Part shown: positions 1 to 52,044 of the stretch, piece by piece
Layout of the letters: every line of letters begins with the position of its first letter
Numbering within the stretch: the first letter of the stretch is position 1
DNA from: a virus
Lineage: Duplodnaviria; Caudoviricetes
Virus record (IMG/VR): IMGVR_UViG_3300025282_000046
Coordinates: 1-52,044 of that record
Strand: one strand, 5' to 3'
Length of the DNA: 52,044 nucleotides
Position numbers and translations under genes: made by a program
The notes under the pieces: generated by a model
The model's input: the letters and a program-made list of their open reading frames with translations, nothing else
The model's database searches: none
What the model was told of the DNA's origin: nothing

Positions 1-1
1 A

Positions 2-130
2 GTAATTAGATGGGATTTACCCCCTGATTTTAATAAAACTAAACACCAAGAAATAACCCCCACTCATACTAAGGTCTTTACGCCTACAGATGAAGATCTA
101 GACGAGGTATTATTTGACAACGAAACATAG
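2..130 (+). CDS. 3' end of a truncated hypothetical protein (VIRWDLPP...FDNET*)
   Basis: Open frame from the window edge to TAG at 128-130, directly upstream of the RBS of the next gene. Confidence 0.6.
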   Translation, partial: VIRWDLPPDFNKTKHQEITPTHTKVFTPTDEDLDEVLFDNET

Positions 131-139
131 GAGAAACAC

Positions 140-1036
140 ATGACTCAAACACAGGATATAGCGGTAGGAAAAACAGGAGCCCAAAAGTTTAGTGGTTTAG
201 GTTTTTCAGGACAAAAGATGGTGCATCCACCGGGACAACTACTAGGATTACTAGTAGGAATGCCGGGGACAGGTAAATCATCTTTCTTACAATCAAACCC
301 CGATGCATTCATCATTAACACCGATGGAACATCTACAACAAACCCTAACCCACAAGCCTGTATATGGCCCGGAGTTACAGCATTTGGTGAACCAATGGAT
401 GTGGGTGGTGCTTCAATGGTTCTTACATGGGATGAGGTTCTCAAAAAGAAAGAACAACTAATTAAAATGGTAGGTTCTAATACACAGAGACCACAAACTA
501 TTGTACTTGATAGTCTTGGACCTTCAATTCAACTCATGAAAGACTATGTTACCAAGAAAGCAGGACGAGAGAACTGGAAAGATCTCGATGGTCGAAGAGC
601 ATGGGATGATGTCTATGATGGACTACTCCGATTTTCATTAGACCTCCGCAGACACGGCTATGGATTCTTCTATGTATGCCATCTCGTAAATGCAAAGATT
701 CCACTAGGTGATGACCGATATACTATCAGACCCGAACTCACAATAACCGATTCGTTCTATAAAAGACTGTTCCCGATGTTCGAACTCGTTGCAGCATTTG
801 AATCCGATTGGGTATCCGAATCAAAACAAATACAAATGAAAGGCATCGGAGGAAAACCCGGACCAAAGAAAACCGAAACCGTAAAAACACAAAAATATTA
901 TATGACAATTAACGATGAGGCCCTTGCGGGAATCACTAAATGTCGTGTACAATTACCCGACCGTATTGAACTTCCACAGGAGTCTGCGTGGACTTCATTC
1001 GAAGAACAATACTTAACCGCTCAAAAGAAGGATTAG
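140..1036 (+). CDS. Sak4-like / AAA_24 P-loop ATPase (phage ssDNA-annealing recombinase)
   Basis: Walker A GMPGTGKSS, Walker B-like TIVLDSL, YVCH motif; AGGAG RBS; followed by an SSB-like gene as is usual for sak4. Confidence 0.75.
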   Translation: MTQTQDIAVGKTGAQKFSGLGFSGQKMVHPPGQLLGLLVGMPGTGKSSFLQSNPDAFIINTDGTSTTNPNPQACIWPGVTAFGEPMDVGGASMVLTWDEVLKKKEQLIKMVGSNTQRPQTIVLDSLGPSIQLMKDYVTKKAGRENWKDLDGRRAWDDVYDGLLRFSLDLRRHGYGFFYVCHLVNAKIPLGDDRYTIRPELTITDSFYKRLFPMFELVAAFESDWVSESKQIQMKGIGGKPGPKKTETVKTQKYYMTINDEALAGITKCRVQLPDRIELPQESAWTSFEEQYLTAQKKD

Positions 1037-1041
1037 CATCT

Positions 1042-1566
1042 ATGAGTATCAGTAACGAAACGAAGGCAGTCTTCGCACAAATTCAAAACGATTTCGAAGC
1101 CGCAAGCGCAGATCAAGGAATGGGATCATTAGGAGAATGGCCACCTAAAGGTGAACATGCTTGTTACGTTCTCGGAGTCAACGTACAAAATGGAACCTTC
1201 CGACAAACAGACGACAAGCAAGAATTTCCAGCGGTAACCGTACAATTCCATTATCAACTCTGTGAAGACCCAGACCGCACAGAACCATTGATCTGGAATG
1301 GTGCACCAATGACAATTCCTAACGATGCTTCGGTACTAACACACGAAGGTTCTCAAATCCGTGCCAAAATCGAACTAGGTAGATTAAAAGGACACCTCAA
1401 AACCATACTTGGTTATGAGCCAACAGACCTAGGTTCAGCATTTGAAGAAGTAGAAACCAAACTAAATGGTGACTCTACTATTGCATGTATGATTCGATGT
1501 AACTATACTGAACGAGGCACAACCACTTACAAAAGTGAGTACCTCCAAACACTACTTGGTGGTTAA
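1042..1566 (+). CDS. Putative ssDNA-binding protein (DUF669-like OB fold)
   Basis: Start moved to ATG 1042 (MSISNET); 'WPPKGEHACYVLGV' resembles the P-x-G-x-Y-x-x-x-I start of phage SSBs; follows the Sak4-like ATPase. Confidence 0.55.
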   Translation: MSISNETKAVFAQIQNDFEAASADQGMGSLGEWPPKGEHACYVLGVNVQNGTFRQTDDKQEFPAVTVQFHYQLCEDPDRTEPLIWNGAPMTIPNDASVLTHEGSQIRAKIELGRLKGHLKTILGYEPTDLGSAFEEVETKLNGDSTIACMIRCNYTERGTTTYKSEYLQTLLGG

Positions 1567-1587
1567 TAAATAGAACCCCCACTCTTA

Positions 1588-2316
1588 GGGCTCCCCGATT
1601 CTTCCCGATGACGGGAGCCCCATTTAGTAGGTACCTTCTGTAAGGTCATGTGCCTTTAGGCTGGGCTGAACTAATATAGACATTGTGCAGCCTACTCCAT
1701 CACTCCTTTGTTGCTCTTAGTTCATTCAATAGGTGTGACTCGACTAGTTATCGTCACCTATTGCAGAGGGTATCTACTAATTGAGGGGCATTTAATAGAT
1801 ACCTTATACGGCACCTATTAAGACGGTAGGTTAGGCGTTGCTTCCTAACTGAGAATCTTATTAACCCACAAAGGGGTGCCACAATCTAAGGGGAGTAGTA
1901 ATTTGAGCTGGAACTAGTGAAGCCTAATAAAACAGCCAGCATAGGCACGTTGCTACTCCCCACCAATCCACGCTTTAATAGCGGATCAAGAGCCTAGCGA
2001 GGTTGAATCTCCAATGAGGGGAAGGCTCTCCGCACCAATCTAATACCTGTGTCCCGTACCTAGGGACTGCAAAATGAACGCTCTGATGAATGACACCCCG
2101 CTGGATACAAGGGTGATTGGTAATCCAGGTTTAATTACCGGGAGGGTCAATGCCTAATAACAATTCACTTCTTGTTCATCGCAGGTATAATATAATAGGG
2201 GTGGGCAGCTGGAGCATGCAGTTAAATAACTATAAACAGCTACCCCACCCCATAATTTATGTGTAACCACGGCTAGACGGGTTCACGGAGATAATCTTGG
2301 CATCTCCGGCACATAT
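1588..2316 (+). ncRNA. Array of tandem structured RNA modules (or one large ncRNA) of unknown class
   Basis: No ORF >=60 aa. Seven consecutive stem-closed modules: 1588-1620, 1624-1780, 1810-1884, 1890-1965, 1981-2037, 2043-2188, 2198-2251, plus 2258-2315. Closing-stem mismatches are G-U on the + strand. Confidence 0.7.
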
Positions 2317-2351
2317 AGCCCTCACTAGTAGAGATATTAGTGGGGGTTTTT
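2317..2351 (+). terminator. Intrinsic terminator closing the structured array
   Basis: 14-bp stem AGCCCTCACTAGTA / TATTAGTGGGGGTT with G-U pairs, GAGA (GNRA) tetraloop, T run. Confidence 0.7.
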
Positions 2352-2392
2352 GAGATAGTAGTATTAAACAATTCGTGTAGAATGGAGGAATC

Positions 2393-3808
2393 ATGTCAAG
2401 ATATAGAGCCACTAAAGCAATGATCGAATCTCTTAAAGGATTAGATACATCTATCGCGGCACAGAGAGCCCGTGTCCATGCCGCTATGACATTTGAACCT
2501 AAATTACTCTACACGGCAGGGACAAACTTAAAGGGAATACACGGTAAAGGAGGGGCTTTATTTGCGAGGGAATCTTTTGGATTACCCTTAGGTAAATTTG
2601 AGGGTATCCACGGTAGAACCATAGCGGTACCCACAAGAACAGGACCTCCCATAACTACTTTACCAGCAGAAGAAATTAGACAATGGCTCTTAAAATATAG
2701 AAATACTATGCAATCAAACCCTGACAAGATTGCGTTGTTACCTCCTATTGGAATGGGTAATGCAGGTATAAAATCCGATGTAATGTTAGGAATGATGGAC
2801 GATGCGGGGCTAATGCAAATGGGAAAACAAATAGTACCCACAGCCGAGATGGTAGGCAAAGGATTCCCGGAAACCGCAGCACGTTTACGTCTAATTGAAG
2901 GAATGAAAAAAGCACAAGGAGGCACTATGCCTAAAGTTACTACATCGTTTGTGGGGCCTATGAGCTTCCCTATCATGGGAGCAAGAACCGTCAAATCAAG
3001 AACTACCTTTAATGCCATTACAGCAGGTGAACGAACCATGACAACACGCAAACTTGGACAAGGATGGGAGGATCTTAAAGTAGGAGATGTATTTCCTATT
3101 ACAGGTAAGGAGGGTCAAACCCAACTAATAAAAATTACACACGAACCTGTAATACATACTGTTACAGGTAAAGAATCACAGGCGTTTCTAAATAGATGGT
3201 CTCAACTTGAAGGTCATGGACCAGAACAATTCAATAGGATTTTTAAACCAGGACAAAAAATAACAATGGTTAAATATAAATTTGGAGGTAAATCAGTAAT
3301 ACATTCTGGGGGTGCAGATGGAGCAGATACTGTGTTCCAAAATGCTGCGTTAAAAAAAGGACATGAGGTACAAGCCCACTCTTTTGCAGGACATGCAAGA
3401 GGAAACAGTGCAAGAGTAGAACATTCTCTTGCAGAATTAAAAGAAGCAGATGTCTACCTTCACAAGGCCAATCAAACTCTTAAAAGAAGATTCCCGGCTA
3501 GTAATGAATATGTAAATAATCTTCTAAGAAGAAACCTATATCAAGTTAAAGATTCAGATCAAGTGATTGCAGCAGCACCTATTAAATATGGTCAGGTACA
3601 AGGAGGTACTGCATGGGCTACTCAAATGGGAATTGATATGGGTAAACCAGTATTCGTCTTTGATTTAAAAACAAACCAATGGATGAAGTGGGTAGGTAAT
3701 GCTTATGTTCCATCCTCAGCACCTTCTTTATCCGCAAGTTTCGCAGGTATAGGCTCTCGTAAAATAACAAAGGTGGGGGAAAAAGCTATAGAAGATCTAT
3801 TCACTTAA
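2393..3808 (+). CDS. Multidomain protein: basic N-terminus + ASCH/PUA-like domain + SLOG (YspA/DprA-like) domain
   Basis: ASCH-like 'FNAITAGERTMTTRK...LKVGDVF'; SLOG motifs 'IHSGGADGAD', 'LLRRN..QV.DSD', 'GGTAWA...GKPVFVFD', 'FAGIGSR'; GGAGGA RBS. Confidence 0.7.
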   Translation: MSRYRATKAMIESLKGLDTSIAAQRARVHAAMTFEPKLLYTAGTNLKGIHGKGGALFARESFGLPLGKFEGIHGRTIAVPTRTGPPITTLPAEEIRQWLLKYRNTMQSNPDKIALLPPIGMGNAGIKSDVMLGMMDDAGLMQMGKQIVPTAEMVGKGFPETAARLRLIEGMKKAQGGTMPKVTTSFVGPMSFPIMGARTVKSRTTFNAITAGERTMTTRKLGQGWEDLKVGDVFPITGKEGQTQLIKITHEPVIHTVTGKESQAFLNRWSQLEGHGPEQFNRIFKPGQKITMVKYKFGGKSVIHSGGADGADTVFQNAALKKGHEVQAHSFAGHARGNSARVEHSLAELKEADVYLHKANQTLKRRFPASNEYVNNLLRRNLYQVKDSDQVIAAAPIKYGQVQGGTAWATQMGIDMGKPVFVFDLKTNQWMKWVGNAYVPSSAPSLSASFAGIGSRKITKVGEKAIEDLFT

Positions 3809-3824
3809 CATAAGGAGAACAACA

Positions 3825-4325
3825 ATGCATAGACCATGTGATAAATGTACGGAAATGTGTGATCTTAGTACAGGATTAACTAGGTTTGACGATTATGTTT
3901 ACTGTAGTAAGTGTTGTAAAGAATTAGAAATCTGTACAGAATGCAGCGATACATTAGGAGACGGTTCGTGTTCAGAGTGTCTAGAAATACAACGAACTAA
4001 AGGTAGGTACGAAAAACCCCAGGGGAAGGAAGAAAATAAAATGAAACATAAAATCGTAACTGTATGTGACGGTGAAACGTGGGGAGATCTACACCACGCC
4101 ACCGTTATTGTATTCCCAGCAGAACAACTACCCATGCTTGATTGGGCTGATAAACTCCCACGAGGTGAGTATGAAGGCGAAGAACTTTGGGACTATAAAG
4201 AGTATGACCTTGACGAGTATATCCATATGCAAGTCATGGAGAGTTTAATCCAGCACGGAATAAAGAACGAAGAAACAAGAAAGCATATTGAAATTCACGG
4301 GAGCCCCTTCGATGAGACAAAGTAA
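3825..4325 (+). CDS. Hypothetical protein with Cys-rich (Zn-finger-like) N-terminus; possible internal start at 4041
   Basis: Four CxxC pairs; AAGGAG RBS. Confidence 0.6.
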   Translation: MHRPCDKCTEMCDLSTGLTRFDDYVYCSKCCKELEICTECSDTLGDGSCSECLEIQRTKGRYEKPQGKEENKMKHKIVTVCDGETWGDLHHATVIVFPAEQLPMLDWADKLPRGEYEGEELWDYKEYDLDEYIHMQVMESLIQHGIKNEETRKHIEIHGSPFDETK

Positions 4326-4623
4326 ATTTCATAGGGACATAGATCCCCTTTATGATCTATGGAAGATATCTAAAAGAAACCCTAACTATTGGGTACTAAA
4401 ACATATAAATGAATCAGAACATGAAGTACTGCATTTGGTATACACTAAAACAGATGTCGAAGAAAATTCAGGAAGAAATTCACCCCGTAAATTCACCGAC
4501 AAAGAATGGGATAATATCGTGGGGGAATTTAATAGTGTGGAGTTTGATCATGTCTGGGAGATAATAGAAGACTGTGCATCAGAAGTAAAACGCAAAGGAG
4601 AATCAAATGACAAAGACACTTAA
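4312..4623 (+). CDS. Hypothetical protein
   Basis: ATG at 4312 overlaps the previous stop; GGAG upstream. Confidence 0.55.
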   Translation: MRQSKFHRDIDPLYDLWKISKRNPNYWVLKHINESEHEVLHLVYTKTDVEENSGRNSPRKFTDKEWDNIVGEFNSVEFDHVWEIIEDCASEVKRKGESNDKDT

Positions 4624-4780
4624 AAAGTGGGGGATTAGAGTTCGAGGTAAGTGGTGGGTACAATCAGCAGATCAAGATGCTACCTACTATATGAAACGTG
4701 AAGCCCAAAAAGATGCCGACGATTTCAACAACCTCCGATTAGATAAAGAAAAAGTCTACACGGTAGAAGAATATAAGTAG
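4607..4780 (+). CDS. Small hypothetical protein (57 aa, MTKTLKKWGIRV...), not in the ORF track
   Basis: AAGGAG RBS before ATG 4607; open to TAG 4780. Confidence 0.6.
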   Translation: MTKTLKKWGIRVRGKWWVQSADQDATYYMKREAQKDADDFNNLRLDKEKVYTVEEYK

Positions 4781-4803
4781 TTATTACTGTATACTTTAAG
4801 TAC

Positions 4804-4893
4804 ATGAACAACCCTGAGCGAGATAGAATGCCTATGAGAATTGCTCTCTTAGGAATCATTCTAGCCTTGTTCTTGGTAAGATTCTTCCAATGA
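4804..4893 (+). CDS. 29-aa membrane peptide (MNNPERDRMPMRIALLGIILALFLVRFFQ)
   Basis: TATACT 8 nt upstream of ATG; single hydrophobic helix; ATGA overlap with the next gene. Confidence 0.45.
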   Translation: MNNPERDRMPMRIALLGIILALFLVRFFQ

Positions 4894-5309
4894 AATACAC
4901 AGAGGTCCCTGTATTCCCCCTTATTACTAGTGGGAAGGTTGATTCTCCTACAGATCCAAAGGCGAGATGGAAACTAATCGTCTCTGTGCCGACCCGCACA
5001 TTAGCCACCCCCACTTCTCAACAGAGTCATGCGAGACTCTTTGGAGTGGGGGATTGGTTAGTGGTTGTATGGGCTAAAAAGGAAGGCATCTCTAGGAAGG
5101 CCGAGATTACCCTGTACGAGGCTTCTAAGGGAGACATACCTCCGAGGGTAGATGTCTTTGGAAACGTTCGTATACGAACCCTCAGTAAGCAAGATTGGGT
5201 CTCTCTAATAGAAGTTCAATTACCTGCCGGACAAACTAGAAATTGTAGATACTCTGGGGCTATTGTGGAGGGTGCAGCATCTATCCAAATATGGACAAAA
5301 GTGCAATAG
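4890..5309 (+). CDS. Hypothetical protein
   Basis: 139-aa ORF; last + strand gene before the convergent late operon. Confidence 0.55.
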   Translation: MKYTEVPVFPLITSGKVDSPTDPKARWKLIVSVPTRTLATPTSQQSHARLFGVGDWLVVVWAKKEGISRKAEITLYEASKGDIPPRVDVFGNVRIRTLSKQDWVSLIEVQLPAGQTRNCRYSGAIVEGAASIQIWTKVQ

Positions 5310-5359
5310 CCACAGGTGCTGGTCTACAAATCACAATATATCTAGGCCAAAACAACATT

Positions 5360-6580
5360 TTATTTTTGAGCTCCAAGTAGCGGAAGCATTAAGGATAAGA
5401 GGAGCAAGGGGAAAGTTAACTTCCTCACAGAACCCACTCTAAATTGTTTAGCTTCAGGAGATTTTTTTACTATTTCCCTATAAAAATCTGCATATCTATT
5501 TTTACCTCCCGGTCCACTGCTTAAATTAGTAAGTAAATCATCAAGATGTTCTGCTTGTTTTATACCATACCCCTTTAAATATTTAGGAGGTATAGCTTTT
5601 CCAGCTTGAATTTCACCGAGTATAGCTCTTTCAGGGATAAGAGTTCTAGCTATTTCAGGAGATGTTATATATCCTTTCTTAATTAATGTAGGAAGATCTG
5701 CTTCAACTAAAAAAGGAGCCTTTTTATAACCAGGTAATCTAGATGCATCAGGACGACCTATATTAAAAAAAGCACCTCTTGCAGAATTAGGTTCATCCTT
5801 CATAAACCTAGCCACCTGTATTAAATTCATATCTTGATGCCCAGGCCCTCCCATTTTTAATCCTTCCTTCATTACGCCTTTTAAATTACCAGTGTAATGA
5901 TACCCTTTAGTACCGGGTAACATACCAGCACGATCTACATTAGGATTCGAGATGGACTTAGCTACAGACATTATATATTTTTCTCGTTCATGCTCTCTTA
6001 AAGCCCAATCAGCAGCCAATCTCATCATTCCTAAATTACGCTTCTTACCCTTCCAAATAGGATCTATTATATTTCCTAATGCAGGATTTACCTTTCTTCC
6101 TTTCATCCGTAGAATATCTCTATTTCTAAGTTGTTCTAAATACTCCCTTCCTAATGTAGATTTGGCTGCTTCTCTAAATGTTTTACCTCTAAGAGAAGTA
6201 AACGGGCGGGAAGGATTTTTAATTTTAAATGCTTCAGCAACTTTATAATTAATACGCCCTACTCCAGGCATTCTTCTTTGATAGGGAAGTCCTGTTTTAG
6301 GATCTACTAATTGATTCCAAGTTCCCATTTGAGCAGGAATCTCTATGCCACCGCCCCTACCTCTTGCCCCAAGTGCAAAATCAGATCCTTTAAATAATCC
6401 AACATCCCTTTGAGTTGCAGGAGAAGGTAAAGGAAAACCTTTCTGTAATAATCTAGACCTGTTTGAAGAGGCTTCTCTTGCCATAGTAGACCATTGTTCA
6501 GGAAACCACCCACTAGAATATTTATAAAGATCTTCAAGGATCTTTTCTACTATTTTTTCATGAGGAGTTATTTTAGCCAT
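5360..6580 (-). CDS. Basic protein with ADP-ribosyltransferase-like domain and C-terminal hydrophobic tail
   Basis: 'GYHYTGNLKGVMKEGL...FLVEAD...GEIQ...IPPKYL' matches the YH(G)T..I..EGL...IPP.YI pattern of Tpt1/KptA/DarT-like ART folds; tail KLTFPLLLLSLMLPLLG. Confidence 0.55.
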   Translation of the reverse strand: MAKITPHEKIVEKILEDLYKYSSGWFPEQWSTMAREASSNRSRLLQKGFPLPSPATQRDVGLFKGSDFALGARGRGGGIEIPAQMGTWNQLVDPKTGLPYQRRMPGVGRINYKVAEAFKIKNPSRPFTSLRGKTFREAAKSTLGREYLEQLRNRDILRMKGRKVNPALGNIIDPIWKGKKRNLGMMRLAADWALREHEREKYIMSVAKSISNPNVDRAGMLPGTKGYHYTGNLKGVMKEGLKMGGPGHQDMNLIQVARFMKDEPNSARGAFFNIGRPDASRLPGYKKAPFLVEADLPTLIKKGYITSPEIARTLIPERAILGEIQAGKAIPPKYLKGYGIKQAEHLDDLLTNLSSGPGGKNRYADFYREIVKKSPEAKQFRVGSVRKLTFPLLLLSLMLPLLGAQK

Positions 6581-7349
6581 CGAACAATTCTACGTGAGCA
6601 TCCCAATCTGAAGTAGAGGGTCTACGAGGTTCCGACAAGGAAGCCTCACCTCTAACAATAGCAGCACCCCACCCCGAAGAATCCTTACGATTCATATAGT
6701 CAGGATTGAGGGGTCCCATCGTACCCGCATTAGCGTAGTACCACGGCAGCTTTATTTTAAGGGTTCTCTTGCATTGTTCAACCCCCACTGTAGGTCTATG
6801 GGTATGACCCCTTATAAATAATCTATGGGCGTGACCGCCCGCCATCTGTGCCATTTGTATGGTTTCTAATTCATCGCTATTAATTCCCGAATCAAAGCCA
6901 TGATAAAAATGAACCTGCCCTAATTTATACATACCCTTTTTAGATTTTGTATAGGGTATCTGCTTCCACTTCGTAAAAAGTTCACCAAATTCATAATGCT
7001 TATTCCACGACAACAAGGAACGCAAACCCCGAGGAGAACGCCTCGGATCTTTGGCTAAAATATTATCGTCATGATTCCCATGAATCCAAATTAACTCAAC
7101 TTCCGGGGGCAATACAGCCATAATATCTGAGAGGTACCGATGACCCCGCTCGTACTCGTCCTCGAGAGCATGCTCGAACTCGTGAGGGTGAACCGAGACC
7201 GAACTCGCATCGAAGAGGTCACCAAGCATTATAAAATGAGTGGGGGAAGAGTCCGAGAGAGATGCAAGCATCCACTCCTTAGCCTCAAGATTTTCAAATG
7301 GTGTGTGTATACATGATATCGCTGCGAAAGTTGCTTTTATTGGTTCCAT
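6573..7349 (-). CDS. Calcineurin-like metallophosphoesterase
   Basis: Motifs SCIH (D replaced by C), LGDLFD, GNHD, FYHG, GHTH. Confidence 0.85.
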   Translation of the reverse strand: MEPIKATFAAISCIHTPFENLEAKEWMLASLSDSSPTHFIMLGDLFDASSVSVHPHEFEHALEDEYERGHRYLSDIMAVLPPEVELIWIHGNHDDNILAKDPRRSPRGLRSLLSWNKHYEFGELFTKWKQIPYTKSKKGMYKLGQVHFYHGFDSGINSDELETIQMAQMAGGHAHRLFIRGHTHRPTVGVEQCKRTLKIKLPWYYANAGTMGPLNPDYMNRKDSSGWGAAIVRGEASLSEPRRPSTSDWDAHVELFDG

Positions 7350-10300
7350 GTTTGAAACGGATTAAAACCCTGCTCCTCTATTGGTAGTTCCTGTTGTTCC
7401 TGTTTTTTCAAGTGTTTCTTAATCTCTTCGATAGTAGCAGGATCTAATTTAACAGGTGAAACCCTAGAGGCTCCTGCTTTAGTTCGTTGACCAGAAGTTT
7501 GACCCGCCAATACTTGCTCTTCGGTTTCTATACCTAGTCGTTTGTGTTCTTCAGCAAGAGTGCTTTGATATAGATGTTTGTATTCGGAAGGAATAGTATT
7601 GGCTATACGTTCTAACCGTGCAGTCTCAAGGTTACGCATCCTGCTACGCCATTGGGACTTAGAAATTTTCAGTGGAACATTAAACTTCTTCTTGAAGTCT
7701 GTCTCTATGCTTCGTGCTTTAGATATATTATTAGCAATCAAAGCATTCATATAATCACTTTCCATCTGTATAATTATCTCTCTTTGCTTTGCTAAGTAAC
7801 CATCTACCTCTCCCGCTTTAGGGTGGTTCTCTAAATCAATACCTAAACCCCTCATGACAATAGCAAAAGGTTTCTCGTAATTGACTAGTCTACCGTCTCC
7901 CGTAAACACAGGATGATGACCGTCAGGAGTAGTAGTGCTCCAATCAACATGAGTCTTTTGCATCTTACTAGCAAGGTCTGGTAAGAAAGGCGAATCTCCT
8001 AATTGAGGTAGCATACCCATTGCCCTTGTAAATGCTATCCCCCCCGGTACAAGACCAGGAATAGAAGACTTAGCAAATTCCATATCTCCCATGCCAACCT
8101 TTACCATATCTAAAGGAATCGCCACTACAGGTGGTACCCATCCACCCCCCATTACCTCAAAGATAGGATTAACCCCCACTCCCCTAGAAACATCCTTGTG
8201 TCCCATCTCTTTAAATACTTCGTATGCAAGTGATCCTGTGCCCATTACCCTCAAGAGGTCTGCTGTGTAGTGACCACCCCAAATTCTTTTTCCTCCTAAA
8301 AAGGGTACTCCCTCTTTGAAGTATCTATCAGGAGAAATTTGTTTACCTGTCCTAGCATAAGAAGTAAAAGATCTAGCCAAGAAACTTAGAAACTGACGAC
8401 CTAAAGCATTACCTACAAGACCACCGACGGGACCCTTACCTAAGAATGCAGAAGGCATGTTCATAGGTGTGCCACCAAACTGTGCTTCCTGTACAAATCT
8501 ACGGGTGTCTGTTAACCAATTAAAGAAGTTCATCTCGTCTTTGTCCCACACACCACGAGGACGCTTCATTATATTAACACCTGCTTTTCTATAAATTCTA
8601 TCTACAGTATGAGCAGACACGAGACGGTTCATAAGTTCAGCTTTCTCGAAGAGCTTCATGGGAAGGGTCATAGATAAGAAGTGACCCATCCCCTCCTTCT
8701 CTAAAGATTGAACACCTGCATAGGTAGCACCGTCAATGTTTGCAAATACATTTGGTTGTACCCCGAGAAGATCACCAAAATCATCAACGTGTTTGAAGTG
8801 TTTCTTCATTAACTCAGCACGTTTAGCATCAGAAATTCTCAAGCCTAATGGATATCTTTCTTTTGCATACGACATTATTTCTTTGAATGCTGATTTGTAA
8901 GCGGGGAGTACATTATTAAGACCACCCCACATGGCAGCATGCAATAAAGGTTGCATCATGTTGAGCATAACACTCATCATATTTGCACCAAGGAAACCCA
9001 CATAAAGACCCTTAGCCATTGAACCACTAAGACTCTCGTAAGTAGACATGTTCCTAAGATTACTAATAAACTCTTTACCGTGAGAACCCCAACCCTCAAT
9101 TGTTTTTCCTATTCTTCCGTTAGCAAAAGCATTAACCGTCTCATGAGTTCTAATTTGTAGGCCCCTCATTACACCATGTTCAGGAATTCTACGACTAGAA
9201 ATATGTGGAAGAATGGTTTCCTTAAATAAATCGGCACTGTATCTATTATTCATCGCGGCATATTGGTGGGTCATTACATCTCCCAATGTAACACCTCCCG
9301 ATGGTCCTGGTGCTTTACCTCTAACTATGTCCTCAAGAGTAGTAGACATATCCACACGTTGAAATTCTTTTACAGTAGCTTGAGGTGCACTTGATGATTT
9401 TGTTAGAATGTTACTATCTCTCATACTAGTATTCATATTAAAGATATCGTCCATAGTAGAACCGCCACCCGCAGGTAATCCACCCTTACGGATACGATGA
9501 TCCGCTGCAACAATCTCCATCCAAATCTTAGGGTCAGCAACCATCCCATTACCTGCTGGATTTCTAACAGCCTCAACATCATCGTATATTTTGTGAGGAA
9601 TATTACGGCTATAAATTTCAGAGGTATCCTTCATATACCTACCGTGACTTGTTACACCATCAAGCGTATACGAATAAGTAGCGACCCCACTATCGGAGTT
9701 CCTTACAATCTTTTTCTTAGCACTACGAAGACCCGACCTTAAAAGATTAGCGGTTTCACCAGAACCACCATGTAGATTGTTCATTTCCATTAACCACTCG
9801 TAATCTTCAGGGTGATAATTTCTAGATGCAGATGCTCTAGGTGCAAGTCTATTTAAACTCGAAAGGTTCTCAGCACCCGCTATACCTTGAGACCTCATCA
9901 CACCCATGTCTCTACCACCATAATGTATACCTGTATACGGGCTTATCATTGCGGTATCTTTAAAGGTATTACGAGGAGCATAAGTACCGTTCTTGTAATA
10001 AGAATTAACTGTTCCCCTAATCATCTCCTTGAACAATTCTTTCTTCCTACCTACTGACAAACCAACAGTTGAAGAAGCAAACTCGTCCATGGGAAGAAGA
10101 GTTCTAAGGAAGTCCATACCTTCAGCAGATTCCCATAATTGAGCGGCTTTACCCTTACTAGGATCTACCGCTGAAATAATTGTTTCGAGTTTGTCATCAT
10201 CAAATATAAATTGTCTTTCACCTTTTGCATTCCGGAAGCCACCAGAACTGTAAGCAAGATCATCCCCAAAAAGCATAACCGCCCTATGATTATATGATGC

Positions 10301-11407
10301 CCTATAAGCATCACGGATAGGTTCTATATGAAACAACTCTCGTACCTTATCTGCAACACCCGGTTCCATAAGACGAGCCTCTTCTCTGATAGCCCACTCT
10401 AACTCTGCTGTTCCTTCCGTTGCTCTACCACTCCAAGGCTGTACTTTCTTATCAGCAAAAGCAATCTTATTTTGTACTTCAAGAACCTCCCAAGTATCCC
10501 GTTCTACTTTTGCATGAGCCTCTTTCCCACCCCATTTTATATCTTTATATTCTTTACCCCCTAATATCTTTTTCCCACCCCTATCAAATGCAAGACCTTT
10601 TCTAATAGTATTCAAAGTGTTTACCTGAGATTGGCTAGTAAGAAGTACTTTTATTTCGGGAGTGAAACGAGGAATAAGATGTTCAACAGTTCCGTATCCC
10701 TTCTTTAAATCCAAATCTAAAAACTTTTTAATCGTTCTAGCAAACGCCTCATGTTCTCCCGTGTAATTAGGATTAAAAATCTTACTTGTAAGTTTGTCTG
10801 GTCTTTCAACCCCCACTTTCTTACCCACCGCTTGTAACCACTGATCCATATTCTTCGGGGCTTCCTTCAAACCAAGAGAGGTTAGAGAGTGGGGGTTAGC
10901 CTTGTAGTATTTAGCAAGAGAAGCAGAGATAATCTTCTCGTCTACGAGGTAAGCGTGACCACGACGGAGTACGTCTGCTTCCATAAGAACAGGTAAAAGA
11001 GTACCGTCTAGTGCTTGGTTCGCAGATAAAGCATGCAAGTCCTGTAGAAGACCACCCTTACGTTCATAACCCAAACCAGCAGCAACATTTCGACCCGCTC
11101 CGAAGATAACACCAGAACGCCTCATGGCTTCCACAGCAGGAGGGGAAACCGCAGCACCCAACCAAATCCAAGGGTTCGTGGCGATACCTAACATGGTACG
11201 AAGGATACGATTGTCTCCACCATATTTGTCTTTAATTTTTTCTGTTAGGGAAGCCTGTTGTTCTGGGCTAAGATAATTTCGCCTACTCGGTAAAATCAAA
11301 TCCCGTATAGAACCGAAGGTCATCTCGTTGCTAAGTATTTGCTGTAAAGCAACACTTAGCATATCGAAGGATCTAATCGGTGAGAATGGGGTGGATTGGT
11401 ATTCCAT
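7337..11407 (-). CDS. Large virion-associated / DNA ejection-type protein (1356 aa)
   Basis: Size, helical and Gly-rich composition, position at the distal end of the structural operon; no catalytic motif recognised. Confidence 0.5.
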   Translation of the reverse strand: MEYQSTPFSPIRSFDMLSVALQQILSNEMTFGSIRDLILPSRRNYLSPEQQASLTEKIKDKYGGDNRILRTMLGIATNPWIWLGAAVSPPAVEAMRRSGVIFGAGRNVAAGLGYERKGGLLQDLHALSANQALDGTLLPVLMEADVLRRGHAYLVDEKIISASLAKYYKANPHSLTSLGLKEAPKNMDQWLQAVGKKVGVERPDKLTSKIFNPNYTGEHEAFARTIKKFLDLDLKKGYGTVEHLIPRFTPEIKVLLTSQSQVNTLNTIRKGLAFDRGGKKILGGKEYKDIKWGGKEAHAKVERDTWEVLEVQNKIAFADKKVQPWSGRATEGTAELEWAIREEARLMEPGVADKVRELFHIEPIRDAYRASYNHRAVMLFGDDLAYSSGGFRNAKGERQFIFDDDKLETIISAVDPSKGKAAQLWESAEGMDFLRTLLPMDEFASSTVGLSVGRKKELFKEMIRGTVNSYYKNGTYAPRNTFKDTAMISPYTGIHYGGRDMGVMRSQGIAGAENLSSLNRLAPRASASRNYHPEDYEWLMEMNNLHGGSGETANLLRSGLRSAKKKIVRNSDSGVATYSYTLDGVTSHGRYMKDTSEIYSRNIPHKIYDDVEAVRNPAGNGMVADPKIWMEIVAADHRIRKGGLPAGGGSTMDDIFNMNTSMRDSNILTKSSSAPQATVKEFQRVDMSTTLEDIVRGKAPGPSGGVTLGDVMTHQYAAMNNRYSADLFKETILPHISSRRIPEHGVMRGLQIRTHETVNAFANGRIGKTIEGWGSHGKEFISNLRNMSTYESLSGSMAKGLYVGFLGANMMSVMLNMMQPLLHAAMWGGLNNVLPAYKSAFKEIMSYAKERYPLGLRISDAKRAELMKKHFKHVDDFGDLLGVQPNVFANIDGATYAGVQSLEKEGMGHFLSMTLPMKLFEKAELMNRLVSAHTVDRIYRKAGVNIMKRPRGVWDKDEMNFFNWLTDTRRFVQEAQFGGTPMNMPSAFLGKGPVGGLVGNALGRQFLSFLARSFTSYARTGKQISPDRYFKEGVPFLGGKRIWGGHYTADLLRVMGTGSLAYEVFKEMGHKDVSRGVGVNPIFEVMGGGWVPPVVAIPLDMVKVGMGDMEFAKSSIPGLVPGGIAFTRAMGMLPQLGDSPFLPDLASKMQKTHVDWSTTTPDGHHPVFTGDGRLVNYEKPFAIVMRGLGIDLENHPKAGEVDGYLAKQREIIIQMESDYMNALIANNISKARSIETDFKKKFNVPLKISKSQWRSRMRNLETARLERIANTIPSEYKHLYQSTLAEEHKRLGIETEEQVLAGQTSGQRTKAGASRVSPVKLDPATIEEIKKHLKKQEQQELPIEEQGFNPFQTWNQ

Positions 11408-11472
11408 CTACTTGATTATACGAGAAACCGGACAGAGCGGAGGGCGTTTACATGCATGCCGTCTGCCCGGTT
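11408..11472 (-). promoter_or_regulatory. Hairpin (11426-11472) followed by a -10 box TATAAT 7 nt before ATG 11407 (leaderless promoter)
   Basis: Minus strand reads ...CTCG TATAAT CAAGTAG ATG; AACCGGACAGA / TCTGCCCGGTT inverted repeat upstream. Confidence 0.5.
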
Positions 11473-11494
11473 CGTATCCTTGACTCAGAAAGGA

Positions 11495-11893
11495 TTAGCG
11501 TATTTTTTGTCGGATACGAAGTTGTATCACCATCTCGGACGCAGTACTAGTACCTGTAATCTCCATACCTACCCAACTTCCCGAAGGAATTAGGTTAGCA
11601 GTTTCAGTAATTGTAAACTCCACAGGTGTACCTGCGGTTCCTGAAATTGCCAAAGCAGATGTAAGATCTGTACCAGATGCGATTGCACCCGATGCTGCCG
11701 TCGTTAATTTGAGAGTAGCATCGGCATCATTAACACCGAAGATACACCAAGCAGCATCAATAACCGTATCCTTCTCTGCGTAGAAAAGGAACTGGTCGTC
11801 CACAACAACGCCACCTGTTGAACCACAAGGCACAACAATAGTCGATAATAGGTCGGGGGATTCTTGAATTGGGAGGACTGATTCACCAGCCAT
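11495..11893 (-). CDS. Small beta-rich virion protein (decoration/cement-like)
   Basis: T/A/G/S-rich beta-strand pattern, 132 aa, in the late operon. Confidence 0.4.
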   Translation of the reverse strand: MAGESVLPIQESPDLLSTIVVPCGSTGGVVVDDQFLFYAEKDTVIDAAWCIFGVNDADATLKLTTAASGAIASGTDLTSALAISGTAGTPVEFTITETANLIPSGSWVGMEITGTSTASEMVIQLRIRQKIR

Positions 11894-11895
11894 AG

Positions 11896-12405
11896 TTAAA
11901 CTCCTAAACTTTGCATTAGCTCATCTTGAGCCGATTTGGGTTTCTCGAACTGCCCTTGAGCCATACCCATAGCGAGTTCTTCCATTAAATCTGTACGAGG
12001 CTGACCACCAAAGACAACAGCGTCTTTAGGTAGGGTCCGTCCCGCCATCACTTCATTGTACAAATGAGGATCGATTGCCGCAAGCCTCATAGCCGATCGG
12101 GCTATTTTTCTTTGTAGCCCTTCTATCTCTACTCGTGTTCTAATTGCCCGTTGTTGCTGCTCATTCTGTATTCGGGCATCTTGGATCATGTTGTTATAAT
12201 GATCATCTTTATCGACAATAGAATCATACATGGGCTTAACTGCCATGTCATAACCTATATGCTTACCCCCGAACCATACCGCGGGAGAAGCCGTTACCAT
12301 CTTCTCCATGGTGCTCATGTCTTTAAAGGGAATACCCGTAAAGATGGACTGAGTTTTATCGAAGGCTCTACCCGCCCCTTTTAAAGCACCAGTAATCAAT
12401 CCCAT
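11896..12405 (-). CDS. Hypothetical virion/ejection-type protein
   Basis: Tightly packed in the late operon; helical, Gly/Met-rich. Confidence 0.5.
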   Translation of the reverse strand: MGLITGALKGAGRAFDKTQSIFTGIPFKDMSTMEKMVTASPAVWFGGKHIGYDMAVKPMYDSIVDKDDHYNNMIQDARIQNEQQQRAIRTRVEIEGLQRKIARSAMRLAAIDPHLYNEVMAGRTLPKDAVVFGGQPRTDLMEELAMGMAQGQFEKPKSAQDELMQSLGV

Positions 12406-12789
12406 TTACATTCCTCCAGCAGCTGCGAAATTCATCATCATACTTTGTATGTCAGGAGGTGCCATAGAAGCCCTCGCTATACTCTCGTGTGTTTTACCGC
12501 CCAGTAAACTAGCAAGGTCTTCACTCATACTCCGTTGAAATTCTTGCCTACCATAGTTGGTAGCCTTAGCAAGCTTCTCCATATTAGATAGATCCCGAGC
12601 AAAGTGCCTTTGGCTTACCAATTCATCAGCGGCTTGAGCAGTAGGGTATGTTGCCGCTTGCATTGCTTGCCACCCGGCTTGACCCGCCTTATCAGTATCA
12701 CTTGTACCTCCCAGTAAACCAGAGTGGTACATTATATCATAAAGCGTGTAACCTCCTAAACCGAGACCTAGTAGTGGACCTATAGCCAT
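12406..12789 (-). CDS. Small protein with N-terminal glycine-zipper hydrophobic segment (ejection/pilot-like)
   Basis: MAIGPLLGLGLGGYTLY start (ATG 12789). Confidence 0.5.
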   Translation of the reverse strand: MAIGPLLGLGLGGYTLYDIMYHSGLLGGTSDTDKAGQAGWQAMQAATYPTAQAADELVSQRHFARDLSNMEKLAKATNYGRQEFQRSMSEDLASLLGGKTHESIARASMAPPDIQSMMMNFAAAGGM

Positions 12790-12810
12790 GACAACCCCCA
12801 CTCTATTTTA

Positions 12811-15072
12811 TTAAGCAGCATTTCGTTCATTACCCATAATAGTACCAAAAACACCCGCTAATAACAAAGCAGGCAACAACATTTTTAAACTCTTTCCTCT
12901 TACCTTAGATAAAGCATCGTCAAATAGTTTCTCACTTTGGAATAAACCCTTTAGAGTCACAGGTGAAGTTCCTGTTGCCCGTTTCTCGGCTAGTGCTTTG
13001 AAGTATCGGGTCCGTTCTCTTGAATCAGCGGCCATTCTTTCTATCTGGGAGAGACCCTTATCTTCTTGAGGTATCGAGAACTGAAGCTTGTTTCGGAACC
13101 AACCACCTATGGTATCGATCCTGCCCCTCTTCGCTTTTATCTTTTGTTTAGGCGTAGAGATAGTTTCTTCTACTATTGGTGTTTCAGGGAGAACATTAGC
13201 AGGATGGATTCTAACTGTCGTCGGTTTACTAGTTCCTAATCGTTCACCAGTAGAAACCTCAGTCGTTGTTCCATATAATCTAGGGTCTTTATCTATCATT
13301 CGCCAAGAGTAAGGATCATCTATAGATGTGGCAGCACCTTTTGCTTCTGATAAAGATGAGGCTCTACTTACACCCCCATGTAGAACCTGTACTTGTTTAG
13401 GTACAGGATCAGCCGCTCTTACTATACGATCAGTCGCTCCTACTTCGACGGCTCGTTCTTTAAACTTTCCCGGAATAGCACCGAACTGAGCCCAAAAGGT
13501 AGGATGGTCTTTGAGCATCGCATTACCAATGGTCCATATTTTAGTTTTACGATTATACTGGGCACCGTAATGTTCTAAATATTTTCTTAGCTCTGGATTT
13601 TCGTAGGTAGTTAACCCTACTTTTTTAAGGTTTAACACAACTCTATTTCGAACTAATCGACTTAGGGTTACTTTACCTTTAGCATCTACCTTACCTTTTA
13701 TAGGAGTTTCTCTTACTTGAAATTGTCCTTTTTTCTTTCCTCTCAAAGGATACTTACCAGTTCGAGAGGCTTCGAATTCCCCTTCTTTTAATTGGTTAAT
13801 TAACCGGGAGGCTTCTCTTCTTGTAAGGATTACATCAGTATTAACGACTCCTAATTTCTTAAGGATATCGAGTTGCTTGCTAGTAGGACCTGGAAGATCG
13901 ACATTAACCGCTGCACTTACTGTCCCCGCTGGTCGGGTCACCCCAACAATACTTCTACCCCCACCCGCTTTACCTGTTAGTTGAGATTCTGGAGTTGCGG
14001 AAGTAACGATGGGATTATCTGCACCACGAACACCTATTATCCTCTTTGCTTTCCCCTTTCCTTCTGTCATCATCGAAGGTTTTTCTTCTATGTATTTTGA
14101 GAATTCGTCCATGCCTTCTAGAAGACCTAGTTTTTCTATCCCTGCAGGAAGTCTAACCTGCTTAGTTGCTTTCGCTGCTTTCGCTGCAATCCGTTCTGCT
14201 TGTTCTATACCTGCAAACTTACCTGCTTGTGTACCTACCCTTTCAAATCCATATCTCTTACTTTGTTTTGATAAGTCTCTGAAGTAGTCAACTCTCGGAC
14301 GCAACTTTTTCGTCTTAGGATCAAGAGTCTCATAATGAAACTTGGTGTTCTTCGCAAATACTGCTTTCTGCGTTCTCTTTTCTGCGGAGGTAAGAAGTTC
14401 ACCATTAGGATGTTTATCTGGAAGATGAGAATTCTCAGGTCTTATTAGTAAATCGAGGTTGGTTTTTGTATTTTCATACTGAGAAGTTAACCCTAAAAAT
14501 TCATATAAAGGAATCTCTTTAACCGCTCCTGCACCTATACCATACTTCGGTACAACTTGAGAAATTTTAATAGGCTTACCTGTTACGGGATGAACCGCCA
14601 CATTTAATTTGTTGAGTCCCTTCTGAAGTTCTGTTACGAGTTCTTCCCAAACAGGAGTTAGCCTTAAACCCCTACCCTGACCCTTGTAACGATTCTCTAC
14701 GAGTATTTTTTTCCCCCCCGCTATATTCTTATCGACAAATTCCCCCATATGATAGAGTACAAGACCTGAAGGATCTCCCGCTCTACCTCTAAGAGCCTTA
14801 GTCATTAGAGAGAGATCATCCACCACACTCTCTCCTCTAGGTAGAGAGAGTATCTTAATCATGTCCTTTAGGGATATAGATTTCCCGTAACGTTTTACCG
14901 GGCCGCTACGTAGTTCTACACCACTACGACCTTGGTTAATAAAACCCCAATCGCCCGACAACTTTTCGGAGCCAGTAAGTTGTGCTGCAACATTAGTTTG
15001 TGCTGTTGCATACAAAGTCCTCAACTTTGCCGGTGACTGCTTACTCCAAACCTGTTTGACTTTTTCAGCCAC
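12811..15072 (-). CDS. Very basic mosaic protein (753 aa) with small embedded domains and C-terminal hydrophobic tail
   Basis: 'PTSKQLDILKKLG...TRREASRLINQL' and 'LEHYGAQYNRKTKIWTI' mini-domains; tail KMLLPALLLAGVFGTIMGNE. Confidence 0.55.
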   Translation of the reverse strand: MAEKVKQVWSKQSPAKLRTLYATAQTNVAAQLTGSEKLSGDWGFINQGRSGVELRSGPVKRYGKSISLKDMIKILSLPRGESVVDDLSLMTKALRGRAGDPSGLVLYHMGEFVDKNIAGGKKILVENRYKGQGRGLRLTPVWEELVTELQKGLNKLNVAVHPVTGKPIKISQVVPKYGIGAGAVKEIPLYEFLGLTSQYENTKTNLDLLIRPENSHLPDKHPNGELLTSAEKRTQKAVFAKNTKFHYETLDPKTKKLRPRVDYFRDLSKQSKRYGFERVGTQAGKFAGIEQAERIAAKAAKATKQVRLPAGIEKLGLLEGMDEFSKYIEEKPSMMTEGKGKAKRIIGVRGADNPIVTSATPESQLTGKAGGGRSIVGVTRPAGTVSAAVNVDLPGPTSKQLDILKKLGVVNTDVILTRREASRLINQLKEGEFEASRTGKYPLRGKKKGQFQVRETPIKGKVDAKGKVTLSRLVRNRVVLNLKKVGLTTYENPELRKYLEHYGAQYNRKTKIWTIGNAMLKDHPTFWAQFGAIPGKFKERAVEVGATDRIVRAADPVPKQVQVLHGGVSRASSLSEAKGAATSIDDPYSWRMIDKDPRLYGTTTEVSTGERLGTSKPTTVRIHPANVLPETPIVEETISTPKQKIKAKRGRIDTIGGWFRNKLQFSIPQEDKGLSQIERMAADSRERTRYFKALAEKRATGTSPVTLKGLFQSEKLFDDALSKVRGKSLKMLLPALLLAGVFGTIMGNERNAA

Positions 15073-15386
15073 TACTCACCCCGCATTCGAGATGCTACTT
15101 TGGATGAAGTTAATGCCCCCACTCCAACATAGGATTTATCTTCGTCCTCTATATAAGCAGACCAGATAACCGCTTTCTTTCTTTGGAGTGCTCGCTTCTT
15201 TCGGTTCTCCCACAAAAACTTCCTCACCTTCTTAGCGGAGAGTTCTCTACCTTCGATCTCTAAACAAAAATCATCGTCCGACAGATTCACTACCTCTCCT
15301 ATAGAGTGGGGGGTTAATCGGACAATAGCAGCCTCCTTCTCTTCGTGTAGGCTAACTAGTTTACGAGATATTTCTTTCCAATTCAC
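15072..15386 (-). CDS. Hypothetical protein
   Basis: Overlaps start/stop codons of both neighbours. Confidence 0.6.
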   Translation of the reverse strand: MNWKEISRKLVSLHEEKEAAIVRLTPHSIGEVVNLSDDDFCLEIEGRELSAKKVRKFLWENRKKRALQRKKAVIWSAYIEDEDKSYVGVGALTSSKVASRMRGE

Positions 15387-17623
15387 GGTTTCTTTTTAGA
15401 CTTAGGTTTAGGTTTACCTCGTCTAGTAATAATATCTAGACCTTGATTATACATGGCTTGGTCGGCCGTCTCTTCTGCAGCCATGAAAGCATCGAATCTA
15501 TCTGTGTATTGTTGTTGACCTAATGCTCTTTGGGTATCTCGTGTGTTTACTATAGTTTCATCAAAGTACAAATCTGATTCGTCCCTTGCGGTTTCCCATT
15601 CCAACTTCGCAGCTTCTGCTTCAGCGGATTCTTTTTCTAAACCCGCAGTTTGGGCTGATTCGAACATCGCTCTAAGATGTATGTCTCTAACTTCAGGGGT
15701 CATATTTTTCCCCCACTGGCTTTGGTCCACCATAGCCTTCATATTACCCATCCATTCAGGATCGAGGTCTCTATAGGGTACACCGTTAATAACGGTAGTC
15801 CCTCCCGTATAAGGATTAGTATTTCCAAGTGCACTTTGAAGTTGACCTTGTAATATAATGGGATCTTTAGGTCCACCCTTACCAGCAGAGAGTAGATCGT
15901 TTGCGAGACCACCTAATTGAGCCATTGCTATACGCGAGGTCTTCATTCCATCTTGCATCTTTTCAATATCTTCTTCCCGTACACCCGATGCTACTAGGGC
16001 ATCTCGTGTAGATTGACTGTAAACTTCAGCATCTATAGAACCTTTTTTTCCCATCTCAAGAAACTTATCCATCATTCCCATAAGTGCTGTGTATCCTGTT
16101 CCTTTACTTTCGGAAAGGATAGCAACGAGTTTATCTGTTGCTTCTTTTCTTGCTTTTTCATCTCCCATCATTCCGGAATGAAGATGCTCGATAAGGATGG
16201 GAGTCATTTTATCTAAAACGTCTGCTTGTTCTTTGTAACCTTGACTTCTTAAATTATTCGACATGGCTTTCGTAATATTAATTTGCATGTTCGTTTTAGA
16301 TGTGGGTTTATATGCCATAACCTCTTCATTACCATAACCACCCTGCCCTAATAAATTAGGGTTTCCTTGTGCTGTACTAAAGGCTTGACGCATCCCCGCT
16401 AATTTGTCCATGTCTATATCGTCACCATATCCCATTTCTTCCGCTATATCCATAGCCATAAACGAATTAAACTGGTCACCCGTTTCGGCTCTATCCGCAT
16501 TAGTTTCTCCAATAGATAACATGGGTTGACCCATTTCATTTTGGTATTTTTCTTGAAAAAGTTTATATCCCTTCTCAAATTCTTTGTCGGATAAACCATA
16601 TCCTCGAGCCATACTATGAGCGGCAGCATATGCTTTTTCTCTATCTACTTCTATTGCCTCGATTAAAGCTTTATCGTCTTCCCATATATCGTGGTAGGCG
16701 TAAGTACCCGTGCTTGTACCGGGAACCGTATCAACATGTCCACCCATAATGTTGAAACCAGCAAATTTGTTAAGAGCACGGGTCCAATCTGCCATGCCTG
16801 GTCGGTTTTCAGGATCTACTTCGAATATGAGTCTACCTAATTGACCACCCGGATGATAAACATCTGCATAACCTGACGCTTGTAACGCTCTAATAGTGTT
16901 CCGTTCTTCTTGTAAGGCAACCTGATTAGATACGAGACTACCTATATATTGATTTACTGCTTGTTGACGATCTTTAAATTCTGCCCCCATATCCATCAGC
17001 ATTTGATATTCGATGTCTTGTTTTTTACCAAGTTCTAATCGCTGTCCGTCGTTGATTTTTTTGTGTTCGCTCCATTGTTCTGGAGTGAAATGTAAACCGG
17101 GAGCCCCACCAGGATTATACTGGAACCTACCACTAGGGGCTCCTGCTTGAGACTGATATCTTTGAGGGGCGTAATTTATAGTTCCACCTTGTTGGCTACC
17201 CATATTGTTGTATCCACTATTTGTGTATACTTGCCCTGCATATTCCATCATTCTTCGTCGACGTTCATTGTCTGCTTGCTGTAGAACCAATGCCATTTCT
17301 TGTTGTTGAGCATTTTGATCCCCCTGCCATTGGTTTTGTTTTTCTTGTTGTAAAGCAACAGCATCTCTACCCTTTTGAGCATCCGCTAATCGTTGAGATT
17401 GCATATTCTCATTTGAAGTAATCATCTGTTGTTGCATACCAGATGAATGGTCGAGAGACATCTTTAATTTAGCCCCCGCATCTTTACGAGCAATCTCTGC
17501 TTCATTAGCGGCATCCTTACGAGCAATTTCTGCATCTTGAAGTTTATCTTGACTTATTTGGCCTAGAGCGGCAGACGCTAGAGCTTGCTGTGCTTGTTGA
17601 GATATTCCAGGGGTTATACCCAT
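15383..17623 (-). CDS. Putative DNA ejection (internal virion) protein
   Basis: Gln/Ala/Met-rich coiled-coil composition, downstream of the nozzle gene, as in podovirus ejection genes. Confidence 0.5.
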   Translation of the reverse strand: MGITPGISQQAQQALASAALGQISQDKLQDAEIARKDAANEAEIARKDAGAKLKMSLDHSSGMQQQMITSNENMQSQRLADAQKGRDAVALQQEKQNQWQGDQNAQQQEMALVLQQADNERRRRMMEYAGQVYTNSGYNNMGSQQGGTINYAPQRYQSQAGAPSGRFQYNPGGAPGLHFTPEQWSEHKKINDGQRLELGKKQDIEYQMLMDMGAEFKDRQQAVNQYIGSLVSNQVALQEERNTIRALQASGYADVYHPGGQLGRLIFEVDPENRPGMADWTRALNKFAGFNIMGGHVDTVPGTSTGTYAYHDIWEDDKALIEAIEVDREKAYAAAHSMARGYGLSDKEFEKGYKLFQEKYQNEMGQPMLSIGETNADRAETGDQFNSFMAMDIAEEMGYGDDIDMDKLAGMRQAFSTAQGNPNLLGQGGYGNEEVMAYKPTSKTNMQINITKAMSNNLRSQGYKEQADVLDKMTPILIEHLHSGMMGDEKARKEATDKLVAILSESKGTGYTALMGMMDKFLEMGKKGSIDAEVYSQSTRDALVASGVREEDIEKMQDGMKTSRIAMAQLGGLANDLLSAGKGGPKDPIILQGQLQSALGNTNPYTGGTTVINGVPYRDLDPEWMGNMKAMVDQSQWGKNMTPEVRDIHLRAMFESAQTAGLEKESAEAEAAKLEWETARDESDLYFDETIVNTRDTQRALGQQQYTDRFDAFMAAEETADQAMYNQGLDIITRRGKPKPKSKKKP

Positions 17624-17635
17624 AATATTTTTATC

Positions 17636-18784
17636 CTAAATTTGCGAGAACCACTCAGGGCCACGCCTTTGTATATAGTTGGGGTTTCTTACTCGGGATC
17701 TATTTCCAGGAACAGTAACCGCTGATAGTCTATTTGCTGCCCATTGAGAACTAGAGTAAAGACTAGCAAGCCCCGATAAACCGTCAAGTAACGAGACGGG
17801 ATTAGTTGCTATTGCTTCTGCAAGTGAGGCTTCACCTGAAGCAATTAATTGTTCTACTTGTAAATCTCGTTGGGCATATTGTTGGTGACTCTGTTGTTCC
17901 ATCCCCGTCATAAACTTTCTGAATTCCGTTCGGGACGCACCAAGTTGGGAATCTAACTGTGCCTTCTTAGTCCAAAAATCACCTTCTGCTTGGGCTCCTT
18001 GAGCAAGTCCACTGGCTTCCATTTGTGCCATGGTTCCTTCAATTTGACCTCTTTGCATAAGACCCCCCGCTAGTGATTGATTTAACGCTATGCTTGTTTG
18101 TTGGGATTGATTCTGAAGTTCGGTTTGACGGGTAAAAAGATCCTGATCAAACTGTCTTTGATTTAAATCCCTCATTGACTGTTTTACATTCTCAGGCATA
18201 TTAGAGGAATCTAATTGCATATTCCTAGCCTGTAGTGCTGCGGCTCCACCTCTTGCTGCGGCTGAAGCCCGTTGTGTAGAGAAATCTTCAAAGTCGGCTT
18301 TTGATTGTTCCATTGCCCCAATCGCTTTATCCCCCCACTCTCCCATGGCCTGAGCACCTCGTTGGGTTACATCTTGAATCTTACTCATATAACCACCCTC
18401 ACCCATTAAACTATCGTAATAAGCATTCATGTTTTCGTCTTGACGAGTTTGGGTATCTTGTAAGGATTGCTCTGTAAGAGATTCTTTTTCTGCAATTTGA
18501 GACTGTTGCCGAGCGAAGTTTTGATCCGATCTATCTCTGTAGTCATACATACCTTGAAGGTTCTGCCGTTTTTGACTCAATGCCGCGTTATTAGCTTGTT
18601 GGGATCTCATCCAATCACTAATTACACTACGACCAAGAGCCTTATTCAAACCACCCTGTTGCGTGTAGATATTTTTTACAGTTGAACTTGGATCACTACC
18701 CATACTGGCATTGTCTAACCAATTCCAATCGTAATCTTGCCATTGGTATTTATCAGTTGTATTAGTAGGTGTTTCAAAGCCCAT
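17636..18784 (-). CDS. Putative DNA ejection/pilot protein
   Basis: Gln-rich helical protein directly after the tail nozzle-like gene. Confidence 0.5.
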   Translation of the reverse strand: MGFETPTNTTDKYQWQDYDWNWLDNASMGSDPSSTVKNIYTQQGGLNKALGRSVISDWMRSQQANNAALSQKRQNLQGMYDYRDRSDQNFARQQSQIAEKESLTEQSLQDTQTRQDENMNAYYDSLMGEGGYMSKIQDVTQRGAQAMGEWGDKAIGAMEQSKADFEDFSTQRASAAARGGAAALQARNMQLDSSNMPENVKQSMRDLNQRQFDQDLFTRQTELQNQSQQTSIALNQSLAGGLMQRGQIEGTMAQMEASGLAQGAQAEGDFWTKKAQLDSQLGASRTEFRKFMTGMEQQSHQQYAQRDLQVEQLIASGEASLAEAIATNPVSLLDGLSGLASLYSSSQWAANRLSAVTVPGNRSRVRNPNYIQRRGPEWFSQI

Positions 18785-21700
18785 TATGTAGGTCGCTCCG
18801 TTCTAAAGGTAGGTACAATCTTACCTTCAATAATAGCCGACAACAATCTAAAATCAAGGTCGGGACAAAAAACTTCTATTCCGGGAGATGTAGCCATTCC
18901 CCTGAACCCGTGAGTCTCAATACCCGCCCAATATGTAGACTCGCCCTCCTCGATAGATCTTATATGAGCACCACTCAAATCCACAGGTATAGCAGAAGCC
19001 GATTCCGTCTCGGAGTCCCCCTCAAACACCAACCCTCGATAGAAGCAATCCTTAGTATCTACAGAATCAGTAAATGCTGTACCACCCACCGTGCTAAAAT
19101 AAGTACCTATAGAGTCTATAGTTCTAGCAATGTGTAAACCTGTTGGAGCGGGGGATTGGGGGTCTACGGGGTCATTGTATCCTAGGAGGGAACCATTCCA
19201 TTTCATATAAACAGGAGAGATTCCAATCCTATCACCCGCGGATAAAGTAAATCCCGAAGATGCATTTATGTAAGTAATAATCGCCCCACTTATAGATTTA
19301 ATTTGTACCTTCTCTCCAATGCGAGATTCATTAGCAACATCTGCAACACCTATAATATAAACATAAGCACCCACCCAATTAGCATTCGTAGTCCGAAGCA
19401 AGGGAACAACACCTTGATGACCTGTAGTAACAGTATCAACAGTTATTGTTTTAGCACCCCCATCAAAAGCTGAAACTCTAAACCTAGTATCCGCGGCTCC
19501 GTCTAATAATGTAATTCTTTGTTGTCCATTAAAATCTGAAGACCCGGAGCTGGAAATAAGATTCTCGCGTTTGGTATCCATTACCCAAAGTTTAGGGCTA
19601 AAGTCAGAGTTGGTAGATCCAAGGGTCGGTTGATTTTGTACAAAGAAAGCCCTCTCAGTTAAATCACTATCGGCATCTGATAAATCACTTGGCCAAGGTC
19701 CAGTTACCACTTCATCAAAAGGCATATCATAAAGTTCGGAAGCAGAAGCGGTATTCATCCACATTAGAGCAGCCTCTTTCTTAGCCTTATTCATGATGAA
19801 AAGAACTGATCCTTGAGAATCATAACCCATACTAAGAGAAGCAAAATTACTTCTCCAGTCTTCAATAATACCATCAAGAGCGTGGAGACTATCTAACCTG
19901 GCTTGGGCATCAACACTCTTTACACCCTTATCATTTATATAATAAGTAAATGGTCCAACGGTTTGGATCGCTTTACGATTTACAATTCCAAATCCTTCGT
20001 GTATAGGTAAAACTTTCATATAAGAATTTACACCCGTAAACTCTCTAGAAATATGCATTATGACATTCTGTGCAAAACCCAGTACTACACCCCCACTCCT
20101 GACAAACCTTATTACTTGGTTAGCGATTTTAGAAGGTACATGATAATTCTCTGGAGGGAAAAGTTCCGCACTGGCTTCAGCCATAGACGACCATCGGAAT
20201 TCTCCTAGACCCCTATATATATCGAATGAACCTTCTTCGCCTTCTGCACCCTTAGTAGGACCACCCTCGATATCGGAAGAAAGCAAGATACCATCGAATT
20301 CTATACCCGTACCCGCATAAGGCATGTCCTCATCAAAGATTGAACGATCTATGTAAGGGTCTTGATAAATCAATGCTAAGTCTTCAAGACGGAAATAATA
20401 GATTGCTCTCTTATGATCACCCGTTAAACCTGTTTGATCTGTAGTGACATAATCAAGAAGAGTAATAATCTTATCTAACTGTACAATAGATGCCGAGTAA
20501 GAACCACCCGCACCTTCTGTTCGAACAGATCTATAAATACGTGCCCTACTAAATTTAGAACTGTCATAAATAATTTCAATTCCTACATTTCCCGGATCAA
20601 AATTACCTGCACCAGACATACCCGTTGCGACAATATCAGTATCCGTAGTAACAACAACAATATCTACATTGCCCTCAGTTGTACCCCTAGTGTGAATAAG
20701 ATCGCAAGTCGCACTAGAAGAGTTAGAAGAGGTAATATCTAAATCCTCATTCGTATTTGCCAAGTTAACCGTGGCGTGGAATAACGCAGCAATCCCCTCA
20801 GTAGTTGTTTCCCCGTCAATGTACACCGTGTAGTTTGTACTATCTACTTTTACACCCACCCCTGATGTGGTTTCATCTATAGAAAATTTAACCGCGTTCG
20901 TCCCATCACTTATAGTTACATAATCACCCGTATAATCTTCATGAGTACCATTATTAAATGTAACAGTACCCTCTGCTTTGGTTACAAGGTGCTCTGTTTT
21001 AACTTGTGCAAGTTTTGATAGACTTGTTTTCCTACCCGTATCGGGGTCTGTCAGCACATAACCAACCGCGTAGTTTCCCGCTTTTAAGTTTGCTACATCA
21101 TCCATGTCTGTTGGTGTAGAATCCCAATGAGTACCCACCGAAGATCCAGTAAACACTTGAGCGAAACCGGGTACGCCCGTAGCAGGATCACCCAGACTAC
21201 CTATTGTTGTTGAACCCACCCCATTAGGAGCAATAATTTCGCATTGTTTACCGGGTCCAGTGTCTGTTTCAAGAACAGCCTTATAAGTAAGCCCTATAAC
21301 ACCCGTACCTCCTGAGAAGTTAGATTTAGTAAATGCTACAGTTGCATCAGTTTCAGTTAGAGTTGTAATCGTGTTACCCGCAGAACCTACAATCGCTTGA
21401 GTAATTGTAGTTTTATGTGCATTCGGGCCCGTCCCGACTGCTGCTATAAGAAAACTAGATGCGTCTACACAAGTAGCAAAGTTAGACGCTGTTGTATCAT
21501 TATTTGTTTCGACTTTAAAGGTTCCAAAATTACCTGCGGGTGTAAAGTTTACCCCTGTACCACCAAACGCATATGCGGTATATGTAAGACCCGCAGTTGA
21601 GATCATTTTAAATTTATCACCCGTTACTCCCGATGCTAATGCCGTAACGGTCATACCTATATTACTATCATTATCCGTATAAACAGGAGTAACATTTCCA

Positions 21701-22551
21701 TCTGCACCGGGAACATCTTGTGTAATACTAACGTTTGCGGTTGAGGATGTAGATGTTAATTCCGGGTGTGAGTCTAACAAAGTAGCCAAGTTAGTAGCCG
21801 TGTTATCATTAGAACCTGTATCTACAGCAAAGGTTCCCACATTTGAAGACGCTAAACTTGAGGTGGTAGAAGCATGAGCAGTACAAAAAATCGTTGTGCC
21901 CTGAGTAGTTACGATACTAACTGTATCCGGAGTGACCAATAAAAGATTAGTCCCGTTAGTAATAGTTACAGCACTTGAGTGGGTGGCCTGAACCCCCACT
22001 GTCGAATTAGAATAATCACTAACGGTAAATTGGCAAGTGGCAGCCGCTGTTGCCGAGTAATTTACATAGAACAAGATGGGTTGTTCACCTTTTACAAAAA
22101 TATAAATATACCTGCCGAATACGGTTACATCCATAGGCTTGGATGCAGTCCCCGTTGTCGCATTCCATATGTTGTATCCATATGTCCAACCCTCCCCCTC
22201 GATATAATAATCTAAGAAGATGTCCCCTTTAGTGGTATCCCCCCCAGCACCTGAATCTTGTTTGGCTCTATAAACGAACCCATACCCATAAAATTCAGTC
22301 CCAATCCTGAAAGAAACAGGAAACACGTCTATAACCTCAGAAGCATCCCCATGATCAGTTTCACTGGAAAGGGTCGCAAAAGTATGCACATTAGTAAATC
22401 CCGGAAAGGGTCTCAATCCACCCTTCACAGAGAAGTCAACCCCCACTGTTTCAAAGGAGAACTCTTTAGGGGTAAATGTCTTCTTACCCTGCTTGTTCTC
22501 GGAGGTAGAGAGGAGAGGGTAGTTCCAGACCATATTTCGTTCGTTTGCCAT
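18784..22551 (-). CDS. Tail nozzle/stabilisation-like protein with three inserted Thr/Gly-rich repeat domains
   Basis: N-terminal 'GGLRPFPGF', propeller-like 'FRWS...PENY', 'GFGIVNRKAI...YYINDKGV'; repeats 'F.V.T..ND.TA.N.A...ITQ...G..GN'. Confidence 0.6.
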   Translation of the reverse strand: MANERNMVWNYPLLSTSENKQGKKTFTPKEFSFETVGVDFSVKGGLRPFPGFTNVHTFATLSSETDHGDASEVIDVFPVSFRIGTEFYGYGFVYRAKQDSGAGGDTTKGDIFLDYYIEGEGWTYGYNIWNATTGTASKPMDVTVFGRYIYIFVKGEQPILFYVNYSATAAATCQFTVSDYSNSTVGVQATHSSAVTITNGTNLLLVTPDTVSIVTTQGTTIFCTAHASTTSSLASSNVGTFAVDTGSNDNTATNLATLLDSHPELTSTSSTANVSITQDVPGADGNVTPVYTDNDSNIGMTVTALASGVTGDKFKMISTAGLTYTAYAFGGTGVNFTPAGNFGTFKVETNNDTTASNFATCVDASSFLIAAVGTGPNAHKTTITQAIVGSAGNTITTLTETDATVAFTKSNFSGGTGVIGLTYKAVLETDTGPGKQCEIIAPNGVGSTTIGSLGDPATGVPGFAQVFTGSSVGTHWDSTPTDMDDVANLKAGNYAVGYVLTDPDTGRKTSLSKLAQVKTEHLVTKAEGTVTFNNGTHEDYTGDYVTISDGTNAVKFSIDETTSGVGVKVDSTNYTVYIDGETTTEGIAALFHATVNLANTNEDLDITSSNSSSATCDLIHTRGTTEGNVDIVVVTTDTDIVATGMSGAGNFDPGNVGIEIIYDSSKFSRARIYRSVRTEGAGGSYSASIVQLDKIITLLDYVTTDQTGLTGDHKRAIYYFRLEDLALIYQDPYIDRSIFDEDMPYAGTGIEFDGILLSSDIEGGPTKGAEGEEGSFDIYRGLGEFRWSSMAEASAELFPPENYHVPSKIANQVIRFVRSGGVVLGFAQNVIMHISREFTGVNSYMKVLPIHEGFGIVNRKAIQTVGPFTYYINDKGVKSVDAQARLDSLHALDGIIEDWRSNFASLSMGYDSQGSVLFIMNKAKKEAALMWMNTASASELYDMPFDEVVTGPWPSDLSDADSDLTERAFFVQNQPTLGSTNSDFSPKLWVMDTKRENLISSSGSSDFNGQQRITLLDGAADTRFRVSAFDGGAKTITVDTVTTGHQGVVPLLRTTNANWVGAYVYIIGVADVANESRIGEKVQIKSISGAIITYINASSGFTLSAGDRIGISPVYMKWNGSLLGYNDPVDPQSPAPTGLHIARTIDSIGTYFSTVGGTAFTDSVDTKDCFYRGLVFEGDSETESASAIPVDLSGAHIRSIEEGESTYWAGIETHGFRGMATSPGIEVFCPDLDFRLLSAIIEGKIVPTFRTERPT

Positions 22552-22568
22552 TTAATTGTATCCTAACT

Positions 22569-23342
22569 TCAAATTATACACTTAGAAACCATTACTTCCA
22601 ATCCTCTACGGATAGGTTCTACATTAATATAAGGGGCATTATCAAGCATGAAATCTTTAATGTTGGATATATCCTCTTTTAAATTGTTAGATAAACCGTA
22701 ATCTTGTAGTATCCCTTCAATCTTATGACTATTAGACTTCAAAGCCACAAATGGTTTTTTGAGCATCATAGAGAATACCACCCCATGATATCTACCCGTA
22801 ACCACAAAAGAAGCCCGTGAGAAAATATCAAATATTTCTCTCGAATGGTAATCTGTCAATTTGATATACTTCTTGGGGCCGTTATAAGAATTGTAGGATT
22901 CTATTACCTGTTTATCTTTATTCCTCATAACACTATCTACAAACAACACATATTCACTTATAGGGGCAGATCGAACATCCACATAAAAGCAAGGATCATG
23001 TACAAAAGGATACTTCCCGCCCCCACTCATACTCTCTCTACTAGAAATATAGTCAAATACAGAGAGGTCAAAAGAAACACTATCAATAACTGAGTTTATT
23101 AAACAGACCCTTTTACCTGCCCGTTTAGATTTTAAGGCGGTTTCATATAATGCCTTACTGGCTTTAGTATCGTGGTGGAATGTACCCTCTCCATTTATAA
23201 CTATCAAGTCATGTTTCTCGGGATTTCCATATCTAGAAGTCCACACCTTCCCGTGCCTAGAGAATAATTTCTTCAAAACTTGAGTGGTTAATCTACTTCC
23301 TATATGGTAACTAGAGCAATCATTTGAAATTAAAATACTCAT
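22569..23342 (-). CDS. Polysaccharide pyruvyl transferase family protein
   Basis: 'HIGSRL', 'INGEGTFHH', 'SRESMS', 'VVTGRYHG...PF.AL.SNSHKIEG'. Confidence 0.75.
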   Translation of the reverse strand: MSILISNDCSSYHIGSRLTTQVLKKLFSRHGKVWTSRYGNPEKHDLIVINGEGTFHHDTKASKALYETALKSKRAGKRVCLINSVIDSVSFDLSVFDYISSRESMSGGGKYPFVHDPCFYVDVRSAPISEYVLFVDSVMRNKDKQVIESYNSYNGPKKYIKLTDYHSREIFDIFSRASFVVTGRYHGVVFSMMLKKPFVALKSNSHKIEGILQDYGLSNNLKEDISNIKDFMLDNAPYINVEPIRRGLEVMVSKCII

Positions 23343-24394
23343 TTTTTTTCTTTAGGATAATTCGAAGAATTAGATTCGTACCAACCCCTAGTATTTTCTA
23401 CCTCGGGAATAGTGCTTCTCCGTACAGCCTGTTCGTAGGACATATAAGGATACAATTCTAGTTTAGAGTGGGGGTTGCAATTGTAAATCTTGAATCCCGC
23501 TTTATCGAAACCGGGTTGTAATTGTTTTAAAGCCGAGGTCATCCACCCGTACATTTTATTGTTCATTTCTCTATATTTCAGAGAACGGTTTTCTTCCCAC
23601 GCATATGCCTCTTCTTCCATAGGCATCTCCCAATCACACCCTAAGAGATAGACCTCTTGGAACCCCAAATAATACAGGAGTCGTAAAGCCCCAAACATGG
23701 TAACCTTATAACCCTTTTCGGTTTCCCCTTCTATCTTGCCACCCCAATTCACAGAGTTTTCGGTGAACCACGTTTCAGGGTCAAATTTTGTATTGTTAGA
23801 GACATACCAACAGTTAGGGGCCTCTGTCGTATTAAACCTTAAGTCTTTAATCTCATCCCCCACTCTATGATTTAGATTCTGGTCTTTGTTTTGCCACGGT
23901 ACAAATTTGATGATTGAAGGATCCATCCACCCGTAGTTATAGAACCTTCCGGGGGAATCAAACCCCACCCAAAAATCAGGCTTGACTAATCCCCACGAAT
24001 TATTAATACACATGCTCATGACACCCCTGTTATCCATGAGCGATAGATTAGCGTCTTTGAGCGATAGACCGCCACACACAAGAAAAATCCTAGCACCCTT
24101 ATACCTATTTTCCCACGAAAAACCTTTCTCGTTTACATCCCACATGAGCATCTCAGACTTGTCGGGATTCCAACTAGAAGAAACAATACTTGGAGTGGGG
24201 GTCGATAGACTCTCGATGTGTGTTGCAAGAGCCAAAAGAGTACCATTAATTTCTCTCATGCCCTCTTCGAATTTTAATTCTAAATCTATGACCCTTTGAA
24301 TCGCTGCGGTTTCATATGGATTCTGTGGGGGGGGTGGAAGAGAAGGGTCTCTTTTTACAGGGAATTCGTTCTTCTGTGCTTGATGTATCGGCAT
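23339..24394 (-). CDS. Maf/DUF115 (GT29/GT42-like) glycosyltransferase-type protein
   Basis: 'IFLVCGGLSL', 'MCINNS...PDFWV..D', 'LYYLGFQEVYLLGCD', 'KIYNCNP.SKL..YP'. Confidence 0.65.
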   Translation of the reverse strand: MPIHQAQKNEFPVKRDPSLPPPPQNPYETAAIQRVIDLELKFEEGMREINGTLLALATHIESLSTPTPSIVSSSWNPDKSEMLMWDVNEKGFSWENRYKGARIFLVCGGLSLKDANLSLMDNRGVMSMCINNSWGLVKPDFWVGFDSPGRFYNYGWMDPSIIKFVPWQNKDQNLNHRVGDEIKDLRFNTTEAPNCWYVSNNTKFDPETWFTENSVNWGGKIEGETEKGYKVTMFGALRLLYYLGFQEVYLLGCDWEMPMEEEAYAWEENRSLKYREMNNKMYGWMTSALKQLQPGFDKAGFKIYNCNPHSKLELYPYMSYEQAVRRSTIPEVENTRGWYESNSSNYPKEKK

Positions 24395-24403
24395 ACTTTT
24401 TCC

Positions 24404-26830
24404 TTATTCTATGCAACATGAATCTATAGTGTAGTCTGTAACAGTAACATATTGATGGCTTGAACTTACGTTTGAATCAAAATCCCAAACTTGGGAGGCA
24501 TCATTTGGCCCTTTATACCCCTCGAAATAATTTTCAAATACATCTTCCATACGAGAGGAACAAAATATACCCGGTACGTTTGTTCCGTCATCTGTAGCAC
24601 CATAACAATTCCACGGAACCCAATCTCCTGTACCAACAGGAGATGTCGAGTTTGTTCCGTCTAACCAATGATAAAGATTAAATATTTCGGTTTCACCTAC
24701 GCCTTGATCACCACCTGCAGTAGCATTCCAAGGTGCAGAGTTATAACCCGCATCATCCTCCGACATGTCTACTTTCATTTGTAATTGAGTATTAACATGT
24801 TCTTGTCTGGTATGCCATGCTGCATCATTTCCCCCATTAACACCTAATCCCTCAGTTTCCCAACCATCGGGTACTTCCCACCAACCTCCCTCGCTAATAG
24901 GTTTAATAACATTCCACATATTTAATATCATCACCTTAATTTCTGTATCTATTGGGGGAGTAATTCCTAACACGGCCAATTCGTCTTTTGCGGCTTTACA
25001 AATTTTATTGCCGTTCATAACCAGATGAGGAAAGGGTTTACTGCTTGTTCCTGCAACAGCATCTCGTGATGTGTTTGGACATCCTGCACCTCCCCATTGT
25101 AATTCTGGAGCAACATATACCTCCCCCACTCCATAATCCTCTGATGTGTATTCCCCTGATGTTAGCACACCTAATATGTCATAGTCAGTTCTTTTCAACC
25201 AACCAACACCAACAGGAAGTACAATTGATGGATCGAAAAACTCTTGGTCTAAAACGTCCATATATCTATAGTTTAGGGATTCCCAATACCCTTCATTCTT
25301 AGCATCCGATCTACGCTTCCCCTCGCTGTAACACCAAGAGGCATCACAACCACAAAAAGAACTATTTGGTCTTACCATTACCGTACCGTCTTTTTCTAGA
25401 CCAGCACCACCACGCATCAATATGGGCCATACGTGATTCCCGAGTTCGTCATCACAACAACCACCATAACAACTGGGACAATCAAAGTTTGACGAGTCTA
25501 TATTGTCAAATTGAGAATCACAGTTCCAATTGGAACAATTAAGATTAGGAAATCTAGTTTCTCCTTCATATGGAACGGATACCGTTCCGTCGTGACAAGT
25601 TCCGTCACCTAATAAAGAGATCATTAAATCTTCCGGCATGCAATTGCAATCGCAATCTCTTTCCATATTATTTCCAAATTCATCATTACCACACGTTGCT
25701 TGACCGGGACAATCATGGGTACAACCATAATCATTACATTCATCGCAACTGCAATAGTTAGTGTATCCGTCTGCGTCCCATCCCGCCCAACCTCTTGATT
25801 CCCCAACTATAAATATACCCTGAGAATTTACTTTCTTAAGAGTTGCTTGATGAGCTTGTGGGTGATCTGTAACATTTAAAAGTGCATGTGCTGCTATCCT
25901 ATTATTATCACATGCGGTGCAACCACAAATCCCATTCCCATCTAATCGATTTGTAGTGAGACCCCAATTACCGATTCCCTTTTTGTAAGCACCCATTGAC
26001 TCACACTCTGCCACAGTAAAATCTGTTGCTACATTACTTGCTAACATACCACCACCACTTCCACTATCAGGAATATAACCACCGTCTAGATAATAATTTT
26101 TTCCGTCCGTGTGTGTGTAATAAATCATGTAACCCCAACTTTTACCTGATACATGAAATCCGGTTGCTGTTGGATATGTAGGGTCTGGGAAAGAAATCCA
26201 CGCATCCGATCCGGGTGTAGCACTGGCCTCTATACAACAATTACATGGGCCCATACCCGAACCCGAGGGTCCCGTATCTCCAATTGGTCCAGTTTCGGTA
26301 CCTGTATCACCCCGCTCACCTTGTGGACCCTGAGGTCCAGTTTTGGTACCTGTATCCCCCACAGTACCCTTTGGACCAGTACAACCTATTTTGTCACAAT
26401 CTTCACCTGTTAAACCATCTATACCTTTTGGTCCCGGGGGTCCTATTACTAAAGAAGTGGGTCCGGTATCACCTTGCTCACCTTTCGGTCCCTGGGGTCC
26501 AGTAAATCCCGGACCCGAACTAAGACCTGTATCACCCTGTGGTCCTATTTCTCCCAAGGGTCCCGTTACACCTTGGGGTCCCGTAATGGCTTCTTCATCT
26601 GGTATACCAATGACTTCAACCGTATCTTCTCCTATAGTATGTTCTATTACAGTATTAGCAAAAGTAACGGCTTGAGGGGGCAATTGTTGGTACCTTTGAA
26701 AAGGTAAACCATACCAACCTCTCAAAGGAGATTCTTCTAACCTACGAATAGCAAATCCGTGTTGTAATTCTTGGAGCGGATTACTCGACCAACTATGGTC
26801 AATCATCAATCGTTCAAGAAAATTACTCAT
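24404..26830 (-). CDS. Collagen-like fibre protein with Cys-rich C-terminal region
   Basis: Gly-X-Y run at about 26260-26585; LNR/Notch-like 'DCDCNCMP...LGDGTCHDG...NLNC'; start at ATG 26830 (ATGA overlap). Confidence 0.7.
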
Positions 26831-27450
26831 GAAATTATACCCGTGCAATATGGAATAACTCCCCCTACTGGTCCTACAGGTCCTTCAGGTCCCTTGGGTC
26901 CCGGAGGTCCTAGATCACCTTGGTCCCCTTTCTCGCCTTCCGGTCCCGGAGGTCCATCATTCCCTTGGGGACCCTGGTCTCCTTGTGCACCCTGGTCTCC
27001 TTGATTACCTTGATCACCTGGGGGTCCCATAGGACCATCATCACCAACAGGTCCTATAGGACCCTGTTCACCTTGATCACCCTCGGGCCCAACTGTTCCT
27101 ATGTCCCCGTCTATTCCCGTTAAACCTATCGGGCCCGAAGGACCAATAGCACCGGGGAGTCCGGGAGCATTAGGTAAATAAGTTTCCGAAGTGAATGAGC
27201 CCATGGTGTGCATAGTTACAGGAGTCATCAGCACCGTTCGGTTTGTAGCGGGGGAAGGAAATTGTAACCCCTCCGCTATACCCTCATTAACTAGAGGGAA
27301 GCCCCCCCACTCATTAGTGGTGGCGAATCCTTTATTAAGTCTCTTTAATTCTTCGTCGGTCCAAACGGGATTGATACCTAAATCACTAATGAATTTGGCT
27401 AATTGTTGTCCTGCGGACGGACTAGGACTACCTAATGCCATAGAGACCAC
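26827..27450 (-). CDS. Short collagen-like fibre protein
   Basis: About 33 contiguous Gly-X-Y triplets; N-terminus similar to the next gene. Confidence 0.75.
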
Positions 27451-30064
27451 CGTAACGGTTTCTATTGTCTACAGTATCGCGTTCGTATTTCTTAGGTGAA
27501 CGATTTTGCATAAAGGTAAAGTGATCCATCGCAGTCTTCATTGCAGACTTGAAGTTGATCATTAACATGGCATGTTGTGCCTTAGTAACACGACGGGCAC
27601 CTACAAGAAGATTCATTGATGCACCTTGAGCAACCGCTTCAGATACCGCATTAAAATGAGCAGGTACAATCTCATAGGTAACAGCAGTAGCTGTGTCAAC
27701 CGATTCATCATCATTAAATTGTAAACCCATCGTTACAGTTCCGTCTTCTGCATTATGCGCGGAAATAACTCGTTCTTCTATAATGCCCGTAGTTTCTAAA
27801 ATCCTAAAGGTAGAACCTATATAGATTTGATCTCTTCTATCTATGTCCCCTAAAATTTGTGAAGCCCAACCCTCAGCAGACAGCGTAAATGTTTTACCAG
27901 TTCCATCTGAGACACCGTCTTCTGCGTAGTGAGGTTTTGCGTCATTAGTAGGGATGAACCATACCTCTACATCTTCTGCTATTTGAGGGTAGGGTCTAAT
28001 AGAAAGCATATTACCCTCAAGTGCCCAGTTGGGACCCCTTGTACTATATTGATTTCTAGGAATTATTTCGGTTCTAATCCTACCATCATCGTACATAGTT
28101 ACGATTCTCATAACCTCCCCAATGCATGCAGGAAGAGTGTAGTATTGTTGGTCTACAACTAAAGAAATTGTTGTCTTTTCTATTACATAATCAGATGAGG
28201 AGTTTTGAATCCGAGACATGACCCTGCTATACTCAGGTACGATACCGTGTCTAAAGATATAGTCGTCAGAGTAATCAAGTTCCTTCGCAATCTCACCGAT
28301 GATGTTTTTAGTTTTCTCAAGAATCATGTGCAAACAAGAATCCTTATTAGGAACAATTTCCTGAGCGTTCTTTTCTCTAACCGTTATCATCGCAGAAGTA
28401 ATCGCAGACTTCGCAGACTCCGAAAGTATCGCCATATCTGTTTCGGGCAGTTGTCCCTTGAGTGTCATCAATTCCAATATAGATCTCGAAACAACTGCAG
28501 ATATTACAGTGTTCATCCAAGGGGTCACAATCTCATACGCAACCGTTCCTGTTGCCGTAGTAAATGCTTCAGTAACAGTTACCGTTCCTGATGCAGCACT
28601 ATGAGCAGTTATAGTTCTTTCAGATATCGAACCATCAGCTTCAAAAACTCTAAGTGTTGCTCCCACGTAAGCATTGTCTCTTTTGTCTACCACACCTAAT
28701 TGTCTAGAGAACAACCCCCCACTCGTTAGGGTTAATACTGTTCCTGATGTAGCAAGTGAACCGTCCTTAGCATAGTGAGGCATAAAGTCACCACTGGGAA
28801 CATACCACAGTGAATAACCTGTAAGTTTTTCTGCTATGGGATTAGGACGAATAGAAATTCTTGTGCCTTCTATAGCCCAACCATTTCCTTTAGGATCGTT
28901 ATCATCCCTCTGCCTTACTTCTTTCTCTATAGTTCCACCCGCAGCAAGTTGTGTTAACCTTAGAGCTTTATAGATACAAGAAGGGACAGCATAATACTCC
29001 TGATTATTAACAAAAGTCATGCTGAGTCTTGAGACTATTTGAGAATCACTTCGAGCGTTCATCATCATCATTACTTCTGCGAGTTTGGGTTGAATCACCG
29101 CTCGCATAATGTAATCGTTAGACATCTCTTTCTCTACTTGTTCAGGAAGTCCCCATCGAACTCTCTGCAACATTGTGTAAAGTACTGAATTTTCAGGGGC
29201 AACACTTTTACCACTTATCTTATTAGAAGTAAGAGATATTGCAGTTTGTAGTGCTAACCCAAACTGCTCCTTAAGGTAAGCCATATGTTTTTCATTGATG
29301 TTCCTAGCAACCCCCAAATTCATAGAAGATGCTAAGGCAACCGCTTGCCAAATATGTCCCATAAACTCGGGGACAACTTCATATCTAACTGCACCGTTAG
29401 TTAGATCAGCAGAGAAATCTGTTCTAACCCCCACTGTTCCAGCACTAACATCGTAAGAAGTTATTACTCTTTCTTCCACAATAGAGTTGTCGGAACTCCA
29501 TACCCTAAGCACACCACCAATATAAGAACTCTGTCTTTTATCTATACCCCCAACATCGGGTGTGGTGTCAACCGTTACAGTGTTAAGTGTCCCTAGTGTT
29601 CCACCTGCTGCAGAGTAGTGGGGGTTGAAATCTCCAGAGGGTGTATACCAAACTTCGTATCCCGCAGTATCGGGAGTCCAATCAGGACGGAAATATAAAT
29701 CTCTACCGTCAAAACTCCAACCGGGTCCACGAGGATCCGTTTCATCTCTCTTTGCTATATCATCCAATACATCCCCCGCAGCATTTAACGAGGTAATCCT
29801 ATGAATGATTCCTACATTTGGAGGAAGTTCTATATGAGTATCGGTGATAGTCTCTGTGCCTGTAGTTAAAGCATCTAATGAAAATTTACAGAGGATAGGC
29901 TCATCTCTCTGTTGATTGATAGCAGTTATTACATTAACCATCTCTGGCTCAATAACTTGCCTTACTAGAAAATCATTATCATATTTAGCGTCAAGAGAGG
30001 GGTCGTCCAAATAGGTACGAATCCTCTCGATAGTCGTCATTAATATAGAACCACTACTATGCAT
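27428..30064 (-). CDS. Head-tail adaptor/ring-like protein made of three tandem ~290-aa repeats
   Basis: Each repeat has S.L...L.R..., Y..D...R..I.P, YY.LP..I, GW..EG....IRP, W(Y/F).P..D..PHY, D.R...Y.G..LR, ER.I..., YE(I/V)VP. Confidence 0.6.
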
Positions 30065-30567
30065 TACCCGAGCATCCCATCTAAATCTTCATTACCCGCC
30101 ATCCCCATACCACCCGCAAGCAAAGCAAGCAACAACAAAGGCAGTAACGCCTTCATCCCACCTTTAGGTATCTGAGGGAGTCTAATATTCCCACCACCCT
30201 TCAATAGTTTATTAGCCATTCGTCCTCTTGTTCCCTTTGTCGCTGCTGACAATCTTTGCTTCGGAGTAAAATCATCCCAAGGTGCATCGACTGGACCTCT
30301 GCGGTATCCTTGCATATACTTATCTGGAAATTTCCTCTCAACAGTATCTCTTACCCAAGGCTCTAACGTTCCTGCTGATGCTTTGTCTAATTGAGCAAGG
30401 GACATACCACGACCACCCGATTTTCGAGCGGCGGCTCGTCTTTTAGATTTACGATTACCCTGCCAGCCCGAACCGTAATTTAGCTCCGATTGGGTAAGAC
30501 CACCAGAAAGACTAGCCCTTGCTTTTTTTCTTTCTAGAGCCCAATTAAATGATGGATCTTTAGCCAT
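30064..30567 (-). CDS. Small basic protein with C-terminal hydrophobic tail
   Basis: K/R-rich; tail MKALLPLLLLALLAGGMGMAGNE. Confidence 0.6.
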   Translation of the reverse strand: MAKDPSFNWALERKKARASLSGGLTQSELNYGSGWQGNRKSKRRAAARKSGGRGMSLAQLDKASAGTLEPWVRDTVERKFPDKYMQGYRRGPVDAPWDDFTPKQRLSAATKGTRGRMANKLLKGGGNIRLPQIPKGGMKALLPLLLLALLAGGMGMAGNEDLDGMLG

Positions 30568-31099
30568 GAGTAATTATCCTATTTTTAGAGAGGTTACGAA
30601 GGGTTTCTTTCATTTCAGAATCCTCATCGTTATAGTGTACATTGGCATGCTCCAGATTTCTAGCCTCCTCATATTTTCCTTTCCTTTTAAGAGAAGCCAC
30701 TGACTTTTCTCGCCTTCTTAGGTTCTCTTCTCGCTCTCTGCGTTTCTCGTCGTTACGCTCCCTCAGTTGCTTCTCAATCATTTTCTGCTCAGGGTCAATC
30801 GCTCTACATCGGAATTTTACTTCCATAGTAGGTATCCAACCACCACGGTCTGGAGCCTTATCCATCGTGTCTAATTCTAGACATATAGGTTTATCAACTT
30901 CCCAAGGAGGGTATATCCAATGAGCAAGAACAAACTTCTCCGTATATGCGTGACGATATACAAACAAGTCCTTCCTCCCCGTCTCTCTCTTAATGTGGGC
31001 TAACCACATACTTTCAGGGAGAACCTTGTGTTCCTCTCCTAGTTGAAGACCCGTATTTAGTGCTTCCTCGTAAGGACTGTAAATTACTTCTATATCCAT
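30560..31099 (-). CDS. Hypothetical protein (start revised to MDIEVIY)
   Basis: ATG 31099 lies 6 nt after TG-G-TATACT. Confidence 0.6.
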   Translation of the reverse strand: MDIEVIYSPYEEALNTGLQLGEEHKVLPESMWLAHIKRETGRKDLFVYRHAYTEKFVLAHWIYPPWEVDKPICLELDTMDKAPDRGGWIPTMEVKFRCRAIDPEQKMIEKQLRERNDEKRREREENLRRREKSVASLKRKGKYEEARNLEHANVHYNDEDSEMKETLRNLSKNRIITHG

Positions 31100-31150
31100 C
31101 CCACAAGTATACCAAAAGAAAGAGGGCCTACCATACTCGGCAGACCCTCT
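31100..31150 (-). promoter_or_regulatory. Hairpin after the capsid gene plus an extended -10 leaderless promoter
   Basis: AGAGGG / CCCTCT stem at 31121-31150 followed on the minus strand by TTCTTT, then TGGTATACT-6 nt-ATG. Confidence 0.55.
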
Positions 31151-31178
31151 TCCCAACACAGGAGGATATGTTTACGGA

Positions 31179-32777
31179 TTAATTAGCACTATAGATCTTG
31201 TCATAACTGACACCTGTTAGCTTCATGCCAGCAGGTTGATCTGGAACTAATTGCATGCGCATTTGACCGGGCATTTGAACGCCTTCTGTAACTCGCGTGA
31301 TACCGCCATCGCTGCCATCTGTATTATAGATAGGCAATTTGTTAGTACCAGTACCGGTGAGAGCACCAGCAATGAATTCAAAAGGAGCACCATCTGCTTT
31401 TGCAAATTTGCTTGTTCCGGCTACGGCTGGAGGAATATACTTCTTCCAGTTATTTCCACCTTTTCGGATTCCATATACTGAACCATCTTCAACATAAGTT
31501 GAAGTGTAGCCCGTATAGGAGCGACCATCAAAGGTGAATTTGAAGCCTTCACTTGAACCTTCGCTAGTCACGCTTGAAAGGCGACCAGTTCGATCCAAGA
31601 TTTCACGACCAATTTTCGTTGATTCGTAGTTCAACCAAACACCATCACTGGCAATCAAGCAGTCAATATATTGACCGTACTTGTTTTTGGCTGCGTGGAA
31701 TCGACGCAAGTATTGACGAAGTTTGTGTTCAGTAAGAGTACCGACACTACCTTTCGTGAATGATTTAAACTCTGGGTGTGCCGTAACATCGATTTGGTTA
31801 TTAGCCGAACCGTCTTTATCAGCACCTAGTAGGAAGTTATTATCACCACCCGAACCAGATTTTAACCAACTGTTAACACCAGCAAAACCACTAGAAGTAT
31901 TTGCAGTTTCATCAACTGAACCCGCATAGAGAATCCAATCATCATTTGCTGTTGCTACTGGGGCTGAACCCGCTGCTGTAAATGCATCAACTGCTGAAAC
32001 AAGACGTACTTCGCCTTTAAGTTCATCAACATAGTCAACGAATACTTTCAAGCGACCCGTAGTTGCACCATCAGTTGAGTTTTTCAACCCGTCAGCGGTG
32101 TCATCAATGTCGGGAGCACTAGTATCATCATCCCAAATATCGACTCGTTGACCAACATAGAATCGATCAACTGCACCGTTACTTGGAGTGAATGTCAAAT
32201 AGTAAGGAGCCGCACCGCCAGTATCTGAAGCGGTTAGGCTGTTAATTTGACAAATTGCGTAATCTTCGTTTTGGTTTAAGTACCAATAATTACAAAGAGT
32301 GTGAGCTATATTACGACCAAAACCTTCTAGTTTAGGAGCAATGATTTCACCAATAAAGGCGGAAGTTGCTTCTGCTTGCATTTCACCAAGCGTAAACATG
32401 ATGTTGGACATCATTGAACGCATACCAATACCTAAACGGTATGGTGCGGCGTTTGGACCTTCGGTAGGATCAGGCCAAACTTGTTTGAGATTTTGAGTAT
32501 ATAGACGACTACCGTGTGTATCTGTATCGTCACCATAAAGAGTGAGATCTCCCCTCGGAGCACCTTGCTCGAGTACACCAGCCATTGAACCCATAAACAC
32601 TTTAAGTATTTTTAGGTCACGACCGAGTGCATCGGCAGGACCTACACCCTGACTTGTAGAGATAAGATCTCTCCAAATCGGATCTAGTCCGGGAAGGAAA
32701 ATTTCAACGTTCTTATTGATGACTTCTTCGATACGGTCTTCATGTAGGTTGAAGAGCGAACCTGCTACTGCTGCCAT
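31179..32777 (-). CDS. Major capsid protein (HK97 fold, with insertion domain)
   Basis: Position after portal and scaffold; AAGGA RBS; 'SGFAGVNSW', 'GFKFTFDG...YTSTYVEDGSVYGI', ends in 'GMKLTGV'. Confidence 0.75.
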   Translation of the reverse strand: MAAVAGSLFNLHEDRIEEVINKNVEIFLPGLDPIWRDLISTSQGVGPADALGRDLKILKVFMGSMAGVLEQGAPRGDLTLYGDDTDTHGSRLYTQNLKQVWPDPTEGPNAAPYRLGIGMRSMMSNIMFTLGEMQAEATSAFIGEIIAPKLEGFGRNIAHTLCNYWYLNQNEDYAICQINSLTASDTGGAAPYYLTFTPSNGAVDRFYVGQRVDIWDDDTSAPDIDDTADGLKNSTDGATTGRLKVFVDYVDELKGEVRLVSAVDAFTAAGSAPVATANDDWILYAGSVDETANTSSGFAGVNSWLKSGSGGDNNFLLGADKDGSANNQIDVTAHPEFKSFTKGSVGTLTEHKLRQYLRRFHAAKNKYGQYIDCLIASDGVWLNYESTKIGREILDRTGRLSSVTSEGSSEGFKFTFDGRSYTGYTSTYVEDGSVYGIRKGGNNWKKYIPPAVAGTSKFAKADGAPFEFIAGALTGTGTNKLPIYNTDGSDGGITRVTEGVQMPGQMRMQLVPDQPAGMKLTGVSYDKIYSAN

Positions 32778-32797
32778 CTTATTATTCCTTAATTAAA

Positions 32798-33757
32798 TTA
32801 AGCTTTCGATTCTCCCCCAGCCGCGCCATCTCTGGCACCCCTTAATAATGTATCGAGTGTCCACTCACGGGTTTTGACATTAATGTCACCCATGCTGTCA
32901 CCCTTCTCATATTTAGGAGGATCAACTGGAGGTTTATTAAACAAACTATCACTGTCTGTTGCTGTTTCCGGTGACCTCTGAATCTTATCAGGATCTCCGA
33001 TTACCGAACGAAATTTATCATACACTGTTTTGGCTGCTTTACCAGCCTCTTCAGTAAACCAATTAGGATTAAAATTTTCACCTGCTGCACGACGATTTCT
33101 AAGACTATCTAACATAGCAGCCTCTACCTCATGCCTCAACACATCTTGTCGATTTTCACCCCCACTCTCCATAGCCATAAGTTTCTTGATTTCCTCGCTA
33201 TTACTCATGGCACCGTTGAGGGCGTTATTGAGTTCTTTCTTCATCATTTCGGCACCAAGGCGTTGTTGACGATCCTCAATTTGATTCATTCTTTGTTGGT
33301 CTTGTTCGTGCATTAATTGCTCCTGTTGCAGTCTATACTGCTCTTCTTGTTGCTGTTGCTGTAAAAGTTCTTCGGGATCGTAAATTTCAGGGTCATAATT
33401 TTCACCTTCGAGTTCTTGGTGTTCTGGGGTTGCTGCAACTTCCGGTTGTTCTTGATTCGTCCATTGAATATATTCTTCAATATCTTGAGGGGTATACCCT
33501 TCCTTACTCATAAGGAAACGAACTGCACCCTCTCTACTAGCATCATCGCTTCCTGTAGGAGAGATAAGAACTTTAGCGTGATCATTATACTCTTTAAGTT
33601 GTGAGATTTCATCTCTAGCAGAAATTAAATCCCTAACGGAAATTTCTTCACCGTCTACCTTAACCGTAGAATCTAAATCTATAGAGGGAGAAGTAGTTTC
33701 AACTGCCTCGTTTGTTTCGGTTGTTTCAGTTGTTTCATTTACTTGTTCTTCAGACAT
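32798..33757 (-). CDS. Capsid scaffolding protein
   Basis: Acidic N-terminus, 'TVKVDGEEISVRDL', coiled coil; between portal and capsid. Confidence 0.7.
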   Translation of the reverse strand: MSEEQVNETTETTETNEAVETTSPSIDLDSTVKVDGEEISVRDLISARDEISQLKEYNDHAKVLISPTGSDDASREGAVRFLMSKEGYTPQDIEEYIQWTNQEQPEVAATPEHQELEGENYDPEIYDPEELLQQQQQEEQYRLQQEQLMHEQDQQRMNQIEDRQQRLGAEMMKKELNNALNGAMSNSEEIKKLMAMESGGENRQDVLRHEVEAAMLDSLRNRRAAGENFNPNWFTEEAGKAAKTVYDKFRSVIGDPDKIQRSPETATDSDSLFNKPPVDPPKYEKGDSMGDINVKTREWTLDTLLRGARDGAAGGESKA

Positions 33758-35761
33758 TTACATGGCTCCTTGTTGTGGGAACGGCATCGGGCCACCTTGA
33801 CCCATATCCATTCCCTCTTGTGGTTGTTGCATCATTGCTGCCTCCATTGGTGACGGAACACCTTCTGGCATCATAGCACCTGTAGATTCTAACAGAAATT
33901 GTTTGAAGTCGATGAATTCATTCTGAACTTCTGTAGAAGCAATACTCATAATAGGTCCACTCATAAACGCTACAAGAACTCTAAGTTGAAATTCTGGTCT
34001 AGCATTATGAGGTGTTAATATAATTTGTCCCGGATCTTGACCATCACCATAAAGAACCAAACAGTTCCTTACAATCATATCGTATGCTGCTTTTTCTTCG
34101 TCCAACCAAACAGCAAAGTCTAATCCTTCCTTAAGTGCTAACATCTTAAAGGAGTCAGGATCAGCAATACCCGCATTGAGCATCTCAAGTGCTTCTTGCT
34201 TACGAGCCACCATTGAACGGGGGCTCACCTCTTTAATGGAGATAGATATATTCTTAAGTGAGGGTAATGGGTTTTGTCCTTGGAATTGGATTTCACTTTT
34301 CTCTGGGTCAATAATGGCCCCCGCCATTTCAAGATTCAAATCAGATACGGGAATACCTACTGGATTATCCATAAGTACTCTAACCGCAGAAGCCAATACA
34401 GATTTATAACAACCAGAGAATGCTTGTTCAATACCTCTACTTGGGTTAGTCATTGCCTTGTTAATCTGTTCATCAAGGAACGAAAGCCCAACCGCAGAAT
34501 CCACACGACCCTTCTCACGAATAAGGTCTTGTACAGGATTCATCTTATCAATAAGGTCTTTAGCGAACGCTGCTGTCTTACCGGGAATATCCCCCGCGTT
34601 GTGGGGCGTAATATTGAAAGGTCGAAATGTTTCTACTACGGGATCGGGTTCAAATGGAAGAACCCTCAATCCCGAACCCACATCCCGTAGCATTGCTCTA
34701 TCATTAAACTGACCTTGGGGCATAACAAGTACCCCATACCTATCGGTGTCTCTAACATTATTAAAGAGCGACTTAAGTAACCGTTCCATCTCTCTACTTA
34801 AAGAAAAGAGAAGATCAAAAAGCCCTGCACCATGGAATGTTCCGTTCTCGATAAACCTCGCAAAACCAATTGGGCAATAGACTTCTTGATCTTCAAAAGA
34901 CTCGTCGTGTAATACGTGTTCACCACTTGTAACCACATATCTGTTTACTGTTTCCCCCACTCCAAACGTCCATAGTTCTCTAATCTTTACAATTGCTGCT
35001 TGGTCTTTATGAGGACTAACACTGGACTGACTCGTATCGCTATGGTATTTAACGTCCTTACCCTGTTGACCCCCACTCCCTTCAGAATCCTCCTCGACCT
35101 CTCCGATGTTGGATTCCCACCACTCCATCTTTTTGAGGTTTCTACCTAACTTTTTACTAAACATTTCTTCTAGGAAAGTTAGAGGGACAGTTCGTTGTCT
35201 CATCATCCCACGAGTTTTGGTGTAGTCTGCCCCTAATGACGGGAATGGGAAGAGTTCTCTAGGATGTATAACCTCAAGATCTGCAACTAGACCAATAGTT
35301 TTACCGTTGGTCATGTGACCCGCTATACCACAAGAACCCAAAGATGTGAAGATGTGGGCAAATTGAGTTTTAATTTTATCTAGTTGGTCGTTAGAAACAA
35401 CATGATCCATTAGGATCTGACTTAAAGCTCTTTCTCTAATACTATTAAGAGAGATACCTTTACGCACAACTTTAGGTCTAAGGTCTAATGAAGCCAACCT
35501 ACCCGAAACCTTGTCGATAGCCGACAACATTTCTTGAGACTGAAACTCCATGTTCCCTTCCTCATCTAAGTAGTGGGGGGATAATGCTCCTGTTGAAGGG
35601 TCAAACACATCAAATCTACGGGCCCCCGCAAGATAATGCCAAGCGAGAAGCCACATGATTTTCCTATACGAAAGACGAGCTTCTTCTCTATCAGCATGCT
35701 CATCTATTATTCTTGCTAGGTCAATCTTGTTTTTCGGTAGTTTTATGGTGTCTAGTGCCAT
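33758..35761 (-). CDS. Portal protein
   Basis: 667 aa downstream of terminase; 'FHGAGLFDLLFSLSREME', Gln/Met/Pro-rich tail typical of P22-like portals. Confidence 0.8.
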   Translation of the reverse strand: MALDTIKLPKNKIDLARIIDEHADREEARLSYRKIMWLLAWHYLAGARRFDVFDPSTGALSPHYLDEEGNMEFQSQEMLSAIDKVSGRLASLDLRPKVVRKGISLNSIRERALSQILMDHVVSNDQLDKIKTQFAHIFTSLGSCGIAGHMTNGKTIGLVADLEVIHPRELFPFPSLGADYTKTRGMMRQRTVPLTFLEEMFSKKLGRNLKKMEWWESNIGEVEEDSEGSGGQQGKDVKYHSDTSQSSVSPHKDQAAIVKIRELWTFGVGETVNRYVVTSGEHVLHDESFEDQEVYCPIGFARFIENGTFHGAGLFDLLFSLSREMERLLKSLFNNVRDTDRYGVLVMPQGQFNDRAMLRDVGSGLRVLPFEPDPVVETFRPFNITPHNAGDIPGKTAAFAKDLIDKMNPVQDLIREKGRVDSAVGLSFLDEQINKAMTNPSRGIEQAFSGCYKSVLASAVRVLMDNPVGIPVSDLNLEMAGAIIDPEKSEIQFQGQNPLPSLKNISISIKEVSPRSMVARKQEALEMLNAGIADPDSFKMLALKEGLDFAVWLDEEKAAYDMIVRNCLVLYGDGQDPGQIILTPHNARPEFQLRVLVAFMSGPIMSIASTEVQNEFIDFKQFLLESTGAMMPEGVPSPMEAAMMQQPQEGMDMGQGGPMPFPQQGAM

Positions 35762-36017
35762 CTTTTGCCTTTAGTTTTTCTGCTGCAATACCCCTAGGTT
35801 TATAACCACGAGGAGTTTCTGTTTCTATTGTAATATCTTTTAGTTTAGAAATCTCAGGTATAACCTCGGTAGTTCTATTTTCGGGTACAAGTTGATATTC
35901 TGGGTCCCCATCACGAGGCCCAGTACCGTAGTAGCATCTCATTAGTTTATCGAAAAATGCTAAGGGTACAACTACGCAGTTCTTTTGTTCATACTCTTGT
36001 GGTGTTGTCGGTATCAT
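35721..36017 (-). CDS. Hypothetical protein
   Basis: Overlaps terL and portal ends in the operon. Confidence 0.5.
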   Translation of the reverse strand: MIPTTPQEYEQKNCVVVPLAFFDKLMRCYYGTGPRDGDPEYQLVPENRTTEVIPEISKLKDITIETETPRGYKPRGIAAEKLKAKDGTRHHKTTEKQD

Positions 36018-37929
36018 CCGTAATGTTCCTATCTAAAATATCTTGTATTTCACCAGCCCCCACTCTACTCCAATCGATGCCATGAGCAATGGGAGTACCC
36101 AAATCTTTATCTATAACTTCCCCGTCCCTGAGCCTTTCAAGTGCGTTTTTGTGCTCTAGTTGTAGTTTTCTTACCTGAGAAAGTCTACCCTTAATAACAA
36201 ATTGGCTCATGCATACACAATCCAACTCGTCATCGTGCTGTAATCCACCATCTTTAGCATCCGGATTGAACTGCTCTATCTGGTCTTTTAACCTTCTAGA
36301 GGGAGCATCTGATTTCCACAAAGGTAATTTTATCTTGTCAAATTCGAATCTAAGTGATAGAGATGCAATCTTAGTGGTCTTCTCTATCATGCCGGGGTTC
36401 AACTTCTTAACGGCTGGTAGGTGACTTACCCCCATCATCTCTTTAGCACGAGTCCTAACCAAAGAATCCAGTGTGTTGTAGATTCCTAATCCCTGCTTAA
36501 TCGCTTCCACATGTATAGTGGGGGTTCTCCAATGATCCCCCAACCTCATAACTTCTTTCAATAAGAGATCTTCTCGACATTGAGCACTCCACACATCCAA
36601 CACGAAGAGTTCATTTTCTGAGTTTATGCACATAACGCATGCAACTTTAAAGTCGGAGTCTGCGGTTGCTGTGAATGAAGTATCTACTGTTAAGAATAAA
36701 CGGTTCATCTTTAAGAAGTTACACATGGGCTTCTTAACTATTTCTTCACCGGAGTAATAACAAATTAAAGTGTTGCTTACGTAAGGGTCGATATCTAGAG
36801 CGGGATCTACTTGCTCGTACCACCAACCGTGACGTTCCTTAGTGAGGTGGGGGAAGTATGTACCTTCCCCCTCACCGGGTCTTGCCATATATTCAGCCAA
36901 GAAGTTGGGAGTACCGATGATCTCACGTATTTCTTCTAAGGAAACTCTGTCCTTAAGCCTAGGATCTTCTTCTTTAATCTTACGGGTGGATGGCCACATG
37001 TCGGGCCAACACGAAATAACGGTTCCGTCTTCTTCTTCGTATGCAGCTCTTACAATCATCCTCGACCAAAGATTGAATCGGGGGTCTGCCGCAATTTGTT
37101 CACCTGCTTTGTTCTGTTGGGTTTGAAGAGCATGCCAAGCATAGTGACGACGAGATACGAAAGTAGCCAACCAATCCACACCACAACCTGCACGCATAAC
37201 CATAGGTAGAACCACTTTGAAAAGAAGATCATCCATATACTGTCGGATGAGTGACATTGATGTCGATGCTTTTGGGTCATACTCTGGGTCATCCAATACG
37301 TAGCGTCTAGGTCGTCCACCACGTTGTCTTGATTCTGCGGAGATAGCCCTTAACCAAGAACCGTTTCTTAGTTGCATCATTTCTGTTCCAAAAGGTGCTT
37401 CACCTCTTTTAGGAACAAGACGATTATCCGGGAACTCCGGATTCCAATCATCATGCAATCGTTGGTTATGTTGGAACTGATCTTTAAGTGCTTGACCCGT
37501 ACCTCTTGCATTATCATTCGTAGATGTTGCATAAAGAATCGTATACATGGGACGAGTCAACATTCTTAATAAACAAGCCTTCCTTACAAGATAAGACTTA
37601 GCAGAACCTCGTGGTGCGATACAAATATTACGGGGTGAGGATGCCCACTGTTTTAAAATGTCATAATGGAAAGTAGGAGTCTCTAAAGGATCATCATCAT
37701 AGAAGAGAGGATTAAAATCTACAGTCTCGTCCGCATGAAGATAATAAAGATCGAAAAACCTTAGACTCGCAGCGAACGCCTCAGCTAACTGAGTGGGGGT
37801 TTTATCTTTTGCGGTCCACAAACGACAAGCGTTTACTCTGGCTTTACGTTGTCCTTCCGGAGATAGTTCCGGGTAATCAACGGGTAAGGGGTAAAAGGGG
37901 TTATCTGTTTGAGGCACCCACAACGTCAT
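35989..37929 (-). CDS. terL: Terminase large subunit
   Basis: Walker A APRGSAKS, RGGRP, Walker B YVLDDPE, nuclease motifs LTVDTS...DF and HDDELD. Confidence 0.9.
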   Translation of the reverse strand: MTLWVPQTDNPFYPLPVDYPELSPEGQRKARVNACRLWTAKDKTPTQLAEAFAASLRFFDLYYLHADETVDFNPLFYDDDPLETPTFHYDILKQWASSPRNICIAPRGSAKSYLVRKACLLRMLTRPMYTILYATSTNDNARGTGQALKDQFQHNQRLHDDWNPEFPDNRLVPKRGEAPFGTEMMQLRNGSWLRAISAESRQRGGRPRRYVLDDPEYDPKASTSMSLIRQYMDDLLFKVVLPMVMRAGCGVDWLATFVSRRHYAWHALQTQQNKAGEQIAADPRFNLWSRMIVRAAYEEEDGTVISCWPDMWPSTRKIKEEDPRLKDRVSLEEIREIIGTPNFLAEYMARPGEGEGTYFPHLTKERHGWWYEQVDPALDIDPYVSNTLICYYSGEEIVKKPMCNFLKMNRLFLTVDTSFTATADSDFKVACVMCINSENELFVLDVWSAQCREDLLLKEVMRLGDHWRTPTIHVEAIKQGLGIYNTLDSLVRTRAKEMMGVSHLPAVKKLNPGMIEKTTKIASLSLRFEFDKIKLPLWKSDAPSRRLKDQIEQFNPDAKDGGLQHDDELDCVCMSQFVIKGRLSQVRKLQLEHKNALERLRDGEVIDKDLGTPIAHGIDWSRVGAGEIQDILDRNITDDTDNTTRV

Positions 37930-38351
37930 TACGTGTTACGCTCTGTTGCTACCGCAGTAAATGTTAGGGTGAATGCTATTCTTCCTAATGCAGCCGCTAA
38001 CATTTGAGGGTCTGCTCCACAAGAAGAATTAGTTCTTAATTCTTTAAGGATAGGATAAAACTGATCCCTTAAGTTTCGGTCGCTGTCGAAAAGGTTATTG
38101 AATGTTATCTTGTAAAGATTCTCGAACCCCCCACTCCATTCTTCCACATCGTAGACTCCGAGGTCACGGATGGCGGTTGCACCGAATTGTAGGAACTCCA
38201 TCACAGGTAAGGTTTGAAGTAGGGAGACTGCTTGTTTGGACAAATTGTCTAACTTAGGCGTTGTCTTTTTCGTTACTTTTTTTGCTGTTTTCTTTGGGGC
38301 AGATGATTTCGTGCTTTTGCTCAATTTCTTTTTGGTTGCTGATTTCGCCAT
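37929..38351 (-). CDS. Hypothetical protein with Lys-rich (histone-like) N-terminus
   Basis: 'MAKSATKKKLSKSTKSSAPKKTAKKVTKKT'; stop overlaps terL start. Confidence 0.55.
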   Translation of the reverse strand: MAKSATKKKLSKSTKSSAPKKTAKKVTKKTTPKLDNLSKQAVSLLQTLPVMEFLQFGATAIRDLGVYDVEEWSGGFENLYKITFNNLFDSDRNLRDQFYPILKELRTNSSCGADPQMLAAALGRIAFTLTFTAVATERNT

Positions 38352-38691
38352 TTTGATTCCTCAGGTTGGTTAGGAGTGTTGACGAAGACATAGTACGACT
38401 AGTGTTCTCGTCAATCATTTCTGTTTGTTGGATAGTAGCAAACATGCCGTTGTTGTTGGTGATTTCTTTCATAACAGAACGGAATTGTTTTAATGCCGCG
38501 AGACTTACCTTTGGGTCTGGGTCTCGTGAATGTTGAATGATGGTGCTCATTTCCTCCATTAGATCAAAGTTGGATGCTTGAAGGGCTGACGCTGCACCAT
38601 CTAATCCGTAGAAGGATGTTATAACATCTTCAGGAGTCGTCTTTTGGATCGTCCCCTGTGTCGGGTTCTTCATTAAGTTCTTCTTGTCCAT
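38254..38691 (-). CDS. Hypothetical protein, possible terminase small subunit
   Basis: Size and position upstream of terL; helical 'DPKVSLAALKQF' segment. Confidence 0.35.
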   Translation of the reverse strand: MDKKNLMKNPTQGTIQKTTPEDVITSFYGLDGAASALQASNFDLMEEMSTIIQHSRDPDPKVSLAALKQFRSVMKEITNNNGMFATIQQTEMIDENTSRTMSSSTLLTNLRNQNGEISNQKEIEQKHEIICPKENSKKSNEKDNA

Positions 38692-39205
38692 ATAAATCTA
38701 GTATACTCCCTGGACGCTTGGTTATGTCACCAAACACCCTAATTGATTTCTTAGTATAGGTGTTTTGGTATTCTTCGGGTAGTTCTGCCAAACCCGCTCT
38801 TGCCATTCTATATGCAGCTTTTTGTGCTGCCTTCTTAACATCTGTTGTCATATTAAGACCCCCCATAGTTTTACACGCTAGAAGTTCGCACAGTAGAGGT
38901 TCTAAATTCTTTGCTACATATTGAGGATCGAGTTTAGAGGGCTTCTGTTTTCCTGTCGCTATCGATTGGCATCCTGACACGAAGAAGTCTGGTTCCCCCA
39001 CTCTAGTGATGGCTTTAAGTGCGAGTTGGAAAGAATTCATTTCAACGTAAGTTGTTTTGCCCATTTCAATTAGAGGCACACCCAACGCACGACAGAAAGA
39101 TCGGAACGCTTTCTTTGTGATGTTGGTTCCAAACTCTTTGATGTACCAATCTTCCGATAGAAGTTTAATACCCGTACCGAACCCTATGTAGAACTGTTCA
39201 CTCAT
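38630..39205 (-). CDS. Hypothetical protein (possible DNA-binding N-terminus)
   Basis: Start revised to MSEQFY at 39205, just after the previous stop. Confidence 0.55.
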   Translation of the reverse strand: MSEQFYIGFGTGIKLLSEDWYIKEFGTNITKKAFRSFCRALGVPLIEMGKTTYVEMNSFQLALKAITRVGEPDFFVSGCQSIATGKQKPSKLDPQYVAKNLEPLLCELLACKTMGGLNMTTDVKKAAQKAAYRMARAGLAELPEEYQNTYTKKSIRVFGDITKRPGSILDLYGQEELNEEPDTGDDPKDDS

Positions 39206-39206
39206 A

Positions 39207-41546
39207 TTATCGTGCCATTGGTGGTGCGTATCCTCCACCCGGTGTAGGAGGTCTAAAATTAATAAGGCCATCTACAAAGTCGTTAAGTGATTCTTTGGCA
39301 GGAGCACCAATTGCTCCTGCTATTGTTCCTAAATCTTCAGGGACCCCTCTCCACTGATCCGCTAGACCGCCCCAACTTCCACCTCGAGCAGAACCGGGAA
39401 TATCAGGAATCATATCTGAGAAGATAGAAGGATGAGTAGCACCTTCTAATTGTTCAGGTAGTCCAAATGTAGGCACCCCCCAACCCATTGGAGTTCGGAA
39501 CCGATTCGCTAACTTAACGGCTCCACCTATAGTTGGGTTGTACCAGTTTGCACCAAGTCCTGTATTAAATTCTAGACCTCCACCTTGAGCGGGTCTTGCG
39601 ACATCTCCGAGTGATACAAGAAAGTCTCCTATTCCAGCAATAGTTCCCGGCACAGCCGATGCTGCGTCATATGAGGTAGCACCGGGAGAACCGATTGCTT
39701 CATCAAGTGCTGCGTCCCTAGGATCTATAAGGTGTTCTTGTACGGTATCAATGGTTTGGTTTATCATCTCAGGAGCCATCGCTAGCGTAAAACCTCTACC
39801 CATAGTAGGTCTCACGCCACCTTTTGTAAGTGCTTGTAGGTTTGCTTTGGGATTTAAAAATTGTCCTTGACCTAAACCAAACGCACTTGGATTTACCATT
39901 CCTCGTCTAGCACCGGGGGCGGCGGCGGCGCGGGGGAAGCCTGGTCTTGTACCGGATGGTTTCTTTGGTTCTGGTTCCATGCGAATTTGTTCACCTACAG
40001 ATTTCCTTTCTAGTTCCAGACCTATCTCCCTGAGTTCCGCTTGGGTAAAGGGTTGTCCGGTTCTAGGGTTAAGAGTGTTAGCCATATGATGTGCAGCGGC
40101 CGCAGTCCAACCTTGTTTCTTGGCTATCTTGTTAAGTTCATTCTCCATTGCTTTATCTATTGTCTTGGGGTTAACCTGATGCCATTGTTGGGTTCTAGCC
40201 GCTCTACGTTCAGCAATCTCTGCTTCAGTTAAGGTTTTTCCTCCCCGTTTAGCTTGCTCCACCGACTCGTTTACATATGCATCAATTTGGTTTTTAATCC
40301 AAGCATCTTTCGGGTTCATTGATTTATCATAAATAGGTTTGGGTGCAACTTCGGGACCCATATCAAATAATTCACCTTGACCCCCAGACGACCTGAAACG
40401 TGGTTCACCTTGCACTCTAATAGGTTCTCCCCCCGCAGGTTCAACTTTTGGTGCTTTAGATTCTACAGGTTTAACTTTTTCAATAGGTGCTTCCGCTTCA
40501 ACTGCCGCTTTTGCTTCTGCTGTCGCTGCTGCTTCCGGTGTCATTTCTATAATAGTTGTAGGGAAGAGTCCCTTTTGTCTAATATTGGATATTGCCGCAT
40601 CACTATTTACTGCTCGAATTTGACCCTTAGTTTTTTTACCTTCACTATCAATTGCTTCATAATCATAAGATTTCAATCCGTCTTCGGCTGTCGCTTTTGC
40701 GGCTTTTGCTTCTGCTCTTTTACTTGCTCCGGGAATTACCTTACCTACCCCCTTAACTACTGACCCCCCTATTTTTGTTGCTTTTTTCCAATTATCTTTA
40801 ATGGGACCCTCACTTTGTGAAGCCTTCCAGTTTCTTGCTAATTCTATAGCTTCTCCACGGGTTATGGGTTTTCCTTCTGGATTCGTAAATTCCCATGTAG
40901 GTCTTCTTTTCTTTTTGCCAGTGTCCAGTAAAGGTACTGCTTCTGGGATGTATCTTCTTGGATTGACGCGGGATCGGGTAGTTACGTCTGTGGAGGGTTT
41001 TGACATTTGAAAAGGAGCATCGGGCATTCCCGCTACTTCTTTTAGTTGTGCGTTTAGGGTGTTTCTATTATAAGTTCTTACTCCTTCTGTTGCGAGTGCA
41101 GCAGAACCACCTAGGAAACCCAGCATTTTTAATGTGTTCCAGTAATCGGTACCCGTCATTGGTTGTTCGAGTCTTGACCAACGTGGAATATTAGAGGTGA
41201 CTACATCTTCTATTGGTTTTCCTGCGCCTATAGCAATTCTACTACTTGTGTAATCACCCAAAGAAGACCGCCCACCTATACCTTGGAACCCTAAGGGGAG
41301 TCGTCGTGTCATGTTTCGGAGTTGAGACATTTGGTAGGTGTTCTTTGCCGAAGCAACCATCTCGTCCATGCGAGCATCATTACTTAGTTGATTAAGTGAT
41401 CTTTGTTGGTTTGAAACCTGCGGGCGAGGCAAAATTGTGGTAGGATTGTTTTGTCGAGCATCGTCAACGAAACCGCTAATCGTACTCGTATCCCTTTCAC
41501 TTCCATATATATCCTGAAGTTCATTCTTCTTTTTTCTACGTGCCAT
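39207..41546 (-). CDS. Large mosaic protein containing a PilC/GspF N-terminal-like domain
   Basis: Start revised to MARRKKK (41546); internal 'YDYEAIDSEGKKTKGQIRAVNSDAAISNIRQKGLFPTTIIE'. Confidence 0.6.
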   Translation of the reverse strand: MARRKKKNELQDIYGSERDTSTISGFVDDARQNNPTTILPRPQVSNQQRSLNQLSNDARMDEMVASAKNTYQMSQLRNMTRRLPLGFQGIGGRSSLGDYTSSRIAIGAGKPIEDVVTSNIPRWSRLEQPMTGTDYWNTLKMLGFLGGSAALATEGVRTYNRNTLNAQLKEVAGMPDAPFQMSKPSTDVTTRSRVNPRRYIPEAVPLLDTGKKKRRPTWEFTNPEGKPITRGEAIELARNWKASQSEGPIKDNWKKATKIGGSVVKGVGKVIPGASKRAEAKAAKATAEDGLKSYDYEAIDSEGKKTKGQIRAVNSDAAISNIRQKGLFPTTIIEMTPEAAATAEAKAAVEAEAPIEKVKPVESKAPKVEPAGGEPIRVQGEPRFRSSGGQGELFDMGPEVAPKPIYDKSMNPKDAWIKNQIDAYVNESVEQAKRGGKTLTEAEIAERRAARTQQWHQVNPKTIDKAMENELNKIAKKQGWTAAAAHHMANTLNPRTGQPFTQAELREIGLELERKSVGEQIRMEPEPKKPSGTRPGFPRAAAAPGARRGMVNPSAFGLGQGQFLNPKANLQALTKGGVRPTMGRGFTLAMAPEMINQTIDTVQEHLIDPRDAALDEAIGSPGATSYDAASAVPGTIAGIGDFLVSLGDVARPAQGGGLEFNTGLGANWYNPTIGGAVKLANRFRTPMGWGVPTFGLPEQLEGATHPSIFSDMIPDIPGSARGGSWGGLADQWRGVPEDLGTIAGAIGAPAKESLNDFVDGLINFRPPTPGGGYAPPMAR

Positions 41547-41563
41547 AATATAAGGATACAACA

Positions 41564-42970
41564 ATGACGGTTGGAACACAAGACAGACCACTCACTTCTG
41601 CAGAACCTATGAAGGTTGCAGATGCACTTATAAGGGGAATCTTTCGGACCCCAAGTGGGAAGGGTGGGTTGTGGGCATTTAGGGGAGACTTCTATCAATG
41701 GTATGGGGATAGGTGGGAGAGACGAGAACAAGAGTGGGTCGAAGATTTATGTTGGAAAGAGTTGGAGGATGCCTACTACGAAGAAATAATGGCAGACGGA
41801 ACCGTAAGAGTCCGTAGAATTGCACCCAATAGACAGAAGATAGATAACATTGTTAGGGGGTTAGCAGCGAGAGTGAGAATCCCCCACTCTAATATACCTG
41901 TATGGTTGGATGATCCGGGTCGGGATGCGGGTAGTGTTATAGCGTTTCAGGATCAGTTGGTGGATGCGAAGACGGGTGAGGTTGTGGAGAGGACTGAAGA
42001 TTGGTTTGATCCGGTGATATTGCCTGTGAACTATAATCCGGGTGCCGAGTGTCCTAGGTGGATGAGGTGCTTGGAAGAGTGGGGGAATAATGATCCGGAG
42101 TGGAGCATGTTGCTGATGAGATGGATGGGGTACTGTCTCATGAACCACAGGAGACACGCTAGGTGGTTATTGATGTACGGGAAGGTTAGGAGCGGGAAGG
42201 GGACGATAGGCAAGGTGTTGCAGAAGTTGTTGGGGCAAGATGGGTTTATGAATACGAGTCTTGATGATCTGAGTGGAGACTTCGGGTTGGATGGGTTAGA
42301 GCATTCTAGGGTGCTATGTGTTAGTGAGGTGAGTGAGTTAGACGGGAGGGAGGGAGAGAGAGCCACTAGGGTATTGAAGAATATTATTGGTCAAGATCCG
42401 ATTACCGTGAATGTGAAATATAAGAGGCAGATGAGGAATGTTGTGGTTAATGCTGCACCTATTGTTCAAGCGAATGAGATTCCCCAGTTGCCTAATAAGG
42501 GTAGAGGGTTGTCTTCCAAGATGCTGGTGCTTCCTTTTGATGTAAGTTTTGAGGGGAAAGAAGATCCTTATTTGATTGACAAGTTATCGGGTGAGTTGGA
42601 GGGTATTGCATCGTGGGCGGTGGAGGGTGCTATTGATTTAGAGAGTGGGTTGGGGGGTAGATTCCCGTTACCTAGTAGGGCGAGTGATACGATACAGATG
42701 TACCATCTTCAGAATAACCCGTTTGATTATTTCTTAGAGGAGAGGTTCTTCAGGAGTGAGGGCGGGTTCGTTGCTACGGACTTGTTGTGGATGCAATGGA
42801 AAGATTGGTTGAAATCGAATTCGATAAAGAACCTTCATGTAGCAAGGAATCAGTTGTCGATAAAGATAGAGATGCAAAGTAGTTGGTCGGTTCATAGACA
42901 TCGACCACATGGGGGCAAGAGAGGCTTGAAGGGTTTGAGCCTTAGAAAAAGTTTTGATGACTTGTGCTAG
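41564..42970 (+). CDS. D5/P4-type SF3 helicase (D5_N + ATPase + winged helix), no primase domain recognised
   Basis: 'VIAFQDQLVD', 'YNPGAECPRW', Walker A YGKVRSGKGT, 'VSEV', 'IIGQDPITVNVKYK'. Confidence 0.85.
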   Translation: MTVGTQDRPLTSAEPMKVADALIRGIFRTPSGKGGLWAFRGDFYQWYGDRWERREQEWVEDLCWKELEDAYYEEIMADGTVRVRRIAPNRQKIDNIVRGLAARVRIPHSNIPVWLDDPGRDAGSVIAFQDQLVDAKTGEVVERTEDWFDPVILPVNYNPGAECPRWMRCLEEWGNNDPEWSMLLMRWMGYCLMNHRRHARWLLMYGKVRSGKGTIGKVLQKLLGQDGFMNTSLDDLSGDFGLDGLEHSRVLCVSEVSELDGREGERATRVLKNIIGQDPITVNVKYKRQMRNVVVNAAPIVQANEIPQLPNKGRGLSSKMLVLPFDVSFEGKEDPYLIDKLSGELEGIASWAVEGAIDLESGLGGRFPLPSRASDTIQMYHLQNNPFDYFLEERFFRSEGGFVATDLLWMQWKDWLKSNSIKNLHVARNQLSIKIEMQSSWSVHRHRPHGGKRGLKGLSLRKSFDDLC

Positions 42971-42988
42971 ACACAGAAAGGAACAATA

Positions 42989-43267
42989 ATGGAAGAATAC
43001 ATTATGAGTAAAGAGGCTATTGAAGGTGCATGTATATGTATATTGAATAGGATTATTATGAACAAAGATGTTGGATCACCCAAGAATGCTGACCCAGAAG
43101 ATCTATGGGCTCATTTAAAGATAAAATACAAAGATGGGGATGAGATTATCGATGAGGATAGTCTTATTTGGGACGTGTGGAGGGTAGGGAACGGGTATGT
43201 GCTTTATTGTTCGGAAACAAAAGAGACTATTGAGGTGCCGAGACCCGAGAGATTGGGTGGAGAGTGA
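42989..43267 (+). CDS. Hypothetical protein
   Basis: AAAGGA RBS; acidic 92-aa ORF. Confidence 0.6.
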   Translation: MEEYIMSKEAIEGACICILNRIIMNKDVGSPKNADPEDLWAHLKIKYKDGDEIIDEDSLIWDVWRVGNGYVLYCSETKETIEVPRPERLGGE

Positions 43268-43501
43268 ACCGGATGGCGTACCAGTTGCGTACCGGATGGA
43301 AAGTGCGTTTTTAGAGTGGAAATAAGGTTTGATCCGGGTGTACCGCATGTACCGGGTGTGTCTGTACTCTTTTACTAATCTATATATGGTCACGCAATGG
43401 TTACAAAATACCTGGTACACCCGGTACAAACCGAAAAATCGAGCTTGTAGGGGCCTAGAGTGGGGCTTTTTGAACCAGCTCATGCGGTACATACCCGGAT
43501 C
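43266..43501. repeat. Convergent GTACC(G/A)G iterons around an AT-rich core: putative replication origin
   Basis: Direct copies at 43266-43360; inverted copies at 43411-43428 and 43481-43501; GATCCGGGTGTACCGCATG / CATGCGGTACATACCCGGATC inverted pair. Confidence 0.6.
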
Positions 43502-43851
43502 GGAAGTGGATCGCCCCTATTTTTAGCCTAAAAAGGGACATGAAAAAAATGAGATTTTGAAGATTCGAAGGGTTGTGTTAATTTGGGGGGTTTACGGTTG
43601 GGTGAGGTGAGGAAAATTGTATATAGGGTGAGGAATTCCTAGACAGGATCGGTGTTTCGTAATGACCACAGGCAAACACCTAGGGGGCTTCGGGGGTACC
43701 CAAGTTTACGTCGGGAAGGGGACACGGAAGGAACGCTACGCTGTGGACTCACGTATTTCGTCACTGAAGTGACGAGGAACGGGAACTCGGGAACCACAAA
43801 CCACAACTAACTACACACGGAGTCAGACTATTACCTTGTTTTAAGAAGGAC

Positions 43852-43916
43852 ATTTCGCATCACCATACTTGCTCCTTCATCGGGGCAAGCCCTCTTCGGA
43901 GCGGTGATGCAACAGT
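43852..43916. repeat. Structured element, copy 1 (ATTTC-GCATCACC-ATAC...C-GGTGATGC-AACAGT)
   Basis: Flanks conserved in three copies; 8-bp stem. Confidence 0.8.
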
Positions 43917-44072
43917 CGGGTTCGGGTATATTTTTTGATTTTACAGTCCAAATCTGCTAGTAAGACCACAATCTACACGCTCTTGATTGAGAGTAGATGC
44001 GAACATTCACTAATTCGTTAGAGTGGCAAAGATTTAGACTTTTATTTACGCATGACATATGCATGCACCAAA

Positions 44073-44121
44073 CTGACCTAAACACGTCAGTAGTTGAGTA
44101 ACCAGTCTCATCAAACTGTTT
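44073..44121 (+). ncRNA. Pseudoknot motif copy A (with inserted hairpin)
   Basis: CTGAC-CTAAACAC-GTCAG...AAAC-TGTTT. Confidence 0.5.
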
Positions 44122-44123
44122 TT

Positions 44124-44199
44124 AAGGGGTAGATACAACAAGGTGAAAAACAACACATTTTAAGTGATTACAGCACTCTTCGTATCTACCCTTTTTTTT
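44124..44199 (+). terminator. Long stem followed by T8 (terminator/attenuator-like)
   Basis: AGGGGTAGATAC / GTATCTACCCTT, then TTTTTT. Confidence 0.45.
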
Positions 44200-44205
44200 A
44201 TAATG

Positions 44206-44270
44206 ATTTCGCACAACCATACAGGTCTCGACTGCGGGTAAGACCTTGTCTTCGACGGTTGTGCAACAGT
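44206..44270. repeat. Structured element, copy 2 (ATTTC-GCACAACC-ATAC...C-GGTTGTGC-AACAGT)
   Basis: Compensatory changes relative to copy 1. Confidence 0.8.
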
Positions 44271-44327
44271 TGTTATTGGGTGAATTTTTTGTTTTTTTAT
44301 CATAATCTAATCTAAAGGAGTATTATT

Positions 44328-44570
44328 ATGAATTATTATGATTTAATCGGGTTGTGTCCAGACAAAGAACTTGATAATTTGTCTCACCTAATAATTGAAG
44401 GTTTTATTTCAGACCTCAAAGATTTAAAGATTTCGGATGATAATCTTAAAATGCTTATAGAACACCTAGAAGACACGGTAAAAGCATTAAAAGGCTCAAA
44501 TGCACTTTATCAAGGCGAGCAACGAATTCAGTATGTTCCTACGACACCTGAGATTCTACAGGTAAATTAA
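44328..44570 (+). CDS. Early hypothetical protein
   Basis: AAGGAG RBS. Confidence 0.65.
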   Translation: MNYYDLIGLCPDKELDNLSHLIIEGFISDLKDLKISDDNLKMLIEHLEDTVKALKGSNALYQGEQRIQYVPTTPEILQVN

Positions 44571-44588
44571 ACTAAAAGGAGATTTATT

Positions 44589-44903
44589 ATGCCAGTTATA
44601 CAAATAAGTAGAAAGTTTTTCAAGAACGAGTACGGGATGTCCGTCATCACAGGCGGTTACGGATGGAATACACCCGATACACCCTTTGAAGTAGCAGTAC
44701 TCAAAGGCACAGAAGACAATTGGGTAATCTGCTACGACACTCCCATCACAAATGATGTCATCGGATACTTATCATCTGATGAAGTAGACGCTCTTGAAGC
44801 AAAAATAAGAGAACTACCTTGGCATGGAACTTCTATGGGTAATCCTGCGGTAGGGTTTATGATTCATGAAATGAACGCTTCCGATATGAACGGTGGAAAT
44901 TGA
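44589..44903 (+). CDS. Small phage protein (F.N.YG.SVI...FEVAVL...TPITNDVIGYL type)
   Basis: AAGGAG RBS; motif recalled from uncharacterised phage proteins. Confidence 0.7.
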   Translation: MPVIQISRKFFKNEYGMSVITGGYGWNTPDTPFEVAVLKGTEDNWVICYDTPITNDVIGYLSSDEVDALEAKIRELPWHGTSMGNPAVGFMIHEMNASDMNGGN

Positions 44904-44904
44904 T

Positions 44905-44971
44905 ATTTCGCACGACCATACAGCACTTCAGGCTCGGGCGTAGCCGAGCCTTAGTGCGGTCGTGCAACAGT
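44905..44971. repeat. Structured element, copy 3 (ATTTC-GCACGACC-ATAC...C-GGTCGTGC-AACAGT)
   Basis: Compensatory changes relative to copies 1 and 2. Confidence 0.8.
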
Positions 44972-45020
44972 CGAGTTTTTATGTAATTTTTGTTGTCTTT
45001 AACACAAGGAGAAATGTACA

Positions 45021-45440
45021 ATGACATACAATTATAGCGTCCAAACAGGACAAACAGTCACAATGAAAGGTGGCGAAAAAGGAGAATATGGTCTCCAAAT
45101 TGATTTCGGATTTGATAAACTTACCATTCCATGGGAATCTGTACAAATATGGGATTTTGGCACTGGAGCAGATGCAATGAATCCATGCCAACTTTACAAC
45201 GGTGAAATCCAATATGTACTAGCATATTCTGCAAAAGACATAAAAGGTGATAACATCCGAGCATTCGGAAGTAATGCACGCTTTATGTGGAACGTACCCA
45301 AAGAAGTATTCTACGATGTAGCAAAACTTCAAGGTAAAGAAGATAAGATTGCAACTTGGGAAAGCACAGCGAAACCATACGTTGCACCAACATCTGCACC
45401 TGCTAACACAACCGTAGCAGAAGCAGAAATCCCAGTTTAA
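45021..45440 (+). CDS. Early hypothetical protein
   Basis: AAGGAG RBS; A/C-rich codon use. Confidence 0.7.
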   Translation: MTYNYSVQTGQTVTMKGGEKGEYGLQIDFGFDKLTIPWESVQIWDFGTGADAMNPCQLYNGEIQYVLAYSAKDIKGDNIRAFGSNARFMWNVPKEVFYDVAKLQGKEDKIATWESTAKPYVAPTSAPANTTVAEAEIPV

Positions 45441-45449
45441 CCCCTAAAC

Positions 45450-45475
45450 ACACCTCGGCAAGTGTCTAAACTGCC
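45450..45475 (+). ncRNA. Pseudoknot motif copy B
   Basis: ACAC-CTCGGCAA-GTGT-CTAAAC-TGCC. Confidence 0.55.
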
Positions 45476-45724
45476 CTTTGGGGAAGGTAAAACAAATAAC
45501 TAGAATTTTATATTCTTAACAAATAAAGGCTGACGAGCCTGTGGGTGGCTGAATAATCACTTGGAAAGGTGATAAAGCACACATTAGTCTGTAGTAGACT
45601 GTCCAACGACCAAGTGGTAAAGGACATACTCCTAACCGAGTTTGATGTGATATTCTGGCGATAATACAAATAGTATTTCCCTCTGGAATTGCAGGTAAAC
45701 TTTATCCTGCCCCACACCATATTT

Positions 45725-45751
45725 GACCTGAACAAGTCTCTAAACTATTCA
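45725..45751 (+). ncRNA. Pseudoknot motif copy C
   Basis: GAC-CTGAACAA-GTC-TCTAAAC-TATTCA. Confidence 0.5.
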
Positions 45752-45959
45752 CTTTTGGCGTGTGAAATGAACGCTCGAAGACTCGCTATCATCTTTCACT
45801 CGCGGACTCGGACAACACCGAACTCACATCCAAACAAACGGGTAACACTCCGTAAACCAGAAATTGTTATCTACATCAATTCATAACGATCCAAACCCAA
45901 CTACCCTCGAAAACACAAAGTCCAAATCAACCCCAAACCAAGTTCAAAGGAGAACAACA

Positions 45960-46325
45960 ATGAAAAACTTTTTCGATAAAGCATGTAATATAGCATTCAC
46001 ATGTGAAGGACTAAAACTTTTACACCAAACCTTATCCGAACACTCTAATGAAATAATAAGGCAACAAGAGTGTGAAGAACATAATGAACCGGAAGGAACA
46101 ACATTAGGAAGAGAAGTACTAAAGGCTCTAAGAGATTGTTCTAATGTTGATGATGATGAATTATTAAAGAAAATGCCAAATCTTATATTCACATTAATTA
46201 CTGAAAGACAAATTAAAGAATCATTATACAATCTTCGAGATCTAATACTCGAAGATTTAAAAGATGAAATGGAACCTTTAGAATCAACATTCCATGAATT
46301 AACATCATCCCCAGACCAAGAATAA
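45960..46325 (+). CDS. Hypothetical protein (start revised to MKNFF)
   Basis: AAGGAG RBS before ATG 45960. Confidence 0.65.
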   Translation: MKNFFDKACNIAFTCEGLKLLHQTLSEHSNEIIRQQECEEHNEPEGTTLGREVLKALRDCSNVDDDELLKKMPNLIFTLITERQIKESLYNLRDLILEDLKDEMEPLESTFHELTSSPDQE

Positions 46326-46341
46326 ACAAAGGAGCAACAAA

Positions 46342-46878
46342 ATGATTAAAGCAATCAAAGCGTTGTGGGCTACACTCAAAGATCCACATTTACTATCATC
46401 AAAACCTCATCATGACACACTAGTCACCATTGCAGTAAAGAAGTTCACCATAAAGAATGGGTATTTAAGAGAGTTCAACGGTGACACCCTACATTGTAAA
46501 ACCTCTGTAGAAGACATGGATAAGGTAATACGAGAAATGCAAAAGTGGGATTCTTTTCTCACCAAAGACCTATATCCAAGTGGAGTGCAGCAATCAAGGA
46601 TATCCTCTGTCATTCGTTACTTACAGTTTGTAAACCTTCTTCCTCCTAAAAGGAATAAAGATAGGACTATAACCGTAAGCAACAAGCCATTGAACACCCA
46701 ACTCGAAGAAGATACTGGATGGACGTGTTCACAGTGTCAAATACGACACACATCAGATATGAAGATAGGACACAGAGAATGGGATTTCTTAAGTGAAGAA
46801 ATACTACTCTGTGTACAGTGTTGTGATGACCTAAATTATCAAGGGGCATCAGAAGCAGAAAAAGATGCTCCCTTCTAA
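46342..46878 (+). CDS. Hypothetical protein with C-terminal Zn-finger-like CxxC...CxxC
   Basis: AAGGAG RBS; CSQC...CVQC. Confidence 0.65.
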   Translation: MIKAIKALWATLKDPHLLSSKPHHDTLVTIAVKKFTIKNGYLREFNGDTLHCKTSVEDMDKVIREMQKWDSFLTKDLYPSGVQQSRISSVIRYLQFVNLLPPKRNKDRTITVSNKPLNTQLEEDTGWTCSQCQIRHTSDMKIGHREWDFLSEEILLCVQCCDDLNYQGASEAEKDAPF

Positions 46879-47038
46879 ACTCGTAAGTGGGCAGTCATTT
46901 CTTCAGTAAAATAATATACAGTCAAATACCTAGATTTGGACTGTAATCACTAGGTACGTCTAAACCCCTATATACAAAGTAATATCGTTACTCACTGTAT
47001 ATAGGGGCGAAGACACTAAGAACAAAGGAGAATTAATT

Positions 47039-47356
47039 ATGGAATACAATTTCCCAGAAAGTTTTGGAGATTATCTAAAAAGATCTTTAATATATTGGAT
47101 TGACGATGCAGTGTATCCCGGTCATTTTGTAAAAGCAGTTCTTACAAATGACTTATTTGAAGCAATTGCTCGTGCAGATGGTGAGAATGCTAGGATACTC
47201 CCAGATATCGTGAGGTGGGTTTATTCAAACGCACCCCGAAATTGTTGGGGTAGTAATGAAGAAATGAAGACTTGGAAATCTTCTGGTGGATTGAGAGGAA
47301 TCAAAAATGCTGAAGCCACAGAAGCCACAGAAACCACAGAAACCAAACACATATGA
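47039..47356 (+). CDS. Small phage protein (PG.F..AVL.NDL..A..RAD..N type)
   Basis: AAGGAG RBS; motif recalled from uncharacterised phage proteins. Confidence 0.7.
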   Translation: MEYNFPESFGDYLKRSLIYWIDDAVYPGHFVKAVLTNDLFEAIARADGENARILPDIVRWVYSNAPRNCWGSNEEMKTWKSSGGLRGIKNAEATEATETTETKHI

Positions 47357-47447
47357 AAACAATTCAATCGAGAATATCGTTTCGATACCCGCCCGCTCTC
47401 GCGAGGGCGGGTATCTTCACTTTAAACAAGAAACAAAGGAAACAATC

Positions 47448-47822
47448 ATGTCAACAGAAATATCAGGAAGCGTATCAATAACTAGCAATGGTGACATTTT
47501 TATCCATTCATCTATAGAAAATTATGACCTCTTATTTAAATTAGATGCAATGAAAACACGCTACAAAATCAACCTCGTAGCAATAAACTCCGGTGATGAG
47601 AAATTAGTAAAGCCAGATATCAAAGGGTTAACCATTAAAAATCTTAAAGCGGCAAAAAAGAAAATACCAAATTGGTTAACAAAGAAGGTCAAACTTAACT
47701 TGCAAGAAGACACCTTACATTCAATCAAACTTGCCATCGAATGTTCTTGGAAAACACCCAAAGCATCATTCGAATCACTAAGCCAACTAGTAAACGAAGC
47801 AAACGAAGCAGTAACCACTTAA
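47448..47822 (+). CDS. Hypothetical protein (start revised to MSTEIS)
   Basis: AAGGA RBS; preceded by an 11-bp GC hairpin at 47384-47415. Confidence 0.6.
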   Translation: MSTEISGSVSITSNGDIFIHSSIENYDLLFKLDAMKTRYKINLVAINSGDEKLVKPDIKGLTIKNLKAAKKKIPNWLTKKVKLNLQEDTLHSIKLAIECSWKTPKASFESLSQLVNEANEAVTT

Positions 47823-47841
47823 AGGAAAAGGAGGCTCAAGG

Positions 47842-48336
47842 ATGAGCAAAACAGGAAAATGGAGTTGTGTATCACAATCAGATAGTAATCAATTTGGAAA
47901 TTGTCCTTTACAATGGGACAATGAATTTCATTGGGAACACGATCAAAACCCACAAGCATTTCGAAGGAAAGACCACTGGGAATGGGTAGGAGCAGGACAT
48001 ATACCCAATGAAAAAGAAATAGAATCATTCTATCGTGATTTAGATACAGACACAGTGGATGATTTCTATGTAACAAAAGAAATAATACTTGGTGCTGTAA
48101 TAGGAAAGAGTGCTCCTAATCATTCAGAATGGAGCATAGTAGTAAGAACAGTGATACGTTGGGAAGAAAGAAGAATGCGAAAGAACATAATAGTACGAAA
48201 TGTAAGAGCACCAAAACATCAAAACCATAAACCTTCAGATATCGAAAGATGGGAACAAACACATGATCGAAATATCAGAAACAACCGAAATAATGCTCGA
48301 AGAAGTAGAAACACTAATAGAAGAAGGACTCACTAA
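47842..48336 (+). CDS. Hypothetical protein
   Basis: AGGAGG RBS. Confidence 0.55.
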   Translation: MSKTGKWSCVSQSDSNQFGNCPLQWDNEFHWEHDQNPQAFRRKDHWEWVGAGHIPNEKEIESFYRDLDTDTVDDFYVTKEIILGAVIGKSAPNHSEWSIVVRTVIRWEERRMRKNIIVRNVRAPKHQNHKPSDIERWEQTHDRNIRNNRNNARRSRNTNRRRTH

Positions 48337-48559
48337 ACAACAAGTATGGGAGCAACTACAGTCCTCTAATCTAACCGACACCGAACTCGACCAACTCGTT
48401 TCACTACTAGAAGACAAAGGAAACAAACAACTAGCAGAAGAAATAGCCCTAGGAATCCACACACCCACTCTACAAGGTGACATATTACGTAATGCACCTT
48501 GGTATAATAACGACTACTGCAATAACGCAGATCATCAACAACTAAGGAGGAACAAATGA
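48263..48559 (+). CDS. Hypothetical acidic protein
   Basis: Helical 98-aa ORF; ATGA overlap with the next ORF. Confidence 0.55.
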   Translation: MIEISETTEIMLEEVETLIEEGLTKQQVWEQLQSSNLTDTELDQLVSLLEDKGNKQLAEEIALGIHTPTLQGDILRNAPWYNNDYCNNADHQQLRRNK

Positions 48560-48732
48560 CAGATAAAGAAATTAAATGTCCACACTGTGAAGATACTGGT
48601 AGAGAGCCTAACTATCCTAATGAACCTTGTCACAGGTGTAGACCTGTACCAAGACATTTAGATGGGTTCCCAATGGGTGAAGTTAGTAATGAATATGCTA
48701 GTGAATGGTTGAGCGAATTTGATGATAGATGA
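48556..48732 (+). CDS. 58-aa Zn-ribbon-like protein (CPHC...CHRC), not in the ORF track
   Basis: AAGGAGG RBS; open 48556-48732. Confidence 0.6.
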   Translation: MTDKEIKCPHCEDTGREPNYPNEPCHRCRPVPRHLDGFPMGEVSNEYASEWLSEFDDR

Positions 48733-48744
48733 AAGGATTAAACT

Positions 48745-48975
48745 ATGACAAAGGAACAAAAATATCAATTGTGTAAATTGATAAAAAACTTACAAGGTAA
48801 CCTTATAAAGTTACATGCAAACGGAACAACCGGAACTATTATGGATGAGTCTTTAGATATACTCAACCAATTAGTAGGTTGGCTCGTAATCTCAGGCATC
48901 GAGAAAGAATACAATGAAAAACTCGATGAACAAGCAGCAATATCAGAACACGAAAATTGGAGACAGAACTCATGA
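48745..48975 (+). CDS. Hypothetical protein
   Basis: AAGGA RBS. Confidence 0.55.
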   Translation: MTKEQKYQLCKLIKNLQGNLIKLHANGTTGTIMDESLDILNQLVGWLVISGIEKEYNEKLDEQAAISEHENWRQNS

Positions 48976-49790
48976 AACGTCACAACTGTAATGAATACGT
49001 AGAGTATGAAGACCTCGCAACCATACCTCTACCACCAGCAAGAGATAGATTCGTGCCTATGGCACATCAAGACCTATTCGATAGAACAGTAAAGAACCTA
49101 TCAACACTAAACTACGAACCCGTAAAACCTAGGTTCTTACTTGACCACACAAAACAAAAGTTTATAGCCACATTTGGTATTAAACAAAGTGCAAAGGCAT
49201 TTAGTAGTGGATCTGTAGATCAATTTGCAAACAATGACTATCAATTTGAAGTAGGTCTAATAAATAGTAATGATGGCAGCATGGCAGCCAAACTATTCAC
49301 AGGTACCCGTGTATTCGTGTGTGCCAACGGTCAATGGTCGGGTGAAGTAGTTCTCTCCCGTAAACACACTCGTAACGCAGGTTACGACATCAACCGCGGA
49401 CTCCGAGACTTCGTATTCGAACTCGAAGACACTCGCAAAGAAACCTTTGCAAACTTTGATAGACTTAAAGAATATGACTTTGGTAGTAAATCAGAAGTTC
49501 ATGATTTTATAGTTGAAACTTGCAATCGAAATATCCTTCCTTGGCAACACGCACCTAAAGTACTTGAACACTGGAATAATCCAGAACATGACGAATTTAA
49601 AGACCGCAATGGATATTGTTTATTCAACGCATATACATCACATTGGAGAGATGCTAATCAATTCTCTCTATCAGACAAAACAAAAAGATTAAGGAGTTAC
49701 ATCGATGAGTTCAAACAACCACAATACGTTGGATCAGCTGAACAAAGATTTGAAGAATCACCAAGATCAAATGGAATATCACCGTGGTGA
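48972..49790 (+). CDS. DUF932-family protein
   Basis: 'GLINSNDGSMA...GTRVFVCANG...RKHT' and 'LFNAYT' signature; start at MKRH (ATGA overlap). Confidence 0.8.
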   Translation: MKRHNCNEYVEYEDLATIPLPPARDRFVPMAHQDLFDRTVKNLSTLNYEPVKPRFLLDHTKQKFIATFGIKQSAKAFSSGSVDQFANNDYQFEVGLINSNDGSMAAKLFTGTRVFVCANGQWSGEVVLSRKHTRNAGYDINRGLRDFVFELEDTRKETFANFDRLKEYDFGSKSEVHDFIVETCNRNILPWQHAPKVLEHWNNPEHDEFKDRNGYCLFNAYTSHWRDANQFSLSDKTKRLRSYIDEFKQPQYVGSAEQRFEESPRSNGISPW

Positions 49791-49953
49791 AATCAAATTA
49801 TTAGAAGAAGAAAAATTAGAACTTTTAAAGTCTGATCCATTTGCTTCAGCAGAAGCCGCAGCACTACTAATAGGGACACACCCTAAATATTCACCTGATA
49901 CAACAGGTCTTGCTTCTGCAATTTTAAGGGCAACACACCCTAATAATTATTAA
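49705..49953 (+). CDS. Hypothetical protein
   Basis: AAGGAG RBS inside the preceding gene. Confidence 0.5.
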   Translation: MSSNNHNTLDQLNKDLKNHQDQMEYHRGEIKLLEEEKLELLKSDPFASAEAAALLIGTHPKYSPDTTGLASAILRATHPNNY

Positions 49954-50036
49954 GAACCAGTTTCCTCCTTTGACTCTGGTTTAGGAAGACTTCCTTACTT
50001 GTGGGAGTGAAGTCTATAATCTAAAGTCCCACTAAC

Positions 50037-50073
50037 GATCAGGCTCGTCCTCTGGATGGGTTTGGTCTTTTTT
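50037..50073 (+). terminator. Intrinsic terminator
   Basis: GATCAGGCTCGTCC / GGATGGGTTTGGTC stem with G-U pairs, followed by a T run. Confidence 0.65.
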
Positions 50074-50231
50074 TAGGGGAAACATAGCATTTAATTTCTT
50101 CCTACGTTCTTCACATTTAGAACAAGTAGGGATTTTCACAGCCTTAGTGAGCCTTTGGATTATATCCCCAAGACCCTCAATTGGTTGTTTGTCACTCTTC
50201 ACAAGGAGACTCCTTTATCTATAATAAAATA

Positions 50232-50672
50232 ATGGAACACGAATATAATAGTCACGATAGTTACGACATAGATATTAGTAATATTAGAGATTCAGATCGT
50301 ATCTGTTGGCAGTATACCACAGAACCCCCACTCAATGAGGAAGAAAGATGGTTTGAAGCTACACAAAATATGTATTGTAAATTATCTCCTATAACTGAAG
50401 CACTTGCCACATCAAGTGACTATGTACACTTAGAAAAACTTAAACCCTCAAATATACTCGAGTGGTACTACCGACTACACTCCCTATTCGATGCAGAAAT
50501 CGGATTCTTATACACAGATACACCTGAAGGCGAAGTACCAATAAAAATAACTCTAACAGACCTTAAAGATCATTTAGGTCTCCGAGTAGATACTAACAAT
50601 TGGGACACAAACAAATTTGATAGAAGTATAAGAAACATTCGTATGCAAAATCACATACGAGAATTACTATAA
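50232..50672 (+). CDS. Hypothetical protein (start revised to MEHEY), probably leaderless
   Basis: TATAAT 6 nt before ATG 50232; no SD. Confidence 0.6.
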   Translation: MEHEYNSHDSYDIDISNIRDSDRICWQYTTEPPLNEEERWFEATQNMYCKLSPITEALATSSDYVHLEKLKPSNILEWYYRLHSLFDAEIGFLYTDTPEGEVPIKITLTDLKDHLGLRVDTNNWDTNKFDRSIRNIRMQNHIRELL

Positions 50673-50691
50673 CCCAATAACAGGAGGAACA

Positions 50692-51057
50692 ATGCAAAAC
50701 GAAAAAGAACTAACCTATGAAGAGTGGGAGGAGACTTATAAGCCTCTAAAACATGATGATGATGAGATTATGAAGTTTGATAGGCTAGAAGATATCTTCA
50801 AATTTCTAGGTAAGAATCCCCCACCAACAGATCAAGATACATGGGATGATGTACAGAGAAAGATTTGGACTGAAACTGCTGGTGACGGCTGGTACTACAT
50901 AAGTACAGGCTTCCACATAGTAGACCGTATGCACCACTTCATATGTGAAGTACCTTGGAAAGAGGAGAACGAAGCCGCAGTCTACGAAGACCTAGGTACA
51001 TGGTGCGATGATTGCGATGACTACACTAAAAAATGTAAACATAAGGAAACAGAATAA
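50692..51057 (+). CDS. Small phage protein (IWT...I..G.H.V.R type)
   Basis: AGGAGG RBS. Confidence 0.65.
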   Translation: MQNEKELTYEEWEETYKPLKHDDDEIMKFDRLEDIFKFLGKNPPPTDQDTWDDVQRKIWTETAGDGWYYISTGFHIVDRMHHFICEVPWKEENEAAVYEDLGTWCDDCDDYTKKCKHKETE

Positions 51058-51278
51058 TGGGAACACCAACGCCAACACCAATAGAATTTCTAAACTCTAT
51101 GCGAGGTAGATATATTGTGGCACAAGCACTACATTACGGTATAAAGTCATTAGAATCTGTCGAAGGAGTAATGCAGGAAAAATCAAACATATCTGATATG
51201 AAATTCTTGCAAGAAGAACTATTCAATTTCCCCAAGGAGGTATTTGAAAATGGGAACACCAATAACATGCAAAGTTGA
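51057..51278 (+). CDS. Hypothetical protein
   Basis: TAATG coupling; AAGGA RBS. Confidence 0.6.
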   Translation: MGTPTPTPIEFLNSMRGRYIVAQALHYGIKSLESVEGVMQEKSNISDMKFLQEELFNFPKEVFENGNTNNMQS

Positions 51279-51603
51279 TTATGGAAAACCAGCCGAAGGA
51301 GAACCCAACATAACAGGTTCTCTTGAAGTAGTATGGAACCACAGAACCGGAGAACCTACAGATGTAGCAGGATTCGAAATATTTGTAGAACATAATGGAG
51401 ATACCATATGCTTTCAATCAGCGGAACAACACACTGGAAGCAGCGAAATAGTAGAAATACTAGAAGAAATATTAGGGGAATCTCTAGTAAATGCAGCAAG
51501 GAATCATTGTGATCATGAACCACCAACAGACGGAACTTTTCAAGAACAAAAAGACTACGACGAATGCCTCAACGATTTCTATCCCCCTATGCCCAAAGGA
51601 TAA
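51250..51603 (+). CDS. Hypothetical acidic protein
   Basis: AAGGAGGT RBS before ATG 51250. Confidence 0.6.
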   Translation: MGTPITCKVDYGKPAEGEPNITGSLEVVWNHRTGEPTDVAGFEIFVEHNGDTICFQSAEQHTGSSEIVEILEEILGESLVNAARNHCDHEPPTDGTFQEQKDYDECLNDFYPPMPKG

Positions 51604-52044
51604 ACCTAATTGCACCCGTTGCGAACTTCATGAGCAAGCAACAAGTGTGGGCATAAAAACTCATCTTTATTCTTCTGCTTTTGAAGGATATGTAATCTTA
51701 ATCATAGGACAAAACCCCGGATTTCATGAAGATAGAACTAACAAACCCTTTGTAGGTAGAAGTGGAGACATCTTAAAGAAATCATTCATAGGAGGTATAG
51801 GACTTGAACAAAGAACAACAATCTACCTTGGTAACGGAGTGAAGTGCCACACAACAAACAACCAAGCACCAAAACCCCGACACTACTTAGAATGTAATCA
51901 ACACTTAATCGAAGATCTACAAATCATCCAACCCGACATTGTTCTAACGCTCGGAGCACCAGCAACAACCTCTTTCTATAAAAACATACTCGGAATCGTA
52001 AAAGTCTCACTTACTAAATCTTTCACGATGAATGGAAATCTCTA
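51515..52044 (+). CDS. Family-4 uracil-DNA glycosylase (-like domain), truncated by the window end; not in the ORF track
   Basis: Manual translation: CTRCELH...IIGQNPGFHED...PFVGRSG...NGVKC...C...QPDIVLTLG (Fe-S cysteines and UDG-4 motifs). Confidence 0.85.
   Translation, partial: MNHQQTELFKNKKTTTNASTISIPLCPKDKPNCTRCELHEQATSVGIKTHLYSSAFEGYVILIIGQNPGFHEDRTNKPFVGRSGDILKKSFIGGIGLEQRTTIYLGNGVKCHTTNNQAPKPRHYLECNQHLIEDLQIIQPDIVLTLGAPATTSFYKNILGIVKVSLTKSFTMNGNL

Follow-up and report, generated by a model that had tools for sequence, protein, structure and literature searches.

A strand-symmetric octamer written into the genes of a Caudoviricetes lineage by silent codon choice, and its putative role as a protein docking word

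Introduction

DNA uptake sequences, the USS of Pasteurellaceae and the DUS of Neisseriaceae with its dialects, are chromosomal words of competent bacteria that are read by the cell's own uptake machinery. They occur about once per kb, in both orientations and in all reading frames, with lineage dialects and some inverted pairs. Stoperators and other dispersed operators of temperate phages (cluster A mycobacteriophages, L5 gp71, P1 C1) comprise tens of asymmetric, scattered sites of 13–17 bp with a known repressor and a specificity that varies between related phages; they are mostly intergenic and oriented by transcription, the L5 stoperators being mainly intergenic and aligned with it, and cooperative two-site binding is frequent in repressors. 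The iterons of self-loading SF3 primase-helicases (P4 alpha, SaPI Rep) are octamer-sized words clustered at the origin, and their reader belongs to the helicase family that is also found in the phage described here.

In the coliphages LLS and P1 and the Pseudomonas phage MD8, which depend on RecBCD of the host, the accumulated Chi site is an exact, non-palindromic, G-rich octamer that is the commonest in the genome, with a density of one per 1.86 kb in LLS (PMC12315714) and one per 1.9 kb in P1 (PMC3784561). According to these papers, Chi is found once per 1–2 kb inside coding DNA beyond what codon usage explains, it is the host's word, and it is strongly polar, with strand counts of 20:3 in LLS and 32:0 in MD8 (PMC12315714). 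Chi phages are also described as having no recombination module of their own, as is stated for the lambdoid phages that are rich in Chi (PMC3784561).

Herein we analyze the octamer CCCCCACT in a 52,044-nucleotide stretch of DNA from an uncultured marine phage (Caudoviricetes; IMG/VR record IMGVR_UViG_3300025282_000046), referred to below as the window. The word is 8 nt long, G-rich and non-palindromic. It shares with Chi its form, its rank as commonest octamer, its spacing and its location in coding DNA beyond codon usage, but differs in being symmetric, in coexisting with a recombination module, in keeping a constant core from 38 to 65% GC and in following a head-to-head rule. Its density, orientations, frames, dialects and inverted pairs resemble those of USS and DUS; unlike them, it is carried by a phage lineage, no uptake system is involved and its pairs lie in genes, 19–250 bp apart. 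It is as numerous, asymmetric and scattered as the stoperators and likewise varies between relatives, although none of their distinguishing features (length, intergenic location, transcriptional orientation, temperate phage, known repressor) holds for it, and in contrast to SF3 iterons it is dispersed.

Results

The original prediction had counted at least 40 exact copies of CCCCCACT by eye, and a search of the window recovers every one of them and none besides, giving 40 sites with 27 on the + strand and 13 on the − strand, or one per 1.3 kb. The rough expectation had been about one copy; dinucleotide shuffles yield 1.5 (100 shuffles, maximum 6) and Markov models of order 1 and order 3 yield 1.6 and 2.1, respectively, so that the large excess stands. 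CCCCCACT is by far the top 8-mer of the window and the remaining top words all overlap it, while its one-mismatch neighbours are present at only 0–4 copies apiece, so that specificity extends over the full octamer. With its flanks the consensus reads (A/T)A-CCCCCACT-C(T/C), and 28 of the 40 sites have C at +9. A sequencing or assembly artefact had been considered, but the same sequence is found in contigs of four further public runs, and the word is therefore not an assembly artefact; the material from public runs consisted of assembled contigs only, in which nicks and modified bases are invisible. One site (23020..23027, +) is polymorphic in the population, as the contigs from two runs (X8 and X9) have an A>G change at 23025.

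The word had been noted in different reading frames and in non-coding DNA, and indeed it occupies all six frames, with 34 of the 40 sites genic and six outside called genes. Codon-preserving shuffles, which might have abolished the excess, leave it intact: synonymous-codon shuffles and whole-codon permutations (1000 each) retain on average 7.9 and 6.2 copies, respectively, and as these means include the six sites outside called genes, which are fixed and counted in every shuffle, the comparison is of about 34 genic sites with 0.2–1.9 expected. The protein contexts in the window that are able to hold the word use it in 34 of 79 cases, compared with about 1.6 expected. When restricted to ORFs of at least 60 aa, the contexts used are 33/77 in the window, 39/83 in the complete relative G001 and 20/70 in the 63%-GC relative G002, against a codon-usage expectation of 1.6–1.8 for each set. 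The two orientations are filled alike (43/43% in the window, 47/47% in G001 and 28/29% in G002), and the 27:13 strand split is fully accounted for by the codon contexts on offer, with the orientations interspersed and independent of the direction of transcription. CCCCCACT is thus written into the phage genes by silent codon choice, approximately once per kilobase.

Conservation of individual sites was assessed by alignment to G001, each site being classified as kept, as aligned but absent, or as not alignable. At 75% overall identity, 18 of the 29 alignable sites are kept, compared with 17.6% of all aligned 8-mers, and outside about −4 to +11 the flanks are conserved no more than those of control 8-mers. 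Apart from the paired sites described below, those kept are at 1576..1583 (+, intergenic), 6782..6789 (+), 7239..7246 (−), 24194..24201 (−), 28716..28723 (+), 34954..34961 (+), 35572..35579 (−), 37792..37799 (−, in the large terminase gene), 38995..39002 (+) and 50325..50332 (+). The aligned sites without the word in G001 are at 4626..4633 (−, lost), 8173..8180 (+), 20090..20097 (+), 23467..23474 (−), 23857..23864 (+), 25123..25130 (+), 33159..33166 (+), 35070..35077 (+), 36057..36064 (+) and 36517..36524 (−), both in the large terminase gene, and 38128..38135 (+). Two sites are not alignable, one upstream of the Sak4-like gene and outside called genes (57..64, +) and the other intergenic and just upstream of a gene (2339..2346, −). 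Further exact matches, all on the + strand, are at 12795..12802 (a gene junction), 15710..15717, 18332..18339, 21993..22000, 22440..22447 and 27304..27311. Together with the shuffles and the use of contexts, this conservation in a related phage gives good support to the earlier inference that the word is a selected DNA signal and is not protein-driven.

The word is enriched in all 28 terminase-related IMG/VR loci, which range from 38 to 64% GC, at 0.11–1.19 copies per kb, with the caveat that L027 has just 2 copies. In whole records it outnumbers a control word by 41 to 3 in G001, 22 to 7 in G002, 19 to 2 in G004 and 13 to 0 in G005, where the G004 and G005 counts come from the position list only. 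Among 119 IMG/VR loci that were chosen solely for one close convergent pair, nine share at least three proteins with the phage and have 4–11 copies each, and these nine include every locus with at least seven copies; ten of the 119 had 4–5 copies without any protein match, and in most of them the copies formed local hairpins or tandem clusters. Judged from these sequence records, the abundance of CCCCCACT is restricted to relatives and follows lineage, not base composition. Clade dialects exist. The window has the flanks AA-CCCCCACT-CT, G002 and L028 have CA-CCCCCACT-G(A/G)(T/A)C, and G003, the furthest removed of the relatives, has CCCCCACT only twice but AA-CCCCTCCC about 81 times, using CCCCTCCC in its place. 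These dialects, around an 8-mer core that does not vary among relatives of 38 to 65% GC, suggest that the recognition length is above 8.

Close pairs of sites are nearly always arranged head-to-head, as 5'-CCCCCACT...AGTGGGGG-3'. After de-duplication across 40 related loci and the window, pair families with spacings up to 250 bp comprise 17 convergent, 1 divergent and 4 direct arrangements, and those of 251–500 bp comprise 9, 5 and 4, respectively, such that the bias fades past about 250–300 bp. The window has 9 convergent pairs within 500 bp, whereas sampling of sites from the compatible protein contexts gives an expectation of 3.18 and in none of 20000 draws as many as 9. Under permutation of strand labels the P values are 0.0008 (window), 0.0003 (G001) and 0.0065 (G002). 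The rule was not seen for the CCCCTCCC word of G003. One pair in the window, 5008..5015 (+) with 5045..5052 (−), is separated by 37 bp start to start and folds as a hairpin (z = −5.1). Others are 10810..10817 (+) with 10888..10895 (−) at 78 bp, 15116..15123 (+) with 15305..15312 (−) at 189 bp, 29428..29435 (+) with 29617..29624 (−) also at 189 bp, and 41881..41888 (+) with 42078..42085 (−) at 197 bp, the last lying in the D5-like helicase gene; G005 has a 197-bp convergent pair as well. Both arms of the 37-bp, 29428/29617 and 197-bp pairs are kept in G001, as is the left arm at 15116, which lies within a 104-aa gene. The right arm at 15305 is on LTP(H/T) codons of that gene and is word-bearing in the GC-rich clade too, so that the site is common to clades that are only 37% identical in this protein; the distance to its convergent partner is 189 nt in one clade and 19 nt in the other.

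CCCCCACT was said to be missing from the early region, and there is indeed no copy between 42086 and 50324, an 8.2-kb stretch of ori-like non-coding DNA and small, poorly conserved early genes, but its length is no more than moderately exceptional (P = 0.038 by a largest-gap test with uniform placement). Over 42086–52044 there is one copy, the site at 50325, against 7.7 expected (P = 0.004). Within the gap, none of the four protein contexts that fit the word (45385, 46383, 47282 and 48579) uses it, and for most of the genes none of the relatives G001, G002 and G003 has a homologue. The homologous early stretch of G001 has two sites, and the replication genes of G001 that are missing from the window are rich in the word, which is 2.9-fold denser in window DNA that is alignable to G001. 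Hence the gap, though real, is of weak significance and follows accessory DNA of poor conservation, and its simplest explanation is that the early region is accessory DNA with fast turnover. The region has a cluster of GTACCGG(A/G)TG iterons at 43266–43500, beside the gene for the helicase (matched by PDB 7OLA), and this cluster is a better origin candidate than CCCCCACT, which is dispersed and absent there.

Discussion

We propose that CCCCCACT is the docking word of a DNA-binding protein that contacts two sites, is conserved in the lineage and is probably encoded by the phage, a tentative reading to which we give a probability of about 0.4. As the word is placed about once per kb by silent codons and often in facing pairs, some protein probably reads the phage DNA itself. 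Such a putative reader, conserved in the phage lineage, would dock on CCCCCACT in double-stranded phage DNA genome-wide, and selection would place the word in coding sequence through synonymous codons, whatever the direction of transcription, and would hold individual sites for a long time. The reader may be a dimer or a bridging protein that occupies a pair of sites simultaneously, and the head-to-head rule would be expected of it because short DNA loops permit one relative orientation only. About 70% of the sites are partnerless within 250 bp, even with one mismatch allowed, and therefore two-site binding cannot be the whole story. No sequence-specific DNA-binding protein common to all word-bearing clades was found in searches of Pfam, PHROGs, PDB sequences and the ESM Atlas, and no homologue of the 89-aa tandem helix-turn-helix protein of G001 could be detected in G002. 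A host-encoded reader of conserved specificity may also be considered.

Of the other explanations, that of a Chi-like site of the host RecBCD or AddAB, whereby linear or rolling-circle DNA would be spared and recombined instead of degraded, draws on the resemblance in form and density to Chi-rich phages and on the greater density of sites in conserved core DNA. A circularly permuted genome, in which ends could arise anywhere, might moreover profit from sites of either orientation. The word lacks polarity, however, the lineage owns recombination genes (a Sak4-like annealing protein and a DprA-like protein, to which G001 adds a RecB-family PD-(D/E)XK nuclease and an ERCC4 nuclease), the core is independent of GC content with flank dialects that point to a longer recognition sequence, and Chi logic does not explain the convergent pairs. 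A search of candidate hosts for the octamer had been suggested; the sole candidate, a bacterial MAG with a related fragment, is not enriched, with 42 copies in 2.6 Mb compared with 145 of a control word. The Chi-like option thus fits poorly, and we consider it rather improbable. Dispersed operators similar to stoperators or the P1 C1 operators, through which a transcription regulator of the phage would repress the middle and late genes or set their timing, are suggested by the dozens of asymmetric sites with clade-specific dialects, by the word-poor early region and by the sites at 57 and 2339 directly upstream of genes. This is nevertheless a distinctly doubtful account, as 34 of the 40 sites are genic with orientations unrelated to transcription, the replication genes of G001 are also rich in the word, and neither the window nor the annotated region of G001 yielded a repressor, an integrase or any other gene for lysogeny.

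The word might instead be a target for site-specific nicking or base modification, like the nick sites of T5 and phiKMV-type phages, or a signal for replication priming or loading. The spacing of about 1 kb would resemble Okazaki-fragment length, close convergent pairs form stable single-strand hairpins (z = −3.6 to −5.2 on the + strand), and searches of the window and the annotated region of G001 detected no nickase, methyltransferase or primase domain, the lack of a primase making an unusual initiation route conceivable. To our knowledge, however, the nick sites of phages all lie on a single strand, while CCCCCACT is on both, at times with only 19–37 bp between opposite-strand sites, so close that nicking would cause a break. 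GTGG is present in the G-strand AGTGGGGG, and the NrS-1 primase-polymerase recognizes the template 5'-GTG(G/A)-3', as PMC8718748 reports, citing also the binding of pRN1 ORF904 to its recognition site via a helix bundle domain. The absence of any nickase or methyltransferase counts against this explanation, as does a helicase of the self-loading SaPI/D5 type with the iteron cluster, the better origin candidate, next to its gene, and we regard it as unlikely. Molecular drive, in which biased repair or gene conversion imitates selection, could in principle produce the word as a by-product of sequence-biased mutation, repair or gene conversion with no reader at all. A UDG-superfamily gene is present, and long-resident core DNA is richer in sites than accessory DNA, as slow drive would give. 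The repair biases known to us involve contexts of 4–5 nt and modest skews, not the 20-fold over-representation of one exact 8-mer while its one-mismatch neighbours stay at 0–4 copies, and drive predicts neither the convergent-pair rule nor persistence at the same codons in such diverged clades, making it very unlikely.

Of the options originally offered for CCCCCACT, a binding site for a phage protein is therefore the one that fits best. As a docking word, CCCCCACT would label the chromosome of the phage as 'self' for a factor that acts in replication, recombination, packaging or genome organization, and if this reading is true, a protein of the phage or of the infected cell would prefer a AACCCCCACTCT oligonucleotide over a one-base mutant.

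An Exact Word in Excess of Chance

We find exactly 40 copies of CCCCCACT in the window, 27 on the plus strand and 13 on the minus strand (seen as AGTGGGGG along the plus strand), and a pattern search returned every copy that had been counted by eye, at the same coordinates, with none extra. This number lies far above the mean of 1.5 copies, and the maximum of 6, seen in 100 dinucleotide-preserving shuffles of the window, and above the 1.6 and 2.1 copies predicted by Markov models of order 1 and order 3, respectively. The over-representation proposed originally is borne out by k-mer ranking under such models, in which the octamer is by far the top 8-mer of the window and the remaining top words are all fragments that overlap it. 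Its z-score falls to only 4.6 under the maximal-order Markov model, which is uninformative here because the same sites carry the 7-mers inside the word. The one-mismatch neighbors of the word have just 0–4 copies each and hence all eight positions are specified, while alignment of the 40 sites reveals a softer and wider consensus, (A/T)A-CCCCCACT-C(T/C), in which 28 sites have C at +9 and A is favored at −1 and −2. A literature search with the octamer string gave, among the matches listed, only unrelated primer or vertebrate ones.

The sites are not an artifact of sequencing or assembly. The window is the entire record present for this virus, and four runs without a flag as possible sources have contigs that extend over 27–30 of the 30 bins into which a 20-kb stretch was divided and show few differences from it, the public-run data in this comparison being assembled contigs. 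The stretch from 20000 to 29999 is present, whole or in part, in 16 marine metagenome runs, 11 of which contain at least half of its sampled words; no RNA dataset with this stretch is listed among the 16. One of the 40 variants listed, from a total of 243, falls in a site; it is 23025 A>G, carried by contigs from runs X8 and X9, and as it destroys the copy at 23020–23027, individual sites are polymorphic in nature.

Independence From Coding and Transcription

The excess of the word is not driven by protein coding, as had been argued from the variety of reading frames in which it falls. The 51 called genes make up 92% of the window and hold 34 of the 40 sites, in all six frames; two of the six sites outside the calls are in alternative ORFs. 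A codon-preserving shuffle left a mean of 7.9 copies (sd 1.6, maximum 14, n = 1000) against the 40 found and permutation of whole codons left 6.2, where both figures include the six non-genic sites that a shuffle cannot move. Considering only protein stretches able to encode the word in any frame and orientation (compatible contexts), 34 of 79 carry it in the window, compared with about 1.6 predicted by codon usage; the count is 33 of 77 when the gene set is made slightly stricter. The corresponding values are 39 of 83 (1.8 expected) in the complete relative G001 and 20 of 70 (1.6 expected) in G002, a relative with 63% GC. Selection on the word is also independent of the direction of transcription: the share of contexts used is equal for those with the C-rich strand as sense and those with the G-rich strand as sense, at 43/43% in the window, 47/47% in G001 and 28/29% in G002. 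The uneven splits of sites between the strands, 27:13 overall and 22:9 inside the minus-strand structural block, arise because the proteome offers more Gly-type than Pro-type contexts.

Phage Genome and Its Relatives

The genome in the window is that of a very divergent phage, and no match to a GenBank phage was found by megablast of the window or by tblastn with the large terminase (50,697 GenBank phage records). Domain and family searches assign a large terminase (35989–37929, minus strand), an SU10-type adaptor domain gene (27428–30064, minus), collagen-like tail fibers (24404–26848 and 26827–27450, minus), a metallophosphoesterase (6573–7349, minus), a Sak4-like AAA_24 protein (140–1036, plus) and a DprA-like domain protein (2393–3808, plus). 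A protein with D5_N and SF3 helicase domains (41564–42970, plus) matches the SaPI-type primase-helicase 7OLA, and a UDG-superfamily gene (51491–52042, plus) runs off the end of the record. A polysaccharide pyruvyl transferase domain gene (22569–23342, minus) lies among the tail and fiber genes. The late block begins with a gene for a 794-residue low-complexity protein rich in Ala, Glu, Lys and Gly (39207–41591, minus), which lacks the word and is without a homolog in G001, G002 or the distant relative G003. The 1356-residue protein encoded at 7337–11407 (minus) has no match in Pfam, PHROGs or PDB; its nearest ESM Atlas clusters are the phage "large polyvalent protein" families LPD38, LPD39 and LPD3, a lead suggesting that it may be a multi-domain protein delivered with the virion. 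No tRNA genes that might have served as a clue to the host were found in the window.

A search with the terminase identified 28 related IMG/VR loci of 44–100% identity. Among them is the complete record G001 (55.6 kb, with a terminal repeat), which aligns collinearly to the window over 25 kb with about 75% nucleotide identity. It has an additional block of about 6.7 kb that is missing between the two ends of the window, and the window is therefore an incomplete genome. The genes of this replication block (L030, 9243–16122), which has seven copies of the word, encode a full UDG-like protein, a family A DNA polymerase, an 89-residue tandem helix-turn-helix protein, an ERCC4 nuclease and a RecB-family PD-(D/E)XK nuclease.

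Inheritance, Turnover and Dialects of the Word

The word is present in all 28 related loci, at 0.11 to 1.19 copies per kb and over a GC range of 38.5 to 63.6%. With the pattern read backwards as the control word, the whole records have 41 copies vs. 3 (G001), 22 vs. 7 (G002), 19 vs. 2 (G004), 13 vs. 0 (G005) and 2 vs. 4 (G003), and when 8-mers were ranked de novo with an order-3 model in 11 of the 28 loci, the word or an overlapping form was in the top six in 10. The exception is L027, a locus of the most distant relative, G003 (in pieces L027, L031 and L032; 64% GC, terminase 44–45% identical), which instead of CCCCCACT has about 81 copies of CCCCTCCC in both orientations, preceded by A-rich positions and often in the form AACCCCTCCC. 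The GC-rich clade of G002 and L028 has the same 8-mer core with other flanks, CA-CCCCCACT-G(A/G)(T/A)C. There are thus three dialect groups, marked by C at +9, by G at +9 and by CCCCTCCC. In these comparisons the word follows the phage lineage and not base composition. We also scanned IMG/VR for loci with one close convergent pair of sites, which returned at least 119, a biased sample that serves as supporting evidence only; nine of these share at least three proteins with the phage, with 4–11 copies each at 40–65% GC, and include all listed loci with seven or more copies, while ten without any protein match had 4–5 copies, which closer examination showed to be mainly local hairpins or tandem clusters.

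Conservation in related phages, one of the checks set out with the original prediction, is evident at the level of single sites, as 18 of the 29 window sites that can be aligned to G001 by blastn are intact, compared with full retention of 17.6% of all aligned 8-mers. Within the aligned DNA, 11 window sites and 5 G001 sites have no counterpart, and the pattern points to purifying selection on individual sites, accompanied by turnover. The flanks of retained sites are conserved like those of random retained 8-mers, except perhaps at −4 to −1 and +9 to +11, and thus the functional unit is about 8–12 bp; a longer hidden element around the sites was rejected on the same grounds. Site density is 2.9-fold higher in DNA that can be aligned to G001 (1.16 vs. 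0.41 per kb, P = 0.0015). Some ends of the G001 blastn blocks looked near to sites, and the idea that sites mark recombination junctions was rejected by counting block ends (n = 150 in 31 related loci), of which 0 (against 3.1 expected) were up to 10 bp away from a site and 8 (against 7.8 expected) up to 30 bp away.

The reported absence of the word from the early region holds, with zero copies between 42086 and 50324. The probability of a largest gap of this length under uniform placement is 0.038, and the last 10 kb has one site where 7.7 are expected (P = 0.004). This region consists of an origin-like non-coding region and small genes, most of which have no homolog in G001, G002 or G003; it offers only four compatible contexts, none of them used, and the corresponding stretch of G001 has two sites. 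We consider the gap to be mainly a consequence of rapid gene turnover rather than of a rule tied to early function, though a functional reason may contribute as well. A non-coding segment beside the helicase gene (43266–43500) contains at least four direct GTACCGG(A/G)TG-like iterons and several inverted ones (e.g., TGTACCGGGTGT / ACACCCGGTACA), and the GC skew is +0.35 over 42–44 kb. This segment is likely the replication origin, which would use a word different from CCCCCACT. Further on, an element of about 90 nt occurs twice, at 43852–43942 and 44206–44296 (354 bp apart), and each copy has at its end a GC-rich inverted repeat and then a stretch of T residues; the two may be small RNAs or terminators in an early leader region.

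Head-to-Head Pairs of Sites

Neighboring sites tend to face each other, in the convergent arrangement 5'-CCCCCACT...AGTGGGGG-3'. Adjacent sites within 500 bp are convergent, divergent and direct in the numbers 9/5/2 in the window, 9/1/3 in G001 and 5/0/2 in G002, with strand-label permutation giving P = 0.0008, 0.0003 and 0.0065, respectively. Strand composition is not the cause of this bias, because a convergent pair remains convergent when reverse-complemented, and random draws from compatible contexts gave a mean of 3.18 convergent pairs and reached 9 in none of 20,000 draws. Pairs were then pooled from 40 related loci and the window, leaving out the G003 pieces and the unrelated loci of the pair scan, and homologous pairs were merged, which reduced 76 adjacent pairs to 40 pair families. 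Up to 250 bp these are 17 convergent, 1 divergent and 4 direct, and at 251–500 bp they are 9, 5 and 4. The position lists of G004 and G005, counted by eye, add no divergent pair within 250 bp but three convergent ones. The distances range from 19 to 226 bp with no regular spacing.

One site lies on the LTP(H/T) codons of a 104-residue gene and is common to clades that are just 37% identical in that protein; its partner lies downstream at a distance of 189 nt in the window and of 19 nt in the GC-rich clade, suggesting that the site keeps a partner close by although the exact place of that partner drifts. The interiors of five close pairs are mutually dissimilar, and the proposal that pairs are a repeated mobile element was rejected. 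Very close pairs are able to fold as strong hairpins. Sites in the divergent order would give a hairpin of the same stability, however, and so pairing of the arms alone does not explain the head-to-head rule. A second site within 250 bp is missing for about 70% of sites, even with one mismatch allowed; one-mismatch partners add only 2 in the window, 3 in G001 and none in G002. No convergent-pair bias was found for CCCCTCCC in G003.

Comparison With Known DNA Words

The selected DNA signal of the original prediction stands, while its Chi-like option fits poorly on polarity and recombination module, and probably on host specificity. The density and type of the word do match those of published Chi-rich phages, and phage-borne Chi is likewise a short non-palindromic word in excess beyond codon usage, as found here, but it is polar and accompanies the lack of a recombination module and a RecBCD inhibitor of the phage's own. 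It is also the Chi of the host, whose chromosome has it in excess and with a strand skew. Among the Chi-rich phages reported in PMC12315714, the orientation is biased toward the RecBCD entry end (20:3 in LLS and 32:0 in MD8), whereas the two orientations of our word are interspersed at 27:13 with an equal share of contexts, and a recombination module is present in the form of the Sak4-like and DprA-like proteins of the window and the PD-(D/E)XK and ERCC4 nucleases of G001. The candidate host genome is also unenriched, with 42 copies of the word vs. 145 of the control. This genome, a Candidatus Sericytochromatia MAG (G006), is linked to the phage by one 3.2-kb contig, which is weak evidence of host identity; the contig (L034) is the only match in 185,579 species genomes, has a terminase 53% identical to that of the window and two copies of the word, and may be a binning artifact or a hint of the host. 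A host Chi site is therefore an unlikely explanation. We regard nicking, modification or priming sites as quite unlikely. Known nick sites of the T5/phiKMV type are confined to one strand, while the word is on both (27 on plus and 13 on minus) and forms very close opposite-strand pairs. AEP primases recognize template GTG, and the GTGG within AGTGGGGG matches a template preference that PMC8718748 reports for the NrS-1 primase-polymerase; however, a primase domain was found neither in the 468-residue helicase protein, which has only the D5_N and helicase domains, nor in the other proteins searched.

Origin iterons of self-loading SF3 helicases are clustered in a non-coding origin by the helicase gene, in contrast to CCCCCACT, which has no copy at 42086–50324. 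Dispersed operators are decidedly unlikely, as 34 of 40 sites are in genes with equal use of both orientations and no integrase or repressor family appeared in any Pfam or PHROGs scan, in a genome where many small ORFs are unannotated; stoperators are mainly intergenic, oriented with transcription and read by the cognate repressor of a temperate phage, none of which was found here. Pure molecular drive, by which the word would have spread without a function, is very improbable, since it predicts neither exact 8-mer specificity nor the pairing rule. DNA uptake sequences are shared with the chromosome of a competent host and read by its uptake machinery. The E. coli KOPS pattern is GGGNAGGG, which is fitted by GGGGAGGGG, the G-strand form at the 37 of 81 CCCCTCCC sites of G003 that have C at +9. 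The closest known kinds are phage-borne Chi, uptake sequences and stoperators, and we file the word under none of them, because phage-borne Chi and stoperators each have at least one defining feature that is absent here and uptake sequences are defined by a competent host. Instead, we class it as a variant of the selected genome-wide DNA word, with dialects and a pairing rule.

A Putative Two-Site Reader and Its Significance

We propose, with a probability of roughly 40%, that the word is a chromosome tag recognized by a lineage-conserved and probably phage-encoded reader that engages two sites. Such a reader would recognize the word on double-stranded DNA regardless of transcription, its specificity would pass down with the phage lineage, and two bound sites would interact in a way that limits their orientation at small distances and not at larger ones. 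These properties suit a DNA-binding protein that is a dimer or a bridge between sites, because short DNA loops permit one relative orientation and longer ones both. The tag could be used in replication, recombination, packaging or genome organization. A more specific form of this proposal, a self-tagging system in which a phage-encoded two-site or tracking protein reads an 8–12-bp word about once per kb, with head-to-head pairs, and controls recombination-dependent replication, packaging or chromosome protection, is possible but doubtful; its specificity would co-evolve with the phage, giving rise to the dialects and to the switch to CCCCTCCC in the distant relative.

No candidate reader emerged among the proteins common to all word-bearing clades, which are the helicase, the Sak4-like protein and its 192-residue neighbor, the PD-(D/E)XK nuclease, the 1356-residue polyvalent-protein-like protein, small uncharacterized proteins and the structural set. 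Other proteins conserved across these clades are PolA, the UDG-like protein, ERCC4, a DUF932 protein, the 104-residue and a 169-residue protein, and small terminase candidates. For the helicase, the more likely target is the distinct set of GTACCGG(A/G)TG iterons next to its own gene. Sequence searches of PDB with three large proteins and a profile of the 104-residue family gave nothing usable, nor did the 104-residue protein have a usable match in the ESM Atlas.

Chi, KOPS, uptake sequences and other words under selection across a genome are known mainly from cellular chromosomes, and from phages copying host Chi. If the self-tagging proposal is true, the word would be a viral and host-independent counterpart of the logic of Chi or DUS, and one case of a broader practice among viruses, so far undescribed, of spreading such words over their genomes. 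The word may also provide a simple signature for recognizing this group of uncultured marine phages in metagenomes. The distance-dependent head-to-head rule, the dialects, the strand symmetry and the inheritance by lineage all point to a sequence reader, and this reader, if found, would represent a new type of phage DNA transaction.

Follow-up and report, generated by a model that had tools for sequence, protein, structure and literature searches.

What occupies the longest stretch without an open reading frame (ORF) in the early region of this marine phage? The window, that is, the whole 52,044-bp stretch of DNA analysed here, is an entire viral record and is ~95% complete. Its + strand gene block runs from ~44.3 kb across the record's ends to ~5.3 kb, and the gap in question lies at 1567-2392 (826 nt), where there is no ORF of ≥60 aa on either strand; a preliminary description of this DNA had called 1588-2351 ORF-free. 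The small ORFs inside it are ≤51 aa, and it is the longest of seven such gaps in the window. The neighboring genes are these:

140-1036, + strand: gene for a Sak4-like AAA_24 protein (profile matches)
1042-1566, + strand: gene for a 174-aa protein, here called SSB-like
2393-3808, + strand: gene for a 471-aa DprA-like/SLOG protein (family matches)

The SSB label is putative, its sole basis being the position of the 174-aa gene behind the Sak4-like gene; the protein has no match in Pfam, PHROG, or PDB. The gap had been placed between SSB and ASCH/SLOG genes; the downstream protein gives the DprA-like/SLOG match, and no ASCH domain was seen. Neither the gap nor positions 1-8000 matched the phage GenBank collection by blastn, a search for related loci with the downstream 471-aa protein returned none, and no RNA run is among the 24 listed runs carrying the sequence.

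Two other noncoding features of the window lie elsewhere. A second large ORF-free gap, 43527-44327 (801 nt), adjoins the primase gene, at the point where the − and + gene blocks diverge. Possibly a regulatory or origin region, it contains hairpins that resemble terminators and a pair of similar hairpin modules, at about 43855-43915 and 44208-44272. A full-length manA RNA motif (RF01745) at 45528-45720 on the + strand, scoring 73.8 bits against a gathering score of 55.2, is the sole gathering-level Rfam match in the window.

Parts and folding of the array

The preliminary description listed eight helices in the gap; all eight pair as described, with three G-U pairs in the second and two in the fourth. 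The 791-nt + strand folds at −268.3 kcal/mol, against −230.5 ± 7.8 for 20 dinucleotide shuffles, none of which was as good (z −4.87), so that the excess stability named as a check on the proposal is present. The − strand of the array gives −268.1 kcal/mol (z −3.79), and fold energies over 14 arrays showed no consistent difference between strands; thermodynamics therefore gives no choice of strand. Module by module, z ranges from −1.6 (M2 and M5) to −4.9 (M1). The parts are listed below, where L numbers, like the G numbers used later, are our handles for relatives.

1574-1583, + strand: copy of the 10-mer AACCCCCACT, just past the stop codon; inverted partner of 2339-2348; precedes M0 in all relatives
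1588-1620, + strand: M0, hairpin with a conserved loop, in every relative, including those without an array; z −3.06
1624-1780, + strand: M1, 20-bp closing stem (scaffold, conserved G-U) around a 117-nt variable cargo; stem arms in 17 of 22 distinct relatives; z −4.87
1785-1805, + strand: small hairpin or linker
1792-1803 with 1810-1821: alternative hairpin, a rival pairing to the M2 closing stem
1810-1880, + strand: M2, stem-closed module; homologues in L026 and in the RNA-polymerase lineage (L060/L089)
1881-1889, + strand: linker ACAATCTAA
1890-1961, + strand: M3, closing stem of the GGGGAGTAGTA type around a cargo of its own; z −3.48
1962-1980, + strand: linker ACCAATCCA and short lead-in; the same 19 nt precede M4 in L005/L036
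1981-2033, + strand: M4, three-helix hairpin module; covariation, both lineages
2034-2042, + strand: linker ACCAATCTA
2043-2188, + strand: M5, 146-nt multi-hairpin module whose pyrimidine-rich 3' tail is conserved
2189-2197, + strand: linker variant AATATAATA
2198-2251, + strand: M6, GGGGTGGG/CCCCACCC stem with a 38-nt cargo
2252-2257, + strand: linker variant ATAATT(TA)
2258-2315, + strand: M7, three-way junction with two invariant loops; found by a covariance model in 15 loci, both lineages
2317-2352, + strand: T, GNRA-capped hairpin and U-tract, of intrinsic-terminator form on the + strand only; −19.5 (+) versus −9.2 (−) kcal/mol

The hairpin of T (2318-2347) has the GNRA-capped terminator form first ascribed to it, a GAGA loop followed by TTTTT (−19.5 kcal/mol, z −5.7), and was not listed by a consensus terminator scan. 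There are no direct repeats of ≥12 nt in the array, so its modules are not copies of each other, again as first described. Its sole promoter-like site is a sigma-70-like one within M5 (2164-2191), which is lost in the L029 homologue of that module.

The 10-mer AACCCCCACT is a DNA signal specific to this lineage, and many copies carry an added CT. It has 32 matches in the window at ≤1 mismatch (17 of them exact), against 3.6 ± 1.9 expected, mostly within genes and on both strands (for example, at 55, 1574, 6780, 8171, 10808, 12793, 21991, 22438, 29426, and 50323 on the + strand, and at 2348, 10897, 23476, 29626, 36526, and 37801 on the − strand). Two inverted copies flank the array. Exact copies number 14 in G006 and 4 in G007, and the motif is absent from the RNA-polymerase lineage described below. 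Apart from this motif, antisense matches between the array and the rest of the window are only 10 to 13 nt long and at chance level.

Exchange of cassettes within the lineage

Searches with the Sak4-like and SSB-like proteins yielded 21 viral and 22 metagenomic loci, among which the region behind the SSB-like gene has 22 distinct sequences. In 17 of these, the gap opens with the M0 hairpin and the M1 stem arms, after which the sequences diverge completely; five distant ones (61 to 74% protein identity) have just an 80- to 90-nt gap containing M0. Arrays are 143 to 826 nt long in this lineage and 143 to ~940 nt over both lineages. Pieces of the window's modules reappear among relatives in differing order, and modules have been gained, lost, re-ordered, and nested independently. 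The M1 stem has at least eight unrelated interiors (modules of 66 to 157 nt in the variants that we folded), and the cargo that sits in the M6 stem in the window sits within the M1 stem in L010 and L029, so that an identical cargo is held by different closing stems. M6 as a whole module is found in L008/L033 and in L096 of the RNA-polymerase lineage. Homologues of M2 and M5 keep their outer helices and swap their tip hairpins: M2 of L026, in the same lineage, has its tip hairpin replaced and another inserted, and M5 of L029 keeps its core and tail with the sub-hairpins replaced. The M2 closing stem of L060/L089 differs by a compensatory G-C to A-U change. In L013/L023, the terminator loop is GAAA and the M7-plus-T block lies mid-array.

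Such reshuffling bears on the second option of the preliminary description, one large noncoding RNA like GOLLD or ROOL. A single structured RNA of that size class, or a set of hidden small protein genes, would agree with the size of ~770 nt and with the excess fold stability, and we consider both extremely improbable. Relatives share no architecture apart from M0 and the M1 stem, their arrays range in length from 143 to ~940 nt, and neither the window's array nor any of 15 related loci has an Rfam match. Pairing of 1573-1582 with 2337-2346 is part of the array's MFE structure, and we considered it as a closure of the whole array; it is not kept among relatives and is impossible in some of them because the terminator module lies mid-array there. 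As for protein genes, none of the small ORFs is conserved, and substitutions are compensatory rather than codon-like.

Modules are joined by a linker of 8 to 9 nt, ACAATCTA(A) or also ACAAUCUA(A), with variants ACCAATCTA and ACAATTTA. In a count that includes homologous copies, arrays contain the motif 30 times, where 0.7 would be expected, and its reverse complement not at all. Four related genomes show no enrichment of it elsewhere, and the scaffold stem motifs are restricted to the array locus. The anatomy of a cassette is a hairpin cargo with conserved loops inside a GC-clamped closing stem, with a single-stranded linker between one cassette and the next.

BLAST homology blocks end at module or helix-arm edges, and the breaks of variant contigs from four marine DNA runs (1783, 1889, 2035, 2181-2187, 2260-2267, 2318, and 2350-2356) are all at module boundaries. 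Breakpoints at linkers and stem edges are what an array acting at the DNA level would give, its linkers and stem arms serving as short homologies or as sites for an unknown recombinase, as in PeSL, NIME, and BIME elements. On that reading, none of the hairpins would function as RNA; the array would serve as a recombination junction that makes swaps of neighboring genes easier. Close relatives do differ in the genes downstream of the array, which adjoins the phage's own Sak4-type annealing gene, and the two strands fold equally. We regard DNA-level mosaicism without RNA function as a serious rival, though an unlikely one: it covers the reshuffling but not the conserved loops over covarying stems (see below), which plain homology tracts do not need, nor the orientation to genes, strictly uniform in both lineages, nor the 400 to 940 nt of cargo retained without any ORF in two lineages. 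The lack of repeated units in the array and the confinement of linker and scaffold motifs to its locus also speak against it.

Contigs G001, G003, and G005 end in or beside the array, and in one record array sequence makes up what appear to be inverted terminal repeats. Contig ends at the array are likely assembly breaks that stem from population-level heterogeneity of cassettes.

A second lineage with the same cassettes

The array is not confined to relatives of the window. We found a second lineage by scanning with the 15-nt M7 core and later with a hairpin-plus-linker pattern. Of 25 viral matches to the core, 13 stretches are true modules, and the other 12 loci have no second M7 motif adjoining and look like chance; a scan of genome contigs with the 19-nt M7 motif gave two matches, which lack module context, are within chance expectation, and were set aside. 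The phages of this RNA-polymerase lineage have records of 58 to 66 kb (~65 kb for near-complete ones), contigs otherwise without nucleotide similarity to the window, and no Sak4 or SSB homologue in the stretches searched. Their arrays are 530 to 940 nt long and lie on the gene strand in 9 of 9 loci. The seven loci that include both genes have the order DUF932 gene (PF06067), array, small ORF, and T7-like single-subunit RNA polymerase gene (PF00940); in two further loci, the array is upstream of the polymerase gene and the DUF932 side is beyond the locus. The polymerases share only 51 to 67% identity with each other, arguing that the arrangement is old in this lineage. The arrays hold M2-, M4-, M6-, and M7-type modules, the GGGGAGTAGTA stem family (which encloses more than 12 different cargos across both lineages), and the same linker. 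That of L088 folds better than its shuffles (z −2.34).

DUF932 recurs in the window's own lineage. L098, a distant relative of the window (primase 86% identical), has a ~250-nt array at another site, behind a DUF932-like gene (reverse strand, 6031-7330). The window's 277-aa ORF at 48957-49790 is a DUF932 member (25.3 bits to PF06067), homologous to the gene that precedes the array in L098, and the window's gap at 49954-50180 contains hairpins and a linker-like ATAATCTAA. An association of DUF932 with arrays is possible; no functional study of this family appears among the papers listed in the literature search. Among the stretches compared, the only protein families common to both array-bearing lineages are the DUF932-like one and that of a 57-aa ORF (4607-4780, + strand), which has 47 to 55% identical homologues in L088 and L096 of the RNA-polymerase lineage.

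A cassette that is absent from the window has a cargo loop of ~30 nt with three closing stems, at 458-531 in L089, 4395-4506 in L096, and 7184-7259 (reverse strand) in L098; the stems differ by many compensatory changes.

The gap in the window is one instance of a combinatorial array of structured noncoding cassettes, which at least two marine phage lineages, unrelated to each other, carry in their early gene blocks. Its place inside co-oriented early operons in both would also suit cis-acting elements of the mRNA: a long structured spacer in an early polycistronic message, with RNase III or RNase E sites and 5' and 3' stabilizers that would uncouple, time, or shield the expression of neighboring genes, among them the RNA polymerase gene of the second lineage, much as RNase III sites serve the T7 early region. 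Such a role fits the closing stems, which are long and perfect (20 bp in M1, ≥13 bp in M3), and the terminator form with which the array ends in the window and in L033. We think it distinctly unlikely, since processing sites need no 8 to 10 different cassettes with conserved loops, and neither the exchange of cargo among stems nor sharing between unrelated phages is required by it; moreover, distant relatives have M0 and an 80- to 90-nt gap only.

Evidence on selection for pairing and on strand

Covariation in homologues had been proposed as a check on the helices. Compensatory changes were found in M0, M4, and M7:

M0: 9 distinct sequences; 100% paired (main 8-bp helix); two-sided changes at 5 of 8 pairs; 0 of 500 shuffles score as high
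M7: 6 distinct sequences (15 loci); 98.1% paired in an alignment fitted to the covariance model; two-sided changes at 5 of 18 pairs; 0 of 500 shuffles score as high
M4: 4 distinct sequences, both lineages; 96.8% paired; two-sided changes at 3 of 16 pairs; 9 of 500 shuffles score as high

Both loops of M7 are invariant, and controls with slid partners were 14 to 65% paired. With four to nine sequences per family, a fitted M7 alignment, and shuffles that ignore relatedness, the covariation is good but not overwhelming, and it suggests at that strength that the helices matter. Compensatory change of this kind is expected of structured RNA; single-stranded DNA hairpins would show it too.

The preliminary description also took the G-U pairs on the + strand to point to RNA. 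Its helices were chosen with G-U allowed; a strand-neutral count is biased toward G.T. Isolated mismatches counted in this way are G.T in nine cases and A.C in one (p 0.02), and those in linker-delimited modules are G.T in nine and A.C in three; because the data sets overlap, some copies are homologous, and the counts are small, the excess is a moderate bias rather than proof. Like the linker (30:0), loops containing TATAAA are found on the + strand only (20:0). Only on that strand does the sequence read as a terminator with a GNRA loop, which is GAGA in the window and GAAA in L013, and arrays are co-oriented with their flanking genes in both lineages. Of 24 tetraloops, 3 on the + strand and none on the − strand are GNRA or UNCG, counts too small to weigh.

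Most pairs are Watson-Crick and the strands have equal energies, and on these grounds hairpins in double- or single-stranded DNA fit equally well. The G.T bias, the terminator with its GNRA loop, the TATAAA loops, and the co-orientation together favor a single-stranded molecule of the + strand. That molecule could be DNA, with hairpins formed in one strand during replication or recombination and used as priming, loading, or single-strand promoter sites, as are the ssi/Frpo elements of plasmids and small phages. Strand-biased G.T and compensatory changes would be equally expected of such signals, and Sak4- and SSB-like genes are neighbors of the array in the window. We find single-stranded DNA signals very unlikely all the same: they are normally conserved rather than combinatorial, the array of the second lineage precedes an RNA polymerase gene, and the stretches searched there yielded neither a Sak4 nor an SSB homologue, and GNRA loops and a U-tract terminator are features of RNA. 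RNA is the simpler choice for the + strand molecule.

Candidate identities

The array had been said to belong to no known family, and a search of 1400-2500 against Rfam 15, whose families include GOLLD, ROOL, HEARO, ribozymes, riboswitches, 6S, and C4, bears this out, returning three chance-level hits alone at E up to 10. ARAGORN finds no tRNA or tmRNA in the window or in the 22 related loci, and we rejected tRNA-like ends for the modules: ACCA starts some linkers (M3 and M4) and ACAA starts most. A CsrA sponge of the CsrB/RsmZ type was rejected on motif counts, GGA being depleted in arrays (89 versus 121.6 ± 8.3 in shuffles; z −3.9); CAGGA occurs 9 times versus 7.7. The linker is not a phage promoter, as CAATCTA is not enriched outside arrays in four genomes, nor do the TATAAA loops mark sigma-70 promoters, for, read by eye, they have no −35 or TG element at the right spacing. 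An origin or packaging site looks unlikely: the complete relative G006 has its array mid-genome, away from the terminal repeats.

A working model

At a probability of roughly 45%, we read the array as early, co-transcribed RNA cassettes that are cut at their linkers into independent small RNAs. We infer three steps: the + strand of the array would be transcribed together with the flanking genes; a host endonuclease, likeliest of RNase E type, with RNase III possible for the longest closing stems, would cleave at the exposed A/U-rich linkers; and the small RNAs so released, each protected by its stem, would work separately, using their conserved loops to decoy or regulate host factors during takeover or counter-defence. 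Gene-strand orientation, conservation of the linker, and the terminator form lend indirect support to one transcript cut between its units. The reshuffling of cassettes is itself observed; for its mechanism, we propose recombination at conserved linkers and stem arms, by which co-infecting phages would exchange cassettes and which would explain the patchwork of cassette presence and absence. Any function assigned to a single cassette would be a guess.

Several patterns argue for RNA: loops are conserved while stems covary, and the same cargo works in different stems; cassettes are independently present or absent and cross between phages that differ in nearly everything else; and the array lies where phages keep takeover and counter-defence functions. 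The polycistronic cassette of distinct small RNAs put forward in the preliminary description is a good fit to the comparative data, with independent modules, recurrence across lineages, and three modules that covary; its RNA nature we hold at the strength given above. A wider proposal, possible but doubtful, is that unrelated marine phages share a horizontally exchanged pool of stem-scaffolded RNA cassettes, lined up after an entry module that does not change and set apart by one cleavage linker, each RNA neutralizing or reprogramming a different host factor or defence. The pool would be an "integron-like" RNA counterpart of an anti-defence island.

Phage accessory regions are read almost wholly as protein genes. 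This locus spends 250 to 940 nt of early-region DNA on noncoding cassettes that are structurally constrained, conserved in their loops, recombined combinatorially, and common to phages that differ in their machinery for replication and transcription. Should the cassettes prove to be RNAs, they would be a new means by which phages keep and exchange small functional RNAs, and would provide a natural set of RNA scaffolds and a handle on host factors in uncultured marine systems. If they act as DNA, they make a clean cross-lineage recombination junction composed of hairpins only. On either reading, the locus accounts for the breaks in assemblies of these phages there, and the signature of linker and GC-clamped stem can be used to find such arrays elsewhere.

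Comparison with known systems

We found no description of such arrays in the open-access literature searched, and their nearest likenesses lie in several known systems. NIME of Neisseria and REP/BIME of enterobacteria are hairpin-rich, gene-free modular arrays with short conserved boundaries that are reshuffled between strains; they are multi-copy, dispersed over the genome, and often in both orientations. Here, in contrast, the window has one main array, in one orientation and without internal repeats, and its cassettes are common to unrelated phages. We rejected identity with REP, BIME, or NIME because the stem motifs occur at the array locus only, the linker is not enriched in four genomes, and direct repeats are lacking.

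Phage tRNA clusters (such as that of T4, with RNAs C and D), CRISPR arrays, and ToxI are tandem series of small structured RNAs on a single transcript, from which endonucleases release them at short spacers. Their processing logic is our working model, but their anatomy differs, as they are not known for the nesting of cargo in scaffold or the conserved linker seen here. An array of the CRISPR or ToxI type was rejected, there being no direct-repeat family of ≥12 nt; only the 8- to 9-nt linker recurs. The T7 early region has RNase III sites, single hairpins between protein genes. The likeness lies in hairpins between early genes and, in the second lineage, upstream of a T7-like RNA polymerase gene; in place of single hairpins, however, there are 250 to 940 nt of consecutive cassettes with no genes between them.

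In evolutionary behavior, the array resembles the PeSL (promoter-early stem-loop) elements of T4-type phages: short conserved motifs and stem-loops in early hyperplastic regions, with relatives that differ by insertion, deletion, and replacement between the motifs (Arbiol et al. 2010, PMC2839356). PeSL is one repeated unit, a strong sigma-70-like promoter with a terminator stem-loop, and its units flank small ORFs that are swapped. Our array has no repeated unit, one terminator form, and one nonconserved sigma-70-like site; it is noncoding modules that are swapped, with no ORF of ≥60 aa, and the cassettes themselves are diverse, covarying structured elements. We file the array as known kinds, processed RNA clusters and mosaic cassette arrays, set in a new variation.

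What the first reader, a model, noticed from the sequence alone, without database searches (positions are those of the whole stretch)
1810..2040. Three consecutive RNAs with tRNA-like acceptor ends (ACAA/ACCA/ACCA) but no cloverleaf
Seen: GGCACCT...GGGTGCC-ACAA (1810-1884, 75 nt), GGGGAGT...ACTCCCC-ACCA (1890-1965, 76 nt) and GCGGA...TCCGC-ACCA (1981-2037, 57 nt). Each starts with G, pairs its 5' end to its 3' end and is followed by AC(C)AATC. The interiors lack D, anticodon and TTC arms; only the third has a T-loop-like GGTTGAATC. Established: RNase P, 3' trimming nucleases, CCA-adding enzyme and some aminoacyl-tRNA synthetases recognise an acceptor helix plus NCCA. Inference: tRNA-mimic RNAs that use host tRNA processing for release, possibly as decoys for tRNA-targeting defences or as aminoacyl carriers. 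This is my best candidate for an undescribed system, and it sits next to a protein with an RNA-binding-type ASCH domain.
Basis: partly seen in the sequence, partly recalled or inferred. Interest (0 to 1): 0.85.

Follow-up and report, generated by a model that had tools for sequence, protein, structure and literature searches.

The report
Phage array of shuffled RNA modules
The three "tRNA-like" hairpins belong to a longer string of small folded RNA units, joined by a fixed eight-letter spacer, that unrelated marine phages share and reshuffle; they do not look like tRNA mimics, and their function is unknown.

Summary
They are 3 of about 8 units in an 826-nt ORF-free gap (1567-2392) of a 52-kb uncultured marine phage.

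In 19 non-redundant arrays from relatives and from unrelated phages, the feature shared between units is an 8-nt spacer, ACAATCTA. It occurs 31 times on the + strand and 0 times on the - strand, against about 0.2 expected. The NCCA end is not shared: ACCA directly follows the stem in 4 of 18 homologues of unit 2, 1 of 5 tail variants of unit 3, and 0 of 3 of unit 1.

The units fall into at least 8 families that match nothing in Rfam 15. Several show compensatory stem changes, and some have conserved loops and variable-length inserts.

The same units, at 93-99% nucleotide identity, sit in phages sharing at most one recognisable protein with this one. Contig breakpoints fall at the spacers.

Best reading: a polycistronic, horizontally exchanged array of independent structured small RNAs, probably cut apart at the single-stranded spacer by a host RNase. 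Transcription, processing and function are not shown. The tRNA-mimic reading fails its own refutation test.

The parts
1567..1623 (+). Conserved stretch after the upstream gene, with hairpin GGGCTCCCCG (1588-1597) / CGGGAGCCCC (1612-1621). Probably belongs to the upstream gene (terminator or regulator), not to the array.
   Evidence: This is the only part of the gap shared by all close relatives: blastn query positions 1-71 at 94-99% identity. More distant relatives with gaps of 79-91 nt keep a hairpin at this position with different stem letters.
1624..1783 (+). Unit S: closing stem TTAGTAGGTACC (1624-1635) / GGTATCTACTAA (1769-1780) around an interior that differs in every relative.
   Evidence: Inverted repeat I1. 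Both arms are conserved in all relatives while the interior is replaced. A DNA contig diverges from the window at 1634.
1810..1880 (+). Unit 1 of the finding (family D): 7-bp closing stem, conserved helix TTAAGA/TCTTA, variable hairpin, and a conserved internal loop CGGTA / GAGAA.
   Evidence: 3 variants (window, L043, L062). 18 predicted pairs, 4 with compensatory changes. An RNA-library contig and DNA contigs begin or break exactly at 1810.
1881..1889 (+). Spacer ACAATCTA plus A.
   Evidence: ACAATCTA is the commonest 8-mer in 19 arrays: 31 on +, 0 on -. Mean unpaired probability is 0.78 against 0.41 for the rest of the arrays. Contigs break at 1885-1889.
1890..1961 (+). Unit 2 of the finding (family A): 13-bp closing stem GGGGAGTAGTAAT / GTTGCTACTCCCC around a divergent interior.
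   Evidence: In 18 variants the 12-pair closing stem is 94.9% paired, 7 of 12 pairs have compensatory changes, and 0 of 500 shuffles reach this. G-U cells number 18 against 3 A-C cells.
1962..1980 (+). Variant spacer ACCAATCCA plus CGCTTTAATA, a conserved leader of unit 3.
   Evidence: The same 19 nt precede family E in the window, L062, L005, L122, L123 and L131. L021 has ACAATCTA plus TTTCTTGATA instead.
1981..2033 (+). Unit 3 of the finding (family E): stems GCGGA/TCCGC and AGAGCC/GGCTCT around GGTTGAAYC and a small variable hairpin.
   Evidence: 5 sequences aligned. The outer stems never vary, so they are uninformative. The inner hairpin changes in sequence and length.
2034..2043 (+). Spacer ACCAATCTA plus A, a window-specific variant.
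   Evidence: The near-identical array in L123 has GACAATCTAA at this place.
2044..2187 (+). Unit G: closing stem TACCTG (2044-2049) / CAGGTA (2182-2187), about 144 nt. It is followed by the A/T-rich joint TAATATAATA.
   Evidence: Colinear with L123, and variants exist in L120 and L131. Contigs break at 2044 and 2187; in another sample ACACAATCTAA follows position 2187.
2198..2251 (+). Unit F: long G+C-rich hairpin GGGGTGGGCAGCTGG ... CAGCTACCCCACCCC, followed by ATAATTTA. In the other phage lineage it closes the array just before a consensus promoter, so it may act as a terminator.
   Evidence: Homologues in L009, L062, L120, L122, L123 and L131. In L120, L122, L123 and L131 it is followed by an A/T-rich run and then TTGACA...TATAAT.
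2260..2313 (+). Unit K: invariant CCACGGCTAGACGGG (2267-2281) plus hairpin CGGAGATAATCTTGGCATCTCCG (2286-2308).
   Evidence: Found in L005, L007, L021, L041 and L043 at different places in their arrays.
2319..2351 (+). Terminator-like hairpin CCCTCACTA...TAGTGGGGG followed by TTTTT, 41 nt before the next start codon (2393).
   Evidence: Read; homologue in L021 at 85%. The pattern scan did not list it (its loop is longer than the scan allows).

Best explanation
The finding is the middle of a polycistronic array of independent, structured small RNAs read from the + strand.

Shown:
- Each unit pairs its own 5' and 3' ends.
- Units are separated by a short single-stranded spacer with consensus ACAAUCUA.
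- There are at least 8 unrelated unit families.
- Units are gained, lost and reordered between phages, with breakpoints at the spacers.
- Phages that share at most one recognisable protein with this one carry the same units.

Inferred:
- The array is transcribed with the upstream operon.
- It is cut in the A/U-rich spacer by a host endonuclease. The host is the likelier source because unrelated phages use the same spacer. RNase E-type cleavage is my first guess, possibly with RNase P trimming at the 5' G of a unit.
- Each cut releases a stable, end-paired RNA.
- The spacer also serves as the short homology at which the units recombine.

Guess: the released RNAs each bind a different host or defence factor, as decoys or regulators. 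The variable, fast-changing repertoire fits an accessory, arms-race role.
For: Architecture:
- 31 ACAATCTA on the + strand and 0 on the - strand in 19 arrays (10,434 nt). About 0.16 is expected; mononucleotide shuffles give a mean of 0.27 and a maximum of 3.
- In the window outside the gap the motif occurs 3 times on + and 1 time on - in 51 kb.
- Spacer bases have an unpaired probability of 0.78 against 0.41 elsewhere. 2660 of 2954 MFE pairs do not cross a spacer.

Structure:
- Family A closing stem: 7 of 12 pairs compensatory, 0 of 500 shuffles.
- Family D: 4 compensatory pairs in 3 sequences.
- Family B: 32 pairs, 4 compensatory. A cUUCGg tetraloop in some members is replaced by hairpins of about 30-40 nt in others, and the unpaired segments are invariant.
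- G-U exceeds A-C in stems: 18 vs 3, 5 vs 0, 31 vs 1.

Exchange:
- Window 1892-2260 is 92.9% identical to L123, and 1873-2030 is 98.7% identical to L062.
- Window ORFs of 70 aa or more give 0 tblastn hits in L123 and 1 in L062, and 0 in the whole 58-kb record G001 that holds families A, B, C, D and K.
- Contigs from other samples break at 1810, 1885-1889, 2044, 2187 and 2251.

Transcription:
- All arrays have the orientation of the flanking genes.
- One 214-nt contig from a metatranscriptome library carries unit 1 at 100% identity between two spacers.

No ORF lies in the gap and no Rfam family matches.
Against: - No RNA ends were seen. The runs were available only as assembled contigs, which cannot show ends or strand, and contigs would break at the spacers anyway because the assembly graph branches there. 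DNA carry-over could explain the single RNA-library contig.
- Whole-array folding energy does not favour the + strand: it is lower in only 9 of 19 arrays.
- Families D and E have few variants (3 and 5 sequences), and E's outer stems never vary.
- ACAAUCUA fits the RNase E preference only loosely. I quote that preference (RN|WUU) from memory.
- The spacer could be conserved because the arrays are young and exchanged as blocks, not because it is a cleavage site.
- The host, the nuclease and the function are all unknown.
Confidence: 0.5

Rival explanations
1. One reading: the units mimic tRNA acceptor ends (helix plus NCCA). RNase P, 3' trimming and the CCA-adding enzyme would release them, and they would act as decoys for tRNA-targeting defences or as aminoacyl carriers.
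For: - Most units start with G directly after the spacer and are closed by a stem of 5-13 bp.
- The spacer always starts with A, usually followed by C, like a discriminator base plus C74.
- Family A's 12-13-bp stem has the length of an acceptor/T-arm minihelix.
- ACCA occurs in some spacers.
- A CCA-less route (RNase Z cut after the first A, then CCA addition) cannot be excluded.
Against: - ACCA is not conserved: it directly follows the stem in 4 of 18 family A variants, 1 of 5 family E tails and 0 of 3 family D variants.
- The full 8-nt spacer is conserved far beyond what tRNA processing needs. It also follows units whose ends do not resemble acceptor helices, such as families B, C, G and K.
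- ARAGORN gives 0 tRNAs in the window and in 31 loci. Rfam gives no tRNA-like hit.
Confidence: 0.1
2. A DNA-level phenomenon: a mosaic of palindromic, selfish or recombinogenic elements, comparable to REP/BIME, BOX or cassette arrays. ACAATCTA would be a target or recombination site, and the RNA would have no function of its own.
For: - Units move between unrelated phages with breakpoints at the spacers.
- The array lies in the recombination module, after a Sak4-like annealing protein and a possibly DUF669-like protein.
- The strand bias of the spacer would also fit single-strand-specific DNA enzymes.
- Whole-array folding energy does not favour either strand.
Against: - There is one array per genome and no dispersed copies.
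- Unpaired segments are the most conserved parts while stems covary. This is the pattern of folded RNAs, the opposite of simple palindromic repeats.
- A UUCG tetraloop and helices with variable-length inserts are present.
- The complement of the spacer is absent from 13 of 15 arrays, so there is no inverted core site.
- No transposase or integrase turned up among the 19 window proteins scanned, though not all window ORFs were scanned.
- One family C pattern gave no true hit in 185,579 species' genomes.
Confidence: 0.17
3. The units are new classes of self-cleaving ribozymes, which cluster in phage and metagenome DNA. The spacer would be, or would adjoin, the cleavage site.
For: - Families B, G and D have complex folds with invariant unpaired nucleotides.
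- I recall from memory that known small ribozymes cluster in environmental phage-like DNA.
Against: - No hit to any Rfam ribozyme model. The only ribozyme row was a weak match (13.5 bits against a gathering score of 38) on the strand opposite to the array.
- Family A is essentially a long hairpin, yet it carries the same spacer.
- The spacer has no conserved pairing partner inside the units.
Confidence: 0.08
4. Cis-acting untranslated-region structures: 3'-exonuclease barriers, terminators or antiterminators that tune expression of the flanking genes, without release of separate RNAs.
For: - The array lies at the end of an operon. In the window it lies directly upstream of the next gene, with a terminator-like hairpin at 2319-2351.
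- Unit F precedes a promoter in the other lineage.
- The leader of unit 3, CGCTTTAATA, resembles a boxA antitermination element. I quote the boxA consensus from memory.
Against: - The flanking genes differ between lineages while the units stay the same.
- Eight or more distinct complex folds with conserved loops are more than stabilisers or terminators need.
Confidence: 0.12

Closest known systems
Phage tRNA gene clusters with co-transcribed stable non-tRNA RNAs (T4 tRNA region with species 1 and 2 RNAs; recalled from memory, not checked in a paper here)
   Same: - A polycistronic string of different small RNAs in one orientation.
- Each RNA is closed by pairing of its own ends.
- Short single-stranded spacers separate them.
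- Host RNases are presumed to release them.
- The repertoire varies between related phages.
   Different: - No unit is a tRNA.
- The spacer is a fixed 8-mer rather than arbitrary sequence.
- NCCA is not kept.
- Units are shared between phages with almost no common proteins.
BIME/REP and BOX mosaic repeats of bacterial chromosomes (recalled from memory)
   Same: - A mosaic of hairpin units combined with short conserved linking motifs.
- Located at the ends of operons.
- Transcribed as part of the mRNA.
   Different: - One locus per genome, not hundreds.
- All units in one orientation.
- Units have complex folds with conserved loops and covarying stems.
Processed repeat arrays: CRISPR arrays and type III toxin-antitoxin antitoxin arrays such as ToxI (recalled from memory)
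   Same: A long precursor that would be cut at a fixed short sequence recurring between structured segments.
   Different: - The recurring element is only 8-9 nt.
- The segments between spacers are unrelated folded RNAs of 50-150 nt.
- There are no long direct repeats: the longest family is 15 nt in 2 copies.
- No cas or toxin gene appears among the neighbours scanned.
Large ornate phage-associated RNAs (GOLLD, ROOL)
   Same: A long, highly structured, untranslated region in a phage (826 nt, folding z = -5.7), of unknown function.
   Different: - No match to those Rfam models.
- The region is not one fold but a variable string of independent units.

Membership tests
tRNA or tRNA-like acceptor mimic | Cloverleaf or tRNA-like fold detectable by a tRNA finder | tested here: not met
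   ARAGORN finds 0 genes in the window, 0 in 20 related loci and 0 in 11 further loci.
tRNA or tRNA-like acceptor mimic | Match to the tRNA, tmRNA or tRNA-like covariance models of Rfam | tested here: not met
   E<=10 on window 1400-2500 gives 3 weak hits, all on the - strand, none tRNA-related. E<=1 on 5 array loci gives 0 hits.
tRNA or tRNA-like acceptor mimic | 3' NCCA kept in homologues | tested here: not met
   Family A: ACCA directly after the stem in 4 of 18 variants. Family E: 1 of 5 distinct tails. Family D: 0 of 3.
tRNA or tRNA-like acceptor mimic | Cleavage by RNase P at the 5' G, CCA addition, aminoacylation | not testable with these tools
   These need enzyme assays or RNA end mapping.
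CRISPR array or type III antitoxin repeat array | Regularly spaced direct repeats of 20 nt or more (CRISPR) or identical tandem units (ToxI-like) | tested here: not met
   The longest direct repeat in 1400-2500 is 15 nt in 2 copies. The only recurring element is the spacer.
CRISPR array or type III antitoxin repeat array | Adjacent cas or endoribonuclease toxin gene | tested here: not met
   Pfam and PHROGs on the flanking and early-region proteins find Sak4-like, DprA/SLOG-like, DUF932 and primase, and no cas or toxin family. Not every window ORF was scanned.
REP/BIME-type dispersed palindromic repeats | Many copies dispersed over the genome | tested here: not met
   One array per record. ACAATCTA outside the arrays occurs at chance level in the window and in G001-G004.
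REP/BIME-type dispersed palindromic repeats | Presence in the host chromosome | tested here: inconclusive
   One family C pattern scanned against 185,579 species' genomes gave 1 hit, a chance match in G+C-rich coding DNA. The host is unknown and only one pattern was tried.
Integron attC cassettes | Inverse core sites at both ends of each hairpin | tested here: not met
   The complement of the spacer is absent from 13 of 15 arrays, and the spacer lies only 3' of each unit. No integrase search was made beyond the proteins scanned.
Known self-cleaving ribozyme classes (hammerhead, twister, twister-sister, pistol, hatchet, HDV-like) | Match to the class covariance model | tested here: not met
   No hit at the gathering score. 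None at E<=10 or E<=1. In one search only a 13.5-bit drz-agam-2-2 row (gathering score 38), on the strand opposite to the array.
Known self-cleaving ribozyme classes (hammerhead, twister, twister-sister, pistol, hatchet, HDV-like) | Self-cleavage in vitro | not testable with these tools
   Needs a bench assay.
GOLLD / ROOL large RNAs | Match to the Rfam model | tested here: not met

The most novel reading that the evidence does not exclude
Marine phages carry a combinatorial 'RNA cassette array'. It would be a horizontally traded library of at least 8 families of folded small RNAs, each a self-contained unit. The universal 8-nt joint ACAAUCUA would serve both as the host-RNase cutting site that frees each RNA and as the micro-homology at which cassettes are swapped between unrelated phages. 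The freed RNAs would act as decoys or inhibitors of host defence or host RNA-handling proteins.
Probability: 0.3. Interest if true: 0.88.

Novelty: categorically new. Interest (0 to 1): 0.74.

Why it matters
If these units are made and released as RNAs, phages have a modular way of carrying and exchanging many different folded RNAs, comparable in logic to tRNA clusters or gene-cassette arrays but made of unknown RNA classes.

This would add at least eight new structured RNA families. Several are complex enough (about 110-160 nt, with invariant unpaired segments) to be ribozymes or specific protein binders. It would also point to a sequence-specific processing or recombination signal.

Unrelated phages keep the same units at 93-99% identity while sharing almost no proteins. 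That argues for strong selection or very recent spread, the pattern expected of counter-defence cargo. The hypothesis can be tested directly by expressing a fragment of under 1 kb.

Tried and rejected
- blastn of the gap against 50,697 phage records gave no match. The large terminase gave no tblastn match there. The primase-helicase has hits only below 30% identity, best in Aeromonas, Vibrio, Shewanella and Streptomyces phages. The host stays unknown.
- The search for related loci with the 471-aa downstream protein found nothing.
- Metagenome scan with the spacer-plus-family-A pattern gave 45 stretches. Five carry homologous arrays (L050, L062, L080, L085, L088), L054 matches only over the pattern, and 39 have no homology, so they are chance matches.
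- Family D pattern in viral contigs gave 24 stretches. Four were already known. The 20 new loci (16 distinct sequences) showed no flanking unit features and look like chance matches.
- Family E pattern gave 16 stretches: 3 known, 6 new true loci (4 distinct sequences) and 7 chance matches.
- A two-spacer pattern was too strict and gave 0 hits.
- The genome-contig scan gave 1 chance hit.
- I searched for a partner of the spacer inside the arrays, as a pseudoknot or guide. Only the window (GATTGGT) and L003 (TAGATTG) have one: 2 of 15 arrays. Idea rejected.
- Unit 2 as a guide against other phages: blastn at E<=10 gave only one 23-nt chance match.
- An SRP-RNA-like or Y-RNA-like reading of family A got no Rfam support.
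- Whole-array + versus - strand folding energy was uninformative: + is lower in 9 of 19 arrays.
- Parts of the stretch without cover in the RNA runs X23 and X24 say nothing.
- Literature. Two topical searches returned nothing on such arrays in the listings. Passages of bioRxiv 10.64898/2026.10.21.760802 mention only CRISPR, TIGR and VIPR repeat arrays. A motif-string search found only microRNA chance hits for the 8-mer and 0 papers for the four longer motifs. A search listing and passages of PMC10690425, which reports 8,495 candidate structured RNAs from IMG/VR, contain 'tandem' 0 times and 'array' 0 times. Its supplementary tables, which I could not open, may list single units.

Full report
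OBSERVATION.
- Unit 1 runs from 1810 to 1880. Its stem is GGCACCT/GGGTGCC, and ACAATCTAA follows.
- Unit 2 runs from 1890 to 1961. It has a 13-bp stem, GGGGAGTAGTAAT/GTTGCTACTCCCC, and ACCAATCCA follows.
- Unit 3 runs from 1981 to 2033. Its stem is GCGGA/TCCGC, and ACCAATCTAA follows.

Folded alone as + strand RNA they give z = -2.43, -3.92 and -1.97. The - strand gives -1.88, -1.57 and -0.25. ARAGORN finds no tRNA in the window. Rfam at E<=10 over 1400-2500 gives three weak hits, all on the - strand.

CONTEXT. The window is a whole IMG/VR virus record, estimated 95% complete. The units lie in an 826-nt gap (1567-2392) with no + strand ORF of 40 aa or more.
- Upstream are a Sak4-like annealing protein (140-1036) and a 192-aa protein (988-1566). 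The Atlas places the latter near DUF669 clusters, which is a lead only.
- Downstream is a 471-aa protein with weak DprA/SLOG matches and an ASCH-like predicted fold at about residues 173-300. Pfam finds no ASCH at E<=0.1.
- The whole gap folds with z = -5.69.

RELATIVES. The two upstream proteins retrieved 21 and 15 loci from viral contigs. Close relatives have gaps of about 400-830 nt at the same place. More distant ones (L015, L016, L017) have 79-91 nt. Only the first 71 nt of the gap are shared by all close relatives. The rest is a mosaic in which pieces of the window's gap recur in other orders.

THE SPACER. Printing the gaps showed that nearly every hairpin-closed unit is followed by ACAATCTA or a near variant (ACAATTTA, ACAATATA, ATAATCTA, ACAATAATA, ACCAATCCA). 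The next unit starts 1-3 nt later, mostly with G.
- That table was collected with a regular expression that admits those variants, so it is not an unbiased logo.
- The unbiased count is this: in 19 non-redundant arrays (10,434 nt), ACAATCTA is the commonest 8-mer, with 31 copies on the + strand and 0 on the - strand. About 0.16 is expected, and shuffles give a mean of 0.27 and a maximum of 3.
- In the window outside the gap it occurs 3 times on + and once on - in 51 kb.
- Spacer bases are predicted unpaired (0.78 against 0.41 elsewhere), and 90% of MFE pairs stay within a unit.

UNRELATED PHAGES. Scanning viral contigs for the spacer joined to a family A start gave 10 stretches, all with arrays. 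Seven of them were new loci in a different gene context. A family E pattern added six more loci.
- In this second lineage the array follows a DUF932-like gene. It ends with the unit F hairpin and is followed by a consensus TTGACA/TATAAT promoter.
- The 58-kb record G001 of that lineage gives no tblastn hit (E<=1e-5) to any window ORF of 70 aa or more. G002, a true relative, matches most of them.
- Even so, window 1892-2260 is 92.9% identical to L123 and 1873-2030 is 98.7% identical to L062. Window ORFs give 0 and 1 protein hits in those two loci.

OTHER SAMPLES. 24 public runs from 20 studies hold parts of the stretch. Laying four of them showed contigs that match one unit and then continue into different units. 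The breaks fall at 1634, 1810, 1885-1889, 2033, 2044, 2187 and 2251.
- One 214-nt contig from a metatranscriptome library holds unit 1 at 100% identity, between CAATCTAA and a different following unit.
- This is weak evidence of transcription. DNA can contaminate such libraries, and contigs cannot show RNA ends. Assembly graphs also branch at the spacers, so the breaks show reshuffling, not processing.

STRUCTURE.
- Family A (unit 2 type, 18 variants): the 12-pair closing stem is 94.9% paired. Seven pairs show compensatory change, and 0 of 500 shuffles reach this. The interiors differ widely but share a GAAG...GATAA-like core.
- Family D (unit 1, 3 variants): 18 pairs, 4 compensatory. The variable hairpin is flanked by the invariant CGGTA and GAGAA.
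- Family E (unit 3, 5 sequences): the outer stems never vary, so they say nothing. The inner hairpin changes.
- Family B (not in the window, 8 variants, 123-162 nt with flank): 32 pairs, 4 compensatory. Its unpaired segments are invariant, and one helix ends in cUUCGg or carries an insert of about 30-40 nt.
- In these stems G-U outnumbers A-C by 18:3, 5:0 and 31:1, which favours the + strand. The structures were derived on that strand, which biases the last two ratios.
- Whole-array folding energy does not separate the strands: + is lower in 9 of 19 arrays.

THE tRNA TEST.
- ACCA directly follows the stem in 4 of 18 family A variants, with a fifth after an extra T. ACAA follows in 9, GACAA in 2, GATAA in 1, and neither in 1.
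- Among unit 3 tails, ACCA occurs only in the window. The near-identical array of L123 has GACAATCTAA.
- All three unit 1 tails are ACAA.
- No tRNA gene was found in 31 related loci, so the units are not decayed tRNAs either.
- The ACCA forms look like one-base variants of the general spacer: AC(C)AATCTA.

MECHANISM. What is shown is the architecture, the independent folding, the covariation, the strand bias and the exchange between unrelated phages.

What I infer is that the array is transcribed with the upstream genes and cut in the exposed A/U-rich spacer. A host enzyme is the likelier nuclease, because phages with no common proteins use the same spacer. I also infer that the same 8-9 nt act as the micro-homology at which units are swapped. 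RNase E is my first candidate, and RNase P trimming at the 5' G is possible. Both rest on general knowledge, not on a test here.

The function of the freed RNAs is a guess. Many different complex folds, rapid turnover of the repertoire and spread across phage lineages fit accessory cargo such as decoys for host or defence proteins.

The rivals (DNA-level mosaic elements, new self-cleaving ribozymes, cis-acting UTR structures, true acceptor mimics) are not excluded. Their odds are given under Rival explanations.

COMPARISON WITH WHAT IS KNOWN. Nothing in Rfam 15 matches the array, in the window or in the 17 related loci scanned. The closest analogue in how it would work is a phage tRNA cluster with co-transcribed stable RNAs. 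The closest in layout are BIME/BOX mosaics. Defining features of both were tested and not met (see Membership tests).

The literature searches found no description of such arrays. The IMG/VR catalogue of candidate structured RNAs (PMC10690425; search listing and passages seen) may list single units in supplements that I could not open.

LIMITS. The host is unknown. There are no RNA ends and no experimental data. Families D and E have few variants.

Noticed in passing
window 45528-45720 (+): A full-length manA RNA motif (RF01745, 73.8 bits against a gathering score of 55.2) lies in the early + strand operon. It is the only Rfam hit in the window.
   Followed up: no
window 49987-50024 (+): A lone small hairpin, AGACTTC...GAAGTCT, is followed by ATAATCTAA and then a T-rich terminator-like stretch, downstream of the DUF932 gene (48957-49790). 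It may be a one-unit version of the array. In the second phage lineage the full array follows a DUF932-like gene.
   Followed up: partly
window 43968-43990 (+): ACAATCTA is followed by CACGCTCTTGATTGAGAG in the divergent promoter region. This resembles the leader of unit 3 (ACCAATCCACGCTTTAATA, 1962-1980). Both look a little like a boxA antitermination element, whose consensus I quote from memory.
   Followed up: no
window 2393-3808 (+): The 471-aa protein appears to fuse three parts: an N-terminal phrog_2072 domain, an ASCH-like fold (about 173-300; Atlas TM 0.59-0.65) and a DprA/SLOG-like C-terminus. It has no PDB relative by sequence. Only its first 171 residues have a homologue in one related lineage (L007).
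   Followed up: partly
window 1922-1930 and 2152-2160; arrays in general: Short A-rich loop motifs recur in unrelated units. GCCTAATAA occurs in units 2 and G. TATAAACA is the third commonest 8-mer in the arrays, with 14 copies. AAGCAGGATAA-type cores occur in several family A members and in a separate unit. These may be shared binding sites.
   Followed up: no
window 1769-1803: GGTATCTACTAATTG can pair either with the upstream TTAGTAGGTACC (unit S) or with the downstream CATTTAATAGATACC (inverted repeat I3). The downstream partner looks like the truncated start of a second S unit. L036 has two complete S units in tandem.
   Followed up: no
window 41000-44300: GC skew switches sign, reaching +0.45 at 42-43 kb, where - strand late genes meet + strand early genes. 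An untranslated stretch of about 800 nt (43500-44300) there contains several hairpins and T-runs.
   Followed up: no
L120, L122, L123, L131 (downstream of their arrays): In the second lineage the array is followed by a near-consensus TTGACA-17-TATAAT promoter. Next comes a small conserved protein with the motifs AGKGD and GRITKEE, of unknown function.
   Followed up: no
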